Part shown: piece by piece, positions 1 to 64,000 of the stretch
How the letters are laid out: each line of letters opens with the position of its first letter
Numbering within the stretch: position 1 is the stretch's first letter
Virus record (IMG/VR): IMGVR_UViG_3300023202_000142
Span: 1-64,000 of that record
Reading direction: 5' to 3' (one strand)
Length of the DNA stretch: 64,000 bases
DNA from: a virus
The notes under the pieces: model-generated
Database searches by the model: none
The model's input: only the letters and a program-made list of their open reading frames with translations
What the model was told of the DNA's origin: nothing
Position numbers and translations under genes: made by a program

Positions 1-297
1 GAAGCTGCTGGGGATGTCTTTGGTGCCCACGACGGCGAAGACGGGCTGGTTGTTGGCGTTGACGATGTCGTTGATCAACGCCTCGACGTCCCTGATGTTC
101 TCGCAGGAGAGCATGGCCTCGTTGTCCCAGAACTCTCCAATGTCTTCAATCGGCCCGACCAGGCCAACCTTCTCGATTGCTTCGATGTTGAGTCCAGGCA
201 GTTTGATGTGGGTGGGCATTCCAAACTCGGTTCCGTTCACCTGGTACCGGGCGTTGAGGTCGATTCGTTCATCGTCTGAGCCGTAAAAGATCTCCAT
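1..297 (-). CDS. hypothetical protein (partial, runs off window start)
   Basis: ATG at 297 with GGAGG SD; open to position 1 (MEIFYGSDDERIDLNARYQ...). Confidence 0.65.
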   Translation of the reverse strand, partial: MEIFYGSDDERIDLNARYQVNGTEFGMPTHIKLPGLNIEAIEKVGLVGPIEDIGEFWDNEAMLSCENIRDVEALINDIVNANNQPVFAVVGTKDIPSSF

Positions 298-309
298 GTG
301 ATCCTCCGT

Positions 310-939
310 TTAGTGCAGGGCCTCTTCGAGGCCGATAATGTCTGCTGGTCCCAGCAGTTCGAATCCCAGATACGCTGCGGCGTCTGGGCGTGGTGCTTGG
401 TCCTCGGTGAGGAACCGGAATCTCTTGTAGGGGATCCCGATGTCCCTGGCGATTCGCTGCGCTGCTTTGCGCGCCAGCATGTTGCAGGTGCTGCAGAGTG
501 AGTGTACGCGAACCGTGTATCCGTTCTGCCACCAGTAGGCGACCTGGGCGCCGAGTCGATCGGACCATGTGTCGGCACCTGTCCCTTCGATGAACGTCGC
601 CATGTCACTTGACCAGCCCCCCTTCCAGTCATTGGTCAATCTATGGCCGTGCCAAACCATCGGCGGCCGGGCAGTGAAGTGCAGTTCACCGGCTGCCATG
701 TCGAACGTCCTGGTAATCCAGCAGGGCATCACAAGAGCGTCCAACGCAACGGCGAGGTGTACTGCCTCTCGGTACTCTTCGAGTGCCAGGAAACGGCCCT
801 CCAGGTCGGCCCGGGTTGGCCTCATTTTCAGTACGGTGCCGGTGTTCGTGTCGACATCTGGTCCGCTGGCCATGAAGGTCAACGCGACGCCGTACGGGGC
901 AACCTCGGAGTTGGTGTGTTCAATCCACATGTCGACCAC
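310..939 (-). CDS. hypothetical protein
   Basis: 209-aa ORF in (-) gene run; no family recognised. Confidence 0.65.
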   Translation of the reverse strand: MVDMWIEHTNSEVAPYGVALTFMASGPDVDTNTGTVLKMRPTRADLEGRFLALEEYREAVHLAVALDALVMPCWITRTFDMAAGELHFTARPPMVWHGHRLTNDWKGGWSSDMATFIEGTGADTWSDRLGAQVAYWWQNGYTVRVHSLCSTCNMLARKAAQRIARDIGIPYKRFRFLTEDQAPRPDAAAYLGFELLGPADIIGLEEALH

Positions 940-1318
940 GGATCGTGATGTTTCTGGAGCTGCTGGGCTCCACGGAGATGGGCAGGTAGCGAAACCCCTT
1001 GTCGGTACTGGCGCCGGTATGCTCGATGTGCAGGGAGCCGTCAGCGTTGGCTCTGACGAGCCATCGGTGGCCGCCCCGTTCGATTTCCGTACCGGTTTTG
1101 GTTGGCGTGACCTTCAGCTCCTCGCCGGGTCCCGGTCGCCCGTTGGCGTCGGTGCACCCGGGTGCGATGTCGGTGTCGACCATCGATACGCTGGCCTCCC
1201 ATTGGTGATCCAGAATGACCTTGTTGCCGTTGATGCCGGTGACAGTATGGATGCCCCCGGTCTCTTTCCATCGCACCTCGGCGTAGAGTAGGTCGCGGTG
1301 TTCGTAGTCGGTTCTCAT
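920..1318 (-). CDS. hypothetical protein
   Basis: start moved to ATG 1318 (MRTDYEH) behind GGAGGAG. Confidence 0.65.
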   Translation of the reverse strand: MRTDYEHRDLLYAEVRWKETGGIHTVTGINGNKVILDHQWEASVSMVDTDIAPGCTDANGRPGPGEELKVTPTKTGTEIERGGHRWLVRANADGSLHIEHTGASTDKGFRYLPISVEPSSSRNITIRGRHVD

Positions 1319-1563
1319 GTCTCCTCCCATTCGTCGGCATCCATGTCCCGGGCGACGTCCGCGGGGTGCTCCCCCGTTTCCATGCCCCACTGTGACCGGG
1401 GCGCCAGGAGCTGTCCGCTCATGTTGTAGTCCCTGCCGCATTCGCAGGGATTCGTGTTGAGCAGGCACACCAAGGTGCGCCCGCAGTCGCATCGGATCTC
1501 TTGCCGGCTGACCGTGCGGCCTCGGCGATCCATCACTTCTTGTCTTCCCAGTTTCTCTGCCAT
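1315..1563 (-). CDS. small Cys-rich (CxC...CxC) phage protein
   Basis: RCDCG...CECGRDYNMSGQLLAPRSQWG; stop overlaps next start. Confidence 0.65.
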   Translation of the reverse strand: MAEKLGRQEVMDRRGRTVSRQEIRCDCGRTLVCLLNTNPCECGRDYNMSGQLLAPRSQWGMETGEHPADVARDMDADEWEET

Positions 1564-1574
1564 CGTTGTTCTCC

Positions 1575-1892
1575 TCAGAAGTAGATCGTCTTCGTCTCGT
1601 CATCGCGTCGATACTTGACCCGGGAGCATCCGGCGCGCTTCACCTTCCACCCGTCGTCGAGCGGCTCGCGGAGGCGCTCGAATAGCTCGGATGCCTCGAT
1701 GTCCTCGCGCAGCTCGGGATCCGGGATGCGCCGCCTGAAGCAGAAGGTCGAAAGCCCGTGGCCGAGATCTTCCTTGATCCTGACCACTTCGAGCATCGCA
1801 TCGCCGTCCAGGAAGGTGTTGAGATGGGCCCCCACAGGGGCCTCGCCGGTGGCGTGGGCGATGGTGATGTATCGTTTCACTGCGCGTCTCAT
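1575..1892 (-). CDS. hypothetical protein
   Basis: ATG 1892 behind GGAGAG. Confidence 0.6.
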   Translation of the reverse strand: MRRAVKRYITIAHATGEAPVGAHLNTFLDGDAMLEVVRIKEDLGHGLSTFCFRRRIPDPELREDIEASELFERLREPLDDGWKVKRAGCSRVKYRRDDETKTIYF

Positions 1893-1902
1893 TTGCTCTC
1901 CG

Positions 1903-3075
1903 TCAGGCGGCGTAGCCGGCTGGTACCGCGTATTCGTTGTGGGCCTCGACCTTGATGTCTCGGTAGGGCGAGTACTTGACGTTGTGCTTGCGGAAGCTGT
2001 TGAGCAGTCGCTTCCGGGCGTCTTTCCCGAGGAAGTGGCCAATCATGTCGAGGTAGACGGCGCAGAAGAGTCGGCCGTGCCCGGGGTGGCTTCGACGGTT
2101 TGTCATGCTTGACGACCGGATCTTGGCCCGCCCCGCGAAACCGACCAGGGCGTGACAGATCTCGTGGATGACGACCCACTTTCGCCAGTGGTGTGTTCCC
2201 GCGGTCGAGATTCTGACCCGGTAGCCGTCGCGGCAGTGAGACCATCCACCACGTGTTTTCTTCTCCAGCCGGATCCGACTGACGTCGCCGAATCGGCGTT
2301 CGACGTAGGAGGAAGTGACGACGCGGTCGAAGAACTTCTCGACCTGCCTCCAGGTCTTGAGATCCTGTCCCTCTTCGAGCACTGACTCTGCGGTGTAGAG
2401 GTTCTTGCGGCGGGTGTCATATTCGCGACCCCACTTGTCGACGCTGTTGCCATCGAAGTAGTAGAGTTCGCGGGTCACGTAGGTTGGCGGATTCGCCAGC
2501 GAGCACCGCGTGATGAGCCGATGGAACCCCGAGGTATCGACGGGGTCTGGCTCCGGTTCCGGCTCAGGCGGCTCAGGTGCTGGTTTGGGTTCCGGCATGC
2601 CTGGCGGCCAGACCTTTTTCATCGCGTGGACGAGGACGGCCTCCTCGGCATCTCCGAGGGTGGGGACTGACGCCTTGACGACGGGGTCATTCTTCCACGG
2701 CTCACCTTTGCCGTCCCAGCCCTGAAACTTGAACTCGTTTCGAGTCACCTTCCAGCCGTCGTCGAGACGGTGGGCGGTGTAGCCCGCGGTGTTGTAGCAG
2801 GTTGTTTTGCCAGGGACCGGTCGTTTGACGGTCAGGCTGTAGTCCCCGTTGGGCTTGCGGACCCGCTCCACTTCGCAGGGCCGGGCTTCGTAGAACTCGA
2901 CGGGGTTTTTCTTTGAGCGGCAGGCGTGACACCAGGACTGCGGCATCCGCCCTTCGTAACGCCAGCCGAAGAGACGCTCAATCTCTTCGTTGCCGACTGC
3001 TACCGTCGAGACTCCGTGCTTTCGGCACCGGGGGCACGACGTGACCAGTGGCTTGGCCTTGAGTGCTTTGGTCAT
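1903..3075 (-). CDS. N-terminal Zn-module + C-terminal SprT-like/zincin metalloprotease domain protein
   Basis: CPRC...QSWCHAC N-terminus, Pro/Glu linker, IHEICHAL (HExxH) followed by HPGHGRLF; promoter cassette and GGAGGTAGC upstream. Confidence 0.7.
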   Translation of the reverse strand: MTKALKAKPLVTSCPRCRKHGVSTVAVGNEEIERLFGWRYEGRMPQSWCHACRSKKNPVEFYEARPCEVERVRKPNGDYSLTVKRPVPGKTTCYNTAGYTAHRLDDGWKVTRNEFKFQGWDGKGEPWKNDPVVKASVPTLGDAEEAVLVHAMKKVWPPGMPEPKPAPEPPEPEPEPDPVDTSGFHRLITRCSLANPPTYVTRELYYFDGNSVDKWGREYDTRRKNLYTAESVLEEGQDLKTWRQVEKFFDRVVTSSYVERRFGDVSRIRLEKKTRGGWSHCRDGYRVRISTAGTHHWRKWVVIHEICHALVGFAGRAKIRSSSMTNRRSHPGHGRLFCAVYLDMIGHFLGKDARKRLLNSFRKHNVKYSPYRDIKVEAHNEYAVPAGYAA

Positions 3076-3095
3076 TGGCTACCTCCTCTTGGCAG

Positions 3096-3158
3096 GGGAG
3101 AGCGGGGTGGTCTCTCCCGGAGCACTGACAATATGTGCACACTGTGCACGCAGTCAAG
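3096..3158 (-). promoter_or_regulatory. phage promoter cassette + 5' UTR hairpin
   Basis: (-) TTGACT-18 nt containing GTGCAC-AGT-GTGCAC-TATTGT; then GGGAGAG/CTCTCCC stem with ACCACCCCG loop. Confidence 0.75.
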
Positions 3159-3193
3159 TTGATTTGTTCGGTGATCTGGAATACATATTGTGC

Positions 3194-4507
3194 ATGTCGA
3201 ATCTGGTCGAGTCGGTCGATAAGCTAATAGAGGCGGTCCAGAAGCCTGCCATTCGAGAGGCGGGTCGACGTGTTCAGTTTGTGTTTCCCTACGACAGAGA
3301 CCTGAAGAACCGCCTGAAGAAACTCGGGGCAAAGTGGGACTCCGATAAGAGGGTCTGGTGGGCTGGCCAGCGTCATCGGAACCTCGATAAGATGCGGAAG
3401 GCGTTTGAGAGTTGGGCGGAGGGGTACAGGAAAGCTGATCGAGTCGAGTTCGAGTTCGAGTTCGATGCCAAGCTAAAGGACGCCTTGAAGTCCCTTGGCG
3501 CCAAGTGGGATCCGAAGAACAAGGTCTGGTGGGTGAAGTCGAACCACCGCAACATCGCAAAGATGCGGGTTGCCTACGATCGAGGGATGAAGCGCATCAG
3601 GCGCCAGCGACGTGCCAAGGACAACTTCAAGGACGAAGCGGACCGAAGACGAAGCGAGGGGCTCGCGATCAAGGTCCCCTACGACATCAGGAAGGTCGCA
3701 AAAAATGCTGGGGGGATCTGGGATAACCGCAAGAAAGTGTGGTTGATGCCAGACGAAGAGTCTAAAGAGCTGGTCCAGGGGGAAATCCAGAAGTTCCGCG
3801 AGGAACAACGGAAGGTGGAACGACAGCGCAAGCAGCGCGAGATCAAGAGGGAGTTGGGGTTCGACCCCAAGGATTTCGATTCCATCACCCAGGTGTCCAG
3901 AACCAAGCGAGATCGGAGGTCTGAAGGGGATGTCTTCATCCTCAGTAACACGCCAAGGAACAACAAGGCGTACGGCCTCAAGAAAGGTGATGCTGTATAT
4001 GTAGAGGGTGTCAGGTCGGAATACGTTTCTGATGATTTCTCGTCATTTGGTGGCCCGCCTGGCTGGGAGGATGGGTGGAGACACGTTCTCTACATTCGAC
4101 CCGCAACCGATGAAGAGGCTGGCCCGGTTCTGTCTCGCCAGAAGAAGAGAGAGGCAAGGAACGATGCGCTCAAGCGGGTCGACGAGATTGAGAAGAGGAT
4201 CACGAAGAAGGGGGAGATTCCGCGGGACTACCCGAAAGAGTCTGGCATCAGGGTTTTGGCCCGCAATGAACGGCTTCGTCTGTACGGAGGCGGTTCCTGG
4301 TTTGCCATCACTCGGAAATCGATCTGGTTCATCAGGAACAACGGAGCCGATGGCGATAACTGGGCGAGGAACAACGTCAGGACCGGCGGTGCTGGGGCGA
4401 TCGGCTGGCGCATCAAGCGCAACGAGAAATTGGCCGACGAGATGAAATCGCTTCACGCCGTGATTCACGATGACAATCCCGAGGACTATCAGGTCAGGCC
4501 CGGGTAG
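3194..4507 (+). CDS. protein with three DUF5710-like repeats
   Basis: three F/VPYD..LK.LGA.WD...KVWW units; start MSNLVESVDKLIEA; only (+) gene in the left arm. Confidence 0.65.
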   Translation: MSNLVESVDKLIEAVQKPAIREAGRRVQFVFPYDRDLKNRLKKLGAKWDSDKRVWWAGQRHRNLDKMRKAFESWAEGYRKADRVEFEFEFDAKLKDALKSLGAKWDPKNKVWWVKSNHRNIAKMRVAYDRGMKRIRRQRRAKDNFKDEADRRRSEGLAIKVPYDIRKVAKNAGGIWDNRKKVWLMPDEESKELVQGEIQKFREEQRKVERQRKQREIKRELGFDPKDFDSITQVSRTKRDRRSEGDVFILSNTPRNNKAYGLKKGDAVYVEGVRSEYVSDDFSSFGGPPGWEDGWRHVLYIRPATDEEAGPVLSRQKKREARNDALKRVDEIEKRITKKGEIPRDYPKESGIRVLARNERLRLYGGGSWFAITRKSIWFIRNNGADGDNWARNNVRTGGAGAIGWRIKRNEKLADEMKSLHAVIHDDNPEDYQVRPG

Positions 4508-5003
4508 CCAGAAGGTCTAGCGCGCCGACCACCTGGATGAGGTAGTCCTCCAGGAGAACCGGGTTAATGCTGACTAGCCGTCGTGCTTCGGACAGCAACC
4601 CGATGAACACCTTCTCGGCATCTAGGGGCCGTTGAACCGCGACTCTGCCAGCGCACAGGAGCCCGCGCCCAAAGTCGTGTTCCAGGCAGACCCACACCGC
4701 GCCGCCCGCCACTGAGGCAGCCATTCCGACCCACTTGGCGTGTTTGGTGCTGCACAGGCCCACCGGTCCTTCATACTTCAGGCCAGCCTTCTCGATCGAT
4801 CGGATTTCGGAGAGCCATCGGTCTGTGGCCCATTTCCTGTTCTTGATGCGGCGTCTGCGTTCTTCCTCTGCGCGTTGGCGCTCAACAGCCTTGTCGTAAG
4901 CTCTTTGCGTTTCTCTGGCGGTCTTCTTGTTGTCCTCGGTAGGTTTGCGGGCAGCTCGCCTTTGCGCTTCTCTGGCGACGTCTAGTTTGGTTTCGATAGT
5001 CAT
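4494..5003 (-). CDS. hypothetical protein
   Basis: ATG 5003 behind GAGGAGAG. Confidence 0.6.
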   Translation of the reverse strand: MTIETKLDVAREAQRRAARKPTEDNKKTARETQRAYDKAVERQRAEEERRRRIKNRKWATDRWLSEIRSIEKAGLKYEGPVGLCSTKHAKWVGMAASVAGGAVWVCLEHDFGRGLLCAGRVAVQRPLDAEKVFIGLLSEARRLVSINPVLLEDYLIQVVGALDLLATRA

Positions 5004-5011
5004 GTCTCTCC

Positions 5012-5791
5012 TCATGCAGTGAGTTTGAGTTCGCCGTGTTTGGCGAGAATGTCGTTGAGGCGTCGGATTGTGTCGTCGTCTTTGACCCAGAGGTGCAGGT
5101 TGCCGTTCTTGTACCAGCGGGCCTCGATCACGCCGTGGAAGGTCTCGCTGTCGTTCTGCTTGGCCGCCTCTCGGATGCACCCCCGGATCCCACCCATCCT
5201 GTCGGGGACCTCTTCGCCTCGGACCAGGCAGACGGCGCGCTCGAAATCGCCGACGCGCTCGTCACCCCAACTGTAGCTGAGGTAACCGTTGTCCATCGCG
5301 TGCGTGAGGATCAGTCGTCGCCCAAAGCCGGAGCCCGAGTTGGACTTGAAGGACTTTCTGAGGCTGTTGAAGAGGTCGCAGATCGACTCTTCGATGATTT
5401 CGGGAGCCCTGGACGCCAGATCGAACGCGGTGGCCATGAGCGTTTCGACGCTGACCTCTGGCGGGTCTCTTTCGAGCTGGTCATCGAACTTGCGTTTCCG
5501 TTTGGTGTCGAAGAGGTCTCCGAGCCCGGTGGAGTCGAAGAGATGTCGCCAGACGTATCGGTCCAGTTCTTTGCGGATGTCCTCGACGCTGCCCTCGTCG
5601 GGCCTGCTGCCGAGGCTCTGCATCACCTTGCGACTGGGACCGAAACCGTAGGCGTGCTGGCTCAGCGTAGCCTTTCTGGCCGCCTTGTTGGCTTCAGCGA
5701 TCAACTCGACGGCGCGCCGATAGAGATCCAGTGCGCGGTCGCGGTGGGCGCAGATCTCTTCTGCGGAGTCTTTGCGGATCATGTCAGTCAT
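5012..5791 (-). CDS. DUF4942-like protein
   Basis: ELDRYVWRHLFDSTG...F..QL..DPPE.S.E...AT...KSN...RWYKNGNLHL pattern. Confidence 0.7.
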   Translation of the reverse strand: MTDMIRKDSAEEICAHRDRALDLYRRAVELIAEANKAARKATLSQHAYGFGPSRKVMQSLGSRPDEGSVEDIRKELDRYVWRHLFDSTGLGDLFDTKRKRKFDDQLERDPPEVSVETLMATAFDLASRAPEIIEESICDLFNSLRKSFKSNSGSGFGRRLILTHAMDNGYLSYSWGDERVGDFERAVCLVRGEEVPDRMGGIRGCIREAAKQNDSETFHGVIEARWYKNGNLHLWVKDDDTIRRLNDILAKHGELKLTA

Positions 5792-6288
5792 GTCGCTTCC
5801 TCATGATGGGTGTTGTCGGTCAAGAATTTGATTGCACGTGGTACCCAGTCCCCAAAGAACTCGAAGACTTTAGCGCGCTGGTTCTTTTCGTAGGCCAGCC
5901 ATTCTTTGCGTTCTCGGTCATACATGTGCGCGAGGCCCATTCGGCTAACGTATGGCCACTCTGGTCGGTCGTGAAACTCCTGAGCCAACCCATGAGCAGA
6001 GGCTCTGACCTTTTTTGGCACAGGACTGGGTCGGCTCAGAATGGACCAACTTCCTCTGGAGAGTCTGGTCAATCGATCGATGAGTTCACGGATCTGGTCG
6101 ACGTCGAAATCAGCGCCGAAATCGCCGGCCCGCCGGTAGGTGGTAAAATTGCCGCTCAAGGGGACCTTTTCCCCGTCGTACCGCTGGCAGGTTATTGTCC
6201 AGGTGTCGCTGTCACGACGCAGACTGTAGATGCCGTAGAACAGCTTGAGGTCGAGATGGTCGTCAGAGTGTCGCGTCAAGTTGCTCAT
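5788..6288 (-). CDS. hypothetical protein
   Basis: ATG 6288 behind GGAGG. Confidence 0.6.
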   Translation of the reverse strand: MSNLTRHSDDHLDLKLFYGIYSLRRDSDTWTITCQRYDGEKVPLSGNFTTYRRAGDFGADFDVDQIRELIDRLTRLSRGSWSILSRPSPVPKKVRASAHGLAQEFHDRPEWPYVSRMGLAHMYDRERKEWLAYEKNQRAKVFEFFGDWVPRAIKFLTDNTHHEEAT

Positions 6289-6572
6289 GCTGCCTCCAGT
6301 GTTCCGTAATGGCTCGACCATCGAAGCCGGTGTTCATCGGTCTCGATGTCGAGGCTGTCGGGTTCTTTGCCGAACGCCCTGGCCGCGTCGAGCGCAGTGT
6401 TGACGTCCTCGCAGAGGGTGTCAGACACGAAGTGTTCGTAGAGCCCGTCGCGTCGGTAGCAATAGACCTTGTACTTGCCGCCCTCCCGTCGACTGTGGGT
6501 GACAAGCGCGCAGTTGGCCTTCCAGGGCCCCGTGGCGGTCTCAAAATGGGCTGTGAAGTAGTATGGCATCAT
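6285..6572 (-). CDS. hypothetical protein
   Basis: overlapping start/stop junctions both sides. Confidence 0.6.
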   Translation of the reverse strand: MMPYYFTAHFETATGPWKANCALVTHSRREGGKYKVYCYRRDGLYEHFVSDTLCEDVNTALDAARAFGKEPDSLDIETDEHRLRWSSHYGTLEAA

Positions 6573-6925
6573 TCCTCCTCGGTGGATGGCGGAACGCCTT
6601 CTGGGCCCTCCCAGGGCCCGTAGTGACGGTATCGGGTCAACATCTTGCGGGCCTCTTCGGCCGTGTACTGGAAGCAGTTGTCAGGGTCGATCTTTCCGAT
6701 CGCGTAGTACTCTCGACGACTGCAGGTGATTCGACGCCCGTTGGCGTAATCGAGAACGGTTTCGCCGATCTCTACCCAGGCGTGACCGAAGTAGCCGAAA
6801 GGTGGGCGCTGCAGCCAGGGCATCCCATGGACCAGGACCGCTGACGTGCTGCCGGCGAGTGCCAGGTCGACTACCATGTTCGCGGCGGTTTCGTAGCAGT
6901 CGCCTTCGTTAGTCCAGTCATTCAT
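6569..6925 (-). CDS. transglutaminase/papain-like fold protein (putative)
   Basis: GDCYE...GHAWVE...VLD gives a Cys-His-Asp arrangement. Confidence 0.5.
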   Translation of the reverse strand: MNDWTNEGDCYETAANMVVDLALAGSTSAVLVHGMPWLQRPPFGYFGHAWVEIGETVLDYANGRRITCSRREYYAIGKIDPDNCFQYTAEEARKMLTRYRHYGPWEGPEGVPPSTEEE

Positions 6926-7115
6926 GGATGATCCTCCCGGTGTAATAGGCGGTGACACGCCCGCAGCATCGACACTTCCATGCCCAGCACTCGAAGCCCT
7001 TGGTCAGGCGACTCCACTTCCCCCGGGTGACGTCACCATCAGTGAAGACGGTGACCCGGTCGTGGACGGCCTCGGCGTCGCAGCGTTCACAGTGTCGGGT
7101 GGCTCCAGCGGGCAT
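6918..7115 (-). CDS. small Zn-ribbon protein
   Basis: CERC...CRCC; GGAGGTAGC SD. Confidence 0.6.
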   Translation of the reverse strand: MPAGATRHCERCDAEAVHDRVTVFTDGDVTRGKWSRLTKGFECWAWKCRCCGRVTAYYTGRIIHE

Positions 7116-7135
7116 GTTGCTACCTCCGTTGATGA

Positions 7136-7197
7136 TCGGGCGAGCGGGGTGACTCTCCGAGCAAGGTTAATGTGTGCACGTAGTGCACTGGGTCAAG
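7136..7197 (-). promoter_or_regulatory. phage promoter cassette + UTR hairpin
   Basis: (-) TTGACC-CAGTGCACTACGTGCACA; hairpin loop TCACCCCG. Confidence 0.65.
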
Positions 7198-7203
7198 CGC
7201 ATC

Positions 7204-7446
7204 CTATCGGAAGCGATCGACGAGTTCTTTGGTGCCGCGCCAGCCGGCGTAGACGGTCTGGAGTCGGACCAGGACTGCAGTTACCGCATCGGGCGATTTC
7301 GTCGCCGTCATGTTGAAGACGACGTCACGACCAGCGGCGATGTCGGCCATGACCTTGCGGCCCTTCTCGCGCATGAACTCCGCGGGGCCCTCGACCATCT
7401 CGGTGTCGGCGCAGTAGGTGAATTTTCCAACGGTCTTGTCTTTCAT
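7204..7446 (-). CDS. hypothetical protein
   Basis: ATG 7446 behind AGGAGG. Confidence 0.6.
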   Translation of the reverse strand: MKDKTVGKFTYCADTEMVEGPAEFMREKGRKVMADIAAGRDVVFNMTATKSPDAVTAVLVRLQTVYAGWRGTKELVDRFR

Positions 7447-7492
7447 TGTTGCCTCCTGGGGCAAAGGTAGGTGGGGCGAGTGAGCCGGGTGC

Positions 7493-7666
7493 TCACTTGA
7501 AGGCGTCACGCCAGTTCGGGCCGGCGAGCGCCGCGAGTTTGTTCAATTCCTCGGTCGCCTTCTCGACGAACTCCTCGTCGGTCTCGGATTCCTCCGCGGC
7601 TTTGTTCAGTTCGCAGCGGATGACCTTGGTCTCGACCTTCTCGGTTTTCTTCGCTTTCTTTGCCAT
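7493..7666 (-). CDS. small charged hypothetical protein (57 aa)
   Basis: MAKKAKKTEKVETKVIRCELN...; GGAGGTAGC SD; below ORF-track cutoff. Confidence 0.6.
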   Translation of the reverse strand: MAKKAKKTEKVETKVIRCELNKAAEESETDEEFVEKATEELNKLAALAGPNWRDAFK

Positions 7667-7690
7667 TTGCTACCTCCGGGGTAGGGTGGA

Positions 7691-7751
7691 GCCGGGAGGC
7701 GGGTGACCTCTCCGGCACCTTCATTATGTGCACGCTGTGCACGGCGTCAAG
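7691..7751 (-). promoter_or_regulatory. phage promoter cassette + UTR hairpin
   Basis: (-) TTGACG-CCGTGCACAGCGTGCA-CATAAT; hairpin loop TCACCCG. Confidence 0.7.
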
Positions 7752-7781
7752 GGCATGAAACGGGATTGCGGCACGGCATTC

Positions 7782-8741
7782 GTCTGAGCATCTAACCCAC
7801 TCAGCAGGGCCTGAAACCTCGCTTATGCGGGGCCATTGGGGATCTCGGGCTGAGGGTGTGTCTGAGCATTTAACCTGCTCAGCAGGGTGTGAAACGACGA
7901 GCTGGCTCCGAGGCTTCGGGAGATGGTCTGAGCATCTAACCCGCTCAGCAGGGTGTGAAACATGTGCGTCCTCAGCGCGTGGGCGTGTTGCGGGACATAC
8001 GTCTGAGTATCTAACCCACTCAGCAGGGTGTGAAACTGTCTGGTACCCCGCATCGTCTGAGCATCTAACCCACTCAGCAGGGTGTGAAACCGGTCTCACG
8101 ACTCCTGGAAGGTCGTCTGTCTGAGTATCTAACCCACTCAGTAGGGTGTGAAACGTTGCGGAACGTGGCCACGGGCGCGGTCGATGCTGGGTTCCTTGTC
8201 TGAGTATCTAACCCACTCAGCAGGGTATGAAACTGGGTGCCCAACGCTGCGCGGACTGTGTCTGAGTATCTAACCCACTCAGCAAGGTTTGAAACCCGTG
8301 GCCATGGATGTACCTCAACCTCGACGTCTGAGTATCTAACCCACTCAGTAGGGCCTGAAACGTCAATCAGCGGAAAAACCAAGAAGTCGGATCGATACGG
8401 TCTGAGTATCTAACCCACTCAGGGCTCCCACAACAAGGGTGTCCTCGGGCAGATCCGTGATGTCTGAGCATCTAACCCACTCAGTAGGGTGTGAAACACT
8501 TCTCAATGAATAAGGTGAGTTCACCGACAAGAGACCATTCAGTCTTATTCGATATCGTCTGAGCATCTAACCCGCTCAGCAGGGTATGAAACACTGCGGA
8601 AGCTGGGACCAGACCTGTCAGCAGCCCCAGGGTCTGAGCATCTAACCCGCTCAGCAGGGTATGAAACTCGATCTTGCGTGGTCCCTCTCCGTCCCAGTAG
8701 CCGTCGTCTGAGCATCTAACCCACTCAGCAGGGTGTGAAAC
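7782..8741 (-). CRISPR. CRISPR array, 14 repeats (36 nt, one truncated), 13 spacers of 18-59 nt
   Basis: (-) consensus GTTTCACACCCTGCTGAGTGGGTTAGATGCTCAGAC; repeat starts on + at 7782, 7860, 7926, 8001, 8055, 8119, 8198, 8260, 8326, 8400 (23 nt only), 8462, 8557, 8632, 8706; degenerate remnant at 7749-7761. Confidence 0.97.
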
Positions 8742-8800
8742 AGTACCCCCGGCAAGCACTTGTTGTTCATAGGGATCTCAGCCCCGTTGCGAGAACCTCC

Positions 8801-10516
8801 TCATTCCGCTGCGTCTGAAAAAGTACACTTGTATGAATTCAGCAGGTTACGGGCTGCGTTGAGATCCTGGTCCCATTCGGCACCGCAGTGCTCGCAGGCG
8901 TGCCGGAGCTGGGATGCGGCATCCCAATCGCAGATCTCGCCACAACGATGACATGACATCGTAGTGTAGGCAGGGTCCACCCGTATAATCTCGGTGCCGG
9001 TCTTCGATGCCATTAACTCCAGGGCGTCCCGAAACTCGCCGATGGCAGCAATCTTGCGAAGGTTTCTGGACCTGCCGTGCTGATTCTTGTCCTCCTCGGG
9101 TTCCGGCAACTTCGCAAGCCTCGAAAGGTCGAGATCTTCGAGAACGATTACGCCATGTCGTTCGCACAGCTTCTTGGCCAGGATTCGGTATCGTTCTTTG
9201 CGCCGGTTCAGCGTTTTGCGTGTCTGGTTTTCGTGCCACTGGTGCAGATGGCGATCTTGTTTCCGCCATGCCTCCGCGGCCTCAAACATTTCGCCGTCAC
9301 TCCCAAATCGATTCTCTGACCACTTCCAAACGAACTTGCGCATCCGTTCCTTGGAGCGCCACTTGGATACATGACTGAGATCCGCCTTGAACCACTCAGG
9401 GCTGTCCCCATCGACCCAGTCAGCCAGGACATCTCTGAACTCATTGAATTCGCGGTCCCGGATAGACAGCAGAGAGTCGGCATGGTCGAAGCGATCGACA
9501 AATGCTGCGTCGTCCAGGAGTAACTCGTAGTGGTCATCGCCACAATCCACGTAAGCGAATCTAAGACCACTGAGCCTCTTGCGCCATCCGACATCGATTC
9601 CCGCCACACTGTTCGGTGCCGGGTGGGCAGGGGCATCGAAGGTGTCGGAGACCACAGTGAGTTGGAGTGACCAGCGGTATCTGGTGCCGACCTTCTTGCG
9701 CTTGACCCACGCCCACTTGATGACAGCATCGTCAGGCAGGGGTCTGTGGACATGCAGATCTTTCCAGGTCGACCACACCGGAGTCCTGTTTCCAGGCCCC
9801 TCTGAGCCTACTCGCAATCGCAGTGTGGTCCTGCAGAGCCTCTTGCGCTCCCCGCGCGGCGTGTCGGGATCCCATGCCCTGGGGTCGACAGGTTCGATTT
9901 GGATACGAGTATCCTCGCACCCAAAAAGTTCGTCGACTGACATCCCGCCCTGGATCTGGATACCGACTCGCCCGTTCTCTCCCCTGCCCCGCCACCTGAC
10001 AAATCGCGGGTCTTGTCTGGACTTGGATGCCTGTTTGACGGCGTCCTCGATGAGATTGCGAGTCCCCCAGTGAACCGTGCATTCACTGCGGTACAGTTTC
10101 TGAAGCACTATGAATCTCTCGTCGACAAGATCGACGGCTTCTCCGACATCGTCGCGCTTCAGGGCTTGCTTCTTGGCGGCCCCCCGTCGCTTCCTGGCCG
10201 CTCGAATAGCCGCCTTTATGCCCTTGACCTCCTTGCGCGCAGACTTCGTAACGCTTCGACTGCGCTTGGATGAGTTTTGGTCGGAGATCGATGACCTGAC
10301 CTCGGACAACTCGGCCTCCAGGGCTGAGATCTCTGTGCAAGCATCGGCGTAATCCGTGGAGTGTGCCGCTAGCGTTGCTCGGTACGCCGCCCGCTTGTCG
10401 AGTTCCAGCTCTATGAGCCTGTTCTGATGTCGATGTGCCCTCCAGATGATCTCATCGATCATCTCGGCCTCTTCTGGGCCGAAGGGCAAACCGTACTTGT
10501 AGATCCTGACGCCCAT
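8801..10516 (-). CDS. cas12m: type V CRISPR effector, Cas12m (V-M / C2c4)-like, TnpB-derived RuvC
   Basis: RuvC-I AGIDVGW (D308), RuvC-II IVLEDL (E460), Zn finger C522/C525/C541/C544, RuvC-III WDQDLNAARN (D551); long Lys/Arg-rich helical insert at ~55-125; LYRSEC.VHW, VHRPLPDDA motifs recalled from Cas12m; array 60 bp downstream. Confidence 0.8.
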   Translation of the reverse strand: MGVRIYKYGLPFGPEEAEMIDEIIWRAHRHQNRLIELELDKRAAYRATLAAHSTDYADACTEISALEAELSEVRSSISDQNSSKRSRSVTKSARKEVKGIKAAIRAARKRRGAAKKQALKRDDVGEAVDLVDERFIVLQKLYRSECTVHWGTRNLIEDAVKQASKSRQDPRFVRWRGRGENGRVGIQIQGGMSVDELFGCEDTRIQIEPVDPRAWDPDTPRGERKRLCRTTLRLRVGSEGPGNRTPVWSTWKDLHVHRPLPDDAVIKWAWVKRKKVGTRYRWSLQLTVVSDTFDAPAHPAPNSVAGIDVGWRKRLSGLRFAYVDCGDDHYELLLDDAAFVDRFDHADSLLSIRDREFNEFRDVLADWVDGDSPEWFKADLSHVSKWRSKERMRKFVWKWSENRFGSDGEMFEAAEAWRKQDRHLHQWHENQTRKTLNRRKERYRILAKKLCERHGVIVLEDLDLSRLAKLPEPEEDKNQHGRSRNLRKIAAIGEFRDALELMASKTGTEIIRVDPAYTTMSCHRCGEICDWDAASQLRHACEHCGAEWDQDLNAARNLLNSYKCTFSDAAE

Positions 10517-10530
10517 TTCAGTTCTCCGTG

Positions 10531-10932
10531 TTAGTCGTAGTTGTTCGGGTCTCGGCAGTACTCACAGATGTAGACTGTCGCTGGAAGCCCGTCGGACTGG
10601 TCGCCGCTGAACGATTCGAGCATGAAGTCTGGAACGGTTTCACCGAAGGAGTCGCATGCCGACATCTCGTCACCGTACGCCCGGTTTGAGGCTAATCTAA
10701 GCGCCTCGATCGAGCTGCCGATACGCTTGCCATCAGCGTTGCCGTCGAGGGCCAGCAGTAGCAGGTCTCGGGCAAGAGCCAGTTCGGGCATAAACAGGTC
10801 GACCTCGACGCGGCTTGTGAATCGCTCGATTGTCTGCCATGCGGTTCGCCAGTGCTCTTCATCGACGGCCTCTTGGAGACGGTCGCAGTAGGCGTGAGCG
10901 TTTCTCAGATTGAATCGCGTCGACGTGTCCAT
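10531..10932 (-). CDS. hypothetical protein (immediately upstream of cas12)
   Basis: ATG 10932 behind GGGAGA. Confidence 0.6.
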   Translation of the reverse strand: MDTSTRFNLRNAHAYCDRLQEAVDEEHWRTAWQTIERFTSRVEVDLFMPELALARDLLLLALDGNADGKRIGSSIEALRLASNRAYGDEMSACDSFGETVPDFMLESFSGDQSDGLPATVYICEYCRDPNNYD

Positions 10933-11333
10933 CGGTCTCCCTTGATTCCGCACCCGCCACACTCGGCCTGGACAGCCTCGCGGCCCGGGTTCTCTTCGCT
11001 GTGCTTGGTGATCGTGTGCACGCGGGTCTGCGACCCACATTCGATGCACGGCTTGTAGGTGTTCTTGGTGATCGTTTCGCGTGTGATCTGTGACGTCACT
11101 CGCTCGCGCTCCACTTCGACCTGGAGGGTGCCCTTTCGCGTCCAGCTTGTGATGCGGGAGTCGCAGCTTTCGCAGTCGCATATCACGGTGTCACGATCAG
11201 CTCGGATCACGATTTCTCGCCTCCTGGCCTGGGAGCCGCAGGCACCACATCGTCGGTAGGACCGCTTGCGGATCACCTGAATGCGATGCCCGCTTTCGTT
11301 GATGTAGTCCTTGAGTACACCGTAGTTCAGCAT
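10905..11333 (-). CDS. multi-CxxC Zn-ribbon protein
   Basis: CGAC, CESC, CIEC, CGGC. Confidence 0.6.
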   Translation of the reverse strand: MLNYGVLKDYINESGHRIQVIRKRSYRRCGACGSQARRREIVIRADRDTVICDCESCDSRITSWTRKGTLQVEVERERVTSQITRETITKNTYKPCIECGSQTRVHTITKHSEENPGREAVQAECGGCGIKGDRWTRRRDSI

Positions 11334-11551
11334 CGTTTCCTCTGCTTCATCGCGACGTCGGCCGAGGAGACGCTGTAGCGCTTCCCAGCAGCCTCGCTGC
11401 GGCGCTCCGCATCATCGCGGGCCGTCCACATCGAGTCTACCTCGGAGCCCAGCTCCGTGGTTATGACGACGGCGTAGTGGTAGTTCACAGCATCGGCATC
11501 GACGCTGAGTGGACCATGGGGGCTGTCGACGATGTAAGCGACGGTGGTCAT
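11327..11551 (-). CDS. hypothetical protein
   Basis: ATG 11551 behind GGAG. Confidence 0.55.
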   Translation of the reverse strand: MTTVAYIVDSPHGPLSVDADAVNYHYAVVITTELGSEVDSMWTARDDAERRSEAAGKRYSVSSADVAMKQRKRC

Positions 11552-11829
11552 GATGACTCCGTGTTGAGTGTGCGTACGTAGTGTTTTCCGGCCTTCTTGG
11601 CGCAGGTCTGCCCGACCGGGTAGAGCCCCATCTCGCCAGGCTCTCCGTCGTGCTGCGGCCCTTCCTCGACGGTTGCAAGGGCTGACCCGCCGTTGACCAT
11701 GTGGATGTAGAGCGTGTCCTCGTCGACCTTGACGGGCTTGCCGCAGTACGCGCAAGGGGTCTGAGTTGGACCACAAGGGAGCTTTGACTCATTGGCCTCG
11801 CGCGTCTTGTCAGGCTTGAACGCCTTCAT
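11548..11829 (-). CDS. hypothetical protein (CxxC)
   Basis: abutting ORF. Confidence 0.6.
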   Translation of the reverse strand: MKAFKPDKTREANESKLPCGPTQTPCAYCGKPVKVDEDTLYIHMVNGGSALATVEEGPQHDGEPGEMGLYPVGQTCAKKAGKHYVRTLNTESS

Positions 11830-12275
11830 GAGGTCTCCAGTCGGGTGAGCCGGAACGAGGGAGCAGCACCCCCGCCTCCGAAGATGGACTGGCCGGGTTC
11901 CAGGGAGCGAACCCCGGCGGCCAGGATGGAGTCGGTTTCATTGTCGCGACAGAACTCGGCAACGGTGGTCTCCCATTCCTCTCCGTCGTTCTCGACCTTG
12001 AGGATGCCCGAGGCAACGTCGGCGACAACATGGCCACAGGTGTCGCAGGGTTCGTCACAGTGGGGTTTCGAATCCTTGTGGACTCGCGAAGCCCCCAGAG
12101 GCATCACAACCGTGTCGTCCTCGATCATCTTCGCTTTCCAGCAGCGGAGGCAGCGAAGGTATCCCAGCCGATCGACAACGCCGATGGCCTTCTCGGTGCT
12201 GGGGTCGAATTCGATCACGACGGAATCCTTTCGTGGAAAGCAACAGTCGCAGGTGTGTTCATGGCGTTTGGTCAT
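11826..12275 (-). CDS. Cys-rich hypothetical protein
   Basis: AGGAGG SD; CxxC motifs. Confidence 0.6.
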   Translation of the reverse strand: MTKRHEHTCDCCFPRKDSVVIEFDPSTEKAIGVVDRLGYLRCLRCWKAKMIEDDTVVMPLGASRVHKDSKPHCDEPCDTCGHVVADVASGILKVENDGEEWETTVAEFCRDNETDSILAAGVRSLEPGQSIFGGGGAAPSFRLTRLETS

Positions 12276-12287
12276 CAGGTCCTCCTG

Positions 12288-12547
12288 TCAGCAGTAGTCG
12301 CGGTAACGGACACCGTCGGCATTGTAGACGCCAACGCTCTCCAGGAAGTCAGCGGCGGCCTCCGCGGTTCGGAAGCGACGGCCGGAGTGCTCACGACACC
12401 ACTTCTCGGTGGCCTCGCGGGTCTCGTCGTCAGCGACCTCCCATGGTCGCCGCGCTTGTCTGGCTTGATGGTCAGTTTTCCGAACGCGTAGGACGCGGTG
12501 GTGTCGACGCCGGAAACCGGGTTCTGAAATGTCGCCTTATGGGCCAT
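12288..12547 (-). pseudogene. frameshifted hypothetical gene (1-nt deletion near 12444)
   Basis: MAHKATFQNP...KRGD continues naturally as PWEVADDETREATEKWC...RDYC* in another frame whose stop (12288) precedes the next SD. Confidence 0.55.
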
Positions 12548-12565
12548 CGCTACCTCCTGGGTCGA

Positions 12566-12631
12566 AGGGGGAGGGCGGGGCTTCCCTCCCCGGGACACCA
12601 ACAATATGTGCACGCCGTGCACAGTGTCAAG
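12566..12631 (-). promoter_or_regulatory. phage promoter cassette + UTR hairpin
   Basis: (-) TTGACA-CTGTGCACGGCGTGCACA-TATTGT; GGGAGG/CCTCCC stem, loop GAAGCCCCG. Confidence 0.8.
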
Positions 12632-12923
12632 GGCAGTCGCACTCGTAGTGGCCGTAGCCGCATCGCGAGCAGATGCCGGTGGAATTCTCGAATGACGGGA
12701 GCGGGCGGTACGGCACGGGATCCGGCTTGGCTCGGATGTTGGAATACCAGTCGCTGGGGTCATGACGGAGAGTCTTGCCGCCTTTCAGCAGCTCTTTGGC
12801 CTCTCCGATGCTATCGAGGTCATTGACCTCGACAGCATCGGCCAGGAGCCGGTCGGCTTTGTCGCCGGCCTCGATCCAGCGTCCGTTGGAGAGTTGGTAC
12901 TGAATGGTGAGTTCTTCGGACAT
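12627..12923 (-). CDS. hypothetical protein with C-terminal CxxC...CxC
   Basis: AGGAGGTAGC SD. Confidence 0.65.
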   Translation of the reverse strand: MSEELTIQYQLSNGRWIEAGDKADRLLADAVEVNDLDSIGEAKELLKGGKTLRHDPSDWYSNIRAKPDPVPYRPLPSFENSTGICSRCGYGHYECDCP

Positions 12924-12956
12924 CGCTACCTCCTAGGGTGATTGGCGGGGACACCA

Positions 12957-12987
12957 ACAATATGTGCACGCTGTGCACGGCATCAAG
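12957..12987 (-). promoter_or_regulatory. phage promoter cassette
   Basis: (-) TTGATG-CCGTGCACAGCGTGCACA-TATTGT. Confidence 0.75.
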
Positions 12988-13434
12988 CTATCGAATCACG
13001 GGCCCGATGCCTGCGCGCTCCTTGAGCGCTCGGAGACGCATGCGCATGGTTTCGGCGGCCGCCTTGTCGTGTCTGTCGTGGTAGGCGCGCCAGTCGACGC
13101 CGCCCGGGCTGATGCCGAGGAACGTGGTGCCCTCGATCTGCTTGTCGCGCAGTCGATCGAACAGTGGCGCATCGGGGTCGTTCCGGGTCTGTCGCAACTT
13201 CCAGTGCCAGGACTGGCCCCCGGAGTCGTTGAACCCGGTGGCAGGGTCGACCGTGTAGCCCCAGCGCCCGGGCTTCTCGTCGAGCAACATGAAGTCGGCG
13301 ATGGTGCATCCCTCCTCGACCAGGATGTTGATGACGTCGAGCTTGTCGTCGCGCGTCAGCCTGCTGCCGCACTCCAGGACGGCGAGCCGGCAGACAACAC
13401 GTTGCAGGCGATTGGTTTCTTCGTGGGTTCTCAT
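12988..13434 (-). CDS. hypothetical protein
   Basis: AGGAGGTAGC SD. Confidence 0.65.
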   Translation of the reverse strand: MRTHEETNRLQRVVCRLAVLECGSRLTRDDKLDVINILVEEGCTIADFMLLDEKPGRWGYTVDPATGFNDSGGQSWHWKLRQTRNDPDAPLFDRLRDKQIEGTTFLGISPGGVDWRAYHDRHDKAAAETMRMRLRALKERAGIGPVIR

Positions 13435-13460
13435 GGTGCTACCTCCTCTTGGGGATGGGG

Positions 13461-14162
13461 TTACATGCTGACCTGGACGCTGGGTCCGTTGAAGCAGACG
13501 CTTTCCTTGTCGACGTCGTCGACGGTGTCGCCGTGTGAGACCACGCAGTCGACGTCGGGGTCAGTGAGCAAGGCGTAGAGCATCGTGCGCTTCTCGCCGG
13601 CGCTGAACTTGTCCAGCTCGAAGCCTGGGACGACTTCGGTCTCCAGGTAGTGGTAGACCCGGCGCTTGAACGCTTCGGGATCTTCTTTGATGCGCTCGCG
13701 GACCTCATCGGTGGTGTCCTCGGGCAGTGGTTCCCAGGCATTACCTCCGAACCCGTTGCGGGCCACGATGCGCGCTGTGTCCTCGTAGGGGTCTCGGAGG
13801 TCAGCGATCAGCTCCAGGTTGATGTACTCGCGGCGTTCGATACGAACCCGATAGAGCGCTTCGTCGACGATGATCTCATCACCACCTTCGACGTCGACGA
13901 CAAGCCCGGCCTCACGTTTGCGTTTCATCTCTGCCCCGGTGCTCCGGCTGGGATCAGAGCAGATCACGGTGGCGTGCTGGTTCGTCCAGGCGAAGGGGCC
14001 AGGCTCCATTGGCCCGCCGTTGTACTCCCGGCCCTCCTGGCCACGCGGCATTGATCCCACTGAGTAGTAGCGATCGCCGAGACACAGGGTCTCGACGGAG
14101 CGAAACCAGCCGTCGTGGCTCATGTTCATGTTGATGATGATCGGCTCTTTATGGTCAGTCAT
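13461..14162 (-). CDS. hypothetical protein
   Basis: ATG 14162 behind AGGAGG. Confidence 0.65.
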   Translation of the reverse strand: MTDHKEPIIINMNMSHDGWFRSVETLCLGDRYYSVGSMPRGQEGREYNGGPMEPGPFAWTNQHATVICSDPSRSTGAEMKRKREAGLVVDVEGGDEIIVDEALYRVRIERREYINLELIADLRDPYEDTARIVARNGFGGNAWEPLPEDTTDEVRERIKEDPEAFKRRVYHYLETEVVPGFELDKFSAGEKRTMLYALLTDPDVDCVVSHGDTVDDVDKESVCFNGPSVQVSM

Positions 14163-14254
14163 GTTGCCTCCTGCTGGCACTTTGCGGACGGGGTTGGTCT
14201 GAATTACTGACAGTTGTCTGCGAGAACCCGGCGCTCGCGCGCCGGGTGGGGCGG

Positions 14255-14779
14255 TTAGCAGTACCAGTCGGTACCCTCTTCCTCACATTCTGCCTCGGTG
14301 AGCAAGGTGGCGTCGCCGCCCCACTTGTCACCGCTTCGGAAGGTCGCGACCCAAGCTGAGCCGGAGAGTCCGGTACCGCGGCCGTCCATCTTGGCCCATG
14401 CGGGCGCCCACTCTCGGCGCTGGGAGAGGCCCAGGTTCTTCTGGACCCGAGACTTCGTTCCGGCGGGAATGAAGGGCTTGCCGCGTTTGGCGCGGAGATC
14501 CTCTTCATCCTCGTGGAGCAGCCAGTATGGGCCCCACTTGCCATCGAGCATCATCGCCTTGACCCGACGATCGCCTTCATAGAGCCCCCAGAACTTGTCC
14601 TTGCCGTCGTTCTCGGTGATCTCCGCCTTCTTTCGGGCGAGCTGGCTTGAAAGGCCGCTGGCCCACTGACTGACGAACCCATCGGTGTCACAGCGCTCGA
14701 TGCTGTCCATCTTGCGCCGTGAGTGCTTCGAGGATTCCTCGCGCCACTCTTCAGCAGTTTTGGTTCCTTTGTCCGTCAT
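14255..14779 (-). CDS. hypothetical phage protein
   Basis: ATG 14779 behind AGGAGGTAGC; ERCDTDGFVSQWASG. Confidence 0.65.
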   Translation of the reverse strand: MTDKGTKTAEEWREESSKHSRRKMDSIERCDTDGFVSQWASGLSSQLARKKAEITENDGKDKFWGLYEGDRRVKAMMLDGKWGPYWLLHEDEEDLRAKRGKPFIPAGTKSRVQKNLGLSQRREWAPAWAKMDGRGTGLSGSAWVATFRSGDKWGGDATLLTEAECEEEGTDWYC

Positions 14780-14798
14780 TGCTACCTCCTGTGGTGAT

Positions 14799-14860
14799 GG
14801 GAAGGCGGGGTGCCCTTCCCGGTACATCGACAATATGTGCACGGCGTGCACAGTGTCAAG
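14799..14860 (-). promoter_or_regulatory. phage promoter cassette + UTR hairpin
   Basis: (-) TTGACA-CTGTGCACGCCGTGCACA-TATTGT; GGGAAGG/CCTTCCC stem, loop GCACCCCG. Confidence 0.8.
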
Positions 14861-15128
14861 TGTCGTCTTGCACGAATGTGGGGCATCGTACCGGAATGAC
14901 TCCGGCAGTGAACTCTCGACCGGGCCCCGGGCCCTCGGGTTGGTCGCGTATGGCCTCGACAAGGCTGCCGTTAGCGATGAACAGGGGGACGGCGTCGGGG
15001 CCTCTGTAGTGCGCCACGATGCCGTCCTGGTCGTATTCGCCGCTGATGGATCCACACCGGCAGTGCCTGGTGTGGCGAGGGACCAGCCGAATGATGTCTT
15101 CGCAGCTCGTGCAGAACAGTAGCTTCAT
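14856..15128 (-). CDS. small Zn-binding hypothetical protein
   Basis: CTSC...CRCG. Confidence 0.6.
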   Translation of the reverse strand: MKLLFCTSCEDIIRLVPRHTRHCRCGSISGEYDQDGIVAHYRGPDAVPLFIANGSLVEAIRDQPEGPGPGREFTAGVIPVRCPTFVQDDT

Positions 15129-15586
15129 GGGCTCAGTCTTCGTTCAATGAGGTCGCAAGCATGGTTCAGGAAACCTATGGTGGCGCCCTCCTGGACGCTG
15201 CGATGAGCACAAGCGAGAACGGCCAGGCCAATCAGTGTTAGACGGTCATCGATCACCAGCCCTTTCGAGACCAACGCATCTCTGGCCTGTTGATGCCAGG
15301 CTGACCCCAGGGTGCAGCGCCCGAGCCCAGCGATCTCCCACAACACAGAACGCTGGTTGAAGGTGATGAGATAAGCAGTTGTCGGGTTCTGGTGGCAGGG
15401 GTTGCCGCAGGTGCCGTTGATCCATCCACCACACCCCGGGCATTCGTAGTGGGGAAATATGCGCTCCCAGGCAAGTTGTCTTCGTTCGATGACGGCAGTG
15501 TAGTGATCTGTCGTCTCGTTGAGCGGCCAGGTCCGCCGCATCAGAATCTTCAGGCCGGCGCAGAGGTCGAGTTTCCTCGGCATCAT
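15125..15586 (-). CDS. hypothetical protein
   Basis: ATGA overlap with upstream stop. Confidence 0.55.
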   Translation of the reverse strand: MMPRKLDLCAGLKILMRRTWPLNETTDHYTAVIERRQLAWERIFPHYECPGCGGWINGTCGNPCHQNPTTAYLITFNQRSVLWEIAGLGRCTLGSAWHQQARDALVSKGLVIDDRLTLIGLAVLACAHRSVQEGATIGFLNHACDLIERRLSP

Positions 15587-16332
15587 CTTGACCTCCACGG
15601 GACTCCGGTCACGATCTCTCGCCATCTCGATTCCAGCATTTGTGCATAGAATCCGGGCGGTAGGCCATAGGTGCCCATGGCATAGCCATCGTTAACCTCG
15701 ACCAAAATGGTCTTGCCATCCGTCGTGGCGCCGAAATCGAGTGTGTAGGCGACAGGGGAGCCCTCGTAGTCACGCACAGCGGCCTCGACAACGTCTCGAT
15801 CGATGCGTTGGCTCCAGTCGCCCTTGTAGTGCCTGGCGCCCACGATCTCGTCCCTGAGAACGAAGCAGCGGTATTCGCTGACGAACTCGACGGGTTCAGA
15901 GACCCAGACCTCTTCGTTGGCGTCGTAGGGTCCCAGGCGGATCTGGTCATCGAATTTGCCGGTACACCGAAATCCGGTGAATAGCTTCTGCTTTACCGGC
16001 TTCACGAACAGCTTCTTGTCGACGATGTTGCGCGCTGCGCTCAGTGTCATCCGCTGGATGTCTCGACCCAGGAAACCTTGGAGCTGCTCGGGGTAGTCGA
16101 TCGACGGGGGCCGCTCGACGCCAACGATGTTGAAACCGTCCCAGACGTCTCCGAGGTATCCGGCGACACCAACATCAGGCCCGAGATCATTAGCGACGCT
16201 CTCCAGGTCTCCGAAGCCATAGAATGGCACGGTCTCTGTTCCCCTGGCCCGGAAGCCGTAGAGGGCCTGAGCCTGCATCTCTGACTCCGGTAAGTCTTCG
16301 CGGTAGCGGATGTAGAACTTTCTCGCATTCAC
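15583..16332 (-). CDS. ATP-grasp protein, R2K/DUF4343-like
   Basis: DYPEQL..FLGR.I, FVKP..QKLFTG, SEYRCFV, YTLDFG...ILVEVNDGYAMGTYG. Confidence 0.75.
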   Translation of the reverse strand: MNARKFYIRYREDLPESEMQAQALYGFRARGTETVPFYGFGDLESVANDLGPDVGVAGYLGDVWDGFNIVGVERPPSIDYPEQLQGFLGRDIQRMTLSAARNIVDKKLFVKPVKQKLFTGFRCTGKFDDQIRLGPYDANEEVWVSEPVEFVSEYRCFVLRDEIVGARHYKGDWSQRIDRDVVEAAVRDYEGSPVAYTLDFGATTDGKTILVEVNDGYAMGTYGLPPGFYAQMLESRWREIVTGVPWRSR

Positions 16333-17198
16333 CACGGGAACCCGTTTTTGTCGATGAAGCTGGCCATGAGATCTTCGTGTTTCAGTTTCGCAACACCCCA
16401 GGTTTCGGCATCGAACACGGCGAGAACCGCAACTTCGGCTTGCTCCTCTTCGCACTCGATCTCATGGATGCGTTTAAGGTCGTCCGGCTCAGGGTGTCGG
16501 TGCAGGCTAAAGGACAGGTGATCATCACCGAAAATTGCAATAGACTCGAAGCTCCCGCCTGGCAGCATCATGTCGCGGAGCCGTTCCCAGATCTCTTCAG
16601 CGGTAGGTTCCGGTCTTGACCCGCAGGCATCGCAGATCGAAACCTCGGGCCCCACACCGAAGCCGTCTCGGTGGATGCTGTAGTTACCCTGGCAGTGATA
16701 CCTGGCGCAGACCGGACACCTTGGAGGCATCGATGTCTTTTCGCCCAGTAGGGTCGTGAAATCACCGGAGCCGTACGACAGGCGAAGCCCGGGGTCGTCT
16801 TCGAGCGCAGTGATGATGTAGCGCCACTCCTCGCTGGGCCCCTCGGTCTTGGCCAGAAAGACGAGACGTTCGACGAGGTGTTCGTATCGACCGTCATCGC
16901 GCGTCAGTGCGTCTTGCAGTGCATCCTTCATGTAGCCGATGCACTCGACGAGATCTGTGCTGGTCTGGAACTCGTCGGGGATCTCGGCGTATGCCGCCTC
17001 GTTCTTCTTGCGCAGCTCCTCGGAGACGTCGATGTCGGGGGCCAGTAGGTCGTTGGCTTCTTTGAGCCTGAACCGCAAGTTCAGCTTCTCCTCCTCCTCT
17101 CGATCCAGTTGGGTTTCCAGGACATCAAGCAGGTGGTTTCGCTTGGCCTCGTCTTTCTCTTCGCGGAGCTTCTCGATCAGTTCTCGGGCGAATCTCAT
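16329..17198 (-). CDS. hypothetical protein (coiled coil + CxxC pairs)
   Basis: AGGAGGTAGC SD. Confidence 0.65.
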   Translation of the reverse strand: MRFARELIEKLREEKDEAKRNHLLDVLETQLDREEEEKLNLRFRLKEANDLLAPDIDVSEELRKKNEAAYAEIPDEFQTSTDLVECIGYMKDALQDALTRDDGRYEHLVERLVFLAKTEGPSEEWRYIITALEDDPGLRLSYGSGDFTTLLGEKTSMPPRCPVCARYHCQGNYSIHRDGFGVGPEVSICDACGSRPEPTAEEIWERLRDMMLPGGSFESIAIFGDDHLSFSLHRHPEPDDLKRIHEIECEEEQAEVAVLAVFDAETWGVAKLKHEDLMASFIDKNGFPW

Positions 17199-17209
17199 AC
17201 GCTACCTCC

Positions 17210-17272
17210 TCGCACCCGGGTGCAGTTGTGGGGTTATACCCAGAAGTAGTGCACGGATTTCACCACGTCAAG
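17210..17272 (-). promoter_or_regulatory. promoter cassette variant + GCACCCGGGTGC palindrome
   Basis: (-) TTGACG-TGGTGAAATCCGTGCAC-TACTTC; palindrome directly before SD. Confidence 0.65.
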
Positions 17273-17273
17273 C

Positions 17274-17663
17274 CTACCCGAATTGGTCTCGGGGGTCTTC
17301 TACCCAGGCAGACACCAGAGTGATGAAGTGCTCCATTGCCTCGCGGCGGCCTTCGGCTGTGATGTTGATGTTGCTGCGCAGGATGCCATGGTTGGTGTCG
17401 AACTCGACCTCGACACCAGTGTGGTTTGCGCACCGCTGGATCTCGAATTGAGCATCCATGACATCCCACCGGGAACACTGCATCGAGAACCGATGTCGAA
17501 CTCGCGCGCGCTGCTCTTTGGCGACGAGCACTGCGAGCGCCTTGTCTGCGAGCTTCAGGTAGCGTTTCAGCACCTTCTCTCCGATTGAGCCCTGCAGCTC
17601 GACCCTTGATCGCAGTGCCGAGGTCTCGTCCTTGAACTCCTGCAACTCTTCAGCCGTCATCAC
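17274..17663 (-). CDS. hypothetical protein
   Basis: abutting ORF. Confidence 0.6.
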   Translation of the reverse strand: MMTAEELQEFKDETSALRSRVELQGSIGEKVLKRYLKLADKALAVLVAKEQRARVRHRFSMQCSRWDVMDAQFEIQRCANHTGVEVEFDTNHGILRSNINITAEGRREAMEHFITLVSAWVEDPRDQFG

Positions 17664-18096
17664 TTACCCCAAGATGCTGTTCGAGGCAGAACACGGCCTC
17701 TTTGATGTTGCCCATCGCGATCGCCTTCATGACGCCGTTGAGCCAGCCCTGGACACCCCAATCATTACAGGCATCGCTGGCCAGCTCGACGCGCTCGCCG
17801 AACTCTACGTGGATGACCGTGGGGTCGTCGGGATCTTCGGTGATCTGGTAGACGCCACGAGGACCGCAATAGTCCAGGGCTCGTTTGAGGTACCACAACG
17901 CTTTCTCCAGGTCCTCGACCTCGTCATCCTTGTGCGGTGCCCGCAGCACGTACTTGATGGCGTTGCCGAGGCAGAACCCGAGACCGAGATCCCAGGCTTC
18001 GATGATCTTGATGGGCTCGAACTTCGCGGTGCCGTCCTCGTCGAGGGTCCGGCCGGCGTTGTAATGCTCGGGGTGGTCGACAGCTTCCTTGCTCAT
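17650..18096 (-). CDS. DUF3310 (T7 gp1.7-like) domain protein
   Basis: VDHPEHY...GFCLGNAIKYVLRAPHK...EDLEKALWYL. Confidence 0.8.
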   Translation of the reverse strand: MSKEAVDHPEHYNAGRTLDEDGTAKFEPIKIIEAWDLGLGFCLGNAIKYVLRAPHKDDEVEDLEKALWYLKRALDYCGPRGVYQITEDPDDPTVIHVEFGERVELASDACNDWGVQGWLNGVMKAIAMGNIKEAVFCLEQHLGVSDDG

Positions 18097-18464
18097 TCTT
18101 TCTCTTCCATTCTTGGTGTCACCGAGAGATCGATATAGCCGCCCGGTGGCCCCTCGGGCAGTCCAAACGGGCAGAAATGGATGGTGTAGGCACGGCGCCC
18201 ATGAGGTTTTTGGGTGACATCGACCAGGCAACCTCCGACTCGTTCAGTGATCGCCTCGGCCAATGTTTTCGGTGACGCAGCGGACTCTACCCAGGGCACC
18301 GCGACAACATCGAGGTCGCGCTGCAGGGAGCCGTGTAGCGCCAGCGCGTATCCGAATTTTCGGGCCTCCTCGCGAATGATCGGATAGATGGTGGCGTAAT
18401 AGACCTGTCGCCCCGCGACGAATCCGTCCTCGCTGTAGGCATCAAAGGCCGTCTCGTCATCCAT
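18093..18464 (-). CDS. minimal nucleotidyltransferase-like protein (putative)
   Basis: HGSLQRDLDVV (GS...DxD). Confidence 0.45.
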   Translation of the reverse strand: MDDETAFDAYSEDGFVAGRQVYYATIYPIIREEARKFGYALALHGSLQRDLDVVAVPWVESAASPKTLAEAITERVGGCLVDVTQKPHGRRAYTIHFCPFGLPEGPPGGYIDLSVTPRMEEKE

Positions 18465-18976
18465 CAGTACAGGTTCTCCGATATCAGGCTGGTCAGCTTG
18501 CGGTCGACCTGTCCGGCCCTCCAGGCAATATCAGCGGCCTCCTGGCGATCGACGTACCTGCCTTGTGATGTCAGGAACCCCTGGTTACGGCCGTTGAGCT
18601 GGTGCTCCTGGATCGTTTCGATCGCGTCTCGTTCTTCATCGCTGAGTCGTTCTGCCCATGCGTTTAGCGAGGTGAAGCAGTCACCATGCCTCCAGGCAGC
18701 AAACACGATGCCTGTCTCGGGGTAGGTACTCGACCGTCTGGGTGGCTCAGGGTTCCCAGTGTCGACGTATATCGCGGCGCACAGGATGCGCTCACGGTCG
18801 GGCCTGGTGCTGCGAACTTCGATGCAGTAGTTGCCGAAATTGTAGAAGCCCGGGTCGGCGTCGTCGAGACACTGCTGCATGCGGTGCATGATCGTCAGAC
18901 CGTCTGAAGAGTCCAGGAACGTCACCTCGGCTTCGAGGTCCCCCTGTGTGAACACCATGGTGTGCTTGTCAGCCAT
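18464..18976 (-). CDS. hypothetical phage protein
   Basis: ILCAAI...RHGDC...QGFLTSQGRYVDRQEA...SENLY. Confidence 0.65.
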   Translation of the reverse strand: MADKHTMVFTQGDLEAEVTFLDSSDGLTIMHRMQQCLDDADPGFYNFGNYCIEVRSTRPDRERILCAAIYVDTGNPEPPRRSSTYPETGIVFAAWRHGDCFTSLNAWAERLSDEERDAIETIQEHQLNGRNQGFLTSQGRYVDRQEAADIAWRAGQVDRKLTSLISENLY

Positions 18977-19268
18977 CGTCTTCCTCAACGGTCCAACCCT
19001 TTGGCGCAGTCCATTTGGGCGGGCTCAGCCTGCGACCAACACTCACCGTGGTGTGTCGCTGCTCAGGGATCTCAACGGGTTCCAGAAAGCGCAATCGAAT
19101 CGATGTCGATTTGCGCTGTTGACCCAGCGCCCCCTTTAGTTCGTCGCCGGGTCGCACAATCTCTAGCACCTCAGCTTTGGCCTTCCGGTTGACCGCCGGC
19201 ACGTCGATTTCGACGATCTCTCCGATGACCCACAAAGGGACCAACGACTCCGAGAACCCAATCATCAT
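18969..19268 (-). CDS. hypothetical protein
   Basis: start inferred at ATG 19268. Confidence 0.5.
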   Translation of the reverse strand: MMIGFSESLVPLWVIGEIVEIDVPAVNRKAKAEVLEIVRPGDELKGALGQQRKSTSIRLRFLEPVEIPEQRHTTVSVGRRLSPPKWTAPKGWTVEEDDG

Positions 19269-19272
19269 CTCT

Positions 19273-19572
19273 TCAGCTATCACGTCGGCGCTCCTCGTAC
19301 AGTTTCCGGGCATCTTCGAGCCAGTGCCTCTCGTCCAGGACCACGATGCCCTGATACGGGTTCGCAGAAACAGCGAAGACGTGGTCGCGGTGCTCAACGA
19401 ACACTGTCGCACCCTCTTCATTGAGGCTGATGGGCTCGGTTTTGTCGTTGAGCAGCCGCTCCAGCGTGCCGTAGCAAGCCGGACAGGGGTCCTTGGCGGG
19501 ATGTCCACTGGGTTTCTTGCGCCCGTGATCAATCCAGCCGTCCTCGCAGTTGTCGGTGTTGCACCACTTCAT
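19273..19572 (-). CDS. hypothetical protein (Zn-finger-like N-terminus)
   Basis: abutting ORF. Confidence 0.6.
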   Translation of the reverse strand: MKWCNTDNCEDGWIDHGRKKPSGHPAKDPCPACYGTLERLLNDKTEPISLNEEGATVFVEHRDHVFAVSANPYQGIVVLDERHWLEDARKLYEERRRDS

Positions 19573-19853
19573 CGTTTCATCCTCGTGCGCATCTGGTCTT
19601 TGCGGTCCACGGTCTCGGCAAATTTTCCGGTCGCCTCAGTAGCCTGCCGAAGGGCTTCGATGAACGAATCGCTGAGGTGGAGTGTCCTGCCATCATCACC
19701 GTAGGGAGCTGAGCCCTCGGCAGCCTGGTAGGTGGTCCGAAGAGCTTCTCGCATCACACGGACATGGCGCGCCAATAACACTTGCTCGTCGTCCTCGCCG
19801 GCCTCGATCTCTCGCAATCTCTCGTCGGTCAACTCATCCATCGAAAATTCCAT
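19569..19853 (-). CDS. hypothetical protein
   Basis: abutting ORF. Confidence 0.55.
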   Translation of the reverse strand: MEFSMDELTDERLREIEAGEDDEQVLLARHVRVMREALRTTYQAAEGSAPYGDDGRTLHLSDSFIEALRQATEATGKFAETVDRKDQMRTRMKR

Positions 19854-20211
19854 CCATGACCTGGCCGAACATTTCGGTGTCGTCGTTCATGCCGACTACA
19901 TCATCGACAAGATCCCCCGCCCGCCCCGTCAAGACGTACTGAGTCAGCACCGTCATTCGGGCGGCCTGGGTTGCACCCGGTGTTTCGCGTTCCTCTGGCG
20001 ACATTCGAGCGAGCACCTCTTCGACGCTCTCCTCGAACATCTCCAGGACAACCTCGTATGCGGTGTGGATCGCAGAAGCTCGCCAGACCTTATACGCCTT
20101 GGCGAACTCCTTGGGGTCATCGAACTCCATGGGATCGCCCATGCGCTCGGTCATGAACTCCCGGTAGGACTGCAGCAGTTCGGTGTAGAGACTCTTCATC
20201 TGGTCAGACAT
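19834..20211 (-). CDS. hypothetical protein
   Basis: GAGGAG SD; promoter cassette upstream. Confidence 0.65.
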   Translation of the reverse strand: MSDQMKSLYTELLQSYREFMTERMGDPMEFDDPKEFAKAYKVWRASAIHTAYEVVLEMFEESVEEVLARMSPEERETPGATQAARMTVLTQYVLTGRAGDLVDDVVGMNDDTEMFGQVMDGIFDG

Positions 20212-20235
20212 CTAGCTCTCCTCGTTGAGCGGCGC

Positions 20236-20266
20236 AGTCTATGTGCACAGATGTCACACTGTCAAG
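20236..20266 (-). promoter_or_regulatory. promoter cassette variant
   Basis: (-) TTGACA-GTGTGACATCTGTGCACA-TAGACT. Confidence 0.7.
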
Positions 20267-20687
20267 ACTGGCGATACAGGGCTGTGTTGGTGACATGGAA
20301 GCCCTCCTGCAGGACTGCTGGCGGCCCCAGACCTTCGCTGATGACCTCGAACGCGTCGACGCTGTCACGCATCTCGACAGGGATCTGGGCGATGACTTCG
20401 GCGACGCTCGGCTTGAAAAGCGCTGGCGCGCCCCAGGTGTGGAAGGTCTGGATCGTCTTGATTAGCTCCAGGTCGCCGGCGGCCTCTCCCCTGGAGTTCT
20501 CGACCCATGTGTATGATGTCTTGCGGTGATCGCCCAGATTCGCCACCCAATGAGGTGTTCCCCGGGGGTGTCTCTTGCCACCGGGACCCCAGCGGATCAC
20601 AGGTCGGATGCGCTCAGCCCAGTGGGCGAGATCTTCATTACTGATCTCCAGCAATGCTCGAATTTCTAGTTCCCGGTCACTCTTCAT
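20262..20687 (-). CDS. hypothetical protein
   Basis: ATG 20687. Confidence 0.6.
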   Translation of the reverse strand: MKSDRELEIRALLEISNEDLAHWAERIRPVIRWGPGGKRHPRGTPHWVANLGDHRKTSYTWVENSRGEAAGDLELIKTIQTFHTWGAPALFKPSVAEVIAQIPVEMRDSVDAFEVISEGLGPPAVLQEGFHVTNTALYRQS

Positions 20688-20695
20688 TGAGCCCC

Positions 20696-21220
20696 TCACA
20701 GTTTGGCCCGGAGCCCGAGCACATCTTCGACGGACAACCCAGATCGCTCCAGCACGGCGTCGAAAGCCTCGATGCCGAAGATGTGCTCGTTGCCCTCGAA
20801 GGGGATCCACACGATCTTCGTTGTCTCGATATCGCCTGTTGAGACCGCGATGACTCCGCTACGCCCGTGCTGCTCCACGATCTCGTCGATATCTGGCTGG
20901 GTGCCGAGACGACCCGCGAAGTAGTGGATCAGGTTGTCATCGCCGTCCAGGAGTTCACGAATCGTATCACGCGTCTTGCCGTAGACATCCTCCAGGGCCT
21001 CATAGTCGAGAACTCGTTCAGGCTCCTCTTCCTCGGGCTCCTGGGTCTCGTACTCAGCGAGTCTGGAGGCCATGTTGGCGCGTTTGCTTGCCTCGGTCCT
21101 CGCGAATTGCTTCATCTCCTGGGCATACGCGATGATCACGGTGACATCGGAGTGCTCCGGCGGTAGTCCTTTCTTCTGCAGCTCCTCGCAGCGAATTACG
21201 GCCTCTCGAAACGTCGTCAT
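20696..21220 (-). CDS. hypothetical protein
   Basis: abutting ORF. Confidence 0.6.
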   Translation of the reverse strand: MTTFREAVIRCEELQKKGLPPEHSDVTVIIAYAQEMKQFARTEASKRANMASRLAEYETQEPEEEEPERVLDYEALEDVYGKTRDTIRELLDGDDNLIHYFAGRLGTQPDIDEIVEQHGRSGVIAVSTGDIETTKIVWIPFEGNEHIFGIEAFDAVLERSGLSVEDVLGLRAKL

Positions 21221-21708
21221 CAGCTCTGCTCCATGTCTGCTCTTGTATTATCGATCGCGTCGCGCACCGCCTTGGGCTGCGGCATCGAGTCCTCTTGTGG
21301 GTCGACGCTGAACCAGATGTACGGCATCCCACCCGGCAGCATCGGCCACGTGTCACGTGGCGCGCAGAAGCCAGCTCGACCTGTCGCGGCAGCGAGAACG
21401 AAGAATGCGTTCATCGTCCTGTGCATCCCGGTCCATTGTTTGCCCTCACGATCCTGACACAGGTTCAGGAACGATTGGCCACCCCCGCCGTTGTCGTCGC
21501 GCATGTAGTCGTCGACCGGGATCTCCTCGACGAGCCCTCGGATGACCTGGTCCTTCTCTTTGAGGCGATCGGGGTGCAGCGCGAAAGGGCCCATGACGCC
21601 GTCCACGACGATGGCGTCGTCCGGCAGCTCCTCGTAGGTCGTCGCCTCATCGGGCTCGAAGAGGCAGTGCATCATCGTCTCATGCACTGTGTCTGCTTTG
21701 TTCATCAC
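21220..21708 (-). CDS. hypothetical phage protein
   Basis: GGGGQSFLNLCQDREGKQWTG...PMLPGGMPY. Confidence 0.65.
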   Translation of the reverse strand: MMNKADTVHETMMHCLFEPDEATTYEELPDDAIVVDGVMGPFALHPDRLKEKDQVIRGLVEEIPVDDYMRDDNGGGGQSFLNLCQDREGKQWTGMHRTMNAFFVLAAATGRAGFCAPRDTWPMLPGGMPYIWFSVDPQEDSMPQPKAVRDAIDNTRADMEQS

Positions 21709-22454
21709 GTCTCCAGGTCGTTCAGGGTGTAGCCGTACTTCTCGCAGATGTCTTCGATCTCGGCACGGAAGCGAGCCTTCTTGCCCTCTTCGAGTTCGGC
21801 GGCTTCGTTAGAAGTGGTGATGTCGTCTTCGGGGGCCAGGTTGGCGGAGTGTATGAAGCGCACCGTGACGTCGGCGGAGTGTTCCCCGATCGCGGCAAGC
21901 CGAACCATCTCCAACCGGTCGGGATCACAACCGAGTTCGATGGCCGCTGTGACATAGTCGTCGAGTTGATCGATGTCGTTTTCTTCTGTCAGCTCTCGCA
22001 GGATCAAGGTGTCGTTGCCCGATTCCCCGGTCTTCTGTCGCAAGAATCTGCAAATAAAGGCCAGAACGCGGCGCCGTTGGGAGCACCGGTGCTCGCTGTG
22101 TGTTTGTAGCACGTAATCCCAGGCATCTTGTCCGATCTGGTGGGCATCGAGACCGGCGTTGCGTAACACGTTGTTGAGCAGGGCATGAAAAGTCCTGGCC
22201 GCGTCCTTGTGAAACAGCAGATAGCTCCAGGACTGCGAACCGAAGAACGGCATGATCTGGAAGTCCTCGTCTTCACCGTCCCGTTGCTGTGCCGCCTTAA
22301 TAACGGCTTCGCGCGCCTCCCCATCCAGCCAGGTAGAAGAGAGCCCCCCTTCAGGCACCCAGGTCAACAGCTCCATCACGGCGCGCCTGAAATCGGTACC
22401 ACAGACATGTTCGACGGGGCTTTGGCATTTCATGCACCGGATTTCGTAGCTCAC
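21705..22454 (-). CDS. hypothetical protein
   Basis: abutting ORF. Confidence 0.65.
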   Translation of the reverse strand: MSYEIRCMKCQSPVEHVCGTDFRRAVMELLTWVPEGGLSSTWLDGEAREAVIKAAQQRDGEDEDFQIMPFFGSQSWSYLLFHKDAARTFHALLNNVLRNAGLDAHQIGQDAWDYVLQTHSEHRCSQRRRVLAFICRFLRQKTGESGNDTLILRELTEENDIDQLDDYVTAAIELGCDPDRLEMVRLAAIGEHSADVTVRFIHSANLAPEDDITTSNEAAELEEGKKARFRAEIEDICEKYGYTLNDLET

Positions 22455-22966
22455 CGGTCCTCCGCTTCGACGTGTGTCAGCGCAATGCAGGCTGGGTGGC
22501 CTTCGACCCAGACGACGGCGGTGTGTCCACCGAGCACTTGAGCCTCGGTCCGGGTTTCCCCGACCTCGCCAGGCCCGTCTCCCTTTGCTCCGGTCCAGTA
22601 ACGGACCAGAGTTCCGATGTCATGGGTGGCGTTGAACTTCTCAACGGCAGCTCCAGGATCAGGGCGATTCATGCTCTCCTCCAGTTCGATAGCAGCAATG
22701 CTCATCTCGTCTTCATCGATGCGGCTCAGTAGCCGCTGCTTCATCGCATTCAGCGCTTTGGCTTTCGCCTCTTCGATGTCGTTGGTGCCCAGCTTCTGGT
22801 GTGTCGAGATCCCCAGGCTCCTGGACAGAAGAAACCAGTCGTCAGGGATTCCGTGGTACCGGGTCACGGTAATGTCGTGCGCGCCAACCTCGGCAGTGAA
22901 GGTCCTCGGTTCGTCTTTACCGGATCGCCCTCGGCGATATGATGTGGCGTCTTTCCACTCGATCAT
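22451..22966 (-). CDS. hypothetical protein
   Basis: abutting ORF; C-terminal GHTAVVWVEG domain. Confidence 0.65.
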   Translation of the reverse strand: MIEWKDATSYRRGRSGKDEPRTFTAEVGAHDITVTRYHGIPDDWFLLSRSLGISTHQKLGTNDIEEAKAKALNAMKQRLLSRIDEDEMSIAAIELEESMNRPDPGAAVEKFNATHDIGTLVRYWTGAKGDGPGEVGETRTEAQVLGGHTAVVWVEGHPACIALTHVEAEDR

Positions 22967-23166
22967 CGGTCTCTCTCAATTCGCTCACGGATGTGGCGCA
23001 TCAGGTCGCCGGTGTGATAGCGCCACATCACGACGTGGTCGTAGCCGTTGTCATGCCCCGAGGCTTTGGAACCCTTGAACGGTTGTCCATCAGGCCCGTA
23101 GCAATCCTCTTTGCCGAATTCGCGGCCGCAGGAACATTTGGCGCTCTCAATGTCTACTTTGGTCAT
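22963..23166 (-). CDS. hypothetical protein
   Basis: abutting ORF. Confidence 0.55.
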   Translation of the reverse strand: MTKVDIESAKCSCGREFGKEDCYGPDGQPFKGSKASGHDNGYDHVVMWRYHTGDLMRHIRERIERDR

Positions 23167-23170
23167 GTCT

Positions 23171-23521
23171 TCAGCGGGAACTGGGCACTTTGCGTTGCTT
23201 CAGCTTCAGTAGTTCGATTTCCCGAAGCGATGCCCGGTTTGACAGGTGGATCACAACCTCAGCCAACGCCTTCTCCAGCGAGATATGGCCGTCGAGGTAG
23301 ACGTCAAGCCCACTTTTGACGATGGGGTCCTTGGCCTTACGCCAGGTCGATGCCTGAGCTTCGAGTTTGCGTCGATCCTGGAGGCGCTCAGCCGCTTGGT
23401 CGCGATACATGTCTCGTCGATCCCTCAACCGGGCGGCCTCATTCACCAACATGACGACCTCATTGCGCAGCTTCTTGTTCTCTTCGGTCAGTTCCTTGAT
23501 TCGTTCTTCGTGGTCAGCCAT
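23171..23521 (-). CDS. coiled-coil hypothetical protein
   Basis: abutting ORF. Confidence 0.6.
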   Translation of the reverse strand: MADHEERIKELTEENKKLRNEVVMLVNEAARLRDRRDMYRDQAAERLQDRRKLEAQASTWRKAKDPIVKSGLDVYLDGHISLEKALAEVVIHLSNRASLREIELLKLKQRKVPSSR

Positions 23522-23990
23522 CAGGCATCTCCTGGACGCTGTCGAGTTTGATGAGATCGTAGTCGTGAACCTCGATGCGATTGCCGTCGTTTGTCGTAGC
23601 GAGTTTCAATCCGGGTGATGTGTCGATCGTGGTGCCGTCGAAGTAGCAGTGCCCCCAGACGCGGTTGTCGTCGTAGTCAGGATCGCCGCCGGTGATGAGA
23701 GCGTTTCGCATCTCCCATTCACCGCGGTGGTGCTGTGCCAGCAGCTTTACGGTTGCTGATTTGCCGGCCGTGTCGACGAAGCAGGCGTACTCCCAGCCCT
23801 TCGGTGGCGGGTTGTGGTAGCGGTAGCGCTTCTCGACGGACATCTCGTTGAGCTTGGCGTGGATGCCCTCCAGTTCGTTACAGCACACCCATCGCTTGTT
23901 GACCCATTGACCGTTGAGAAGGATTGGGATTGGCAGCTCCCGGGCCTCGTGTTCGGTGAGATTACGGCAGATGTCACAGTGTTTCATCAT
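23514..23990 (-). CDS. hypothetical protein
   Basis: abutting ORF. Confidence 0.6.
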   Translation of the reverse strand: MMKHCDICRNLTEHEARELPIPILLNGQWVNKRWVCCNELEGIHAKLNEMSVEKRYRYHNPPPKGWEYACFVDTAGKSATVKLLAQHHRGEWEMRNALITGGDPDYDDNRVWGHCYFDGTTIDTSPGLKLATTNDGNRIEVHDYDLIKLDSVQEMPDG

Positions 23991-24373
23991 CTCTCGTACT
24001 CGGCCTTGAAGTGTGTTTTGGTATCCTCGATGGCCTCGAATCGCCTCATCAGTACTTCGACGGCCTCAACGGTCTCGGGCAGTTCGAATTCACGAGCCCA
24101 GCTCAACGGGCTCGTGGACACGATAGCCCCACGGTCTAGCAGGTAATCCACGGCGCCGCGTTCCATGCCCTGGTAGGGCACCTGCACGGCGTGGAACTTG
24201 AAGCCAGCCTCGACAGTCGTCAGGCGATTCTGTCCATCCCGTCGAAGCCAGACATCGGTCCCGCAAACGGTGACGTACCACCAGATGTCGGTCCCGCTGT
24301 GCATGCCTCTTCCCCAGCGGCGCTTGAGATCTGCTGGCGCAGCCTTGATCGACTTGATCAGTGTTTCGTTCAT
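23987..24373 (-). CDS. hypothetical protein
   Basis: ATG 24373 behind GGGGGAGGG. Confidence 0.6.
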   Translation of the reverse strand: MNETLIKSIKAAPADLKRRWGRGMHSGTDIWWYVTVCGTDVWLRRDGQNRLTTVEAGFKFHAVQVPYQGMERGAVDYLLDRGAIVSTSPLSWAREFELPETVEAVEVLMRRFEAIEDTKTHFKAEYER

Positions 24374-24570
24374 CCCTCCCCCTTGAGCTTGGGGATCGCG
24401 AGTGCTTTCGCCCTTTCGGCGCGAACGATCTCTTTCAGGGCCATCCACTGGTACCGGTCGATTGATCCGTCTCGGCCGGCGGCGTTCTGGTTTCGGTCCA
24501 GGATTTCCTGAAGCTCCTGTACGTCGCCCCCCTCATCGATGATCTTCAGCGCTCTCTCCAGATCGTTCAC
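24370..24570 (-). CDS. hypothetical protein
   Basis: abutting ORF. Confidence 0.55.
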   Translation of the reverse strand: MNDLERALKIIDEGGDVQELQEILDRNQNAAGRDGSIDRYQWMALKEIVRAERAKALAIPKLKGEG

Positions 24571-24812
24571 TCTTCCTCCAGTAGTCTTGAGGCCATGGTG
24601 GCAGGGTCGAGATAGTGACCGGTAATGCCGGCCCGGATGCCTCTCAGCCAGTTCTCGTTGCCATCGATCGACTCCGCGGTCTCGGTGATGACGCGAGGTG
24701 ACTCTCCGGCCGCCTTCATTACAACGGCGCCACGGTAGCCGAAGCGATAGAGACTGCGTGTCTCGACGCCTTTACGATGCGCGGCTTGAAGTGTGTCTTC
24801 GGTGTCAGCCAT
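24567..24812 (-). CDS. hypothetical protein
   Basis: abutting ORF. Confidence 0.55.
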   Translation of the reverse strand: MADTEDTLQAAHRKGVETRSLYRFGYRGAVVMKAAGESPRVITETAESIDGNENWLRGIRAGITGHYLDPATMASRLLEEE

Positions 24813-25281
24813 TGGTCTCTTGCTCCACTGCAGGGCAAAGAGGTGGGAACTCGTGCTTGTTATCTGGCGTTCTGACCTGGGAGCCTCCGATGACGCGATC
24901 AGAGAAGACGGCGTTACACGCCGGGCAGTAACTCATCGTCTGAACCCAGGTGTTCGCCTGGTAAACCTTGAGGGGCACCAGTTCATGTTGCTTCCTTTCA
25001 GGCAGGTGTTCGGGAGCACCACCCTGGCACTGCTTCCAGCAGCTCGGGCAGACAGCTTTGCCCCCGATCCATGCCACGGCGTGGCCAGACTCTTGCGAAC
25101 CACATCGCTCGCAGGTGTAGGTGGTCTCGCTGTTCATGAAGTCCATGAAGGCGACCCAGCAACTCTTGCAGAGGTTGCCGCCCACACCACCATGTTCTAG
25201 CGGTTCAGTCGTCGTCGCGCTGAGGTAGTACTGCTCGAAGCCCTCCCAGGCCCCACCACAGCGTATGCATTCCTTACCCAT
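24805..25281 (-). CDS. multi-CxxC hypothetical protein
   Basis: ATG 25281 behind GAGGA. Confidence 0.6.
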   Translation of the reverse strand: MGKECIRCGGAWEGFEQYYLSATTTEPLEHGGVGGNLCKSCWVAFMDFMNSETTYTCERCGSQESGHAVAWIGGKAVCPSCWKQCQGGAPEHLPERKQHELVPLKVYQANTWVQTMSYCPACNAVFSDRVIGGSQVRTPDNKHEFPPLCPAVEQETNG

Positions 25282-25504
25282 GGAGATCCTCGGCGTCCTG
25301 AACTGAAACGAAGGCCGATGTCGGCCCGGGCTCTCCGGTATAGAAATCGTTCTCCTGCAGGATGATCCAGCGTCCGTCGGGCAGCTCGAACCATTCGAGA
25401 AGGTCGTTGTCGACGCGTTCACTGCGTTGCCGTATCCCTTCGACCTCAAGATCGTACCCGACTCCCTGTAGCCGAATTGGTCGTTCGTCCTCTTTGCTCT
25501 TCAT
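25274..25504 (-). CDS. hypothetical protein
   Basis: abutting ORF. Confidence 0.55.
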   Translation of the reverse strand: MKSKEDERPIRLQGVGYDLEVEGIRQRSERVDNDLLEWFELPDGRWIILQENDFYTGEPGPTSAFVSVQDAEDLHG

Positions 25505-25989
25505 CGGTGCTCCTCATAGATGTTGCGCGCAACGTCGACAGACGGGGTCTTCTCGATGAACGCTTCGGCGACTCGATCGATGTGGGCAATGACAGCCTCA
25601 ACATCGGACTCAGTCGGACACCCGCGGCCGTGATGCGCCGCAACGTGGCTCTCCACTGACTCGATGTAGGCCGACAGCCTTACCCTCCTGGCGCTTCCAA
25701 GACGCGCATGCATGGTTTCGAAGCGAGTCCACCCCCCGGCCTTTGAAGCCCTCCAGCACAGCGACCAGAAACCGTACTGGTTGTTCACTAAAGCGCTGAT
25801 GATCGCTTCGTTGCCGGACCACCCCGCTGTCGAGACTTCCAGGCAGCCATCCTCATACAGCTTCACGAACTGAGGATAGGTCCACAACTCGGCGACGTGC
25901 TTGAGCAGGCCCCACTGACCCACGACTGTTGTGCAGTCCCAGACGCGGATCTCGTCGAGCTGCTCCTCTGTTGGGTAGCCCTCGCTCAT
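25501..25989 (-). CDS. hypothetical phage protein
   Basis: GYPTEEQL...STAGWSGNEAII.AL. Confidence 0.65.
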   Translation of the reverse strand: MSEGYPTEEQLDEIRVWDCTTVVGQWGLLKHVAELWTYPQFVKLYEDGCLEVSTAGWSGNEAIISALVNNQYGFWSLCWRASKAGGWTRFETMHARLGSARRVRLSAYIESVESHVAAHHGRGCPTESDVEAVIAHIDRVAEAFIEKTPSVDVARNIYEEHR

Positions 25990-26420
25990 CCCTTGGGCTC
26001 CTGCGATGCCTCGGATGCCGCCGTGATCGCCTCGGCAAGCCCGTCCATCGACTCGACCGTGGCCTTTCCGATATTCTGTGAGGTGTACGCGACGACCTGG
26101 ACGCCATCCTTCACGTTGTCGATCTCCAGGTAGGCACTGTCATCGTCGATCGACATCGCCCTCACGATCGCCTCGAACACGAGACGACCGGGCGCAGTCG
26201 TAATCCGCTTGAACTCGATGTGCGCGGCAACGATCAGAACACCGAACGTCCAGGTGCCACATGTCTCCCCGGAGCGCATTGCCCCCAGGGCGTCGTCGAG
26301 GCAGCAGAAAACACCGTTGTCCAGGATCTGGACCAGTTCATTGAACTGCGACTCGTCCATGGTCTCCCGCCACGGTGCGACGTCATAACGGCTGGCGATT
26401 TCTCGTTGAATGTCGTCCAT
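25986..26420 (-). CDS. hypothetical protein
   Basis: ATG 26420 behind GAGGAAGAG. Confidence 0.6.
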   Translation of the reverse strand: MDDIQREIASRYDVAPWRETMDESQFNELVQILDNGVFCCLDDALGAMRSGETCGTWTFGVLIVAAHIEFKRITTAPGRLVFEAIVRAMSIDDDSAYLEIDNVKDGVQVVAYTSQNIGKATVESMDGLAEAITAASEASQEPKG

Positions 26421-26421
26421 G

Positions 26422-26709
26422 TCACTCTTCCTCGTGCCTGAAGCGTTCGGGGTAAATCCTGCGCTGGCGCTGCGTCTCCAGTTCGATGTCGTACGGATGC
26501 ATCTCGGGCTGCGGTCTGGGGTGACAGCGCTTCCAGAATCGCTTGAGCGCATTGTAGACCTGGGGTTCCACGAAGATCGTGTTGTCTCCGGCAGTCAGTT
26601 CGACCTGGTAGCCGTCGAAGCGCGCATAGACCCCGTCACCGAGGTACTCGGCTTGGACGTCCTCAGCGGCTTTCTCGTCAGTATCCGGGGGCGTCATCGC
26701 CAGCTCCAT
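26422..26709 (-). CDS. hypothetical phage protein
   Basis: EYLGDGVYARFDGYQVELT. Confidence 0.6.
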   Translation of the reverse strand: MELAMTPPDTDEKAAEDVQAEYLGDGVYARFDGYQVELTAGDNTIFVEPQVYNALKRFWKRCHPRPQPEMHPYDIELETQRQRRIYPERFRHEEE

Positions 26710-26953
26710 TTCCGGGATTGCAGTACAGCGGTGCGACGACCTGGATGCGCACCTTCACGGGCACGATCTTGAGGCCGGGCGACCGGGTGTCGTATTCGCC
26801 ATCCTCGACGGTCGACGATCCATCGAGACCCCAGGGCTTGTAGTGCAAGGGGCCCGGCTGTCGATTCGGCGTGTGCGGGACGAAGAACCCCTCGTTGTAC
26901 TCATCGAATCGGATCGGGTGAGGTAGTAGCATCTGGTATGCAACTTCGGTCAT
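26678..26953 (-). CDS. hypothetical protein
   Basis: GAGGAG SD. Confidence 0.55.
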   Translation of the reverse strand: MTEVAYQMLLPHPIRFDEYNEGFFVPHTPNRQPGPLHYKPWGLDGSSTVEDGEYDTRSPGLKIVPVKVRIQVVAPLYCNPGNGAGDDAPGY

Positions 26954-27078
26954 TGCTGTTCTCCTCTCAGTCGGTCCCTGAGCCGTTCGACTCCGTGAAC
27001 CAACCGGATGTACCGAACCGTCATAACGATGCCGTACCAGGTTGCTATGATAGCCCAGGCGAAAGTGTAGTCATTCAT
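26950..27078 (-). CDS. small membrane protein (42 aa)
   Basis: MNDYTFAWAIIATWYGIVMTVRY...; fills gap with overlaps both sides. Confidence 0.45.
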   Translation of the reverse strand: MNDYTFAWAIIATWYGIVMTVRYIRLVHGVERLRDRLRGEQQ

Positions 27079-27425
27079 GACTTCCTCAGCGGGTTGTGTC
27101 GTGTGTACTCGATTCGTGTCTTGCATCCGTCCTGCTTCAGCAGCGCGTAGGTGTGCTTGGAGCTACGGACACTGAGGCGTCTGGGATGGCTCAGAACAAC
27201 AGTGTCTTCGCGCGACCCGAGCTTTCGCCACCCGGATCTTTTGAGCCTGGTGACATGCCACTGCACGGGGTTGTCGCAGACGTAGACACGCCAGCCGCAG
27301 TGCTCGCAGGTCTTTCGGATCTGCTTCGAGGATCCGTGCATGCCGCAGCAGGGGCATCGGTAGTGAAGCATGCCATCTCGACGGACCAGGGTGCCCGAGA
27401 AGTTCTCGTAGTGCAGTTCAGTCAT
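27075..27425 (-). CDS. Zn-ribbon hypothetical protein
   Basis: CPCC...CEHC. Confidence 0.6.
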   Translation of the reverse strand: MTELHYENFSGTLVRRDGMLHYRCPCCGMHGSSKQIRKTCEHCGWRVYVCDNPVQWHVTRLKRSGWRKLGSREDTVVLSHPRRLSVRSSKHTYALLKQDGCKTRIEYTRHNPLRKS

Positions 27426-27736
27426 TTCGCACCCGGGTGCAGAGCTTCGAGTCTTGCGCAGGATTCACAGTAGGGGTCGTCGTCGGGGTGTTCAGTCAAG
27501 GGTCCACCGCAATCCGAACAGACCTCGGTGTTCCCGAAGAGCATCGCGCGGTGTCGGGCGTCCATCCCTGTAACCGGAGCGTGTGCCGCATCGCGATCGA
27601 TGCAACGCTCACAGAGCGCATCGACGCCGGGCTCGCCGCAGAAGCGGGCGCACTGGTCGCACAGCGGCATTCCGCAGTCCTCGCATTCGGCCTCAGCGGT
27701 GTCCGAGCACTGGATGCACCAGTCTTGTCTCATCAC
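27422..27736 (-). CDS. multi-CxxC Zn-finger protein
   Basis: six CxxC motifs. Confidence 0.6.
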   Translation of the reverse strand: MMRQDWCIQCSDTAEAECEDCGMPLCDQCARFCGEPGVDALCERCIDRDAAHAPVTGMDARHRAMLFGNTEVCSDCGGPLTEHPDDDPYCESCARLEALHPGAK

Positions 27737-27963
27737 CAGGTCACCTTGTCTGTGGCCTGCTTCAGATACGTCAGCCGGTCCTCCTCAGACGGCGCGGCAG
27801 CGATGAACGCTTTCATGAGCAACTCGACGTAGACATAGTCTCCGAAAAGTGCGTCGACGTAGCTGTCCATGATCTCGGGGTCGTCGCCCTGCTCAATGAC
27901 CGCCTCGACAAGGTCGTTGACGGCCTTGACGCAGCTATCTTTGGTTTCCTGGCTTGCCATCAT
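27733..27963 (-). CDS. hypothetical protein
   Basis: abutting ORF. Confidence 0.6.
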   Translation of the reverse strand: MMASQETKDSCVKAVNDLVEAVIEQGDDPEIMDSYVDALFGDYVYVELLMKAFIAAAPSEEDRLTYLKQATDKVTW

Positions 27964-28490
27964 CAGTCCTTTGCTTCAGTGGTTGTGAGTTTGTCCCAGT
28001 CGACAGGGCTGACCTCGTCGGTCGTGATGATATCCGCTTGCATGATTCTGGCGGAGACCTCACCGACGACCGAGGCACGCTCTCTGTCTGTCAGCGCATC
28101 GGTTGCAATTTGCAGTTCCTGTGCGGCGACGTGCGATGACACGGCGGCCTCGATGTAGCGCTCGATGCGGATGTTGATGCAGTCCCCGCAGACCTCCCGC
28201 AGTTTGTCGCGGTACTGGACCAGGAGGTCGGGGTCGTTGATCGGGAAGGGCTCGTCGGCGTAGTCCTCGATCTCGTAGAGCTTCTCTTCGGCGTAGTTCA
28301 GCGCATCCGCGGCTTTGAGCGGCCAGAGTTCGGTATGCGCGTTGTACCACAGCGTATCTGCCCAGCCGGGCGTCCTGAGTTCGGAATCGGTGACGAGTAT
28401 GACCGCGTAGTCGGCCGCGGACATGTCGTCCCAGACCTGGATTTCGCCATCAGGCCACTCGAATGTCGCGTTGTTGTCGTTCACATCCAT
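27963..28490 (-). CDS. hypothetical protein
   Basis: abutting ORF. Confidence 0.6.
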   Translation of the reverse strand: MDVNDNNATFEWPDGEIQVWDDMSAADYAVILVTDSELRTPGWADTLWYNAHTELWPLKAADALNYAEEKLYEIEDYADEPFPINDPDLLVQYRDKLREVCGDCINIRIERYIEAAVSSHVAAQELQIATDALTDRERASVVGEVSARIMQADIITTDEVSPVDWDKLTTTEAKD

Positions 28491-28999
28491 TCTCCGAAGA
28501 GGTAGAGACGAATCTTGCCCAGGAAGTGGGGGTGTACGGCGAGACCGACGTCGTGGAAGATCTGTTCCAGCTCGTCATGGGTCCAGTCGGCGTCATCTGC
28601 CTCGTCGTAGCCGCCGTAGTAGAAATCACGTCCGATGTAGAGTGCCTCGTCGTTCCCGGAGGGGTCCTGGCGCCAGATCAACTCGATGCCCTCGATGTCG
28701 AGCCGGGCCTCGTCAACCAGTGCGCCGGGGCTCTGTCCGCAGCTCTCCCAGTCTGCATCAGTGAACGGTCGGCCTCTGCGGTCCGTGAGAGGCACGGGGA
28801 GACGTTTGCTGAGAACGCTATACGTCACGGGCGCAGGGCGACCTCTACCGCATCTGGGGCAGAACTGGACGGTCTCATCATCGAACTCGTCGCGGTGTTC
28901 GCAGAAGTAGTGGTCGGGAACCCTGGACTCAGTGGTCCAGAACTCTTCGATGGGGATCTGGATGCCAATCAAGCCGTGGATGTAGAGATGGTGGCCCAT
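28481..28999 (-). CDS. hypothetical protein
   Basis: abutting ORF. Confidence 0.6.
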   Translation of the reverse strand: MGHHLYIHGLIGIQIPIEEFWTTESRVPDHYFCEHRDEFDDETVQFCPRCGRGRPAPVTYSVLSKRLPVPLTDRRGRPFTDADWESCGQSPGALVDEARLDIEGIELIWRQDPSGNDEALYIGRDFYYGGYDEADDADWTHDELEQIFHDVGLAVHPHFLGKIRLYLFGEWM

Positions 29000-29001
29000 T
29001 G

Positions 29002-29208
29002 TCAGTTCTCGTCCGGCGTCTCGCGTTTCCGCAGTGTCCCGTCAGCTTCGACGACCATGGCACCCTCCCAGGCATCAGCAGCACACTCGTCGCTGCAAAA
29101 CACCGGGAACCCTGGTGGGGTGTTGTCGTAGTGCGCTTCGGCCAACGCGCAGCCGCAGCCGCCACAGAGTTGTCCCTGCGTTACCATTTCAGAGATGTCT
29201 CCCATCAT
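29002..29208 (-). CDS. small Zn-binding hypothetical protein
   Basis: CGGCG...FCSDEC; AGGAG SD. Confidence 0.6.
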   Translation of the reverse strand: MMGDISEMVTQGQLCGGCGCALAEAHYDNTPPGFPVFCSDECAADAWEGAMVVEADGTLRKRETPDEN

Positions 29209-29265
29209 GATCTCCTGTTCGTTGTGTCGCCAAGGGGGACTACAGGGGGATGTTGATCGCGATTT

Positions 29266-29484
29266 TCAGCCATTTCTGGACCTCCGCTTGCTCAGATACG
29301 GGTGGATGTCGCGGACCTTGCCGGACATGATGGCGTCTCGGTCGTCCAGGGTGAGACGGTAGCCGGGGCAGAAAGTGAGCAATTCACCTTCGGCGCAGCC
29401 ACAACGACGGCAGTACCGGCAACCCGCGCAGATGAAGCAGCGGCCACAATCGGTATCACAGGTCTCGAAGACATGAGCGGTCAT
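29266..29484 (-). CDS. Cys-rich hypothetical protein
   Basis: CFICAGCRYCRRCGC. Confidence 0.55.
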   Translation of the reverse strand: MTAHVFETCDTDCGRCFICAGCRYCRRCGCAEGELLTFCPGYRLTLDDRDAIMSGKVRDIHPYLSKRRSRNG

Positions 29485-29955
29485 GCAGACCTCGGCTCGG
29501 ATGCGGCGACACTTTGGGCCCACAGCTCCCTGATGCCCTCACAGACGGCTTCGAGATCTGCGGCTTCACCGTCCGACCCCACCATGCCTGTACCGCCACT
29601 GACGGTCTTCAGTGGGCGGCTGAACGATAGCCTCGAAGAGATGTCCGCGGTCGAGAAACCAGCCATTGACTTTGCGGCGATACTTCGCATTCACCCCAAG
29701 GGACTCGGCGAGGTACGCGGTGACGTCCTCGACAGACCACTGGCCCACATGGGGGTAATCGGCGGCTTCAACCATTTCGAACCGCCACAGCGACTGAGAC
29801 GCCCGGTGTACCTCACCGTCGATGAAGACATAGATGGAAGCCGAATGGGTCGATCTCTCAGCGACCTCATAGACCTCACCGACCTCCAGCTTAGAGTTGT
29901 GGTGCGGGCTGACGTAGCGAACCAGGTCTCCAGGTTTGAAATTACGACGGCTCAT
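29481..29955 (-). pseudogene. probable frameshifted gene (extra base in the G4/C4 run at 29577-29580)
   Basis: MSRRNFKPGDLV...WRYRHG frame stops at 29566; the other frame continues GSDGEAADLEAVCEGIRELW to a stop overlapping the next ATG. Confidence 0.45.
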
Positions 29956-30214
29956 CAGACTCCTCGCGGCGTTCGGTGGGGTAGCCGTTCTGCAACGGCC
30001 TGAGATCGATGTAGCCGGACTCCAGCGCCTTGCCGAACCAGGTGGCGATGACCTCAGACTCGATATCCGGGTTGATTTCGATGCGGACGTAGTTGTCGTC
30101 AAAGGGCAGTCGCAGCAGGAACCGACGGCCGCTTCGGTCATGTGAAACCGACTCGGCCATGACAAGTTCGGCGCCCTCGTTGGGATAGTCGTTGTAGTAG
30201 CAGACACGGATCAT
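29942..30214 (-). CDS. hypothetical protein
   Basis: AGGAG SD. Confidence 0.6.
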   Translation of the reverse strand: MIRVCYYNDYPNEGAELVMAESVSHDRSGRRFLLRLPFDDNYVRIEINPDIESEVIATWFGKALESGYIDLRPLQNGYPTERREESDEPS

Positions 30215-30579
30215 GATGGCTCCTGGAGGACCGTGATACGCATACGGGGCGGCGCATCATTGAGTTCGACGGTGTAGAACCTCTCAGACGCGTTATGCAG
30301 CGTTCGGATCCCGGCAAGCATGTAGTCGACACCCCTGAGCTTCAAAGCCCTCCTGGCAGCGCTGTGCTTGTCGGTGGCTGTGATCCACATCGTGCGGGTG
30401 ACCTCCCCGGAGTAGTTGTCGAGAAACTCGACGTTGTAGCGACGCTTCTCGGGTTCGGAGGGACAGCCCCAGCCAGGGATGTGGTGGGCAGACATCGGCT
30501 TACCACAGAACGCGCAGGGCGTAGCTGTCGTCGCAGCCTTGGGGTCGTCGCAACTCGGCATGTAGGTACGGTCATTCAT
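30211..30579 (-). CDS. hypothetical protein
   Basis: AGGAGG SD. Confidence 0.6.
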   Translation of the reverse strand: MNDRTYMPSCDDPKAATTATPCAFCGKPMSAHHIPGWGCPSEPEKRRYNVEFLDNYSGEVTRTMWITATDKHSAARRALKLRGVDYMLAGIRTLHNASERFYTVELNDAPPRMRITVLQEPS

Positions 30580-30986
30580 CGCACCCTCCTGCTGAGGATG
30601 ACCTCATCAACACGGACCTCGCCGGTATTCGTGTTCCGCGCCCGGATGGTGTCACCAACACAGGGCTCGTGGGCGTACAGGGAGTCCTCGGTGTGGATGT
30701 AGTCGTTGAGTACGGCGCAGTAGTCACGGAACGCCAACACCGCGGAGTCGAAGCGCGGCAAGGAACCCGAAGCACGACGCACGCCGACGTACTCGTCACC
30801 ACGAAGCACTTCGAGCACCCACGCCTCTCGGTTCATGCGGGCATGCCTGCGGTTCTCAGCGGCCTCGTAAGCCAGTCTGTAGGCACGGGGCCTGCTGGTG
30901 TCACAGACCAACCTCTCGGTCTTCTCAGACAGCCCTGCGACGTCCACAGCGTGATCTCTACGAGCTACGGCCTCTGCATCTCTCAT
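30576..30986 (-). CDS. hypothetical protein (first gene of the leftward arm)
   Basis: AGGAGGTAGC SD. Confidence 0.65.
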   Translation of the reverse strand: MRDAEAVARRDHAVDVAGLSEKTERLVCDTSRPRAYRLAYEAAENRRHARMNREAWVLEVLRGDEYVGVRRASGSLPRFDSAVLAFRDYCAVLNDYIHTEDSLYAHEPCVGDTIRARNTNTGEVRVDEVILSRRVR

Positions 30987-31017
30987 CGCTACCTCCTCTT
31001 CAGTACGGGGCACACAC

Positions 31018-31048
31018 AGAACTAGTGCACGCATTGCACACTGTCAAC
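31018..31048 (-). promoter_or_regulatory. promoter cassette driving the left arm
   Basis: (-) TTGACA-GTGTGCAATGCGTGCAC-TAGTTC. Confidence 0.7.
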
Positions 31049-31387
31049 CACCTTCTCACCCACTGGTACAGAAAGCTGTACACGCTCTCCAATGCATTGG
31101 CGGAAAACACGGAGAAAGCGCTAGTAGATGTTCGTAGACCCAGAGAGGAACCGACGCGGGCTAGCAACTACAGGGAGCCAGTGGGGGGCCATAGGGGATA
31201 CACAGGATACCTGGGGCCACAGGGGGCTGTAGGGGCCACCTCAGAGCGTGTTCACCGCTGGGAGGGAGAAGGGTGGGGATGGGGGGACCAACGGGTCGGC
31301 ACGGGCGCAGGACGTAAATGCACGAGCCGCCGAAGCGCAGACCGAGGCGAACCCTGGGGTTCCAGGCCCTCGGCCCCGAAGGCTGGG

Positions 31388-31655
31388 CTCAAACTCCCCA
31401 TTGGTCGCTCAGGCGCTTGACGCAAGCAGCGCAGACCACCGCACGCCACCCAGGACCTCAAACTCCCCATGCCTGGGGTCCGGGCTTGACATCCGTCGCG
31501 CGAAGGCGTCCTTCAGGAGCCCAGGCGTCACAGCCCGGGCGCGCTGTGACAGATGAGCGCGTTTGTGCAGGTATTCCGGGAGGTTGTCAAGACGCGCGAG
31601 GTACTTATGGGGAGTTTGAAGACCGGGGCACCGAACCACGAATGGGGGGTTTGAA
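31388..31655. repeat. dyad-symmetric repeat element at the strand switch
   Basis: CTCAAACTCCCCAT at 31388 and 31457, inverted at 31607 and (variant) 31642; CTTGAC boxes; central GTCACAGC/GCTGTGAC. Confidence 0.85.
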
Positions 31656-31873
31656 CCCCCGGGTCGCCCGGCCCCCAGGCCCTCGCTCGCAATGGTGCGC
31701 TGAGTCCAATCGGCGCTCCGTCCCGCGTATGGTTTTACCTCGGCCTTGGACGGTTGGTCACGTCTCCAAATTTTTCTAAACCACAAATCGTTGGCAGGCC
31801 CATGGCGGAACCTGGGTTCGTCCGGGGGGTCATGGGGGCAACGCTTTTCGTCTCTTGCGCGGTCACCTCCCGG

Positions 31874-31890
31874 TGTGTAATGTGTGCACA
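31874..31890 (+). promoter_or_regulatory. -10/GTGCAC element driving the right arm
   Basis: TGTG-TAATGT-GTGCAC. Confidence 0.5.
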
Positions 31891-31937
31891 CTCCTGCACA
31901 GAAATGGGTAGGGGGTTCCTTACTACTGGAGAGCGAG

Positions 31938-32354
31938 ATGAGCGAGACAGAGAACACGATTCGAGAACTGAAGATGGCTGGTGCGGCGACCCAGGAGGAC
32001 CTCACGGCGATGGTGGGGTCCGTGGAGGCCCTGAACGCCGAGACGGGCCATGAGTGGTTCTGTCTTGGCCCGGGAGTCTTCGCGATGCCCCTGAACTACA
32101 GGGGCCCCGTTGTCACGGCGATGGCAGGGGACGGAGATGTCCGCGCCGAGGACGTCGTGCAGATCGAGCCTGAGTTCTCGGTGGTGATTCGGGAGGACGA
32201 TGACGGCACCGGGTGGCACTCCCTGTTGATCATCGGTGGGTCCGACTATGGCGTCGGGTGCTCCGAAAGCATCATCGAGGCTGCGGAGGTCGGTCTGGCG
32301 CTGCTGTCCGAGGTGGCTTCGAGTGCCGCGGCTGCGTTGGGCGGAGCTGAGTAA
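31938..32354 (+). CDS. hypothetical protein (first gene of the rightward arm)
   Basis: ATG 31938 behind GGAGAG. Confidence 0.6.
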   Translation: MSETENTIRELKMAGAATQEDLTAMVGSVEALNAETGHEWFCLGPGVFAMPLNYRGPVVTAMAGDGDVRAEDVVQIEPEFSVVIREDDDGTGWHSLLIIGGSDYGVGCSESIIEAAEVGLALLSEVASSAAAALGGAE

Positions 32355-32935
32355 TGGCCTGGCGAAGGAAAGTGGAGTTGGTGCTGCCAGACCAGAGTAC
32401 CGTGAGACTCCCTGACGGCATCGAGACGCCGCGTAGGGGGGAAGAGTTGGTGCTGGACGGGGATGAGTTCAAGATTGGCTCAACCAGGCGTGTGCTTTGT
32501 TCTACGGGCACCGTGGTCGAGGAGACCATCCACATCAACGCAGAGGTCATCCAGCCTGGTCGGCGCTGCCACTACTGTGACGAATTCGTCCCTCCGGGTG
32601 AGGGCTACATGCGGGTCGAGATGTACTGCTCCATGCGGTGCGCGAAAGCCTGTAGAGAGGAATCCCGCGGTTCTGCTGCCTGGGGTCCTGACAGGATGGA
32701 GCGCGCCAGGCACATCGCCGACCACGGCTGGGACTACTCAATGGGGCCGTCGCTGCACGAGGCGTTGGACGAAATCGAGCGTCTCAACGGCGTCCTGGAG
32801 TCGGTTGCCGGTCCCCGGGGTCCGCGCTGCGAGAGCTGCAAGAACTTCGTCAGGGGCTTCGAGGTCCGTCGTCACGGGCACCTGTACTGCAGTCGATACT
32901 GCGCCGATGTTGGCGTGAGGCAGGAGGAAGAATGA
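32354..32935 (+). CDS. hypothetical protein with two CxxC...YCSxxC (TRASH-like) Zn motifs
   Basis: CHYC...YCSMRC and CESC...YCSRYC. Confidence 0.65.
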   Translation: MAWRRKVELVLPDQSTVRLPDGIETPRRGEELVLDGDEFKIGSTRRVLCSTGTVVEETIHINAEVIQPGRRCHYCDEFVPPGEGYMRVEMYCSMRCAKACREESRGSAAWGPDRMERARHIADHGWDYSMGPSLHEALDEIERLNGVLESVAGPRGPRCESCKNFVRGFEVRRHGHLYCSRYCADVGVRQEEE

Positions 32936-33480
32936 CGGACTGGAACCCCACACTCTCTCCACTGAAGGATGTGGACCGCAGCGGAACGCTCACTGAACAG
33001 TTCGAGCGCTTCCATGCCGCGAACCCCCACGTCTTCGAGTCCATCTATCAGATGACCACACAGCTTCACGGCAGGGGGCTCAGTCGGGGGTCAATGAAGA
33101 TGATATTTGAGCGGTTGCGGTGGCTCTACGCCATCCAGACGATGGGTGAGACGTTCAGATTGAACAACAACTACACCAGCTACTACGCACGAGTTGTCCA
33201 TGCCTACGACCCGTCACTGGAGGGTTTCTTCGAGGTCCGGTCCCAGCGGGACGAGTACGAGCCAGACCTCGAAGAGCTTGGCCTTGATCCCGAGAACAGA
33301 TCGGAGATGCGCCAACAGACTCCGTCACTGCCTCCGCAAGAGGTTGTCAGTTCCGCCCTGAGAGCAATGAGGCAGATGCACAGGGATTACAACGACTACT
33401 ACGGGGAGCCGCCGCCACAAGACTACATCACCGTGGCGAAATGGCTCTCAGCGATGAACAAGGCTAGGAAACGTGACTGA
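32932..33480 (+). CDS. hypothetical phage protein
   Basis: FERFHAANPHVF...RLNNNYTSYYAR. Confidence 0.65.
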   Translation: MTDWNPTLSPLKDVDRSGTLTEQFERFHAANPHVFESIYQMTTQLHGRGLSRGSMKMIFERLRWLYAIQTMGETFRLNNNYTSYYARVVHAYDPSLEGFFEVRSQRDEYEPDLEELGLDPENRSEMRQQTPSLPPQEVVSSALRAMRQMHRDYNDYYGEPPPQDYITVAKWLSAMNKARKRD

Positions 33481-33679
33481 CTGGGGTATCAAACAGGGAC
33501 CAGACGACCGCGTCTTCGTTCACACCGATGAAGACGCGGTCGAGGTGGAGAACCTCTTGACGCACCTCTATGGCAACCAGGACTGGACTGCGTGGTTCCA
33601 GGTCGGTGATCGCTGGGTCCGCCAGCTCTCCGACGGAACCTCTGAGTGGCGTGACAACAAACCGGAGAACTGGCCATGA
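33473..33679 (+). CDS. hypothetical protein
   Basis: abutting ORF. Confidence 0.55.
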   Translation: MTDWGIKQGPDDRVFVHTDEDAVEVENLLTHLYGNQDWTAWFQVGDRWVRQLSDGTSEWRDNKPENWP

Positions 33680-33867
33680 GTGTCTGGATACCGAAGCTGA
33701 AACGACTGGGGGCCACGGAGTCCGACATCGAGGACTTCGAGGAGCGCGCCGCGATCATGGAGTACATGGGTCTACAGGACCGCAGGACGGCCGAGAAGAA
33801 CGCGTACGGCATCGTGTCCAAGCGCGTCTACGCCCTGAAGAGGAAGCGACGTGACGCTGATAGCTGA
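33676..33867 (+). CDS. small helical hypothetical protein
   Basis: FEERAAIMEY...RRTAE. Confidence 0.6.
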   Translation: MSVWIPKLKRLGATESDIEDFEERAAIMEYMGLQDRRTAEKNAYGIVSKRVYALKRKRRDADS

Positions 33868-34156
33868 CAGGCCAGAGCCGACCATCGAGCCCAGTGGGTT
33901 CAGAGGTGACCGCTTCGTGGTGGTGAATCAGACGTCCTCCTACGCCTTCAGGTCAGGCCGCTGGGTCCGATTGCATCCACCCGTTCGGGTCCAGCGACCC
34001 GAGCCGGTTCCTCGGGAGGGGTTCAAGCCTGGCATCCTCTACTCCCTTTTCGCGGCGGCGAGGCTGTACGCTGGTCAACTCGCGCGCCGTGAAGCTGATA
34101 TGCAGATGCCCATGATGGTGGGAGATCTCTTCTGCATGGAGCAAGACGATGACTGA
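33851..34156 (+). CDS. hypothetical protein
   Basis: abutting ORF. Confidence 0.5.
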   Translation: MTLIADRPEPTIEPSGFRGDRFVVVNQTSSYAFRSGRWVRLHPPVRVQRPEPVPREGFKPGILYSLFAAARLYAGQLARREADMQMPMMVGDLFCMEQDDD

Positions 34157-34409
34157 CCTCGAAATCGACCCGGAGCGTTACGAATCATTGGGTGACGACG
34201 GCGCCCATACCGGAATCTACGTGCGTGCCAAGCACGTACACAACACCGAGAACGCCGTCGCAGGCAAACACGCCTCCGTCGACATCGCTGTCCTGACGAA
34301 GGACAGCGTGCTTACCTGGCTGCGCTCGCGTGGCGGAGAGAACGCCTGGGCCGAGGATGTCGTCGGGCATCTCCTGGGTTACGGGGCGTTCACCGACGAG
34401 GATTCATGA
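34149..34409 (+). CDS. hypothetical protein
   Basis: abutting ORF. Confidence 0.6.
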   Translation: MTDLEIDPERYESLGDDGAHTGIYVRAKHVHNTENAVAGKHASVDIAVLTKDSVLTWLRSRGGENAWAEDVVGHLLGYGAFTDEDS

Positions 34410-34774
34410 GCCACCGCGGCAAATTGCTGGAAGAGGCCAACGAGTCGGAGTGGATCAGGCTCGCTGGACTGCTCGCCAACCACTTCGTCTACGCGGAGCT
34501 GTACGGCCATCTCTCCGACGACCCTGCCCTCAGAGCTGCCGCGCAACGTCGCGTCGATCTGATGCGGGAGTACGGAGACCTCATGTTCTTCGGCCTGAAG
34601 CACGACCAGAACATCGAGGTGGTGTCTGTGGTCTTCGGCTCAGGCGACATCGAGACTCTTGGTGAGGACTGGCAAATCTGTGACGAACATCGCGGCCTCG
34701 TCAGGGGCTGCCACGTCATGGGCGTCCACCCCGCGTACTTCCCTCAGATCCCGGTACTGGAGAAAAGAACATGA
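34406..34774 (+). CDS. hypothetical protein
   Basis: abutting ORF. Confidence 0.6.
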   Translation: MSHRGKLLEEANESEWIRLAGLLANHFVYAELYGHLSDDPALRAAAQRRVDLMREYGDLMFFGLKHDQNIEVVSVVFGSGDIETLGEDWQICDEHRGLVRGCHVMGVHPAYFPQIPVLEKRT

Positions 34775-34896
34775 ACGCCTGGGAGTTCCTGCACAACGCC
34801 GTAGCACACCCCCTGCTGGCGCTCAGCTTCAATGCCACATGGGCCGTCAGGTTCCATGACTGGACCGCTGAGCGCGCCTGGAGGTCCGATGACTGA
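34771..34896 (+). CDS. small hypothetical protein (41 aa)
   Basis: MNAWEFLHNAVAHPLL...RFHDWT; fills gap. Confidence 0.45.
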   Translation: MNAWEFLHNAVAHPLLALSFNATWAVRFHDWTAERAWRSDD

Positions 34897-35434
34897 CTAT
34901 CCAAACATCGTCCAAGAAGCTCACAGGCTGCTCTGGGAGGCGACATCGACGTCCTCTGAGAACCGCTTCGATCGTGAGTTGATCCAGGAGCAGATCCGCG
35001 AGGGCATCGCCGAGAAGTTCGGTATCGAATCCAACCCCAGGGTCTTCATGCGTGCCGGTCGCCCCGCCGTCGAACTCAATCTTGAGGCCGAGATCGAATA
35101 CATCGATCAGCTCCGCGAGAAGTGGGGGCCCCTCCTCACCAACAACGCAGCGCTGGAGGGCTATCACCTCTTCAAGGTCCGCGAGCCCGGCGAGGACCGC
35201 ATCGCGCCGATCCGCTTCATCCACACCGAAGAGCACGGACAGGGCTACATCAGCCTCGCGTTTCCAGAACTCACGCTCGATGAGGCCATGGCCACCCTGA
35301 TGACGGCCGCACAGTACCTCGTCACGCACTACGACGCCGATCTCGAAGCCCTCGCCGACACCATCATCAATACCCCTGAGAACCGTCGCGCCGGGCTTCA
35401 GCTCGTTCAGGGCGGCGCCTCCGAGGAGGAATGA
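34889..35434 (+). CDS. hypothetical protein
   Basis: ATG 34889 behind GGAGG. Confidence 0.65.
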   Translation: MTDYPNIVQEAHRLLWEATSTSSENRFDRELIQEQIREGIAEKFGIESNPRVFMRAGRPAVELNLEAEIEYIDQLREKWGPLLTNNAALEGYHLFKVREPGEDRIAPIRFIHTEEHGQGYISLAFPELTLDEAMATLMTAAQYLVTHYDADLEALADTIINTPENRRAGLQLVQGGASEEE

Positions 35435-35554
35435 TGGTGTTTCAACTCGGTAACTGGATCCGTGTGCGTGACGTCGAGATGACGACGGAGAGCGCTACGA
35501 CGGCTCGATCGAGTGGGCTGACGTCAAGCGTTTTGCAGACATACTGGAGGTCGA

Positions 35555-35923
35555 ATGAAGAATCTGAAGCTCTACATCAACGCGGTATCGGCGAAGCATG
35601 CCACGGGTCGTGACCTCATGAAGGCTACGGAGCCCTACGAGATCGGACACCTGTTGGTCAAGATGGAGAAGCAGGACAACCACGCCAAAGACCTCGCTGC
35701 ACGCCTCACAGACGACGAGAGGGCGGTCTACAAGCACTTCGAGGACATCAACTACAAGTTCGGTGAACTGCTCTCAGCCGTGAACTTTCTGAAGGCGAAG
35801 CTGAAGGGCCGGGGCTATCTGGGTCCCGACGACTACGAGGCCGCCTGGGTGCGGGTTGATGATGCCCTGGGGCGTCACCCCGAGCCCTTCGACGTCGAGG
35901 AGGATGGTAATGGCGGATGGTAA
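35555..35923 (+). CDS. hypothetical protein
   Basis: GGAGG SD. Confidence 0.65.
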   Translation: MKNLKLYINAVSAKHATGRDLMKATEPYEIGHLLVKMEKQDNHAKDLAARLTDDERAVYKHFEDINYKFGELLSAVNFLKAKLKGRGYLGPDDYEAAWVRVDDALGRHPEPFDVEEDGNGGW

Positions 35924-36323
35924 AGACCTCGAAGTCCTGCACGGACACGTGACGTCAGATGAGATCGCCGAATTCGCCCGGGGGGTCGGTGTCGACGTCG
36001 ACCTTCCCGTCCAGTTTACCCCCGAGGACTGGAAGACCTTCCAGCCCTTCGAGGAGCCTGGGATCCAGGACTTGATCCGCGATGTCATGGGTTGGGCTGT
36101 GCCTGATAGTTCCATGCACATCTGCCATTGGCCCAAGGGCAATGTACTGACGGTCGATTTCACGGGGTCGATGTCCTCCGGGCAGCTCTTCGACATTCAA
36201 AGACGACTCGGTGCCGCGAGGTTCGAGATCTATGCGGATTACAGACACCCAAGAAGCTCCGTTCTGTCGATAGCATTTCACCCCAGTGAAGAGCCTGTGG
36301 AAAACGAGGAGTCATCGGCATGA
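35910..36323 (+). CDS. hypothetical protein
   Basis: GAGGAGG SD. Confidence 0.6.
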   Translation: MADGKDLEVLHGHVTSDEIAEFARGVGVDVDLPVQFTPEDWKTFQPFEEPGIQDLIRDVMGWAVPDSSMHICHWPKGNVLTVDFTGSMSSGQLFDIQRRLGAARFEIYADYRHPRSSVLSIAFHPSEEPVENEESSA

Positions 36324-36369
36324 ATGCTGACGCTTCGCATGTGGAAAACCCTGTTGGAAGGAGCATGTC

Positions 36370-36579
36370 GTGAACCACACCCAGCCTCAGTACTACGACG
36401 TCGAAATCTACGGCGGCATCTTCAGGATCGAGGCCGAGGGGGTCGAGGCAGCCATCGGCATCGCCGTCAAACGCGCCCAGCTCGAAGCAGGGCGTCACAG
36501 CGCCCGTGTCGACGGGCAGTTCTACACCTTCAAGGTCGAACGCATCTCGCGTGCCGCGAACATCAGGAAGACATCATGA
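36370..36579 (+). CDS. hypothetical protein
   Basis: GGAGGAG SD. Confidence 0.55.
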   Translation: MNHTQPQYYDVEIYGGIFRIEAEGVEAAIGIAVKRAQLEAGRHSARVDGQFYTFKVERISRAANIRKTS

Positions 36580-37781
36580 CAGGTACTTCGATCAGCAAAC
36601 TCGTTGAGGTTCAGGCTGTCTGGGAGGTCGTAGAGACCCACCTCGGCCGCCTGGCGCCAGCGATGGTCGATCTCGACTGGGTCTACCATGCCGACCGGCG
36701 CCGGTTCCCGGTGTTCAAAGCCAGTTTCGATGGTTTCGATCTCTCGCTGAACCGTATGGCGGGGGTTGATAGCGATCTCTGGACCGCTCGCGTCGAGGGC
36801 GAATCGATGGGCCCGCGTGGTGTCTCACTGGAGAAAGCCGTCGAGAATCTCGTCAGTGGCTTCCGGAAGTGTCTTGAACTGTCGATCGAACATGCCAGCG
36901 AACTGCTTCACAAGATGGGTGGTGAGTACACCCGCGCGGTCTGTGAGATCTGCCACGAGCCGGCGACATCTGCAGTGCAAGATCACCCCCGATGTGATCG
37001 CCACACCTATCCCAACGCTACTGAGGACGGCCTGCACGCCGTCGACGAGCAAAATACCTCTGACGCACCACCCCCTTACCCCCTCCTGCACGACGCTGAC
37101 GGCCTGATCAAGGTCGGCTACTGGCGTGGACGAACTGATCCCAACCTGCCCGAGCCGGTGTCGACCGAGTACCTGCCGGCCATTAAGGCTGAGATTCTGT
37201 CCTGGCTGCGCAATCACACCGAGGTTCTGCAGCGCTACAAGGGTTTCTCGCGGTGTCGGTTCTGCGACACAGCTAACGGGTCGGTCTGCTACACCGATGG
37301 CACCTATCGCTGGCCTGAAGGTCTGTATCACTACGTCGCCGAACACGACGTCGAACTGCCCGAGTCGTTTGTGTTGCACATGGGTGTCCGGCCGCGGATG
37401 CGCAACTTCCTGGAGGATGGTTTCGTCTTCGCGCCCTACGTCCCCCTGGACTCCGTGGCGCGACGCCAGGACATCCTCGCCCGAACCCTGGGCCCCAAGA
37501 CGGAGCCCGCGGGGCATCTGTTCTACCAGGAATGGAAGGAAGGCGTGATCACCTGGACTGTTCGCAACCTTCTCGACAGGCTCAGGACTGAGCGTGTCGA
37601 GGCCGCGGACCTCGGCCCTGGCGATATCATCGCCACCGACCGCGGGCCGTTTGGGGTCGCCTCCGTCGAGTTCGACGACGGCCTCATCACGGTGTATGAC
37701 GACGATAACATCTCGATCAGCTACCCCATCGCCCACCGCGTGAAGATCGTGAAGCGTTCCTCCACCACCAAGGCCCCGTGA
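36576..37781 (+). CDS. multidomain hypothetical protein
   Basis: includes YKGFSRCRFC...NGS...TDGTYRWPEGLYHYV domain and GFVFAPYVPL motif. Confidence 0.65.
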   Translation: MTGTSISKLVEVQAVWEVVETHLGRLAPAMVDLDWVYHADRRRFPVFKASFDGFDLSLNRMAGVDSDLWTARVEGESMGPRGVSLEKAVENLVSGFRKCLELSIEHASELLHKMGGEYTRAVCEICHEPATSAVQDHPRCDRHTYPNATEDGLHAVDEQNTSDAPPPYPLLHDADGLIKVGYWRGRTDPNLPEPVSTEYLPAIKAEILSWLRNHTEVLQRYKGFSRCRFCDTANGSVCYTDGTYRWPEGLYHYVAEHDVELPESFVLHMGVRPRMRNFLEDGFVFAPYVPLDSVARRQDILARTLGPKTEPAGHLFYQEWKEGVITWTVRNLLDRLRTERVEAADLGPGDIIATDRGPFGVASVEFDDGLITVYDDDNISISYPIAHRVKIVKRSSTTKAP

Positions 37782-38008
37782 TGCCCGAAGAAACTGCCGA
37801 AGAATTCCGTGCTGGAGTCGACAAGCACGTCAAGAAGATCCGTGAGACCGTCGAGATGCTGAAGGTCGCCAACGGGTTTCCCGAAGAACTCGCACAGCGC
37901 GCCGCCTGGGAAATGGCGGTGGCGGAAGCCCATCACCGCATCGATCGACTCATCGATGCCGTTAACGACATTGCAGCCCACATCGGGCTCGAAGAGACGA
38001 GGCACTAA
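37778..38008 (+). CDS. hypothetical protein
   Basis: abutting ORF. Confidence 0.55.
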   Translation: MMPEETAEEFRAGVDKHVKKIRETVEMLKVANGFPEELAQRAAWEMAVAEAHHRIDRLIDAVNDIAAHIGLEETRH

Positions 38009-38586
38009 TGGAACCTGACGAAACGAAATGCCCGCAGTGCGGTTCTGGTCTCCGGGCCGAGCGCGCCGAAATCCAGCAGGGCTACGACTACAGGACCGCC
38101 TGCGTCGACCCCTGGCATGAGGCCCCGCCATCGCAGGGGGAGGTCGAAGAGGCTCTCGGGGACGCCCAGGAGGGCTTCTACGCCGACGCGACGTATCGGC
38201 GCTGCCTGGATTGCTCGAAGTGGGTCCGCGGCGGTCCTACGCGATGCCAGGACTGCGTCCACAAGGTCGACTACCAGTTCCCCGAAGAACTGTTCGGCGG
38301 GTCGCGCAACAAGGGCCTGGAGCAGATGGTGCGTGCCGGGTTGCAGTGGTTTGACGAGAACCCCGCACTGAAGGCCCGGGTCGCGCTGAACCTGGAACTG
38401 TCCAGGGACGACCTCAAAGCGCTGCATGATGTCATGCTCAAGGATGCCAGGTGGCCCAGGGGAACCAAGGTCCGCTCAGCAACCCTGCACGTCATCCGCG
38501 GTGTCGCGATCGGGTGGGACGAGTACCTTGACATCGTGAAGGTATTGACACGACCCGACAAGCTCGTGATGGAGCTACTGGGATGA
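38008..38586 (+). CDS. hypothetical protein (CxxC motifs)
   Basis: abutting ORF. Confidence 0.6.
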   Translation: MEPDETKCPQCGSGLRAERAEIQQGYDYRTACVDPWHEAPPSQGEVEEALGDAQEGFYADATYRRCLDCSKWVRGGPTRCQDCVHKVDYQFPEELFGGSRNKGLEQMVRAGLQWFDENPALKARVALNLELSRDDLKALHDVMLKDARWPRGTKVRSATLHVIRGVAIGWDEYLDIVKVLTRPDKLVMELLG

Positions 38587-38804
38587 GAGCACTACGCTAC
38601 CCCGCAGCTTTGATCTGGTGGCTGATGTGGCTCTTCAGGGGCCGCAAAACCGTCCGGGGCGTCCAGACCTGGGTTTGTATGACATCGGACGCTTTCGACA
38701 CCCAGTGGCCACACGACTACAAGCTACATCGTGGTGGCGACGGCTACCCCGACCACTTTCACACCTTCACGTGCCCGCGGTGCGGCCGGGAGTTCACGAT
38801 ATGA
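38583..38804 (+). CDS. hypothetical protein
   Basis: abutting ORF. Confidence 0.55.
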   Translation: MRALRYPAALIWWLMWLFRGRKTVRGVQTWVCMTSDAFDTQWPHDYKLHRGGDGYPDHFHTFTCPRCGREFTI

Positions 38805-38953
38805 ACCAACTCGGAATCGCTGTGTGGCTCGAAGCCAGGTACTGCCTGAGTCGTAGCAGGGGCGATCACGTCATGACTCGCGCCCAGTTCCTGGATTGGG
38901 CCCGTCGAGCCGCCATGAACGTGATGTTCGACCGCCTGATGAGGTCGTCGTGA
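38801..38953 (+). CDS. small hypothetical protein
   Basis: ATGA overlap. Confidence 0.45.
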   Translation: MNQLGIAVWLEARYCLSRSRGDHVMTRAQFLDWARRAAMNVMFDRLMRSS

Positions 38954-39180
38954 CGCACTCACTATGCGAGACCGGACTGTACCCCGTCGCTGTCTACCAC
39001 ATCCGGGTCCTGAGTGACGCCGGCCCCAGGTATGGCGACGGAGCTGATACCCCGTCGCTATGCGGGACCGATGTTCGCTGGGACATCCACGATCTAGAAT
39101 TCACCCCTGAGATTCTGGAGCAGGTCCATGACAGGATCTGCTCCAGACGCCTCAACGCTTACGAGGGCAGAAATGACTGA
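38950..39180 (+). CDS. hypothetical protein
   Basis: GTG start overlapping upstream stop. Confidence 0.5.
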   Translation: MTHSLCETGLYPVAVYHIRVLSDAGPRYGDGADTPSLCGTDVRWDIHDLEFTPEILEQVHDRICSRRLNAYEGRND

Positions 39181-39592
39181 CCGCGACACCCTAGATCTCA
39201 AAGAGCAGGTCTCCGACCTCCGTGATCTCGTTGAACTCCAGCAGAGAACGATTCGCGATCTCAAGGAACTACTGGACTGCCGCGCCGGCGAACTGTTGCG
39301 CTCCGACCGAACGTTCGTTGTTGTCGCCGCAGACGAACCCTACTTTGTCGAGGTCTACAACATGATCCGCAACCACGAGATCAAGAAGGACACCTGGACG
39401 AACGCCTGTGAAGCCGCCTACCGCGAAGCCATTGGAGTCTGTCCCGAATGTGCCGGCAACTCGCCGAGCCCCGAGGAGGTCGCCATCAATGGCAACGGCC
39501 CTCTTTGTGGTACATGCGGCGGCGACCCCTGGTACATGTTCGAAGCGCTGAGGGTTCGGGTGCTGGAGTTGCAAAATGAATCTGACAACTGA
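39173..39592 (+). CDS. hypothetical protein
   Basis: coiled coil + CPEC...CGTC. Confidence 0.6.
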   Translation: MTDRDTLDLKEQVSDLRDLVELQQRTIRDLKELLDCRAGELLRSDRTFVVVAADEPYFVEVYNMIRNHEIKKDTWTNACEAAYREAIGVCPECAGNSPSPEEVAINGNGPLCGTCGGDPWYMFEALRVRVLELQNESDN

Positions 39593-40007
39593 GGAGTTCC
39601 TGGAACTGGCCGAGGAGGCCGCACCCTTCGAGCCCTGTGTCGGTTCAGGGTACTGCTGCAAGAAGGTGCCGTGTCACGTCGCCTTCGAGGTCCTCGGTGA
39701 CGTCGAGGCGCCCTGTCCTGCCCTGGTATGGTCCGATGACGACGATCGTTACTACTGTGGCGTCGTTCTCGATTCCGAGCGCTATGGCGTCGACTCCGAG
39801 TTCGTGCGCCGCAGTCTAGGCATCGGAGCTGGCTGCTGTTCCTCGATGAACGATGACCACCGCAAAGCCATCTCGCCGTACCTTTCCGACCCCAGAGTCC
39901 AAGACCTCATCGGTCTCGACAAACGTAGAGCCTACATGCGGGGACTGTCGACCTGGGCAGACGAGGTCCGTGAAGAGACCAGTTGCAGCACTGACCAAAC
40001 TGTGTAA
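39576..40007 (+). CDS. Cys-cluster (YkgJ-like CxxxGxCC) protein
   Basis: CVGSGYCC...PCPAL...RYYC. Confidence 0.5.
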   Translation: MNLTTEEFLELAEEAAPFEPCVGSGYCCKKVPCHVAFEVLGDVEAPCPALVWSDDDDRYYCGVVLDSERYGVDSEFVRRSLGIGAGCCSSMNDDHRKAISPYLSDPRVQDLIGLDKRRAYMRGLSTWADEVREETSCSTDQTV

Positions 40008-40016
40008 TCTGTGCAC

Positions 40017-40727
40017 ATGGAAAACTACACGCTGATTTGCCCGAAATGTCATCACGACGAGGTCGAACTCGTTGACGTCCAGCTCTCCGAACCCAACGCT
40101 TTCATCGGCATGATGAAGTGCCGGGACTGTGGGCACATCGCTGCCGAGTCGGTCTTCGAGGAGGCGCACAGGTCAAGTCGTGCTGCGGCGATACTGGACC
40201 AGTACAACATTCCACCATGGGCTTCCTCTGAGGTTCGTAAGCTGCGCATGTTCTTCATCGCCAACATGTTGTCGGAGGCCGAGTTCGAGCGCGAGGTGCA
40301 GAAGCATCGTCGTGAAGAGCCGTCGGTCCTGGACCCCCGGCCCGGGCTCGTGATGAGTCCCAGGATCTACGATGAGATAGCGGACAAGAACCGCTACACC
40401 GATGTCAGCAAAGAGGAACTGGAGCGCATCAAGGCGGAAGCCGAGAGGGTCGTAGAGGCCGAGACGGGTCGAAAGCCGGACCGCATCGATGCCGTCGCAA
40501 GGGGGCACTGCGTCAAGATCAACGTCCAGTACCAGGACCCTACTCCGGTCGATCAAATCAAACTGACGCACGTCCAGGTCAAGCCAATCGAGATATCGAG
40601 GGCCGAGGTGGAGAAGATGCTGGGGATGTTCGAGGAGGTTCGTGAGTGCCTCGATGAGATACAGCAGAAGATGGGTGAATATGAGGGCCTGATGCGCAAG
40701 GCGTTGGGCTACGGAGGGGATGGCTGA
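40017..40727 (+). CDS. Zn-ribbon hypothetical protein, probably leaderless
   Basis: TAATCT-GTGCAC-ATG; CPKC...CRDC. Confidence 0.65.
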   Translation: MENYTLICPKCHHDEVELVDVQLSEPNAFIGMMKCRDCGHIAAESVFEEAHRSSRAAAILDQYNIPPWASSEVRKLRMFFIANMLSEAEFEREVQKHRREEPSVLDPRPGLVMSPRIYDEIADKNRYTDVSKEELERIKAEAERVVEAETGRKPDRIDAVARGHCVKINVQYQDPTPVDQIKLTHVQVKPIEISRAEVEKMLGMFEEVRECLDEIQQKMGEYEGLMRKALGYGGDG

Positions 40728-41311
40728 TGGAAGACGTAAGACGCAAACCCATGGAGTGCGACAAGCATGGCGTCACACTGCACTACTTCGTCGACTACCG
40801 CACCGTCGGGGGCGAAGAGTTGGAGTGGTGGTCCTGTGAGACCTGCCGAAGCCTTGGTCGTCTGCGAAACACGGCATCCAAGACCCTCTCCGCGCCAGTG
40901 AGAAGAATCGGGCAGTACTTTGGCGACCTCAACGAGCGGATGTACTTGCGCCTCGTTGAGGAGCTTTCTGTTGGTACTGCGATGGTTTCCCCCCAGGAGG
41001 AACTGGATGGCGAGACCTTCTGGGCCAAGACGATGAAGTGCGGAGCCGTGAACATCGGCAAAGCAATGGTCGCAGTGTTCGCCAGAGACGCCCGTCCGTC
41101 TTTCGAGGAGCACATCTGGGGCCTTCTGAGGCCCGTGTATGCCAAGTATGCCGAACAGGGGTGCACCATCCATCCCTACATCGTTGTTAACCCTGGCGGC
41201 CTCCTGGCGGCCCACAGGCCCGATCTGTGGACCGACACGGTGATCCCCTTTGGTCACGGTGACGCTGACGAGTTCTTGCTGACAACCCGGTTCGCTGCGA
41301 CAAAACCATGA
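40727..41311 (+). CDS. hypothetical protein
   Basis: abutting ORF. Confidence 0.6.
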   Translation: MEDVRRKPMECDKHGVTLHYFVDYRTVGGEELEWWSCETCRSLGRLRNTASKTLSAPVRRIGQYFGDLNERMYLRLVEELSVGTAMVSPQEELDGETFWAKTMKCGAVNIGKAMVAVFARDARPSFEEHIWGLLRPVYAKYAEQGCTIHPYIVVNPGGLLAAHRPDLWTDTVIPFGHGDADEFLLTTRFAATKP

Positions 41312-41490
41312 CTGAATCTGTGATGAAGCCCTTTCACGTTCCGCCCAAGAAGTCGTCGATCACGCTTCCGCATCTCTGCAACGGGGTTCGGAGGGATCTC
41401 GAAGCCCAGAAACCGCAGACGGTGGTGAGATGTCGGCGCTGCGGGGTCACTGCTCGATTGATCTGGCACAACCCCGAGGAGGAAGAGTGA
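41308..41490 (+). CDS. small Zn-binding protein
   Basis: abutting ORF. Confidence 0.5.
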   Translation: MTESVMKPFHVPPKKSSITLPHLCNGVRRDLEAQKPQTVVRCRRCGVTARLIWHNPEEEE

Positions 41491-41780
41491 GCGAGACCAA
41501 AGCAAAATCGACATCCGTTATCCATCTGGTCGTCGAGGTCGACAGCGAAAGTGTCTGGGGTGACGACTGCACCATGGCACAGGTCGCCAAACAAGCCCGT
41601 GAAGCCGCAGCGGAGCACTCCAGGCGGCTCGTCAGGCGCATCCTCGACAATGCTGAGGGTGAGTATGGTTATCTGCGTATTCGCCAGGTTACCGTGGAGC
41701 AAGAGATCAAGGTCAAGCTGATCTCAGGCCGCTCCGAGACCTATTCGGTCCGACAGGGGGATCTGTGTACGTCGGACTGA
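41487..41780 (+). CDS. hypothetical protein
   Basis: GTG start behind GAGGAGG. Confidence 0.55.
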   Translation: MSETKAKSTSVIHLVVEVDSESVWGDDCTMAQVAKQAREAAAEHSRRLVRRILDNAEGEYGYLRIRQVTVEQEIKVKLISGRSETYSVRQGDLCTSD

Positions 41781-41880
41781 TGATCGTCGCACTACTTACC
41801 GGCTGGTGGTTCATTGTTCCGACCTGGACCGCTCACGCCTTTCTTCAAGCACTTCACCGAGCACTGGACAGGGTCATCGC

Positions 41881-42264
41881 ATGGGCGAGTTCACCGTTAA
41901 GAAGTTCGCTGAGGCCCTTCTGGGCAAAGAGGAAGGCCAGAAGGTCATCCAAGAGGCCCGTGACAACCATCAGCGCCTCCTTCACTGTGCCGTACCCCAC
42001 GACTTCGAGCTGGTAGACACCCGTCCATCGAAGGCCAGGTGCAAGAAATGCGGTGGGATCATCAGCGGTTCCGCGATGACCTGGTACAACCGGGGCCTAC
42101 GACACGCCGGGATCCAGAAGAATCCATACCACTGCGAGGACTGCGGTAAGCTCATCGATGCCGACAACCCCGAGGAAGCCGCCTGGAGCGGGCCTGACGG
42201 TGCTACCGTAGTATGTCTGGAGTGCGAACCGGACTGGCGAAAACCGTCCGACGATCCCCCTTGA
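41881..42264 (+). CDS. Zn-binding hypothetical protein
   Basis: CKKC, CEDC, CLEC. Confidence 0.6.
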   Translation: MGEFTVKKFAEALLGKEEGQKVIQEARDNHQRLLHCAVPHDFELVDTRPSKARCKKCGGIISGSAMTWYNRGLRHAGIQKNPYHCEDCGKLIDADNPEEAAWSGPDGATVVCLECEPDWRKPSDDPP

Positions 42265-42289
42265 CATGTGAACAGCGTGCACATAGCGT
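42261..42289 (+). promoter_or_regulatory. promoter cassette variant
   Basis: TTGACA-TGTGAACAGCGTGCACA-TAGCGT. Confidence 0.75.
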
Positions 42290-42313
42290 GGAAAATCTGA
42301 ACAGGGAGAGATC

Positions 42314-43240
42314 ATGAAACACCTGATCAAGGCTGTGAGCTACCGGGTGCGCAACGATGCTGACATCGTTTGGCAGTCCGACATCAAGAACGATGAGGTT
42401 CTGGTGCGCTTCGACGCTCCCAGGGATGCCGAGTTCGCCCAGGAGGTCATAACCACTGCCCTGAGCAACTTCGGCAACATGCCGATCATGATGTCTCCCA
42501 AGGACCTCAGTCGGCTTGAAGACACGATTCGGGGACTGATGAGCACGCCGCTGCGCGGCATTCACTTCAAGCTGTACGAAGACGGTACGGTTCGCGCTGA
42601 CTCCTGGGTGTTCGCTCAGGGCAGGGTGCCCCCGGAGATGCTTCACCGGGAACGAAACATCATCGAATCGATCGCCAACACCATTGGGGCCGAGGTGCCC
42701 AAGGACAACTACGAGGAGAAGGTCATGGAACCAGAAGACGAAAACACCCCCACGCGCCTACAGAAGGCGCGCAGCGCCGCAAAAGAGACCGGCGGCGACG
42801 CCAAGGATGCCATCATGGAGGGCCTTGAAGAGGCGGCTGTGATGGCGGGCTCCGAGGGCTTCGTGAATATCGTGAAGGAAGCGTTCAGCGACAGTTCGAT
42901 CTTCAGGGCCTTCCTCGAAACCGAGAAGGGTGAGCAGACCGCGTTGCTGATGAGCGGCCTGGTCATGCACTGGGCAGCCACGGCCGGCCTGGTGCCGGAG
43001 TCCGGGGCGAACCAGGTCAAGCGTGTCACGAAGGTCATGATGCGCAACTCGACGCGCACCTTTGCGCTGCCTCAATTCCGGTGGGCCAAGGACATGGCGT
43101 TCAAGATGGTGAAACACGCCATCAGCCTGAAGGTTCCGTCGACCCCCGAAGAGATGATGTCGTTGGCTTACGAAGAGCCCGCCGATGCCTCGGAGTTCGA
43201 GGTCGAGGAACGCGAGACCGAAAAGGTCCCCGCCAAGTAG
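42314..43240 (+). CDS. hypothetical protein
   Basis: 308-aa ORF behind promoter cassette. Confidence 0.7.
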   Translation: MKHLIKAVSYRVRNDADIVWQSDIKNDEVLVRFDAPRDAEFAQEVITTALSNFGNMPIMMSPKDLSRLEDTIRGLMSTPLRGIHFKLYEDGTVRADSWVFAQGRVPPEMLHRERNIIESIANTIGAEVPKDNYEEKVMEPEDENTPTRLQKARSAAKETGGDAKDAIMEGLEEAAVMAGSEGFVNIVKEAFSDSSIFRAFLETEKGEQTALLMSGLVMHWAATAGLVPESGANQVKRVTKVMMRNSTRTFALPQFRWAKDMAFKMVKHAISLKVPSTPEEMMSLAYEEPADASEFEVEERETEKVPAK

Positions 43241-43246
43241 GGCACC

Positions 43247-43585
43247 ATGAAGGTTCGCAACAAACAGTGCAAAGCGTGTCCCTGGAGGGTCTCAACGGAT
43301 CCCGATCGAGACATCCCGGGCGGTTATGACCGAGAACTTCATCGCGGTCTCAGCGAGACAATCGCGGAGCCCGCGACCCTCAACACCTCGTCAGGCGGGA
43401 TGATGGCATGTCACGAGTCGAACCCCGATGGCGGTGAGTACCCCTGTGTTGGATGGCTCTGGCACCAACTCGGGCGAGGCAATAACCTGCCCCTTAGACT
43501 TCTGGCACTGCAGGGCCACTTCGACGACATCGAGGTCGACGGTCCCCAGCACACCTGTTTCGAGGACACGCTACCCGATGACTGA
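43247..43585 (+). CDS. Cys/His metal-binding protein (DUF6283-like)
   Basis: CKACPWR...MACH...CVGW. Confidence 0.55.
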   Translation: MKVRNKQCKACPWRVSTDPDRDIPGGYDRELHRGLSETIAEPATLNTSSGGMMACHESNPDGGEYPCVGWLWHQLGRGNNLPLRLLALQGHFDDIEVDGPQHTCFEDTLPDD

Positions 43586-43925
43586 CTCCGTATTCAGTAG
43601 CAGAACACCGTTCAACATCGGCGGACAGCATTATGCGCTCGACGAGATGGAGAACGCTCCCCTGGCATCCGTCGGAGCAACCCGGCAGGGCGAGATCCCC
43701 GAAGAACTCACCGTCCCCGACTACATCTCAGAAGATGTCGCCGAGGAGTGGTTGAGGGGCTACGTTGCCGCTGCTGCAAGCGATGGCCGCTGCCCCCGAT
43801 GCCTGAGCTGGAACGTTAAAGAGAGCCGCTTCAGAATGCTCAGGGGCGCCGAGGAATGGAAACGAAACTGTCAGGACTGCAGCCTCCTCTCAACCTTCAC
43901 CAAAAGAACCAAGGGCAGGCGATGA
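43578..43925 (+). CDS. hypothetical protein
   Basis: abutting ORF. Confidence 0.55.
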   Translation: MTDSVFSSRTPFNIGGQHYALDEMENAPLASVGATRQGEIPEELTVPDYISEDVAEEWLRGYVAAAASDGRCPRCLSWNVKESRFRMLRGAEEWKRNCQDCSLLSTFTKRTKGRR

Positions 43926-44185
43926 ACTATCTTGATCTGGTGCCAGAGTCGTTGCGCGGTAAGACGTGGAGCGCTGCAGGCATGACACTTACTGACACCC
44001 ACCTCGCCAAAGTGGTCGAGAATCTTCATGTCGGAGATCCGCCTTACCGTGGCGTCGATATGCAGCGCAGCGGCCGCCGCTTCGATCGAGCTGCCCAACT
44101 GCTGAGGAAGGCCGGCGTCATCGAGTATGACCGCCACAAGACTCGCTGGGTCCTCAGTGAAGCCACGCTGGAGCGGATCGAGTAA
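43922..44185 (+). CDS. hypothetical protein (winged-helix-like C-terminus)
   Basis: abutting ORF. Confidence 0.55.
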   Translation: MNYLDLVPESLRGKTWSAAGMTLTDTHLAKVVENLHVGDPPYRGVDMQRSGRRFDRAAQLLRKAGVIEYDRHKTRWVLSEATLERIE

Positions 44186-44406
44186 TGAGGAAGGGTGAGG
44201 TCTACAGGTGGGCCCAGAAGAACGACCTGGATTGGTCCAGCGAGTTCTGTGACGGCCTTCAACGCGCTCTGGCCCACACCGGCGAATTGCGATCTGTACA
44301 GCTAACCATTCTGCGGTCGGCCTTCCAGGTGTTCGGTGGCGACACCTTCAGGGACGCCCAGAAGAAAATGCTGCAGCTCCGCAAGTTACGAGAAGAGCCG
44401 GAGTGA
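44185..44406 (+). CDS. hypothetical protein
   Basis: abutting ORF. Confidence 0.55.
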   Translation: MRKGEVYRWAQKNDLDWSSEFCDGLQRALAHTGELRSVQLTILRSAFQVFGGDTFRDAQKKMLQLRKLREEPE

Positions 44407-44520
44407 ACTGCCATCGCACCCGGGTGCAGAATCTGTCGCGCCGGACCAGCTCTGCACTTGGTTCGACGTCTGACATCATGCATGATGGGGCGGCCTACAG
44501 TGACCCCGTGAGGAGTAGAG

Positions 44521-44916
44521 ATGTCAGACGTGACCACAATGATCGAGAGCTTCCTCGGAGACGGCGGCCTCGCCCTGAACGAGGCGGCAAAGGCCAGCCC
44601 GGTGAGGACTAAGGTCAAAATGGCAAAAGACCTGGAGACTCGCCTCCTGAAGCCCCTCAAGAAAGAACTGAACTGCCTTGGGTGGACGGTGCCTGGAGCC
44701 GAAATCGGATTCATCAACAAGGGCGGGTTCACGCTCGACCTCAAGGTCAGCTACCCTTTTCATCCCGAGTTCCCGAAGGACCCCAAAAAGGTCGCCGGAG
44801 AACTGGAAGCGGCTGTCAAGAAGGCGCTTTCTACGCGGGGCCAGATGAAGATGGATGTGCTCAGCCGGTATGAGAAGGATCGCACCGCAAGTATCGACAT
44901 CGCGTTCTGGAAGTGA
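44521..44916 (+). CDS. hypothetical protein with CTS-like leader
   Basis: MSDVTTMIESFLGD...LNEA; GAGGAG SD. Confidence 0.65.
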   Translation: MSDVTTMIESFLGDGGLALNEAAKASPVRTKVKMAKDLETRLLKPLKKELNCLGWTVPGAEIGFINKGGFTLDLKVSYPFHPEFPKDPKKVAGELEAAVKKALSTRGQMKMDVLSRYEKDRTASIDIAFWK

Positions 44917-44919
44917 TCC

Positions 44920-45162
44920 ATGAACTTGATCGACCGAATCGATGCCCTCCTGGAGATGCGGCCACGCAAGGTACGCAAACGCCTGCGTAAGGCCGGCTGC
45001 AAGGAGCTGCGCCAGAAGGGCTCCCATCTCAGGGTGAGCTGCCCGCCGGACGACCGGAAATCCACGATCCCTGTCCACAAGGGCAAGGACATCAAGAAGG
45101 GCACCCTGAAATCGATCGAGAAGGACCTCGACATCGACATCGATGGTGACGGCAGACCCTGA
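44920..45162 (+). CDS. hicA: HicA-family mRNA interferase (orphan), with CTS-like leader
   Basis: LRKAGCKELRQKGSHLRV...TIPVHKGKDIKKGTLKSIEKD; catalytic GSH retained. Confidence 0.85.
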   Translation: MNLIDRIDALLEMRPRKVRKRLRKAGCKELRQKGSHLRVSCPPDDRKSTIPVHKGKDIKKGTLKSIEKDLDIDIDGDGRP

Positions 45163-45210
45163 CGCACCTCCCGGGTAGACGACCCGCCTTGTCGTGTGTA
45201 GTCTGTGCAC

Positions 45211-45990
45211 ATGGCACGACCTGACATCGAAACCGTTCGAACAGTCTGTTCAGACCCTGGCTGTGAAGCCGAGTACACCGACGTCGTTCAGTACGTCTCA
45301 CCCCTGAACCATCTATGGGAGTGCTCGAAATGCCGACGCATCGGGCACACCGTCGACACCTCTGGGATCGAGATCGTCAGTGGCCCTGATGCGGTCTGGA
45401 AGCGACCGCTGTTATACCTGGACCGGCCTGAAGCCCTCCTCGCATCCGTGAGACACTTCAACAGAGCCAATGAGCCCCGCAAGGCGGACATCCTCGCGGA
45501 CCTGCTTCCCGACACCTGGCTGATCGAAAGCAACCACGCCAAACCACCCGAGGAAAGGTATCGGTGTGATTTTCCCAGACACGTCAAGGACGCCCTGGTA
45601 ATGCCGGTGCGGACAAAGTCCGGCGACACCTGGTCACTAGTCGTCTGGAGACCCAATGATGTTCTCCGTGGCGCCTATCTCGTCGACAAGGCTCCGACAC
45701 CTGAGCGCAACGAGGTCGTCGAGGCAGTTCCGCCACTGAAGAAACCATGGACGCTCACGTTCAAGCGTCCGTCGAGGAGCCCGTCACCCTACATTGAAGA
45801 ATGGCTCAACAAATACCCTAACCAGCGCGGCTGGGGCGATCATCTGGCACTAGAAAAGCACCGTGAGGCCGTCAAAGACATTCTGGAGTCCGGCGTTGAG
45901 CCCGACGGGGTTACCGGGGTCTTGCTCAGAAAATACGGAGGTGCACCGAGCCCCACAGCGATTGAGGCGTTTATCAGGGAGCTGACGTGA
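45211..45990 (+). CDS. Zn-ribbon hypothetical protein, probably leaderless
   Basis: TAGTCT-GTGCAC-ATG. Confidence 0.65.
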   Translation: MARPDIETVRTVCSDPGCEAEYTDVVQYVSPLNHLWECSKCRRIGHTVDTSGIEIVSGPDAVWKRPLLYLDRPEALLASVRHFNRANEPRKADILADLLPDTWLIESNHAKPPEERYRCDFPRHVKDALVMPVRTKSGDTWSLVVWRPNDVLRGAYLVDKAPTPERNEVVEAVPPLKKPWTLTFKRPSRSPSPYIEEWLNKYPNQRGWGDHLALEKHREAVKDILESGVEPDGVTGVLLRKYGGAPSPTAIEAFIRELT

Positions 45991-46250
45991 GGGACGAGAG
46001 CAAGTTCAGAAGCCCATTTGGGCCGATTAAGTTGCCTGACCAGGCAATGAAGCCTTGGGGAACGGTCTTCTATCCCGACGGCTCGAAACGGCGCGTCTGG
46101 ATGATTTACGCTGCCTCCGGGGTGCCACTGGGATTCGCCTACCAGGTCTTTTGCAATCTGATCCCCCACGAACTCACCGAGATCAAGCCAATGGAGCAAC
46201 CCGTTGGTACTGTGTTTTTCGAGAACTACACGAGGAACCATGATCTCTGA
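45987..46250 (+). CDS. hypothetical protein
   Basis: abutting ORF. Confidence 0.55.
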   Translation: MRDESKFRSPFGPIKLPDQAMKPWGTVFYPDGSKRRVWMIYAASGVPLGFAYQVFCNLIPHELTEIKPMEQPVGTVFFENYTRNHDL

Positions 46251-46401
46251 CTGGTGGCATACCCTCACTGAACCCCCGGTCCTGTACGATATCGGGACAT
46301 TGAGTCACCCCCTGCTGGTATGGGCATGGACGTCTCAGGAGAAGATGCGCTGGGCGCTATTCATCGAAAAACGCTACCCCTCGAAACGGAGGTTTGATTG
46401 A
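46240..46401 (+). CDS. small hypothetical protein
   Basis: GAGGA SD. Confidence 0.45.
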   Translation: MISDWWHTLTEPPVLYDIGTLSHPLLVWAWTSQEKMRWALFIEKRYPSKRRFD

Positions 46402-46829
46402 AGCTCGTGATCGCAGGGTCCAGAGGTATCGTTTCACACGACCACTGGTCGAAGCTGATACAGCTCATCGAAGAACTCGCCGAACTGGCCGACTCCTACC
46501 CTACCGAGGTCTTGCACGGCGGCAACATGCAAAGCCCGGATCGATTCGGGAACGAGTTGGCCGCGTCGTATGACTGCCTGGAAGTCGTCATCGCACCGGA
46601 CTACGATGCCGCGCGACGTAAGGGCATCCCCACCAAAGCAGCACCACAGATTCGCAACAACCAGCTCGCCGACCGCGGCGACGCCCTGGTTGGTCTCTGG
46701 GATGGCCAGTCACCGGGCACCGAGTCGATGATGAAGCGGTTTAAGAAAGCGAGGAAGCCGTACCGGGTCTGGCGCGTCGACAACCACGAGATTCTCCGGT
46801 TCACTGATGCCCAGGTGAGTTTGTTTTGA
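46398..46829 (+). CDS. SLOG-family (DUF2493/YspA-like) protein
   Basis: MKLVIAGSR...EVLHGG...RNNQLADRGDALVGLWDGQSPGT. Confidence 0.75.
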   Translation: MKLVIAGSRGIVSHDHWSKLIQLIEELAELADSYPTEVLHGGNMQSPDRFGNELAASYDCLEVVIAPDYDAARRKGIPTKAAPQIRNNQLADRGDALVGLWDGQSPGTESMMKRFKKARKPYRVWRVDNHEILRFTDAQVSLF

Positions 46830-47074
46830 GCGATGACGGAGACATTCTGGTCCACGGCCTCGGCTTGACGCGCGACGAACTACGCGCCGGGATGCTCCGA
46901 CTGAAGATGTCGGGATGGCCGATTCATGACATCAGGGCCAGGATGGCATGCGACGGCAACCTCAGCCCTTGTCTCGGCTCAAGGGTCGCGGCAGAATGGG
47001 CCAACTGCAACGGAAAAGCGGATGATCATGAAGAGCAACGAGTTGACCGAGCGAATCGATCAGTTCCTGAGTGA
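46826..47074 (+). CDS. hypothetical protein
   Basis: abutting ORF; C-terminal end uncertain. Confidence 0.4.
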   Translation: MSDDGDILVHGLGLTRDELRAGMLRLKMSGWPIHDIRARMACDGNLSPCLGSRVAAEWANCNGKADDHEEQRVDRANRSVPE

Positions 47075-47410
47075 AGCCGGGATGCCCGTCTACTCGGACA
47101 CCCTCTGTCCGCAGAGGAGTTCGCTGAGAGGCTTTACGCGATCGAGGACTGGCTCACCAGCGCGGCGAGCGATGTGAAGGCGATCCGAAAGACGATTGAA
47201 GGGAGCCGACGGTCCGCGAAGCGAAATATCAAGCCGAATGATCCTCCGTTCAAGAAGTTCTGGGCAGGCGTCCCCGTCAAGAAAGTGTTCCAGCGGTTTG
47301 CGTTGATCGGGGCCAAAAACACCCGCGGTGACCTCAAGAAGGCCCGCGAGGCATACGATGAGCTGCTTAAGGACTTCCAGGCCACCATGAAGCACTTCAA
47401 CATCCGATGA
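47028..47410 (+). pseudogene. frameshifted gene with CTS-like leader (CT duplication at ~47103-47106)
   Basis: MKSNELTERIDQFLSEAGMPVYSDT joins LSAEEFAERLYAIEDWLTSAASDVKAIRK... if one CT of CTCT is removed. Confidence 0.6.
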
Positions 47411-47949
47411 GCCTCATCGAAACCATAGATGTCCTCCTGGAGCGCGACGATTACTTCGACGACCCCAGTTTCGTCTGGGCCACCTTGCTCGACAACGCGT
47501 TCGACACCCCAATGCGATCGATCCGGCAATCGGTAAAGCACCACCCCTTCGCACACCGTCACGCCTTCGCCATGATGGTGCGCAGCGACGAGCACTGGGA
47601 GCGCTTCAACTACGAAGAGGATCTCATCCTTGGCGCCCTGCTTCATCTGGCAAAGAAGCACAGACCGCTCAAGAAGTCCGTCAAGGCCATCAAGAAAGAC
47701 CTGCGACTGGGGAGCAAGAGAGCTTCGAAAAGCGATGTCGAGGAGCGCACCGGCATGTCGCCCCGTGAATGGGAGCGTGAGTACGAAAAATACATCGATA
47801 AGTGGATGGACCGCGAAGACGACGGCGTGCTCCGCGAGCTATCTATCTCCCCTGACAACATTGATTCGATCGGTGACCTGGAGCCCGACCAGGCGCGCAA
47901 GGCCAGAAAGTGGATCACCGACTACCAGAAGAAACAGGGCTGGAGATGA
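47407..47949 (+). CDS. hypothetical protein with CTS-like leader
   Basis: MSLIETIDVLLER. Confidence 0.65.
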   Translation: MSLIETIDVLLERDDYFDDPSFVWATLLDNAFDTPMRSIRQSVKHHPFAHRHAFAMMVRSDEHWERFNYEEDLILGALLHLAKKHRPLKKSVKAIKKDLRLGSKRASKSDVEERTGMSPREWEREYEKYIDKWMDREDDGVLRELSISPDNIDSIGDLEPDQARKARKWITDYQKKQGWR

Positions 47950-48317
47950 ACGTTGTAGGCGAGGCTGAACGCCTTCTCAGCGAAGCAGAAGACGATCTGC
48001 CGAGTCTTGAAGACTGGATCAACCGTGACCCCTTCTCGCGGGGAAAGAAGCGCCTGCAGCGCGAGAGAAAGGCCCTGAAAAAGAAGTGGGAGCGTGAGGT
48101 ATCCCGTGATCGCGCGCGCCTTCGAGGCGCAAGAAACGTCGTCGACAAGATCGCCGGCGATATGGGGCCGGAATGGAAGGACGAGGGCTACACTGACGCC
48201 GAGGTCGAATCGACAGCGTTCGGCACTGCGCACGACATGAGACCCGACCTTCGCTGGTGGTTGATCTGGAACCAGCACCGTGAAATCCCGCTGAAGTCGA
48301 TCCCGCTTCGCTGGTGA
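47946..48317 (+). CDS. hypothetical protein with CTS-like leader
   Basis: MNVVGEAERLLSEA; GGAG SD. Confidence 0.6.
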   Translation: MNVVGEAERLLSEAEDDLPSLEDWINRDPFSRGKKRLQRERKALKKKWEREVSRDRARLRGARNVVDKIAGDMGPEWKDEGYTDAEVESTAFGTAHDMRPDLRWWLIWNQHREIPLKSIPLRW

Positions 48318-48902
48318 CTACAGCGGTCGCATCCCCATCGACACCCTGAACTGCGAGATGAACTGCTTCACTGTGGGGATTTTCGCTCCGGTCTGATTGC
48401 GCAGCACCATCGCCGCCTTCATGAGGTCGTCAGCCTTGATGTGCTTCCTGGCCTTCTTGACGACCGTCTGCGGCCACAGTCGATTGGACTGGTCACTGGG
48501 GTGCCACGGGACGCCGCTGACGGTCTCCCACAGCAGGCTGGAGTTCTGGACGATGTTGCGGCCGGTCAGCAGGCGCTTGGCCTTCGATACCTGGACAACC
48601 TTCGCTGACGACAGCTTGATCGAGTCAGCGTGCCAGATCACTTCCTCGGGGTAGACGACCTGGGGATCCTGCTTCGTGGTGAAGATGACCGCGAAATTCC
48701 GGCTCGTCGCACGGCCGAGCTTGGTGGTTGCTACGCCGCCTACGAACTTGCCGCCCTCAGCCACCGCGTAGACCCCGTTCACGATGCTCGATTTATCTAG
48801 TCGTCGGGAGGACGCGATGGCCTCAGCTCCGACCTGGTCGGAAAAGTGGACGTAACGGACCTGGCGCGCTTCAAGCAAGATGTCAACGGCCTCAACGAGC
48901 AT
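48318..48902 (-). CDS. hypothetical protein with CTS-like leader
   Basis: MLVEAVDILLEAR; lone (-) gene; YAV...G.F..G.ATT...AV.F.T pattern faintly ART/Tox-like but not assigned. Confidence 0.6.
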   Translation of the reverse strand: MLVEAVDILLEARQVRYVHFSDQVGAEAIASSRRLDKSSIVNGVYAVAEGGKFVGGVATTKLGRATSRNFAVIFTTKQDPQVVYPEEVIWHADSIKLSSAKVVQVSKAKRLLTGRNIVQNSSLLWETVSGVPWHPSDQSNRLWPQTVVKKARKHIKADDLMKAAMVLRNQTGAKIPTVKQFISQFRVSMGMRPL

Positions 48903-49006
48903 GTCGGCGATTCTCTCCGACAAGCCCCGGAGACGCAACAGGTTGCTGTCTGCTGTCCCGTTGGGTACGTTCGGGGGACAGAGAAGACCATGCAAGGGAG
49001 AAGACC

Positions 49007-49633
49007 ATGCAAGTACGCGACAAGACGTCCGTAACGATCGACATCAGCGTCGAAGCTGGTGCTGGAGAAGACCTCGAAGTGGACATCCTGGAGGACAAGA
49101 ACCAGGAGCCGAGGATCGAAGCAGGCAAAGTTGTCGAGACTGGACTGCCTCCGCTCGATACCCTGGGGCGGGTAGCCAAGGTGCTCCGAAATGAGGAGGC
49201 CATGGCATTTCAGCGAGTCAGGCCGGGCACTTCCACCACCTTCGAGGTCGAGCCAGGTGACTCGATCCTGTTGACCCGCAACGGGAACAAACGAGTGCAC
49301 GTGCACCAGCTTGGGGAACATCAGTTCCTCGTTACGCGCGATGAACTCAAGCGTGTCATCGGCATGGTTGCCGAACTGAAGCCCGACGCCCTACAGCTAC
49401 TCCTGAAGCTCATCGAGCCCGCGGAGTTCTCGATGGAGCTACTGCGCTTCGCCATCGAGCAGGCGCGCGAAGGTGTCGAGCCCGACGAGCCCGACGAAGA
49501 ACGCTATGCTCGTTTCGCGCGCGAAGCGTTGCAGCGATCAGGTGGAGAGAACAACATTCTCCACAGCATGGCCAAGAGCATCGATGAAGCATCGAAACGC
49601 GATCCGCTGGAGCCGCCTAGCTTCGACGAGTAG
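49007..49633 (+). CDS. hypothetical protein
   Basis: second of two duplicated GAGAAGACCATG starts is in frame. Confidence 0.6.
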   Translation: MQVRDKTSVTIDISVEAGAGEDLEVDILEDKNQEPRIEAGKVVETGLPPLDTLGRVAKVLRNEEAMAFQRVRPGTSTTFEVEPGDSILLTRNGNKRVHVHQLGEHQFLVTRDELKRVIGMVAELKPDALQLLLKLIEPAEFSMELLRFAIEQAREGVEPDEPDEERYARFAREALQRSGGENNILHSMAKSIDEASKRDPLEPPSFDE

Positions 49634-49671
49634 GGGTCGATTCGATCGGCCGCTGGGGGTAGGATGCCAGC

Positions 49672-50394
49672 ATGAATATTATCGAACACATCGACGCGCT
49701 GCTTGAAGCCAAAGTTCGCTGGAAGTGGCCGACCAAGAAGCAGCTCGTTGATGAGTTCGAGACCGAGCCCTGGATCCGATCGCTGTTCGGCGGTGACATT
49801 TCCTGGGTTCGAGACGGGACCTACGACGACAGTTCCGCGAAGAGGTTTTTCCTCGATCACCTCAAAAAGGTCTCAAAGACCAAGGTGTTCAAGAAACCAC
49901 CGCGCGGGATCGAGTTCCACAAGGCCGACTCGATCGACAAGCTGGCGCAGAAAACCGAGTACATGGGCAAGGACGTCCAGTCATTAGCTGATGCGATGAA
50001 ACGCGGCGGCAGTCTCCCCATGCCGATCCTCGTCAAGTCCGGTGGCACCTACAAAATGCTCGGTGGTCGCACCAGGTTCGGTGTCGCATCGATTTTAGGA
50101 ACCCCCGTGAAAGCAATTGTCGTTGACCTCAAGAGGCTCGCCGGTGCCCTTCAGGAATGGGCTCGCGATGAGTTCATTCACAACCCGAAAGGGATCATAG
50201 CGAAGGCGCCTGTGACTGCCGAGGAGCGCGAGGAGTGGTACGACTGGGTCTGGGGCGGCCAACGCGGCCCGATGCCCCTGGAGGGGCTAGAGAAGCGCTG
50301 GGACCTCAGTTTCTCCAAGGTCTGGGCGAGCCTGTTCGCACGCCAGTTCGACAAGATGGATCTCAAAGAGACGTTCAAAAGCAAGAGGGGCTGA
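49672..50394 (+). CDS. ParB/sulfiredoxin-like domain protein with CTS-like leader
   Basis: SLADAMKRGGSLPMPILV...YKMLGGRTRF...VKAIVVD; MNIIEHIDALLEA. Confidence 0.65.
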   Translation: MNIIEHIDALLEAKVRWKWPTKKQLVDEFETEPWIRSLFGGDISWVRDGTYDDSSAKRFFLDHLKKVSKTKVFKKPPRGIEFHKADSIDKLAQKTEYMGKDVQSLADAMKRGGSLPMPILVKSGGTYKMLGGRTRFGVASILGTPVKAIVVDLKRLAGALQEWARDEFIHNPKGIIAKAPVTAEEREEWYDWVWGGQRGPMPLEGLEKRWDLSFSKVWASLFARQFDKMDLKETFKSKRG

Positions 50395-50783
50395 TGCTGG
50401 TTGAAGACGTAGATCGTCTGCTGGAGGCAAGGGAATACGCTTACGGGGCCCAGAACAGACCTGTCGCAACAGCTCAGGTGCCTGATGGCTGGATCGACAC
50501 CCGCAAGGATCGCCGCTTCAGGCATGGTGTGGTTGTCTACAAGAAGCCGCTGAGCGATCGCGAGGTCAGAAACTTCCAGCTCACCCCGTTGATTCCGCGC
50601 CGCGACCTTGCAAAACAGATCGCCCAAGAGATCGACTACCCCGAAGCCTACGTCGAGATCTACGATGACGATCCCCGGGAATTCGCGTCGATGCTACAGA
50701 TGCTCGACCTGCCAGATGCCAGAGCGATCGAAGGGGACAATGACCGGAAATTGCATGCCATGATCATCAAAGAGCTGAAATGA
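50394..50783 (+). CDS. DarA_C-like domain protein with CTS-like leader (putative)
   Basis: YAYGAQNRP...VPDG...FRHGVVVYKKPLSDREVRNFQLTPL resembles the 'defence against restriction A C-terminal' module; MLVEDVDRLLEAR. Confidence 0.55.
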   Translation: MLVEDVDRLLEAREYAYGAQNRPVATAQVPDGWIDTRKDRRFRHGVVVYKKPLSDREVRNFQLTPLIPRRDLAKQIAQEIDYPEAYVEIYDDDPREFASMLQMLDLPDARAIEGDNDRKLHAMIIKELK

Positions 50784-51106
50784 ACCTCAACCCCGGAATT
50801 CGTCGTCTCGTCGCCTGGCTCAACGAGCACAACTTCAAGACCATTGATTCCGGTGACGGTGCAACCCATGACCACGAGTGCGACCGCGATCATCCCTACG
50901 TTGTCATCCAGCTCGAAGCCCCTGCGTTCATCGAGTGGCACGCCAGTCGTCTGAAACAGCTCCTCGAAAACGAGGGGATCGAATTCGATCCGGCGCAACC
51001 CCACGGGCCCTTCCTGCAGGCAAACTACAGTCCCGTGGACGGTTACGCGTTCCTCGAAGTGCTCAACCTGACCGACGACATGATCTGGCCCGCAGAAGAC
51101 GCGTGA
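50780..51106 (+). CDS. hypothetical phage protein
   Basis: IRRLVAWLNEHNFKTIDSGDG. Confidence 0.6.
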   Translation: MNLNPGIRRLVAWLNEHNFKTIDSGDGATHDHECDRDHPYVVIQLEAPAFIEWHASRLKQLLENEGIEFDPAQPHGPFLQANYSPVDGYAFLEVLNLTDDMIWPAEDA

Positions 51107-51140
51107 CAGCGTTTCAGCACATGTGTAGTCTGTGCACATC

Positions 51141-51542
51141 ATGGGTACGGACCTCTACTATCACATCGAACGCCAACTCGAAGACGGCTCATGGGAGACC
51201 GTCGACTGGCGCGATTACGACCTCGATCTGATCCCGCGCGCCTACGTGTTCTACGGTATCCTGGATGGTACCAGACACGATCTACCGGAAGACCTGAACC
51301 CCATCGTGCCTGAGCCGCGCGGATGGCCACCGCATACCAGAAAGGGTCGTGGGCTGACCTGGGATCACATGTACGGTCACTCCTGGGTAACGGCTGACGA
51401 GATCCGTGAATGGCCAGGCTGGGCTCATGGGTGCAGGAACGACAATCAAACATATCGAGAGCGCGCCGGCGGTATTGCTGATGCGGTCATCGAAGTGCTG
51501 GAGAAAAATGCGCCAGCTCGACTCTACTTTTGCTACGACTAA
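51141..51542 (+). CDS. hypothetical phage protein
   Basis: MGTDLY..IER...EPRGWP...HSWVT..EI...RLYFCYD. Confidence 0.65.
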   Translation: MGTDLYYHIERQLEDGSWETVDWRDYDLDLIPRAYVFYGILDGTRHDLPEDLNPIVPEPRGWPPHTRKGRGLTWDHMYGHSWVTADEIREWPGWAHGCRNDNQTYRERAGGIADAVIEVLEKNAPARLYFCYD

Positions 51543-52357
51543 TGAACGAAGCCGAACTTTGCGCACTCTTCGCCGAAGCTGCCCGCCAGGACGGTTGGAC
51601 GGTCTACCCCGAGGTCAACGACTGGGATCTCGTGTTGGTCTGGAACAACCCGGACGGTCGACCCAAGGCCGCACTGCAGAGGTATGGTCGCAGCGATCTC
51701 GGGTTCGCCGTCCGGCAAGGCGACATCATCGCAATCGAAGCAAAGTCTCGCGCGACTACCGCAGCACTGATGCAGGCGCACAAACGTCAAATGCCACCGG
51801 CCACGACGGCGCGAACCAGGAAGGGCCCGGACTTCAAAGCCGTCCTGGTGCCAAAGGCGCCAAAGGGGTTCAAATATGTTGCCGGTGAGATGGAGCTGGG
51901 CGTCTTCACGTCGCACAACTACGAAGAGCAGAAGCCTGGTGGACGCCGCTGGAAGTGGACGGACCCCTGGCGCGTCCCAATAGAGCCGGCCTTTCAGCTC
52001 CGGCTAACGGAGCGCTGGGCAGGCAAGATGTGGCTACCCCCGGTGGTCCCCGAGAACGACGCCGGGGTGCCCTCGCCTACATCGTTGACCCCCTGGCGGG
52101 TCAAGGCGTTGAAGATATGCGCGCTCCTGCGCACGCGTGGTGGCGTGACCTCCGCGGACTTCAACGAGATCGGTATCTCGATCACGAGGTGGCGCAACAA
52201 CGGTCGTTACTCATGGCTTGTCGACTCCGGCGAGCGCGACGGGAATCGCTACATCTACGTTTTGCCAGACGAACTGCCTGATGATTTCCCTGACATCGGC
52301 TGGGAGGCCGAACGCGATCTGATCTGGGAACAGCATCTCGCGCAAGAAGAGGAGTAG
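51542..52357 (+). CDS. PD-(D/E)xK nuclease-like protein (putative)
   Basis: WDLVLV...IIAIEAK. Confidence 0.5.
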   Translation: MNEAELCALFAEAARQDGWTVYPEVNDWDLVLVWNNPDGRPKAALQRYGRSDLGFAVRQGDIIAIEAKSRATTAALMQAHKRQMPPATTARTRKGPDFKAVLVPKAPKGFKYVAGEMELGVFTSHNYEEQKPGGRRWKWTDPWRVPIEPAFQLRLTERWAGKMWLPPVVPENDAGVPSPTSLTPWRVKALKICALLRTRGGVTSADFNEIGISITRWRNNGRYSWLVDSGERDGNRYIYVLPDELPDDFPDIGWEAERDLIWEQHLAQEEE

Positions 52358-52426
52358 CTTGACACTGTGCAATACGTGCACTAATTCTGGGTGCGAGGAG
52401 ATCACCCCACTCCCGCCCCCTGGAGG
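52358..52426 (+). promoter_or_regulatory. promoter cassette + UTR hairpin + SD
   Basis: TTGACA-CTGTGCAATACGTGCAC-TAATTC; loop ATCACCCCA; GGAGGTAGC. Confidence 0.75.
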
Positions 52427-52431
52427 TAGCC

Positions 52432-52668
52432 ATGAGCCGCCGAAAAGCCGAAAACATTGCCCACCGCCTCTACTACGATGATGAGGTCTACGGCACCGAC
52501 TGTGTCTGCGCCAACGCCCACGTCGCATCTCGCGGTCGCGTCGACACCGACGATATCTCCACTACGACACTTCGCCGACTCGATCGCTATGGTCTCGTCA
52601 GCGTTGAAGGTGACGACGTGTTCAGCACTGAACTAGGCTGTCACGTCGATGTCGTCATTCACCACTGA
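52432..52668 (+). CDS. hypothetical protein
   Basis: GGAGGTAGC SD. Confidence 0.6.
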   Translation: MSRRKAENIAHRLYYDDEVYGTDCVCANAHVASRGRVDTDDISTTTLRRLDRYGLVSVEGDDVFSTELGCHVDVVIHH

Positions 52669-52682
52669 GCCGAGAGGATTCA

Positions 52683-52913
52683 ATGGCCTACCACGCCCGA
52701 AACGGAGTCTCTGTTAACGTCACCCCAATGGGAGTTCGGTCCAAAGTTCGCGTACGAGCCCCAGGGATGGATACATTCCATTTCTACTCCAGCAGTGTGC
52801 CCGACGCGCACAAGCGGCTCACCGTCGAAGCTGACGCGCTTGAGGCTGAAGGCTACACAGGATCTGCTGCTGCGCTGCGGCGGATCGCTGAAGATGCATT
52901 TCCCACTGCTTGA
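52683..52913 (+). CDS. hypothetical protein
   Basis: GAGGA SD. Confidence 0.6.
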   Translation: MAYHARNGVSVNVTPMGVRSKVRVRAPGMDTFHFYSSSVPDAHKRLTVEADALEAEGYTGSAAALRRIAEDAFPTA

Positions 52914-52971
52914 CGGTGTGCAATCCGTGCACACATTACACTTGCCCGGGACGGGTCACCCCGCCTGTCCC
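52909..52971 (+). promoter_or_regulatory. promoter cassette + UTR hairpin
   Basis: TTGACG-GTGTGCAATCCGTGCACA; GGGACGGG/CCTGTCCC stem, loop TCACCCCG. Confidence 0.75.
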
Positions 52972-52990
52972 ATCACCAGAGGAGGTAGCG

Positions 52991-53410
52991 ATGTCAGTCA
53001 GTTTCTGGAGTAACGAAGATGAGACGATCGTGACTGATCGATACGAGTGTTGCAACCACAAGGGTTGCTACCACTGCGACGGCGCAGGCTTCGTCGAATT
53101 CACCGGCAAGCGTCACGAATGCAACATGTCGAACGCATCGGCGCGCCTGGTCCTGGAAGGTCTCGGCCTTTCCGATGTTGACCCGCTTTGCGGCGAGGTC
53201 GTTCCGGCCGAGATGCCGGACCTGATTCGCAAGGGAATGCGATTGTCGGCACTGGAGTCCGAAACCAGCAAGTACACCTACGACGCCTTCGAGGATGGCA
53301 ACGTGGTGGACTGCGGAATGGACGCCGACCGCCTCAAGGGTAACGTCGGGCGCGTCCTGGAGCTTCTCCGGGTCGCCGTCGAGAACAATTGGACCGTCCA
53401 CTACGGATAG
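52991..53410 (+). CDS. hypothetical protein
   Basis: AGGAGGTAGC SD; NMSNASARLVLEGLGL. Confidence 0.65.
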   Translation: MSVSFWSNEDETIVTDRYECCNHKGCYHCDGAGFVEFTGKRHECNMSNASARLVLEGLGLSDVDPLCGEVVPAEMPDLIRKGMRLSALESETSKYTYDAFEDGNVVDCGMDADRLKGNVGRVLELLRVAVENNWTVHYG

Positions 53411-53419
53411 GAGGTAGAG

Positions 53420-53647
53420 ATGTCAGCCCATGAACTACACGAACTACTGGTCAAGGCCGTCGCCTTTGTCCCCGAGGACGAAGGCGGTGACGCCGAAACC
53501 GATGTCACCGTAAGCCTCGAAGATCTCCGAGATCTGATCACGGTCGCCTGGAAGGCCGTTGATGCTGTTGAAAAGGGCGAGCGGGAAACGAGAAAGTACC
53601 GCGAACTCTACCGTGAGTGCGCGCAGCGAGAGCGGTCCAAAGGGTAG
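53420..53647 (+). CDS. hypothetical protein
   Basis: GGAGGTAG SD. Confidence 0.6.
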   Translation: MSAHELHELLVKAVAFVPEDEGGDAETDVTVSLEDLRDLITVAWKAVDAVEKGERETRKYRELYRECAQRERSKG

Positions 53648-53701
53648 ACAAGGGAGTGATCATGGTGCACACTGCGGTCCCTTTCGCACCCGGGTGCAGT
53701 C

Positions 53702-54052
53702 ATGATTCGAGTCTACGTCGCCGGCCCCTACACCGGGGGCAACACCAATGAAAACGTCGCCCACGCCGTGCATTTCGGCTTTGGGCTGCGCGCCATGGAC
53801 GACCGCATCTGCCCTTTCGTTCCGCACCTCTACCACTTCGCGGAACTGCTCGCGGGCGCCCAGGAGTACGACTGGTGGATGCAGATTTGCCTGGAGGAGG
53901 TCCGACGCTCCGACTACCTGATCCGACTGGATGGTGAGTCCAACGGTGCGGACATGGAAATGGAGGAAGCGCTGGTTAACGGCATCCCGGTCCTGGAGGG
54001 CCCGAAATCCCCGCAGGAAGCTCTTCGGTGGCTGATGGAAAAAGCGGGTTGA
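53702..54052 (+). CDS. nucleoside deoxyribosyltransferase-like (DUF4406-type) protein
   Basis: VYVAGPYT...PFVPH...SDYLIRLDGESNGADME...GIPV. Confidence 0.65.
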   Translation: MIRVYVAGPYTGGNTNENVAHAVHFGFGLRAMDDRICPFVPHLYHFAELLAGAQEYDWWMQICLEEVRRSDYLIRLDGESNGADMEMEEALVNGIPVLEGPKSPQEALRWLMEKAG

Positions 54053-54111
54053 CGTTGTGCACAGCGTGCACACATTGATAGTGCCGCGGGCGGTGACCCC
54101 TCGCCTCCGGC
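54048..54111 (+). promoter_or_regulatory. promoter cassette + UTR hairpin
   Basis: TTGACG-TTGTGCACAGCGTGCACA; loop GTGACCCCT; AGGAGGTAGC follows. Confidence 0.75.
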
Positions 54112-54127
54112 CCAGGAGGTAGCCCTG

Positions 54128-55345
54128 ATGGAAAAGACCTGTCCCAGATGCGGTGCCCACGCCGCCTGTCCCGAGGAGATCGACCTCGTGTTCGGGTGGC
54201 GCTACGAAGGTACCACTCCTCAGTCGTGGTGCCACGACTGTCGGACCCGACGCGGTGAGTTCGCTGCTGAGCGAGTCAGCCTGGACGTCGGTGCCCGACT
54301 CGGCGCCACCTACTTCGCCAGCGGCTCGAATCACCCTGGTGAGATTCTCGGTCTCGCCGAGTGCGGGATCGATGTCGGCGTCGCAATTCAGGATCTGCAC
54401 TCCGATGGCGAGGCGGCCATCGCTGAGGCCGTCACCCGCTTCGGCGTCTCGGTCTTTGTCGACTCTGGCGCCTTCTCCGAGGTCAGCTTCGGTCCTGACG
54501 GCCCCTACGTCTCCGACCGGATCCCTGATGACGAGTGGCGGGCTCGCCTCGCGGCCTACGAACGAATCGCGTCAGACATCGGCTCTGCGCTCTTCGCCGT
54601 CGCCCCTGACATGATCGCTCATCAGATCGAAACCCTGGGCCGCATGGAAAAGTTCCGCAACGAAATCCGAGCGGTCGCCGCCCACGGCGCCAACGTTCTC
54701 GTTCCGGTCCAGAAGGGTGAGCTGGCGATGTCGGAGTTCTGGGAACTGGCCACTGAGACCCTTGGGGTCGACGACCCCGTTGCCGCGGTTCCGATGAAAA
54801 AGGACGCCACGACGACCGACGAATTCGCTGAGTTCCTGGCAGCTTGCCGGCCCGGTCGGGTCCACCTGCTCGGTCTGGGGCCCAAATCCTCCCGGTTCCG
54901 GGAAGTGATGGCGGTCGCCCGCTCGGTGAGCCCGGAGACCGAGGTGTTCTGTGACTCCGTTCTCATCACTTCACTGGTCGGCCGAAGCAACGGCCGCGGC
55001 GGCGGACCCCGGCCGTTAACCGCGGCCCATGACGAAGTCGTCGAGTTCGTTGAAGGCGGCGTCTTTGTCGGTGACGTCTCTCCCGCCCTGGACTGGACGG
55101 AGATGGCGACCCGCCCGAGTTACTGGGTGTCAGCAACCGGCCTGAAACGAGTTGCCCGCTTTGCTGGTCTCACCGGTTCCACCCGAGCCGCCTTTCTCAA
55201 GGATCCCGATGAATGGGTTGAAGAGAACTGGGAGAACCCGCTGGTCGAGGTCGCCCTGGAGGCCGAGTGGGCCAAGTGGGCCAAGGGTTCCGGTTCCACT
55301 CGGTTCCGTAAGCGAGAGTCGCTCAAGGCGCTGTTCATGGTCTGA
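54128..55345 (+). CDS. Zn-module + tRNA-guanine transglycosylase / DpdA-like protein
   Basis: VFVDSGAFSE, VAPDMI...ETL, VPVQKG, RVHLLGLG, CDS: TGT-fold motifs; N-terminal CPRC...QSWCHDC. Confidence 0.65.
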   Translation: MEKTCPRCGAHAACPEEIDLVFGWRYEGTTPQSWCHDCRTRRGEFAAERVSLDVGARLGATYFASGSNHPGEILGLAECGIDVGVAIQDLHSDGEAAIAEAVTRFGVSVFVDSGAFSEVSFGPDGPYVSDRIPDDEWRARLAAYERIASDIGSALFAVAPDMIAHQIETLGRMEKFRNEIRAVAAHGANVLVPVQKGELAMSEFWELATETLGVDDPVAAVPMKKDATTTDEFAEFLAACRPGRVHLLGLGPKSSRFREVMAVARSVSPETEVFCDSVLITSLVGRSNGRGGGPRPLTAAHDEVVEFVEGGVFVGDVSPALDWTEMATRPSYWVSATGLKRVARFAGLTGSTRAAFLKDPDEWVEENWENPLVEVALEAEWAKWAKGSGSTRFRKRESLKALFMV

Positions 55346-55384
55346 GCGTTGACACCCCTACCAAGGATGTGAATCATGTGCACA

Positions 55385-55636
55385 ATGACTGACGATGAAA
55401 TCGCCGAGACGCTCCGAGGCGCCCTCGCTAGACTCAGTGACGGGTCGGGCTCCGAGGGCATGGTCGAAGACCTCGACCCCGCTTCCGTGGAGTTGAACCG
55501 GGCCTCGGTGAGGACCGGAGACATCTATTACCGAGACGCCTCTCGATCGATCGACAAAGCCATGTTGCTCATCGAGAACGAAGACTACGATGGCGCCGTC
55601 GTCGAACTGGATGTCGCGTTGAGTTTCGTTTCATGA
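55385..55636 (+). CDS. hypothetical protein
   Basis: TTGACA-17-AATCAT-GTGCACA-ATG. Confidence 0.6.
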   Translation: MTDDEIAETLRGALARLSDGSGSEGMVEDLDPASVELNRASVRTGDIYYRDASRSIDKAMLLIENEDYDGAVVELDVALSFVS

Positions 55637-55884
55637 AGATACCTTGTGAAAAGTGCTTCAAGCTGTATCGGGCAGACGAACATGACGTCTGTCCGAACTG
55701 TAAAGGGCATGGCGTGCCGATGACGACCGAGGATGTTGTCAGAGCCCACTGCTACGCCAACCAGGTCAGGCTCGTTTCGCTGGATTTCCTGCTAGAACTG
55801 TTCGGCGAAGCAGGTCTCATCGTATGCGGTGATGATGGGCTGACCGTCACAGTCTGGCGACCGGATACAGGAGAAAAGAAGTGA
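55633..55884 (+). CDS. Zn-ribbon hypothetical protein
   Basis: CEKC...CPNC. Confidence 0.55.
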   Translation: MKIPCEKCFKLYRADEHDVCPNCKGHGVPMTTEDVVRAHCYANQVRLVSLDFLLELFGEAGLIVCGDDGLTVTVWRPDTGEKK

Positions 55885-56483
55885 GTTCTACCGCTGACCA
55901 TTTCCGCGAAGGGGCCCCCGATTTTTACCCGACCCCGCTATGGTGCGTCGATCGGCTATTTGACGCCTTCGAACCGCCCGAGGGGAAGTGGCTGGAACCC
56001 GGGGCAGGCAACGGTCAGATTATCCGAGCTGCATCTCACCACGGATTCTTCCCCGACTGGACAGCCATCGAACTACAGCCCGAACTGGAAACGAACCTGT
56101 TGCAGGTCCTGCCCCCTGAGTCCGTGCTGTGTCCGCAGGATTTCTTCGAGATCAATCCGTTGGGTCGATTTGATCTCGCTATCGGCAACCCGCCGTTCAA
56201 CCTGGCAATGCAGTTCATCGAGAAGTGCCTCGACGTCGCTTACACTACCGCATTCTTGCTACGCCTGAACTTCCTCGGCACCGCGAAGCGCGCCCCGTTC
56301 TTCCATGATCGAATGCCAGATGTCTACATCCTGCCGGACCGGCCGAGCTTCAAAGGCGGCCGGCGCGACTCAATCGAGTATGCCTGGTTCGTCTGGAGGT
56401 CGGGCGTCTACCGAACCTGGGGGCGTACCGTCGTGTTACCCACCACACCCCTGAAAGTCCGTAAGGAACGAAACCATGTCTGA
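55881..56483 (+). CDS. amino (m6A/m4C) DNA methyltransferase
   Basis: DFYPTP, LEPGAGNG (motif I), IGNPPF (motif IV), LLRLNFL. Confidence 0.85.
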   Translation: MSSTADHFREGAPDFYPTPLWCVDRLFDAFEPPEGKWLEPGAGNGQIIRAASHHGFFPDWTAIELQPELETNLLQVLPPESVLCPQDFFEINPLGRFDLAIGNPPFNLAMQFIEKCLDVAYTTAFLLRLNFLGTAKRAPFFHDRMPDVYILPDRPSFKGGRRDSIEYAWFVWRSGVYRTWGRTVVLPTTPLKVRKERNHV

Positions 56484-57033
56484 CGCCCAGCTCGTTGTAA
56501 TCGTCGGCCCCAGCGGAGTCGGCAAAACCACGTTGACCCAGATCCTCCAGGAGAGGAACGACTGGCCAATCGCAGTCTCTCATACCTCCCGACCGCCCCG
56601 TGACGGCGAGGTCGACGGCGTCGACTACCACTTCGTCCCGAAGCATCACATCCAGGCAGCAATCGAGGATGGCTCCGTAGTGGAATGGGCGGAGTACAAG
56701 GGAAACCTCTACTGTCTCACCGCCGACGAACTGGAGCGCGATGAAATCACCACCGTCGTCGTCGAGAGGGCGGGTCTCGACCATCTCCTGGACCGCTACG
56801 GGCATGAGGGTGTGTTGTCGGTACTGGTGCTGCCTCCGAGCCTGCACGACCTCAGAAAGCGTCTACGCGGCCGTGGGGATGACCCCGAACTGATCGAGAA
56901 GCGCATGAAGACCGCCGTCGAGGAGTGCGCGCTGGATCGCGAGTTCGCCCTCCTCGTCGTCAACGGTGACGAGTATGAGGCGGCCAGCCGGATCGCAGGT
57001 GTCGCGGAGTGGAAGTACGAACCGTGCTTCTGA
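56476..57033 (+). CDS. gmk: guanylate kinase
   Basis: GPSGVGKTT, SHTSRPPRDGEVDGVDYHFV, VLPPSL..LRKRL.GRG. Confidence 0.9.
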   Translation: MSDAQLVVIVGPSGVGKTTLTQILQERNDWPIAVSHTSRPPRDGEVDGVDYHFVPKHHIQAAIEDGSVVEWAEYKGNLYCLTADELERDEITTVVVERAGLDHLLDRYGHEGVLSVLVLPPSLHDLRKRLRGRGDDPELIEKRMKTAVEECALDREFALLVVNGDEYEAASRIAGVAEWKYEPCF

Positions 57034-57058
57034 CTGCGTCCCGGTGTAGGCTGCGCTC

Positions 57059-57664
57059 ATGGCTATCCGGTACAAAACTCGACGGGTGGAATACGGGCAC
57101 TACGAAATCCGTGCCTACGACGGCCGCAAGCGCATCGGTCGCATCGTGATCATGAACCTGGGGAAGCTGGCAAGCGTTGAGGCCGTCCGGGTCGCTGACG
57201 AATACCAGCGTCAAGGGATCGCCACTGAACTCTACTTGATGGCGGCCAAGGTCTCCTGCAAAGAATTCGGTAAGCCGCTTGCGTCAGCGAACTGGGGATC
57301 TATCCCCGCCGCCAAAGGGGTGTGGCGAAAGCTTGTATCGAAGGGCAAGGCGAAGCGCTACACTCAGAAGAAACACCACAAGGACATACAGGGTTACCTG
57401 ATTCCCTGCAGGGGCGTCGAGATCCCCGACGGTGTCGTCATCGAGTCGCTCGTCGAGTACATCGATCACCTCCTAGAAGCTGAGGGCTCCCTGGTAGACA
57501 TGGCACGTGACCGTGCGCGCGGGGATGCTCCGGCGGGGTCAGGCAAGGCCGACTACTTGCCCGATGAGCCCGAGGAAGAGCCCGAGGAAGAGCCCGAGGA
57601 AGAGCCCGCCCAGCCCGGCACCGATGCGACCACCGCTGGTGTCCCGGGTGTCGGTGTCGACTAA
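57059..57664 (+). CDS. GNAT acetyltransferase with internal CTS-like motif and acidic tail
   Basis: VRVADEYQRQGIATELY (acetyl-CoA motif A); LVEYIDHLLEA; EPEE repeats. Confidence 0.75.
   Translation: MAIRYKTRRVEYGHYEIRAYDGRKRIGRIVIMNLGKLASVEAVRVADEYQRQGIATELYLMAAKVSCKEFGKPLASANWGSIPAAKGVWRKLVSKGKAKRYTQKKHHKDIQGYLIPCRGVEIPDGVVIESLVEYIDHLLEAEGSLVDMARDRARGDAPAGSGKADYLPDEPEEEPEEEPEEEPAQPGTDATTAGVPGVGVD
57566..57608 (+). repeat. 12-bp coding tandem repeat x3.6
   Basis: GAGCCCGAGGAA x3 + GAGCCCG. Confidence 0.9.
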
Positions 57665-57730
57665 GGGTTGACCTCCTGGTCAATCGAGGCTTACTGTGCG
57701 CGGACTTCACAATCCAGTACAGGAGTCAAG

Positions 57731-58582
57731 ATGCCAGAAATGAGAATCCAGGTGCTCGACGGCGGGTTCGTCGAACTCATCGACATCATGGGCGACGACC
57801 GCGCGATCGAAGAGGCGGCCCGGGTGTCCTACAAGGGCACCCGCGACGAGGAGCGAGATCCCAAGCAGACCAGGGGGTTGATCCGGTATCTGATGCGCAA
57901 CCGTCACACCTCACCCTTCGAGATGGTGTCGTTCAAGTTCGCCTGCAGGATGCCGATGTTCGTGGCCCGGCAATGGGTCCGCCACCGCACCGCGAGTCTG
58001 AATGAAATCAGCGGAAGGTATGCCGAACTGCCGGCCGACTACTACGTTCCCGCGCCCGAGCGCGTGACGTTCCAGTCCAGGTCCAACAAGCAGGGCTCGT
58101 CGGACGAACAGCTCGAAGAGCCAGCCGAATGGATTGAAGAGTTCGACACCGAAGCCATCAGTGCGTTCGAGTTGTACCAGGAGCGCCTCGAAGCCGGGAT
58201 GGCCAAGGAGTTGGCGCGCATCAATCTACCGTTGTCGACATACACTGAGTGGGTCTGGAAGATGGACCTCCACAACCTGTTCCACTTCCTCAATCTCAGG
58301 CTGCATCCTCACGCCCAGCACGAGATTCGGGTCTACGCCAAGGCTATCGCGGAGTTCGTCAAGCAAGCGGTCCCGGTCTCCTGGGGCGCATTCGAGGACT
58401 ACGTGCTCAACGCCATCCATCTCACCTACCCCGAGCAGGTCGCGATTCGGCAAATGCAGGAACCAGTTGAAGCTAACTTCGAGGATGCCTGCAAGGCCGC
58501 TGAGCTGAGCGGACGTGAGCAGCGCGAGTTGCGCGAAAAGCTCGATGTTCTGGAGATCGGCAGGGTCGAGATCCCTTTCTGA
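57731..58582 (+). CDS. thyX: flavin-dependent thymidylate synthase
   Basis: HTSPFE, PMFVARQWVRHRTASLNEISGRY, HAQHEIR. Confidence 0.95.
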   Translation: MPEMRIQVLDGGFVELIDIMGDDRAIEEAARVSYKGTRDEERDPKQTRGLIRYLMRNRHTSPFEMVSFKFACRMPMFVARQWVRHRTASLNEISGRYAELPADYYVPAPERVTFQSRSNKQGSSDEQLEEPAEWIEEFDTEAISAFELYQERLEAGMAKELARINLPLSTYTEWVWKMDLHNLFHFLNLRLHPHAQHEIRVYAKAIAEFVKQAVPVSWGAFEDYVLNAIHLTYPEQVAIRQMQEPVEANFEDACKAAELSGREQRELREKLDVLEIGRVEIPF

Positions 58583-58622
58583 ACTCGATGCATCTAAGCT
58601 CTAGTTCGGCTACGCTGAGGTT

Positions 58623-59078
58623 ATGACAGAAGAAACCGTCAATCTCGCTGACATTGTCCAGTTCGCCTCGCAGCACTGGGTAGAACTGGGCACCGGGGCC
58701 GCAGCGGTGACCGCTACAATCTTCCTGGTCGAACTGGGTAAGGGCTGGTTGAAGCTGTGGGTCGCGGATCGTGGCTACTCCGAGCAGTTCGAGGAGAACG
58801 CCGTCCGAACCCTGGTCTTTGCGCTGTCGGTGCCAGTCGCCTGGCTCCTCGAATTCGGCAAGACCTGGGAGTCGTTCTTCGGTAGACCCATGGGCACCGG
58901 CGCCGAGCTGTTCGTTGGCGGAGCCATCACAGCGATCATTAGCATCGTGGTTTACCTGTTCATCCACCGCATTGAACCGATCGAGGTAGCCAGACTGAAG
59001 CTCTACAAGTGGCTGAAGGTCAGCCCCGGCGAAATCGAGAAGGCCCGAAACAACCGACGCGACCAAAAAGGTTCTTGA
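58623..59078 (+). CDS. membrane protein, holin-like (putative)
   Basis: three hydrophobic segments, basic C-terminus. Confidence 0.45.
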   Translation: MTEETVNLADIVQFASQHWVELGTGAAAVTATIFLVELGKGWLKLWVADRGYSEQFEENAVRTLVFALSVPVAWLLEFGKTWESFFGRPMGTGAELFVGGAITAIISIVVYLFIHRIEPIEVARLKLYKWLKVSPGEIEKARNNRRDQKGS

Positions 59079-59244
59079 CCGCATCGCGACCCCGTCGCTA
59101 CAGTCGTCGTCACGGGATGCGACCGGCCACCTTGGAACGAAAACATGATGCAATCATTGCCCAGTCAGATTTGCTCCTCGCTGCTTCCGAGCAGCCACTG
59201 GAGGCGTCTGCGCTGAGCGACTGAATACATCGTTCAAGCCGAAG

Positions 59245-59303
59245 AAGCCTCCAGTCACTGACTGGGGGCTTTTTTCGTTTGGGTCTTTGACAACTGAAGA
59301 TGA
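59245..59303 (+). promoter_or_regulatory. hairpin + U-tract followed by rrn boxA-like leader
   Basis: 12-bp stem 59245-59271, T-run, then GGGTCTTTGACAACTGAAGATGA. Confidence 0.65.
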
Positions 59304-59308
59304 TGTAA

Positions 59309-59382
59309 GCCCGGGTAGGCTAACTGGCAACGCCGCGGTCCTAAGAAGGCCGTGAGTGTGGGTTCGACTCCCACCCCGGGTA
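59309..59382 (+). tRNA. tRNA-Leu(AAG), short variable arm
   Basis: cloverleaf; CGGTC-CTAAGAA-GGCCG; no CCA. Confidence 0.75.
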
Positions 59383-59384
59383 CT

Positions 59385-59456
59385 GCTCCCGTACCCCAAC
59401 GGCAGAGGAGCGGCCTTAAAAGCCGTCGAGTCCGGGTTCGATCCCCGGCGGGAGCA
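59385..59456 (+). tRNA. tRNA-Leu(TAA), short variable arm
   Basis: GCGGC-CTTAAAA-GCCGT. Confidence 0.8.
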
Positions 59457-59458
59457 TG

Positions 59459-59531
59459 GCGCCCATAGGCCAACAGGAAGAGCCGCGTGGTTCAAACCCC
59501 GTGGGTCCAGGTTCGATCCCTGGTGGGCGCA
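59459..59531 (+). tRNA. tRNA-Leu(CAA), short variable arm, imperfect anticodon stem
   Basis: CGTGG-TTCAAAC-CCCG. Confidence 0.7.
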
Positions 59532-59535
59532 TGAT

Positions 59536-59621
59536 GGAGGGTTGGCAGAGCGGTAATGCATCGGTCTTGAAAACCGACGAGTCCCTGACGGGGCGCGAGG
59601 GTTCGATCCCCTCACCCTCCT
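59536..59621 (+). tRNA. tRNA-Ser(TGA)
   Basis: TCGGT-CTTGAAA-ACCGA; long variable arm. Confidence 0.9.
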
Positions 59622-59625
59622 CTGA

Positions 59626-59697
59626 CTGGGTGTGGGCCAGTGGTTGGCCACTTGCTTTGGGAGCAAGGTTACGGGGGTTCGAATCCCTCCACCCAGA
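59626..59697 (+). tRNA. tRNA-Pro(TGG)
   Basis: CTTGC-TTTGGGA-GCAAG. Confidence 0.9.
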
Positions 59698-59770
59698 TGA
59701 CCTGTAGCTCAATTGGCAGAGCACTGCACTTTGACTGCAGTGGTTCGAGGTTCGAATCCTCGCAGGTCAA
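59698..59770 (+). tRNA. tRNA-Gln(TTG)
   Basis: CTGCA-CTTTGAC-TGCAG. Confidence 0.92.
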
Positions 59771-59773
59771 TGC

Positions 59774-59844
59774 GGCGACGTGTGCGAGTGGTTAGCGCTC
59801 GGATTGCAAACCCGAGGACGCGGGTTCGAGTCCCGCCGTCGCCT
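59774..59844 (+). tRNA. tRNA-Cys(GCA)
   Basis: loop TTGCAAA; U73. Confidence 0.88.
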
Positions 59845-59845
59845 T

Positions 59846-59930
59846 GGAGCAGTGGCAGAGTGGCAATGCAGCGGGTTGCTAACCCGTAGGTCGTTTCGAC
59901 GGCCCGGGGGTTCGATCCCCTCCTGCTCCG
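59846..59930 (+). tRNA. tRNA-Ser(GCT)
   Basis: GCGGG-TTGCTAA-CCCGT; long variable arm. Confidence 0.9.
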
Positions 59931-60000
59931 TATCTCACTGAAATCGAGCTGGAATCAGCTCGGAGCTGGCTGCTAGGGTCGGGTAACCCTGGAGGCTCAG

Positions 60001-60273
60001 ATGACTCTGACAGAACACGTGGACCTTCTCCTCGAAGCGCGCATGTCGTCGCGGGAGCAGAAGCTAGTCGGTAACATGTTGGTGGGCATGGAGATGGAAG
60101 AATACGGTGGCAACACCGAGCGCTTCTACCGCTGGATCGAGCGGAAGACGGATGAATTCCTGGAGGAACTCTACGCAAGGCTCGAAGGTAACGTGCGCGA
60201 AGCCGACCGGAAGAGGCTAACATCGCTAAAGGCCAGGGAGTACATTGCATTGCACAACATGGCGCTAACCTAG
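60001..60273 (+). CDS. hypothetical protein with CTS-like leader
   Basis: MTLTEHVDLLLEAR; GGAGG SD. Confidence 0.65.
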   Translation: MTLTEHVDLLLEARMSSREQKLVGNMLVGMEMEEYGGNTERFYRWIERKTDEFLEELYARLEGNVREADRKRLTSLKAREYIALHNMALT

Positions 60274-60282
60274 CCCGCCTCG

Positions 60283-60501
60283 CTAACCGAGGTCTCCGGG
60301 CTCAGCCCCGTCGAGAACTCCGAGGACCAGTCGACGGTATTCGTCTCGGGGGATCTCGATGGCGTCGGCGATGGCATCAAGGATGTCTCCGGGGGTGCAG
60401 CCTGCTCGAAGACGACTGACGATGATAGCACCTCCGACCACGAGTCGGTCGGGATTGACGTACATCTCAAGGGTTGGTTCAGAATCTTGTGCATTGGGCA
60501 T
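60283..60501 (-). CDS. hypothetical protein
   Basis: AGGAG SD. Confidence 0.55.
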   Translation of the reverse strand: MPNAQDSEPTLEMYVNPDRLVVGGAIIVSRLRAGCTPGDILDAIADAIEIPRDEYRRLVLGVLDGAEPGDLG

Positions 60502-60569
60502 CTCCTATCCCCTCCAACTGCGTTTTGATAGTCTGAGGCTGTCCGTAGCTCGACGCAACAGGAGACGCA

Positions 60570-60980
60570 ATGAGAGACATTCTGAACCGCTTACTGAGTA
60601 GACTGCCCCACCAGTGGGCTCGTGATGCCTCGACCGGCCAACACGCCCTCCTGGAGGCTGTGAGCTTCGAATTGCAGCGCATCTATGATCGAATCGGCGG
60701 TCGGCCCGATCAAATCGTGTTCGAACGCGTCGATCTGATGAACCCCTCACCCGACGATGTCCTGGTGTTGACCATGAAGGTCCCGACATCATTCGGGATC
60801 ACGAACTGGATCGACCAGGCGCAACGGATGAGTGATGACCTCAAGGATGCCCTGGGGGTTCGTGAAATCATCGTACTGCCAGACATCGTACACATCGAAA
60901 ACCTGGGTAATCTCGACGCCAACACCGCAAAAGAGCTTGGGAAGCTCAGGAATGTCATCGCGGCACTGAAGGGTGCTTGA
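60570..60980 (+). CDS. hypothetical protein
   Basis: AGGAG SD. Confidence 0.6.
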   Translation: MRDILNRLLSRLPHQWARDASTGQHALLEAVSFELQRIYDRIGGRPDQIVFERVDLMNPSPDDVLVLTMKVPTSFGITNWIDQAQRMSDDLKDALGVREIIVLPDIVHIENLGNLDANTAKELGKLRNVIAALKGA

Positions 60981-61143
60981 CGACCGAATCCAGGTTCAGT
61001 AGGGTTCGTTTTGAAGCAATGCTCACTGCCCGAGAAGGACAGATGCTTTCAACACGGATGGAAACAGGTACGGATAATCGCTGGACCGGGACGCCCCGGG
61101 CCGGAGGCGATGTCGTGTAACTGTTGTTCATCGACATGAGTCT

Positions 61144-61205
61144 AGGCCCGGAGGAAACCCCTCCGGGCCTTTTCTCGTTCTGGGGTCTTTGAAAATTGAA
61201 GATGA
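61144..61205 (+). promoter_or_regulatory. hairpin + U-tract followed by rrn boxA-like leader
   Basis: AGGCCCGGAGG/CCTCCGGGCCT stem, T-run, then GGGTCTTTGAAAATTGAAGATGA. Confidence 0.65.
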
Positions 61206-61209
61206 AAAG

Positions 61210-61281
61210 TGGTCGGTAGCTCAGCGGTAGAGCGTCGGGTTGTTAACCCGAGGGTCGTGGGTTCGAGCCCCACCCGGCCAG
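61210..61281 (+). tRNA. tRNA-Asn(GTT)
   Basis: TCGGG-TTGTTAA-CCCGA. Confidence 0.92.
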
Positions 61282-61285
61282 TTCA

Positions 61286-61358
61286 GCCCCCTTGGCCCAG
61301 TGGCTAGGGCAACCCGTTGTCTGCGGGAAGATCGTCGGTTCGACTCCGACAGGGGGCG
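61286..61358 (+). tRNA. tRNA-Asp(GTC), pyrimidine at 37
   Basis: CCCG-TTGTCTG-CGGG. Confidence 0.8.
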
Positions 61359-61376
61359 CTGGGGGCAACCCCATGA

Positions 61377-61450
61377 AGCGGGATAGAGCAGTCTGGTAGC
61401 TCGTCGGCCTCATAAGCCGAAGGCCGGGGGTTCAAATCCCCCTCCCGCTA
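61377..61450 (+). tRNA. tRNA-Met(CAT), initiator-like body
   Basis: GAGCAGTCTGGTAGCTCG, CTCATAA loop, TTCAAAT T-loop; A1-U72 paired and only two of the three G-C anticodon-stem pairs. Confidence 0.88.
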
Positions 61451-61517
61451 CTGAGTGCGCACATCGACCAAGGCGGTCCTAGATCACGGGTACGCGGGTT
61501 GGTGAAGGCGGCTCAAT

Positions 61518-61591
61518 GCCAGTGTAGCTCAATCAGGCAGAGCAGCTCCCTTGTAAGGAGAAGGCTGGGGGTTCGATTCCCTTCACTGGCT
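61518..61591 (+). tRNA. tRNA-Thr(TGT)
   Basis: CTCC-CTTGTAA-GGAG. Confidence 0.9.
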
Positions 61592-61595
61592 TAGC

Positions 61596-61668
61596 GTCGC
61601 CGTCATCTAGTGGCCCAGGATGCCGGGTTTTCAGTCCGGTCACGGGGGTTCGAGTCCCCCCGGCGATA
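61596..61668 (+). tRNA. tRNA-Glu(TTC)
   Basis: CCGGG-TTTTCAG-TCCGG. Confidence 0.88.
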
Positions 61669-61672
61669 CTGT

Positions 61673-61746
61673 AGGGAGCGCGCGCTGGGTACGCGGTCTG
61701 GCCTCCAAAGCCGGACGACAGCTCGGATCGTCACCGAGGCTCTCTG
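61673..61746 (+). tRNA. tRNA-Trp(CCA), non-canonical T-loop
   Basis: CTGGC-CTCCAAA-GCCGG; T-loop ATCGTCA; acceptor AGGGAGC/GCTCTCT. Confidence 0.65.
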
Positions 61747-61749
61747 TGT

Positions 61750-61843
61750 GCAGGCGTGGCCCGCCAGAGCTGGAGAGCTGGGCCGGGCTGTAAACCCGGT
61801 GCACCCAAATAAGACTGAGTGGGTTCGACTCCCACCTCCCCTA
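61750..61843 (+). pseudogene. tRNA-Tyr(GTA)-like with broken acceptor stem
   Basis: CCGGG-CTGTAAA-CCCGG and GTGGG-TTCGACT-CCCAC intact; 5' end does not pair with CTCCCCT. Confidence 0.55.
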
Positions 61844-61853
61844 TGGAGAATGC

Positions 61854-62069
61854 ATGACACGCAACGATGACATCACCCCCTACGCGCGGCGCATCAGGCG
61901 TATGCTGCATGAGCGCATGAACCCCGAAGCGGTCGAGGTCGAGGTCGAGATCATGCGACGTCTTCGTGAGACCTCCGAGCGCAGTGTCTACCACCGCGCC
62001 ATGCTCACGCCCCTACCTGTTGAGTCTGGAGGTGCCGCGTTTCTGCGGCGCGACAAACCCGAGGAGTGA
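61854..62069 (+). CDS. small hypothetical protein inside the tRNA array
   Basis: GGAGA SD; fills the gap between tRNA-Tyr-like and tRNA-Lys. Confidence 0.5.
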   Translation: MTRNDDITPYARRIRRMLHERMNPEAVEVEVEIMRRLRETSERSVYHRAMLTPLPVESGGAAFLRRDKPEE

Positions 62070-62074
62070 GGTTC

Positions 62075-62148
62075 GGGCCGGTAGCTCAGTTTGGCAGAGC
62101 GGCGGATTCTTAATCCGCAGGTCGAGGGTTCGATCCCCTCCCGGCTCA
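62075..62148 (+). tRNA. tRNA-Lys(CTT)
   Basis: GCGGA-TTCTTAA-TCCGC. Confidence 0.92.
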
Positions 62149-62152
62149 CTTC

Positions 62153-62228
62153 GCGCCCGTAGCTCAACTAGGTTCAGAGCATTCGACTTTTAATCGAAGG
62201 GTTCTCGGTTCGATTCCGAGCGGGCGTG
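62153..62228 (+). tRNA. tRNA-Lys(TTT)
   Basis: TTCGA-CTTTTAA-TCGAA. Confidence 0.92.
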
Positions 62229-62244
62229 CTGTACGATCCCTTCC

Positions 62245-62565
62245 ATGTTTCGACTGTTATTCAGGGCCCTCAAGGGCATCGGTGAGATCATCCACCGTGC
62301 ACCTGGCTGGAAGTGTTCAGATTGCGGAAAGGCCATGGCGCCCGGCCATCGGTGCATCAACGTTCACGTTCTTCCGGCGAAGCCACAATCGCGTCGCTAC
62401 CCGGTGGCTAAAACACCATTCAGGATGGTGTTCCATCCTACAGGGGCGGTCCGGCGAACCGTGTTTATCGGGACGACTCTTTCGGCAGAGCGTTCAGGGG
62501 GAGCCAAGGGGTGTCGACCCACTGAGCCCGATCGCCTGGGCGGCCAGCTCCTCAAGACGCTGTAG
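62245..62565 (+). CDS. hypothetical protein (CxxC), possibly leaderless
   Basis: TACGAT-7 nt-ATG. Confidence 0.45.
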   Translation: MFRLLFRALKGIGEIIHRAPGWKCSDCGKAMAPGHRCINVHVLPAKPQSRRYPVAKTPFRMVFHPTGAVRRTVFIGTTLSAERSGGAKGCRPTEPDRLGGQLLKTL

Positions 62566-62662
62566 CGTTGCTTCGGGTCTGAGGTCAGACTATTCTCGGT
62601 CCGAGGAAGGATTCAAGGCCACAAGATGAGCGGTGGTCGTCGATCAGCCGCGGGAGCCTAGC

Positions 62663-62944
62663 ATGGATGTTCAGGACCACATCGACCATTTCTTTGGAGA
62701 AGCTCGTACACGCGGGCGCGCAAGCGTGGGGGATGCCAGAGGACAGGCATCCGAGGTGACTCGAAGGATCGGGGAAGCATTCCTTGAAGCCACCACCCTG
62801 AAGGGCGACTTCGACGCCATGGACGAGATCCCTACATCAGCCCGGAAGATATACGACCGGACCCTGAAGGTCATGGATCTGCTCGGAAAGGCCAAGAAGG
62901 AAGCCTATCAGACCGAAATGGAGCTTCGGAGGGGCAAGTTTTGA
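62663..62944 (+). CDS. hypothetical protein with CTS-like leader
   Basis: MDVQDHIDHFFGEAR; GGGAG SD. Confidence 0.65.
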   Translation: MDVQDHIDHFFGEARTRGRASVGDARGQASEVTRRIGEAFLEATTLKGDFDAMDEIPTSARKIYDRTLKVMDLLGKAKKEAYQTEMELRRGKF

Positions 62945-63186
62945 GCATCCAAGACCACATCAACGCATTCATCGGGGAATCGCCTCAACGCCCTCTCAGT
63001 GAAGCTGAGAGCGAATCTGCGATTCGCGCGCTGATCAATGACAAACTGAAACGAGCTGAGATGCTTCGAGGGATTGCCTCCGGCGACACCTTCGACGACA
63101 CCACTCGCGAGAAGCTGATGAAGTTCATCGACTCGGAGCACAAGGCCCACAAGCAGCTCCAGAAGCTTCTGGGCGGCGAATACTAG
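62941..63186 (+). CDS. hypothetical protein with CTS-like leader
   Basis: TTG start, MSIQDHINAFIGES. Confidence 0.6.
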   Translation: MSIQDHINAFIGESPQRPLSEAESESAIRALINDKLKRAEMLRGIASGDTFDDTTREKLMKFIDSEHKAHKQLQKLLGGEY

Positions 63187-63629
63187 TACGCTGCAGCCTT
63201 CTGTTCGAGCTGCTCGAAGATCTTCTGCTGGACCTCGGCCGACTCGCTGCTCTTCTTTTTCTTCGGCTCAGCCTTCGCTAGTGGCCGATCTGGCTCACCC
63301 TCACTCTCTGCCCCTCCTCCGGTCTCTTCGAGATCCACGGCAATCGCCGGGACAGACTCCCCCATTCCGAGCATCGATGCATGAATTGCAACGGTGACTC
63401 GCAACTCCCGGTTCTCATCTTCAAGGTCTTCGACATCCGTCTTGAGTCCGTTGATCTCCCCCAGCAACGACTCAACAATCAGCTTGTCGGACGCCATCGT
63501 GACCTCTTGAGCCTTCTCCTGGTCTCCCCTGGTGTCGAAGTACTGCACTGTTGCCGTAATGGCCGTTGCCACCGCGAGGATGACCGCAGCCCACGAAGGT
63601 GCATCTCGTTTCGCCTTCTCTTTGTCCAT
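63183..63629 (-). CDS. membrane-anchored coiled-coil protein
   Basis: N-terminal TM (WAAVILAVATAITATV) + heptad coil. Confidence 0.55.
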   Translation of the reverse strand: MDKEKAKRDAPSWAAVILAVATAITATVQYFDTRGDQEKAQEVTMASDKLIVESLLGEINGLKTDVEDLEDENRELRVTVAIHASMLGMGESVPAIAVDLEETGGGAESEGEPDRPLAKAEPKKKKSSESAEVQQKIFEQLEQKAAAY

Positions 63630-63703
63630 GATCCGTCCGTTGTTTCAGTCCCGGGTACACAGTATCTTCGGTGAAGTCTGGCTGACACGAAACTGGAGAA
63701 GCA

Positions 63704-64000
63704 ATGGCGAACCTGACCACAACCCTGATGGAGAACTTCCTCACGGAACGTGCTGACGAACCCAGTTGGATCGATGCGCTGTGGGATTTCGAGCGAAAGC
63801 TCGCCGAATACCTCCGCGGCTCGACAGACAGCAAGTACGCCAAGAAGATGAGGCGCAAGCCCAAGATCGGGCGCGCCGGAAGAGGAAAGGGTGCTTCCCT
63901 GGAGTACACTTTCGACGATGGCAAGATCACGTTCACGGCCAGTGTCGTTTCGGACAAGGACAAGATCCGCCTGGCATACTCGGGCAACCATCCCGGCCTG
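63704..64000 (+). CDS. hypothetical protein with CTS-like leader (partial, runs off window end)
   Basis: GGAG SD; MANLTTTLMENFLTER... Confidence 0.6.
   Translation, partial: MANLTTTLMENFLTERADEPSWIDALWDFERKLAEYLRGSTDSKYAKKMRRKPKIGRAGRGKGASLEYTFDDGKITFTASVVSDKDKIRLAYSGNHPGL

Follow-up and report, generated by a model that had tools for sequence, protein, structure and literature searches.

Four published clades of Cas12m, the type V-M effector, differ in the state of the RuvC triad: HEK/HQK, HDD, DED/NED and DED/DND/NED, and D-E-D is a defining state in two of these clades (PMC10442227); in the scheme of Wu et al. (2022), the D-E-D forms are clades 3 and 4. These D-E-D forms (MsCas12m, PMC11013384; 23vw_A) are proteins of ~570-600 aa with a REC2 coiled-coil insertion and a Zn-ribbon TNB; their 36-nt repeats end in GAC and form a two-stem pseudoknot, and their loci have neither tracrRNA nor adaptation genes. 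Absence of cas1/2/4 is typical for V-U1/V-M in general. MmCas12m2 and GoCas12m (8hhl, 8hio, 8pm4; PMC10442227, PMC11013384) come from actinobacterial genomes, carry His and Asp at the first two triad positions and have a basic REC “roof”. D-E-D, H-D-D and N-D-D orthologs alike show PAM-dependent DNA binding and no dsDNA cleavage (PMC11013384).

On phages, the published record consists of one preprint, which claims the first phage-borne Cas12m (MvCas12m of myxophage MV-1, with an adjacent array; bioRxiv 10.64898/2026.09.14.751636), and the class is hardly described in print. A second D-E-D Cas12m with a CRISPR array has sat unremarked in Virus Rctr197k (GenBank KX853510) since 2016. Both loci resemble the one described here in having no cas1/2/4 and no tracrRNA, and no targets were found for them. 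Huge phages carry another compact type V effector, CasPhi (Cas12j), again with an array and with no adaptation genes or tracrRNA; CasPhi cuts DNA.

The present locus lies in a 64,000-nt window of an IMG/VR virus record (185,324 bp, linear, ~90% complete by CheckV). The carrier is a ~185-kb myovirus-like tailed phage: the record has matches to the phage markers tail sheath, large terminase, portal and head protease, and its terminase relatives are at most 34% identical and scattered over many hosts. Among sequencing runs, none listed as containing the record is an RNA run; the single run set listed is probably the source sample. The initial annotation described a phage-encoded minimal type V system, made up of a Cas12m effector and a same-strand array, with no adaptation genes and no tracrRNA. 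That description stands. The 571-aa ORF and the 14-repeat array are both where it placed them, with 59 nt between stop codon and first repeat (Table 1); Pfam models for Cas1, Cas2 and Cas4 find no match across the whole record, and the phage genome contains neither anti-repeats nor solitary repeat copies outside the array. No Rfam family matches within 7000-11500, and the neighbouring ORFs belong to no PHROG family and have no counterpart next to cas12m at other loci. A sigma-70-like promoter was not recognised directly upstream of cas12m, nor was a promoter-like site detected in the gap ahead of the array; cas12m is probably co-transcribed with the upstream ORF, because the TAA of that ORF sits at the position given in Table 1. 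At the far end, the stump of a fifteenth repeat extends into the promoter of the following gene, at its -35 box.

Table 1. Features of the cas12m locus (positions in the window).
Feature	Position	Strand	Basis
cas12m gene (P0001), 571 aa, type V-M effector	8801..10516	-	PADLOC, PDB, AF2, Foldseek
Ribosome-binding site GGAGA, 6 nt ahead of ATG	10523..10527	-	read from sequence
TAA stop of upstream ORF	10531-10533	-	read from sequence
D308 codon, first RuvC acidic residue, motif GIDVGWR	9593..9595	-	alignments
E460 codon, second RuvC acidic residue, motif VLED	9137..9139	-	alignments
D551 codon, third RuvC acidic residue, motif WDQD	8864..8866	-	alignments
Gap of 59 nt from stop codon to first repeat (short leader)	8742..8800	-	sequence
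Array of 14 CRISPR repeats (36 nt each) with 13 internal spacers (18-59 nt)	7782..8741	-	
Repeat 5, lacking its 5' 13 nt (5' third)	8400-8435	-	
Spacer 1, nearest to the gene	8668..8705	-	
Spacer 14, terminal, 20 nt	7762..7781	-	
Stump (12 nt) of a fifteenth repeat, GTTTCATGCCCT	7750..7761	-	

What kind of protein is the effector? P0001 matches the PADLOC Cas12u1 profile almost end to end (E 2.3e-111; residues 2-561 aligned to profile positions 2-529 of 533) and, in the PDB, the Cas12m chains 23vw_A (E 1.3e-83) and 8pm4, 23vu and 8hhl (E 1e-23 to 1e-26), with an identity of ~45% or less to any solved Cas12m chain and of ~21% to MmCas12m2/GoCas12m. Its AF2 model (pLDDT 90.7, pTM 0.82) matches the bilobed Cas12m architecture (WED, REC1, an inserted REC2 coiled coil, RuvC with its helical insertion, and TNB); in Foldseek, it aligns with Cas12m2 (8hhl_A) and GoCas12m (8pm4_A) at TM 0.83 over ~610 columns, as against 0.35-0.46 for TnpB. 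An earlier proposal that the protein is a TnpB-to-Cas12m intermediate must therefore be abandoned: P0001 is a full-length type V-M Cas12m, an ordinary member nested inside Cas12m, and both family membership and fold rest on data from this locus. Long REC helices span residues 17-145 of the model, and the stretch 82-121 within them holds 17 Lys/Arg, with R85 almost invariant among relatives; these predicted Lys/Arg-rich helices may be the counterpart of the basic, DNA-clamping roof of Cas12m2 with its R111, R112 and R126. Just before D551 in the protein comes the TNB zinc ribbon (C522/C525/C541/C544), and Pfam PF07282 covers residues 493-558 (E 2.6e-16).

Other compact families match only in part, and the profile comparison with Cas12m, TnpB and Cas12f bears out the Cas12m assignment made at the outset. 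P0001 shares the RuvC-TNB core with TnpB (IS200/IS605, IS607), and the TnpB models reach residues ~407-565 only, below their cut-offs: NCBIfam guided_TnpB scores 81 bits (cut-off 100), and the IS607 and IS200 TnpB models score 58 and 41 bits (cut-offs 350 and 425). P0001 differs from TnpB, a protein of about 400 aa, in its REC2 insertion and in the CRISPR array that replaces an omegaRNA or transposon ends. Cas12f (V-F), a dimeric effector of 400-550 aa that works with a tracrRNA, was rejected as well: NCBIfam Cas12f2 scores 36 bits (cut-off 450), TM is ~0.4, no anti-repeat is present, and PDB Cas12f chains align to residues ~495-560 only. One PADLOC model labelled Cas12f, PDLC01692, does match over the full length (E 1.7e-109); it probably covers V-U1 too, because its score and coverage are near-identical to those of the Cas12u1 model. 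CasPhi is a different subtype (TM to P0001 <0.3; a PDB E of only 1e-4, at the RuvC end).

The repeats tell the same story about the guide RNA. Read on the minus strand, they start with GTTTCAC and end with CTCAGAC, and 13 of the 14 are clean. The initial annotation had noted 36-nt repeats with a 3' hairpin ending in AGAC, and a structured handle is borne out in the form of a two-stem pseudoknot, which pairs repeat positions 9-11 with 20-22 and 14-19 with 29-34 according to covariation across 19 loci. In that alignment 97.7% of cells are paired, all nine pairs show double changes (9/9), none of 500 shuffles reaches the observed level and slid controls are only 27-44% paired. The paired positions are those of the PmCas12m crRNA, -28..-26 with -17..-15 and -23..-20 with -6..-3, and the handle layout is shared with MmCas12m2/GoCas12m. 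The minimum-free-energy structure predicted for one repeat does not beat shuffles (z = 0); it is covariation that carries the structural argument. For genome editing, P0001 (571 aa) joins the compact candidates for DNA binding, and its crRNA handle is defined.

How might such a module serve a phage? We take the locus for a bona fide type V-M module that most likely acts as a binding-only silencer of rival elements, a reading to which we give a probability of roughly 70%; for expression, processing, binding-only action and targets, it leans on characterised orthologs. The gene and the array would be transcribed together from the minus strand, and Cas12m itself would cut the pre-crRNA close to the 5' end of each repeat, with no need for a tracrRNA. 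The resulting crRNA would consist of a ~33-nt repeat-derived pseudoknot handle followed by ~17-20 nt of spacer. The complex would then locate a PAM-flanked dsDNA target, open an R-loop and stay bound, with the displaced strand held by the basic REC2 coiled coil and the RuvC pocket; transcription or replication of the target would be blocked rather than the DNA cut. In the phage, the likely use is against competing phages or further mobile elements that share the cell, whose essential genes would be silenced; host genes might be silenced in the same way. The locus bears on the role that a binding-only effector may have in phage-phage competition.

If Cas12m binds without cutting, what is to be made of an intact RuvC triad? 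D308, E460 and D551 align with the triad of solved Cas12m chains, which confirms that all three are canonical, as initially annotated; MmCas12m has His at the position of D308. The triad was also put forward as an unusual mark, and here the relatives say otherwise: D-E-D is the commonest state (133 of the 174 nearest cluster representatives, 76%), and the solved chain closest to P0001, 23vw_A, also has D, E and D and was deposited as “DNA-binding protein Cas12m”. An intact triad is normal for Cas12m and by itself no hint of DNA cutting; current views are not overturned by this locus. Nevertheless, Omura et al. considered that D-E-D clades 3 and 4 possibly hydrolyse DNA (PMC10442227), the 2026 myxophage preprint proposes the same for MvCas12m, and the retention of D-E-D in three quarters of close relatives implies selection on the site. 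P0001 could on these grounds be an active RNA-guided nuclease that, unlike the H-D-D forms, cuts competitor or host DNA. We regard this as unlikely: all four D-E-D orthologs assayed, a handful studied in vitro or in E. coli, bound DNA and did not cleave dsDNA (PMC11013384), no cleavage of DNA or RNA, on target or collateral, was seen with purified MsCas12m (PMC11013384), and conversion of Cas12m2 from H-D-D to D-E-D did not restore cleavage (PMC10442227). The predicted Arg/Lys-rich REC insertion of P0001, of a kind linked to tight binding, also argues against a nuclease. Strong conservation of D-E-D does suggest selection for a function only partly covered by binding-only models; possibly, in this phage lineage, the conserved triad acts as a nuclease or trims RNA, which the few assayed orthologs do not show.

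Compared with published D-E-D Cas12m such as MsCas12m, this locus stands out by its large-phage carrier, very irregular spacers and heavily polymorphic repeats. From spacer 1 to spacer 14, the lengths are 38, 39, 59, 26, 38, 30, 26, 43, 28, 18, 39, 30, 42 and 20 nt; only four of the 13 internal spacers fall within the 33-41 nt usual in relatives, and the spacers of Rctr197k, whose Cas12m is 34% identical to P0001, are mostly regular (35-40 nt). The 14 repeats comprise 12 distinct variants, one repeat is 5'-truncated and the array ends in a stump. Taken with the targets missing from the searched collections and the lack of a recognised promoter, this raggedness could be that of a decaying relic, acquired from another element, now unused and eroding by deletions and point mutations. 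What speaks against decay, and makes it a rather improbable account, is the pattern of what has been kept. The gene's 571 codons form an unbroken frame that retains all the family-invariant residues checked; in the repeats, substitutions preserve stem II in all 14 copies and stem I in 11 of them, and at pair 19:29 the changes are compatible ones only (U-A, U-G or C-G, never C-A). The shortest spacers, of 18 and 20 nt, are still no shorter than the 17-18 nt guide used by Cas12m, and several arrays of other phages likewise contain spacers about as short.

A working silencer can accommodate the same irregularity. If only the PAM-proximal 17-20 nt are required, spacers can be trimmed or altered with no loss of function, and an old, ragged array of drifted but paired repeats would be explained by this short guide together with the absence of phage adaptation genes. 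A further, decidedly tentative idea, more doubtful than the silencer itself, is that the array does not serve as an adaptive record: it would be a long-lived, inherited, “hard-wired” set of guides against rival phages, silencing conserved essential genes such as the large terminase. Without Cas1-Cas2, selection would act only on the PAM-proximal ~18 nt and on the repeat base pairs; spacer length could then drift between 18 and 59 nt and the repeats split into their 12 variants while the pseudoknot is kept. A ragged array that keeps its structure offers a natural test of how CRISPR arrays evolve with no accompanying adaptation machinery.

Which DNA might the guides bind? The first 21 nt of spacer 1, its PAM-proximal end, recur without mismatch (21/21) within the large-terminase gene of a viral contig (L053), where the 5' flank is CTG. 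As a target lead, this match to another phage's terminase is suggestive only: it spans just 21 of the spacer's 38 nt and may have arisen by chance, with an estimated ~0.1-0.2 expected hits per 20-mer in a collection that large. A search with the back-translated peptide of spacer 1 gave no match in IMG/VR or metagenomes. Exact 20-mers of spacers 2, 3, 5 and 8 have no match in IMG/VR, spacer 13 has none in metagenomes and spacer 3 none in GTDB genomes; the whole array finds no target among INPHARED phages and PLSDB plasmids. When the 33 viral records with relatives are searched, the array yields only 22-29 nt matches at 90%, which span repeat-spacer borders and were judged to be chance. Arrays of three relatives, searched against the phage collection, fare alike: two have no match and that of Rctr197k matches its own record only, and relatives' spacers have only chance matches of 14-15 nt in the present phage genome. 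Self-targeting at 15/18 nt or more was not found within that genome either; the first 14 nt of spacer 6 equal an own-genome site at 173597, which was treated as chance because the match is 14 nt, its ACA flank is unlike known Cas12m PAMs and p is ~0.05 against shuffles. That site would speak for a regulatory device whose guides repress the phage's own or fixed host genes, for temporal control or host takeover, a use that binding-only effectors and an array that appears old, fixed and not actively acquiring would fit; with this match so weak, no other self match and no solitary repeat units in the genome, such a device is very improbable.

Silencing of rivals remains the preferred reading, and phage carriage of Cas12m proves to be common: 35 viral contigs in IMG/VR have relatives of P0001, nearly all with a same-strand array downstream, and none of the 33 records searched, 14 of them at least 90% complete, has a Cas1. 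The locus is a well-defined and apparently intact addition to this scarcely published class. It is not the locus of the preprint, since MvCas12m, phage-encoded and D-E-D like P0001, has 610 aa and its triad at D305/E463/D555; P0003 (610 aa) was likewise rejected as the published MvCas12m, because its triad positions differ. Elsewhere, homologs lie in the context of an integrase, Mu Gp48, RusA or type IV csf genes.

What kind of effector is P0001, the 571-aa protein of the window? In Pfam it shows only a C-terminal TNB domain; the PADLOC Cas12u1 model matches it from end to end (E 2.3e-111), V-U1 being the older name for V-M, and the NCBIfam TnpB and Cas12f models stay far under their cut-offs, confined to residues ~407-565. 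A search of solved structures ranks 23vw_A first (E 1.3e-83, residues 18-559), a chain titled “CRISPR-associated DNA-binding protein Cas12m,” ahead of GoCas12m (8pm4), “UnCas12m4a” (23vu), and Cas12m2 (8hhl/8hio). An AlphaFold2 model built from 32 homologs (mean pLDDT 90.7) superposes on Cas12m2 and GoCas12m at TM 0.83 over ~610 columns, whereas TM to Cas12f and TnpB is just 0.35-0.46. The coiled-coil insertion specific to Cas12m is seen in this model as long REC helices (residues 17-145), residues 82-121 include 17 Lys/Arg, and all four zinc-ribbon cysteines are present. Because profile, structure-match, fold, REC, and zinc-ribbon evidence agree, P0001 is, as judged from sequence and model, a full Cas12m; the initial annotation, which proposed a Cas12m-like effector, can be put more strongly, while its TnpB-to-Cas12m intermediate finds no support in this complete architecture. 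A quick tree mixes viral with MAG sequences and puts P0001 among uncharacterised D-E-D metagenomic sequences (best 57% identity).

Does an intact RuvC triad, which had been singled out as special, make P0001 a nuclease? In alignments, D308, E460, and D551 fall on the catalytic residues; 23vw and 23vu likewise have D, E, D, unlike MmCas12m, in which His and Asp occupy the first two positions. The Cas12m family comprises 1,973 clusters (50% identity) at E 1e-30 or better, and D-E-D is found in 133 of the 174 nearest cluster representatives, as in most of the 32 close homologs; it is not unusual here. Wu et al. 2022, in the part quoted in PMC10442227, sort Cas12m clades by triad, with DED/NED in clade 3 and DED/DND/NED in clade 4. 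The premise that Cas12m fail to cut because RuvC is degenerate is outdated, and inferring nuclease activity from the triad is weak: none of the orthologs assayed by Bigelyte et al., four D-E-D, two H-D-D, and two N-D-D, cleaved dsDNA, which they bound in a PAM-dependent manner; purified D-E-D MsCas12m showed neither target nor collateral cleavage, and its D274A variant retained pre-crRNA processing (PMC11013384). Conversion of H-D-D to D-E-D by Omura et al. did not restore cutting (PMC10442227). Strong conservation of D-E-D does show that this site serves some function. By analogy, the mechanism is most likely that of characterised Cas12m: P0001 would process its own crRNA, bind PAM-flanked dsDNA tightly, and silence without cutting, and the phage would use this silencing against competing elements.

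The carrier is a single linear IMG/VR virus record of 185,324 bp (59% G+C, ~90% complete by CheckV), of which the window makes up the first 64 kb, with PHROG matches to tail sheath, large terminase, portal, and head-maturation protease; no GenBank phage has a terminase more than 34% identical to its own. The reported lack of adaptation genes extends beyond the window: Cas1, Cas2, and Cas4 models have zero matches across the entire record, in which the sole TNB-like match besides P0001 is sub-threshold. Adaptation genes are typically absent from V-U1/V-M in general. The window also holds 17 tRNA genes; in the first cluster, ARAGORN calls a tRNA at 59459-59531 with a four-base anticodon (caaa) and ambiguous amino-acid identity, which could be frameshift-suppressor-like or a miscall.

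Phage-borne Cas12m systems are already known, and this locus adds another case. In IMG/VR, a profile scan picked up Cas12m relatives on 35 viral contigs, many of them 80-400 kb long and nearly all with a same-strand downstream array of 36-nt repeats ending in GAC; Cas1 was found in none of the 33 Cas12m-carrying virus records searched, 14 of which are at least 90% complete. Virus Rctr197k (KX853510; GenBank, 2016) has a gene 34% identical to P0001, adjoining an annotated CRISPR and itself annotated only as “similar to transposase.” A September 2026 preprint describes a myxophage that carries a D-E-D Cas12m and eight spacers, and presents it as the first such phage (bioRxiv 10.64898/2026.09.14.751636). 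MAGs from many phyla have Cas12m homologs as well, and neighbours of other homologs include integrases, Mu-like or RusA genes, and type IV csf genes. Rctr197k also has, ~5 kb upstream of its Cas12m locus, a second, unrelated mini-array of 4 repeats (634-888) beside a “transposase-like protein” gene. On two Vulcanimicrobiota MAG contigs (L011:1446-4733 and L012), a 39%-identical Cas12m homolog and an array belonging to it lie ~3 kb from genes for type IV-like Csf1, Csf3, and a Cas6-like protein; here two compact adaptation-less CRISPR systems are neighbours on a possible plasmid or phage. A phage-like contig with RusA and MT-A70 carries a homolog (L068:2396-4105, 43% identity) with no array detected within 2 kb on either side.

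The adjacent same-strand array was described correctly, and its layout is as follows.

Features of the cas12m locus
Feature	Position	Strand
cas12m ORF, 571 codons	10516 to 8801	minus
Gap from cas12m to first repeat, 59 nt		minus
Array, fourteen 36-nt direct repeats	8741-7782	minus
Repeat 5, without its 5' 13 nt	8435-8400	minus
Repeat 15, 12-nt stump	7761-7750	minus

The repeats, 13 of 14 complete (repeat 5 is the exception), start with GTTTCAC and end with CTCAGAC on the minus strand, and the stump leads directly into the next gene's promoter, at its -35 box. From cas12m outward, the spacers measure 38, 39, 59, 26, 38, 30, 26, 43, 28, 18, 39, 30, 42, and 20 nt; only 4 of 13 internal spacers fall within 33-41 nt, a period so irregular that Tandem Repeats Finder misses the array. 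The 14 repeats comprise 12 sequence variants. Relatives' arrays have spacers mostly of 35-40 nt with occasional short ones (12-28 nt), and only a few are equally irregular, e.g., those of L023 and of the closest viral relative, L018. Spacers of 12-19 nt are mixed among normal 35-40 nt ones in the phage arrays L020/L021/L025, L023, L027, L019, and L036; that of L021 has a run of 15-17 nt units.

Are the drifted repeats still under selection for structure? No Rfam family matches the locus, and the absence of a tracrRNA-like anti-repeat, first noted for the window, extends to the whole carrier genome. When repeats of the window locus and 18 related loci are aligned in one 3'-anchored register, they share two interleaved helices, 9-11:20-22 and 14-19:29-34. 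Across the 19 loci 97.7% of cells are paired, a somewhat favourable figure since four loci with repeats needing a one-base shift were left out; all 9 of 9 pairs show compensatory double changes, 0 of 500 shuffles do as well, and pairing falls to 27-44% once the partner is slid. These helices coincide with the pseudoknot positions described for PmCas12m crRNA (from the 3' end, -28..-26 with -17..-15 and -23..-18 with -8..-3). Since every repeat of the window array keeps stem II, and pair 19:29 changes compatibly (U-A, U-G, or C-G, never C-A), the drifted repeats are still structurally constrained. The L014 array (9884-10650) has repeats that differ by paired changes (CTCAG/CTGAG vs CTCGG/CCGAG; TGGC/GCCA vs TAGC/GCTA), a within-array covariation resembling that of the window.

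This array, ragged and drifted yet structurally conserved, is the most interesting feature of the locus. It fits one in which spacer acquisition has ceased and change proceeds by deletion and point mutation with function kept, as do its shortest spacers, 18 and 20 nt, set against a Cas12m guide length of ~17-18 nt; decay is the alternative to this retained function.

Spacer target searches against phage, plasmid, IMG/VR, metagenome, and GTDB sequences were nearly all blank. The exception is spacer 1, nearest cas12m, whose first 21 nt recur exactly at 1406-1426 in L053, a 4,972-bp IMG/VR contig, in frame within a large-terminase gene (phrog_2, E 1e-48) unrelated to the carrier's own. The preceding 5'-CTG fits the YTN PAM of PmCas12m; the last 17 nt of the spacer have no match at this site. 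Background is low, as 20-mers of four other spacers had no match in IMG/VR; given how large the collection is, one 21-nt match makes this terminase an only suggestive target.

Upstream of cas12m, 14 nt separate its start codon from the end of a small acidic ORF that has a CxxC motif at its C-terminus (10531-10791, minus strand); no PHROG family matches this ORF, no counterpart adjoins cas12m in other loci, and the N-terminus of a longer 216-aa call in its frame looks spurious. The palindrome GTGCAC-N3-GTGCAC occurs 11 times in the window against 0.2 expected (7723-7750, 3135, 7174, 12608, 12964, 14837, 31025, 42268, 52367, 52918, and 54057); the copy at 7728-7742 sits between the -35 (TTGACG) and -10 (CATAAT) of a promoter-like site directly after the array. 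Together the copies resemble an operator regulon that spans the phage and is separate from the CRISPR module.

Follow-up and report, generated by a model that had tools for sequence, protein, structure and literature searches.

The window analysed here, 64,000 nucleotides in length (positions 1 to 64,000 of the IMG/VR record IMGVR_UViG_3300023202_000142), belongs to an uncultured T4-like phage of 185 kb in which about 20 otherwise unrelated, mostly small and basic proteins open with a common peptide of 11-14 residues, called the leader in the following. The genes of the window that carry it at the N-terminus (tagged genes), together with one gene that carries it internally, are listed below; in leader ends, a slash follows the last leader residue.

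3194..4507, plus strand: tagged gene, 437 aa; leader codons 1-13 (3194-3232), ending L-I-E/A; mature part with three DUF5710 repeats, pI 10.1
44521..44916, plus strand: tagged gene, 131 aa; variant leader with Asp at the usual P1
44920..45162, plus strand: tagged gene for a HicA-family toxin, 80 aa; leader codons 1-12 (44920-44955)
47028..47177, plus strand: possible tagged ORF, 49 aa; 16-residue leader ending L-S-E/A
47407..47949, plus strand: tagged gene, 180 aa; 12-residue leader ending L-L-E/R; no known domain matched
47946..48317, plus strand: tagged gene, 123 aa; weaker 13-residue leader ending L-S-E/A
48318..48902, minus strand (the sole tagged gene on this strand): 194 aa; leader codons 1-11 (48902 down to 48870), ending L-L-E/A; mature pI 10.6
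49672..50394, plus strand: tagged gene, 240 aa; top-scoring leader (24 bits)
50394..50783, plus strand: tagged gene, 129 aa, translationally coupled to 49672; 11-residue leader followed by DarA_C at residues 14-66
57059..57664, plus strand: 201-aa protein with a weak GNAT-like N-terminal part; leader copy internal
60001..60273, plus strand, between two tRNA arrays: tagged gene, 90 aa; 12-residue leader ending L-L-E/A
62663..62944, plus strand: tagged gene, 93 aa; 13-residue leader form ending F-G-E/A
62941..63186, plus strand: tagged gene, 81 aa, coupled to 62663; 13-residue leader form ending I-G-E/S
63704..64000 in the window (63704-64138 on the genome), plus strand: tagged gene, 144 aa; weaker 15-residue leader ending L-T-E/R

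Outside the window, on the same scale, tagged genes lie at 64135-64707, 80995-82107, 111937-112236, 155900-156148, 169264-169692, 170480-170758, 170751-171086, 171088-172272, 184293-185177 and from 185174 to the contig end, by which this last ORF is interrupted. The gene at 63704 runs past the end of the window. Genes were called without reference to the motif (293 genes in total); the ORF at 47028 was missed by this procedure, so that its coding status is uncertain. All 13 start codons between 3194 and 63704 for which a preliminary description of the sequence had listed leaders do carry them, the internal copy reported at 57449 is present as well, and the family extends beyond the range described there by 10 members (64135 to 185174).

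The leader follows the pattern M-x-h-h-[ED]-x-[IV]-[DE]-x-h-h-(x)-E and is, to judge from its residues, an acidic amphipathic helix of 11-14 residues at the extreme N-terminus. A strict version of the pattern matched 11 N-termini, compared with 0.04 in shuffles (n=200), and occurred 8 times among 54,026 interior positions, which corresponds to a 25-fold N-terminal enrichment; a loose version gave 21 N-terminal matches compared with 1.05 in shuffles. The preliminary description had proposed a comparison with shuffled N-termini, and with a position-weight matrix applied to the whole genome the motif proved strongly enriched: 16 strong N-terminal copies (score of at least 8 bits) were found, all beginning at residue 2-4, against 0.11 expected from 300 shuffles. 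About 7 further proteins genome-wide possess weaker variants. The claim that the downstream sequences are unrelated was borne out by all-against-all BLAST of the tagged proteins, in which 64135 and 184293 formed the sole paralogous pair. Across 21 leaders, P3 is Leu in 18 cases and Ile, Phe and Met in one case each, and P1' is Ala in 13; the end of the leader, L-x-E, matches the cleavage rule of T4 gp21, which cuts after L/I-x-E (PMC9026906). Conservation spans the whole 11-13 residues of the leader, beyond P3-P1. At the nucleotide level, the leaders are 0.538 identical, compared with 0.554 +/- 0.012 expected from their amino acids and the codon usage of the genome, and identical residues are encoded by identical codons in 36% of cases versus 41% expected. 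Leader codons thus vary freely, and selection acts at the level of the peptide.

The head genes of the phage include the following.

108394-110139: gp20-type portal
112236-113942 (L003:8236-9942): gp21-family protease fused to a scaffold-like coiled coil
113991-115511 (L003:9991-11511): gp23-family capsid protein with two conserved L-x-E sites

A gp21-type prohead protease and L-x-E sites in core and capsid proteins, which the preliminary description had named as things to look for, are therefore both encoded. The protease belongs to the family Peptidase_S77 (PF03420; E 4.5e-14, 52.8 bits against a cut-off of 27), also matches phrog_207 (E 5e-44) and aligns to the T4 gp21 structure 5jbl (E 1.5e-6), the aligned motifs containing His, Ser and Asp. 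The capsid protein matches Gp23 (PF07068; E 3.6e-63) and has 25% identity to T4 gp23 across 510 columns (E 2e-25), and the portal matches Portal_T4 (PF07230; E 1.7e-52). The order of the head genes (portal, acidic protein, basic protein, protease/scaffold, capsid protein) is the 20-67-68-21-22-23 order of T4. The two L-x-E sites of the capsid protein lie ahead of the conserved fold, keep their positions in 16 of 16 aligned sequences and fall in the linker region of the T4 cleavage, which takes place after residue 65 (PMC5694885). Among all proteins of more than 110 aa, the protease-scaffold protein has the highest density of [LI]-x-E, as expected of a core that is cut into pieces. The tagged protein at 44521 possesses a second site, L-N-E/A at residue 21, that matches the H-L-N-E/A of the capsid protein itself.

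From sequence comparisons, the cargo is predicted to include a HicA RNase toxin, a DarA_C protein, a J-domain protein, possibly a ParB_N-like protein and many orphans. Two of the domain labels in the preliminary description hold. The 44920 protein matches HicA (PF07927) over profile positions 2-58 of 58 (E 2.1e-16, 60.2 bits against a cut-off of 27) with its residues 16-72, and G34, S35 and H36 (G-S-H) are invariant across 21 homologues; AlphaFold2 predicts an alpha-beta3-alpha fold (mean pLDDT 74), with residues 1-10 (pLDDT below 50) outside it. Canonical HicA homologues are devoid of the leader, and no recognisable antitoxin gene neighbours 44920. The 50394 protein matches DarA_C (PF18789; 30.9 bits against a cut-off of 27, E 3.8e-7) and phrog_1926 (E 5.4e-11), which is annotated as 'released from the phage upon host infection'. 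The ParB-like label of 49672 is reduced to a language-model lead that possibly indicates a ParB_N-like protein: the ESM Atlas feature score to ParB_N clusters is 0.92, and 9 of the 10 best matches are of one family, with TM scores below 0.5; no Pfam match at E <= 0.01 was obtained, ParB_N (PF02195) included, and no homologue in a database of 5.8 billion proteins. The GNAT label of 57059 (PF00583) falls below the Pfam cut-off (19.7 bits against 20.7, E 1.1e-3) and covers residues 19-64 only; the full-strength leader copy of this protein occupies residues 131-140 (57449-57478), has no start codon near or upstream of it and precedes an acidic tail rich in Pro and Glu. Domains of the DarA and ParB-like kinds are characteristic of proteins that are packaged or injected (PMC5512222).

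By its arrangement in these sequences the leader is a modular add-on to known domains, which begin directly past it (HicA at residue 16, DarA_C at 14 and DnaJ at 21). The predicted mature cargo is basic, with a median pI of 9.8 versus 5.2 (Fisher 1.5e-9), and the same holds for the non-homologous cargo of the relative G002 (9.7 versus 6.6, p = 2e-5); the tagged proteins of the relative G001 (n=7) show no significant basic bias. G001 has 7 leader-bearing proteins and G003 about 12 with an intermediate leader form, and in G002 there are 22 proteins (0.15 expected) with a leader of its own that ends Q-L-x-E/A. As these sequences show, the leader has been remodelled lineage by lineage: between HicA orthologues, identity is 69-79% for the mature part and just 3-5 of 12 residues for the leader, and in the phage described here (G0), 10 of 12 positions of the HicA leader agree with the leader of a G0 protein that is unrelated to HicA. 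Tagged genes are also found with head genes. In G0, 111937 is placed inside the head module; in the L027/L086/L087 lineage, the capsid gene is directly followed by four tagged genes, that for HicA among them, and in L031 by the gene of a tagged basic protein. No T4-type TATAAATA late promoter was detected in the genome, and no motif common to structural and tagged genes was found that could represent a late promoter. The early GTGCAC / GGAGGTAGC cassette is absent from the tagged genes except for a promoter box near 3194, and this gene stands behind the early-type box.

The principle of capsid loading has been established for T-even phages since the 1990s. In T4, a capsid-targeting sequence (CTS) is present on IPI, IPII, IPIII and Alt and is removed by gp21; the first 10 residues of IPIII are enough for targeting, targeting and processing map to separate residues of the leader, and Asp blocks cutting and leaves targeting intact (PMC9026906). 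The CTS is a short N-terminal propeptide, and the leader described here is predicted to be one, both on unrelated, non-essential, mostly basic proteins, both end with hydrophobic-x-Glu followed by Ala (the leaders of IPII and IPIII, read from NC_000866, end I-A-E/A), and both occur with a gp21/S77-family protease, a gp23 capsid protein, a gp20 portal and a like gene order. The cargo genes flank a tRNA cluster, as do the ip genes of T4, and the combination of Asp at the usual P1 with a second site in 44521 fits the separation of cutting and targeting reported for T4 (PMC9026906). The two peptides have the acidic P5, hydrophobic P3, Glu at P1 and Ala at P1' in common and show no sequence similarity beyond this pattern; the T4 CTS has 10 residues, whereas the leader has 11-14 and another consensus. 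While T4 has 3-4 tagged genes, and about 10 types are present across T-even phages (PMC12373910), this genome has 16-23. Unlike T4, the protease is fused to the scaffold, and the predicted cargo includes HicA, J-domain and DarA_C proteins. The T4 core proteins gp22, gp67 and gp68 likewise start with a short helix that ends L/I-x-E and is followed by Ala or Asn, and the first ten residues of gp22 resemble the leader form of the relatives that ends Q-L-x-E/A. The positions of gp67 and gp68 are held in G0 by 110579, which has an acidic tract, and by the tagged, basic 111937 (99 aa, pI 11.3), respectively, the resemblance being one of position, composition and N-terminal pattern, with no sequence homology detected between the G0 proteins and gp67 or gp68.

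With a probability of about 0.7, the leader is a T4-type capsid-targeting sequence combined with a prohead-protease signal on packaged cargo proteins; we infer packaging, core docking, cleavage and injection from the analogy to T4 and from context. The leader would dock the freshly made protein onto the scaffolding core during prohead assembly, the scaffold-fused protease would cut past the final Glu (P3 Leu, P1 Glu, P1' mostly Ala), and the mostly basic mature protein thus freed would stay with the packaged DNA and be ejected into the next host. The preliminary description had also read the leader as a capsid-targeting and protease signal, and of the explanations considered this one has the best support. 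Its further claim of a packaging tag independent of T4 is contradicted by the gp21-family protease, the gp23-type capsid protein, the gp20-type portal and the T4 head order. Since these genes, this order and the rule of a hydrophobic P3 and Glu at P1 are all in common, the leader is most likely a divergent relative of the T4 capsid-loading signal. Several observations count against a capsid tag: the full-strength internal copy at 57449 is unexpected for a strictly N-terminal signal, an antitoxin-less HicA made in the producing cell calls for an explanation, the likeness to the T4 leader is at the pattern level only, and no late promoter was found, 3194 being preceded by an early-type box.

The leader might instead be a propeptide that is removed by the head protease and is not itself a capsid address, keeping toxins and DNA-binding proteins inactive until maturation, with loading effected by binding of the basic part to DNA or by another feature. 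An acidic leader on basic cargo could mask charge, the conserved leader end is a predicted cleavage site, and HicA lacks a recognisable antitoxin beside it. We regard this as unlikely nonetheless, as the entire leader is conserved and not only P3-P1, as targeting and processing reside on different leader residues in T4 (PMC9026906), and as the concerted remodelling of leaders in each genome argues for a common binding partner beyond the short site of the protease. That this partner is not the capsid core, the leader serving as recognition peptide for a RiPP- or radical-SAM-like modifying enzyme, a chaperone or a secretion or localisation system, appears less likely still: a radical-SAM gene was not found in the genome (the search control was positive in 14 of 14 genomes), there is no signal-peptide-like hydrophobic core, the leader end obeys the gp21 rule, tagged genes lie in or adjoin head modules, and the cargo is basic and includes DarA_C.

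The clustering of the tagged genes would also agree with a nucleic-acid element that spans the start codons, be it a translational operator, a recombination box or the target of an sRNA, or with a single inherited N-terminal domain. Both are very improbable. The excess nucleotide conservation predicted by the former was not found, synonymous sites being as free as codon usage permits, and the early cassette is missing apart from the box near 3194; common descent is contradicted by downstream domains from different Pfam families.

The phage P1 Dar system consists of DarA, DarB and DdrB, and DarB's N-terminal 30 residues serve as a CTS. In this system and in the 'polyvalent proteins' of phages, anti-restriction proteins are packaged in the head and injected; DarA_C and, possibly, a ParB-like protein recur here as the adjacent coupled pair 49672 and 50394, and one of the tagged proteins of G002 contains a SprT-like zincin domain. 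P1 differs by an HK97-type protease and a longer, unrelated signal, and polyvalent proteins combine in one chain the domains that are encoded here by separate genes, each with its own leader. In the giant phages phiKZ and SPN3US, a gp21-related S80 protease cuts after Glu (S/A-x-E) and many internal head proteins are processed, but the propeptides of the ejection proteins exceed 100 residues and have no short common tag (PMC5694885).

If the leader is a capsid tag, the clade devotes about 7-8% of its genes to capsid-borne proteins, which would reach the next host ahead of any phage gene expression, and a simple sequence rule would be available to pick first-strike proteins (toxin, DarA-like, J-domain) from among orphan genes. 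This extends a known T-even mechanism and reveals no new one. More tentatively, and with the odds rather against it, the leaders may be address codes particular to each lineage, which evolve together with the scaffolding core and mimic how its own proteins (gp22-, gp67- and gp68-like) begin. On transfer from one lineage to another, a cargo gene would then have to be re-addressed, as the HicA orthologues with their similar mature parts and dissimilar leaders illustrate. The clade would represent a natural set of orthogonal capsid-loading tags and offer a covariation handle on what the T4 CTS binds, and an RNase toxin and a J-domain protein would be injected as first-strike takeover factors. Orthologous cargo whose tags differ from genome to genome could disclose the binding partner of the capsid-targeting sequence in the prohead core, and such tags could serve as alternatives for protein loading.

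Gene calling with a scorer based on codon bias and ribosome-binding sites, which is blind to the motif, yielded 293 genes on the whole record (185,324 bp, about 60% G+C), whose first 64 kb make up the window. The common N-terminal peptide ending in L-x-E that the preliminary description had reported at a series of start codons is present at each of them, and its enrichment at N-termini over a shuffled proteome is seen with a strict pattern (11 matches, 0.04 expected; with 8 matches at 54,026 interior positions, a 25-fold N-terminal enrichment), a loose pattern (21 matches, 1.05 expected) and a weight matrix at ≥8 bits (16 matches, 0.11 expected), the matrix matches starting at residue 2–4 in 16 of 16 cases. 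Members also occur beyond the range first described, at 64135, 80995, 111937, 155900, 169264–171088 and 184293–185174. That the tagged proteins are unrelated past the leader holds for all save one paralogous pair. Interior copies scoring as high as N-terminal ones number two: one at residue 28 of ORF 78595, whose translation may actually begin at the GTG of codon 29, and one at residues 131–140 of a GNAT-like protein (57059–57664) without a nearby start codon. The latter protein is composed of a weak GNAT-like N-terminal part, the full-strength internal leader copy and a tail with (Pro-Glu-Glu-Glu) repeats, and, like T4 Alt, it may undergo internal or C-terminal processing.

By analogy with the internal proteins of T4, we regard the leader as a predicted capsid-targeting and cleavage signal, with a probability of roughly 0.7. 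The head module to which such a signal would belong is located outside the window.

Head module of the genome under study (genome coordinates, on the scale of the window)
Start 106337, large terminase
Start 108394, gp20-type portal protein (PF07230, E 1.7e-52)
110579-111940 (L003:6579-7940 in the head-region locus), 453-aa protein with a long acidic tract followed by a basic tract, between the portal and protease genes
Start 111937, 99-aa very basic protein
112236-113942 (L003:8236-9942), 568-aa gp21-family protease fused to a coiled coil (PF03420, E 4.5e-14)
Start 113991, gp23-family capsid protein (PF07068, E 3.6e-63)

In the T4 record the genes run 20, 67, 68, 21, 22, 23, and the head genes listed here follow the same order with genes 21 and 22 fused. 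These predicted proteins place the phage among the T4-like phages, as a distant member; DNA similarity to known phages was not found for the region first described. The coiled-coil region fused to the protease comprises about 380 residues, a separate gp22-like scaffold gene is absent, and the same fusion occurs in a relative (L012, 533 aa). By position and composition the 110579 protein is the counterpart of T4 gp67, both having a long acidic tract; in it an Arg/Lys-rich block comes after a run of about 40 Asp/Glu residues, and sites in the middle of the protein end in L-Q-E/A and L-H-E/A (the slash marks the predicted cut). The tagged 111937 protein stands in the position of gp68, whose C-terminal half is likewise strongly basic in the T4 record.

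A gp21-type prohead protease and L-x-E sites in core and capsid proteins, both part of the capsid-targeting proposal, were found. The 112236 protein aligns to the solved T4 gp21 structure (5jbl), with His, Ser and Asp at the aligned motifs. In T4, gp21 cleaves after L/I-x-E, the first 10 residues of IPIII are enough for targeting, and different leader residues govern targeting and processing, an Asp at P1 stopping the cut but not the targeting (PMC9026906); the T4 record shows leader ends of I-A-E/A for IPII and IPIII and I-T-E/A for IPI. Among the 21 leaders studied here, 20 have the Glu at residue 9–15 and the variant 44521 has it at residue 21; P3 is occupied by Leu in 18 (by Ile, Phe or Met in the rest) and P1' by Ala in 13. 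The 44521 protein has Asp at the usual P1 and, seven residues on, L-N-E/A, which is also a site of the capsid protein. The capsid protein carries two L-x-E sites ahead of its conserved fold, in the linker region of T4's cut after residue 65, and their positions are kept in 16 of 16 aligned clade sequences. The protease-scaffold protein contains 25 [LI]-x-E sites (10.2 expected), the highest density among proteins of more than 110 aa, which fits a core that would be cut into pieces.

The proteins behind the leader resemble packaged cargo. Every known domain detected begins just past the leader (HicA at residue 16, DarA_C at 14, DnaJ at 21); canonical HicA homologues have the domain at their very start, and in an AlphaFold2 model of the tagged HicA (44920) residues 1–10 have a pLDDT below 50 and lie outside the confident HicA fold. 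The leader is thus an add-on to the cargo proteins. The predicted mature parts are basic, with a median pI of 9.8 (remaining proteome, 5.2) and a pI above 8 in 81% versus 17% (Fisher 1.5e-9), so that the cargo looks like internal head protein. A PHROG with the annotation 'released from the phage upon host infection' is among the matches of the DarA_C protein (50394), and domains of the DarA and ParB-like types are characteristic of packaged proteins (PMC5512222). For 49672, a ParB_N-like lead from a language model, a database of 5.8 billion proteins returned no homologue but itself. Two features need explanation, the internal motif copy and a HicA without a recognisable neighbouring antitoxin; a HicB-like antitoxin at 44521 was considered and found no Pfam or Atlas support, and it is speculation that the leader might mask HicA activity until its removal.

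Selection acts on the leader as a peptide. Leu, Glu, Asp and Ile codons differ freely among the copies, the pairwise nucleotide identity (0.538) compares with 0.554 ± 0.012 for random back-translation with genome codon usage, and the same codon is not used for the same residue above expectation. A nucleic-acid element over the start codons was therefore rejected, since synonymous sites are unconstrained; this rival and common descent both failed direct tests. Many other small genes of this genome are marked by a cassette of early promoter and ribosome site, which the tagged genes lack, the sole exception being a promoter box near 3194. That tagged gene (3194–4507) is the only plus-strand gene within a 31-kb block of minus-strand small genes and adjoins a GTGCAC-N-GTGCAC promoter/operator box that is possibly bidirectional. 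The T4 late promoter TATAAATA is absent from the genome, and a k-mer search upstream of structural and tagged genes returned ribosome-binding words only and no common upstream motif.

A search with the capsid protein recovered a clade of uncultured phages at 45–58% identity and one 9.7-kb fragment at 94%, the closest pieces being L031 (94%) and L008 (58%); a metagenome scan returned no closer relatives, only the same clade at 37–50% capsid-protein identity. The leader described here is absent from all three complete relative genomes fetched, each of which has its own.

Leaders of the complete relative genomes (N-terminal copies)
G002: ends in Q-L-x-E/A; 22 copies, 0.15 expected
G001: ends in Q-L-x-E/A; 7 copies, 0.18 expected
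G003: intermediate 13-residue form; about 12 copies

Position by position, the 13-residue leader variants of the genome under study can be aligned to the relatives' variants, so that all of them represent a single leader common to the clade, in different versions. The G002 cargo is non-homologous to that studied here and likewise basic (p = 2e-5), one of its proteins having an SprT-like domain; in the small tagged set of G001 basic charge was not significant. Among 20 tagged proteins searched for orthologues in G001 and G002, a counterpart was found for HicA only. In several lineages the mature parts of HicA orthologues are 69–79% identical, whereas their leaders share only 3–5 of 12 residues with that of the HicA studied here, which in turn matches the leader of the unrelated protein 155900 of its own genome at 10 of 12 positions. 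Such concerted, genome-specific remodelling is the pattern expected of a signal read by one shared partner. One lineage (L027/L086/L087) has a tagged HicA gene and three more tagged genes directly 3' of the capsid gene, and at that place the 94% fragment encodes a tagged basic protein sharing 53% identity with 170480. A leader-like stretch about 3.4 kb upstream of the relatives' capsid gene was not counted because it lies inside a longer ORF. In G001, three tandem paralogues of 131–145 aa (L039, 152519–153761) with the N-terminus M-S-D-P-K-(x)-E-M-T are unrelated to the leader family.

A propeptide serving cleavage only would account for the conserved leader end but leaves the conserved, co-ordinately changing leader body unexplained. 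That the leader is a recognition peptide for another enzyme was a real possibility but is now unlikely, the head context and the lack of a radical-SAM gene in the genome standing against it; a radical-SAM or RiPP-type leader was rejected as the corresponding gene is absent. For the capsid-targeting and cleavage signal there is precedent: T-even internal proteins have the N-terminal packaging leader as their sole common feature, and many ip genes were found through it (PMC3012670; PMC12373910), so that the present system extends a known T4 kind. The proposed independence from T4 accordingly did not stand, protease family, cleavage rule and architecture being the same in this far-removed uncultured clade, while the proposed difference in consensus did, the leader being different and longer. 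The tagged genes are also several times more numerous than in T4, and the cargo includes named domains unreported there. In T4 itself, gp22, gp67 and gp68 of the core likewise begin with a short helix ending in L/I-x-E, which suggests, as a lead from sequence, that leaders may imitate core-protein N-termini; the reading of the T4 record for N-termini covered the ip genes and genes 67, 68, 22 and 23.

Tagged genes 60001 and 62663–64707 flank and interleave two tRNA arrays (window 59309–62229); similarly, the T4 tRNA cluster is flanked by ipI on one side and by ipII and ipIII on the opposite side. The first array contains, between tRNA-Leu(taa) and tRNA-Ser(tga), a tRNA called by ARAGORN with a four-base anticodon (caaa, window 59459–59531); the call could reflect an unusual reading of the loop in a normal tRNA-Leu(caa), or else a frameshift-suppressor-like tRNA. 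A perfect 12-bp palindrome, GCACCCGGGTGC, mostly extended to T/C-GCACCCGGGTGCAG, occurs in 11 copies (about 0.04 expected, our own estimate from base composition), at window positions 44416, 53686, 1154, 17212 and 27429 and genome positions 74766, 81306, 91190, 110142, 125421 and 168797. Copies closely precede genes 44521, 53702 and 168878, another directly follows the portal gene, and one or more are intragenic (80995); a dimeric DNA-binding protein could recognise the palindrome. Clustering also revealed a second, weaker N-terminal family with a C-x-x-C zinc-ribbon-like start (window 54128–55345 and 38008–38586; genome 69597–70595, minus strand, and 102062), in which the 54128 (405 aa) and 69597 (332 aa) proteins look like paralogues.
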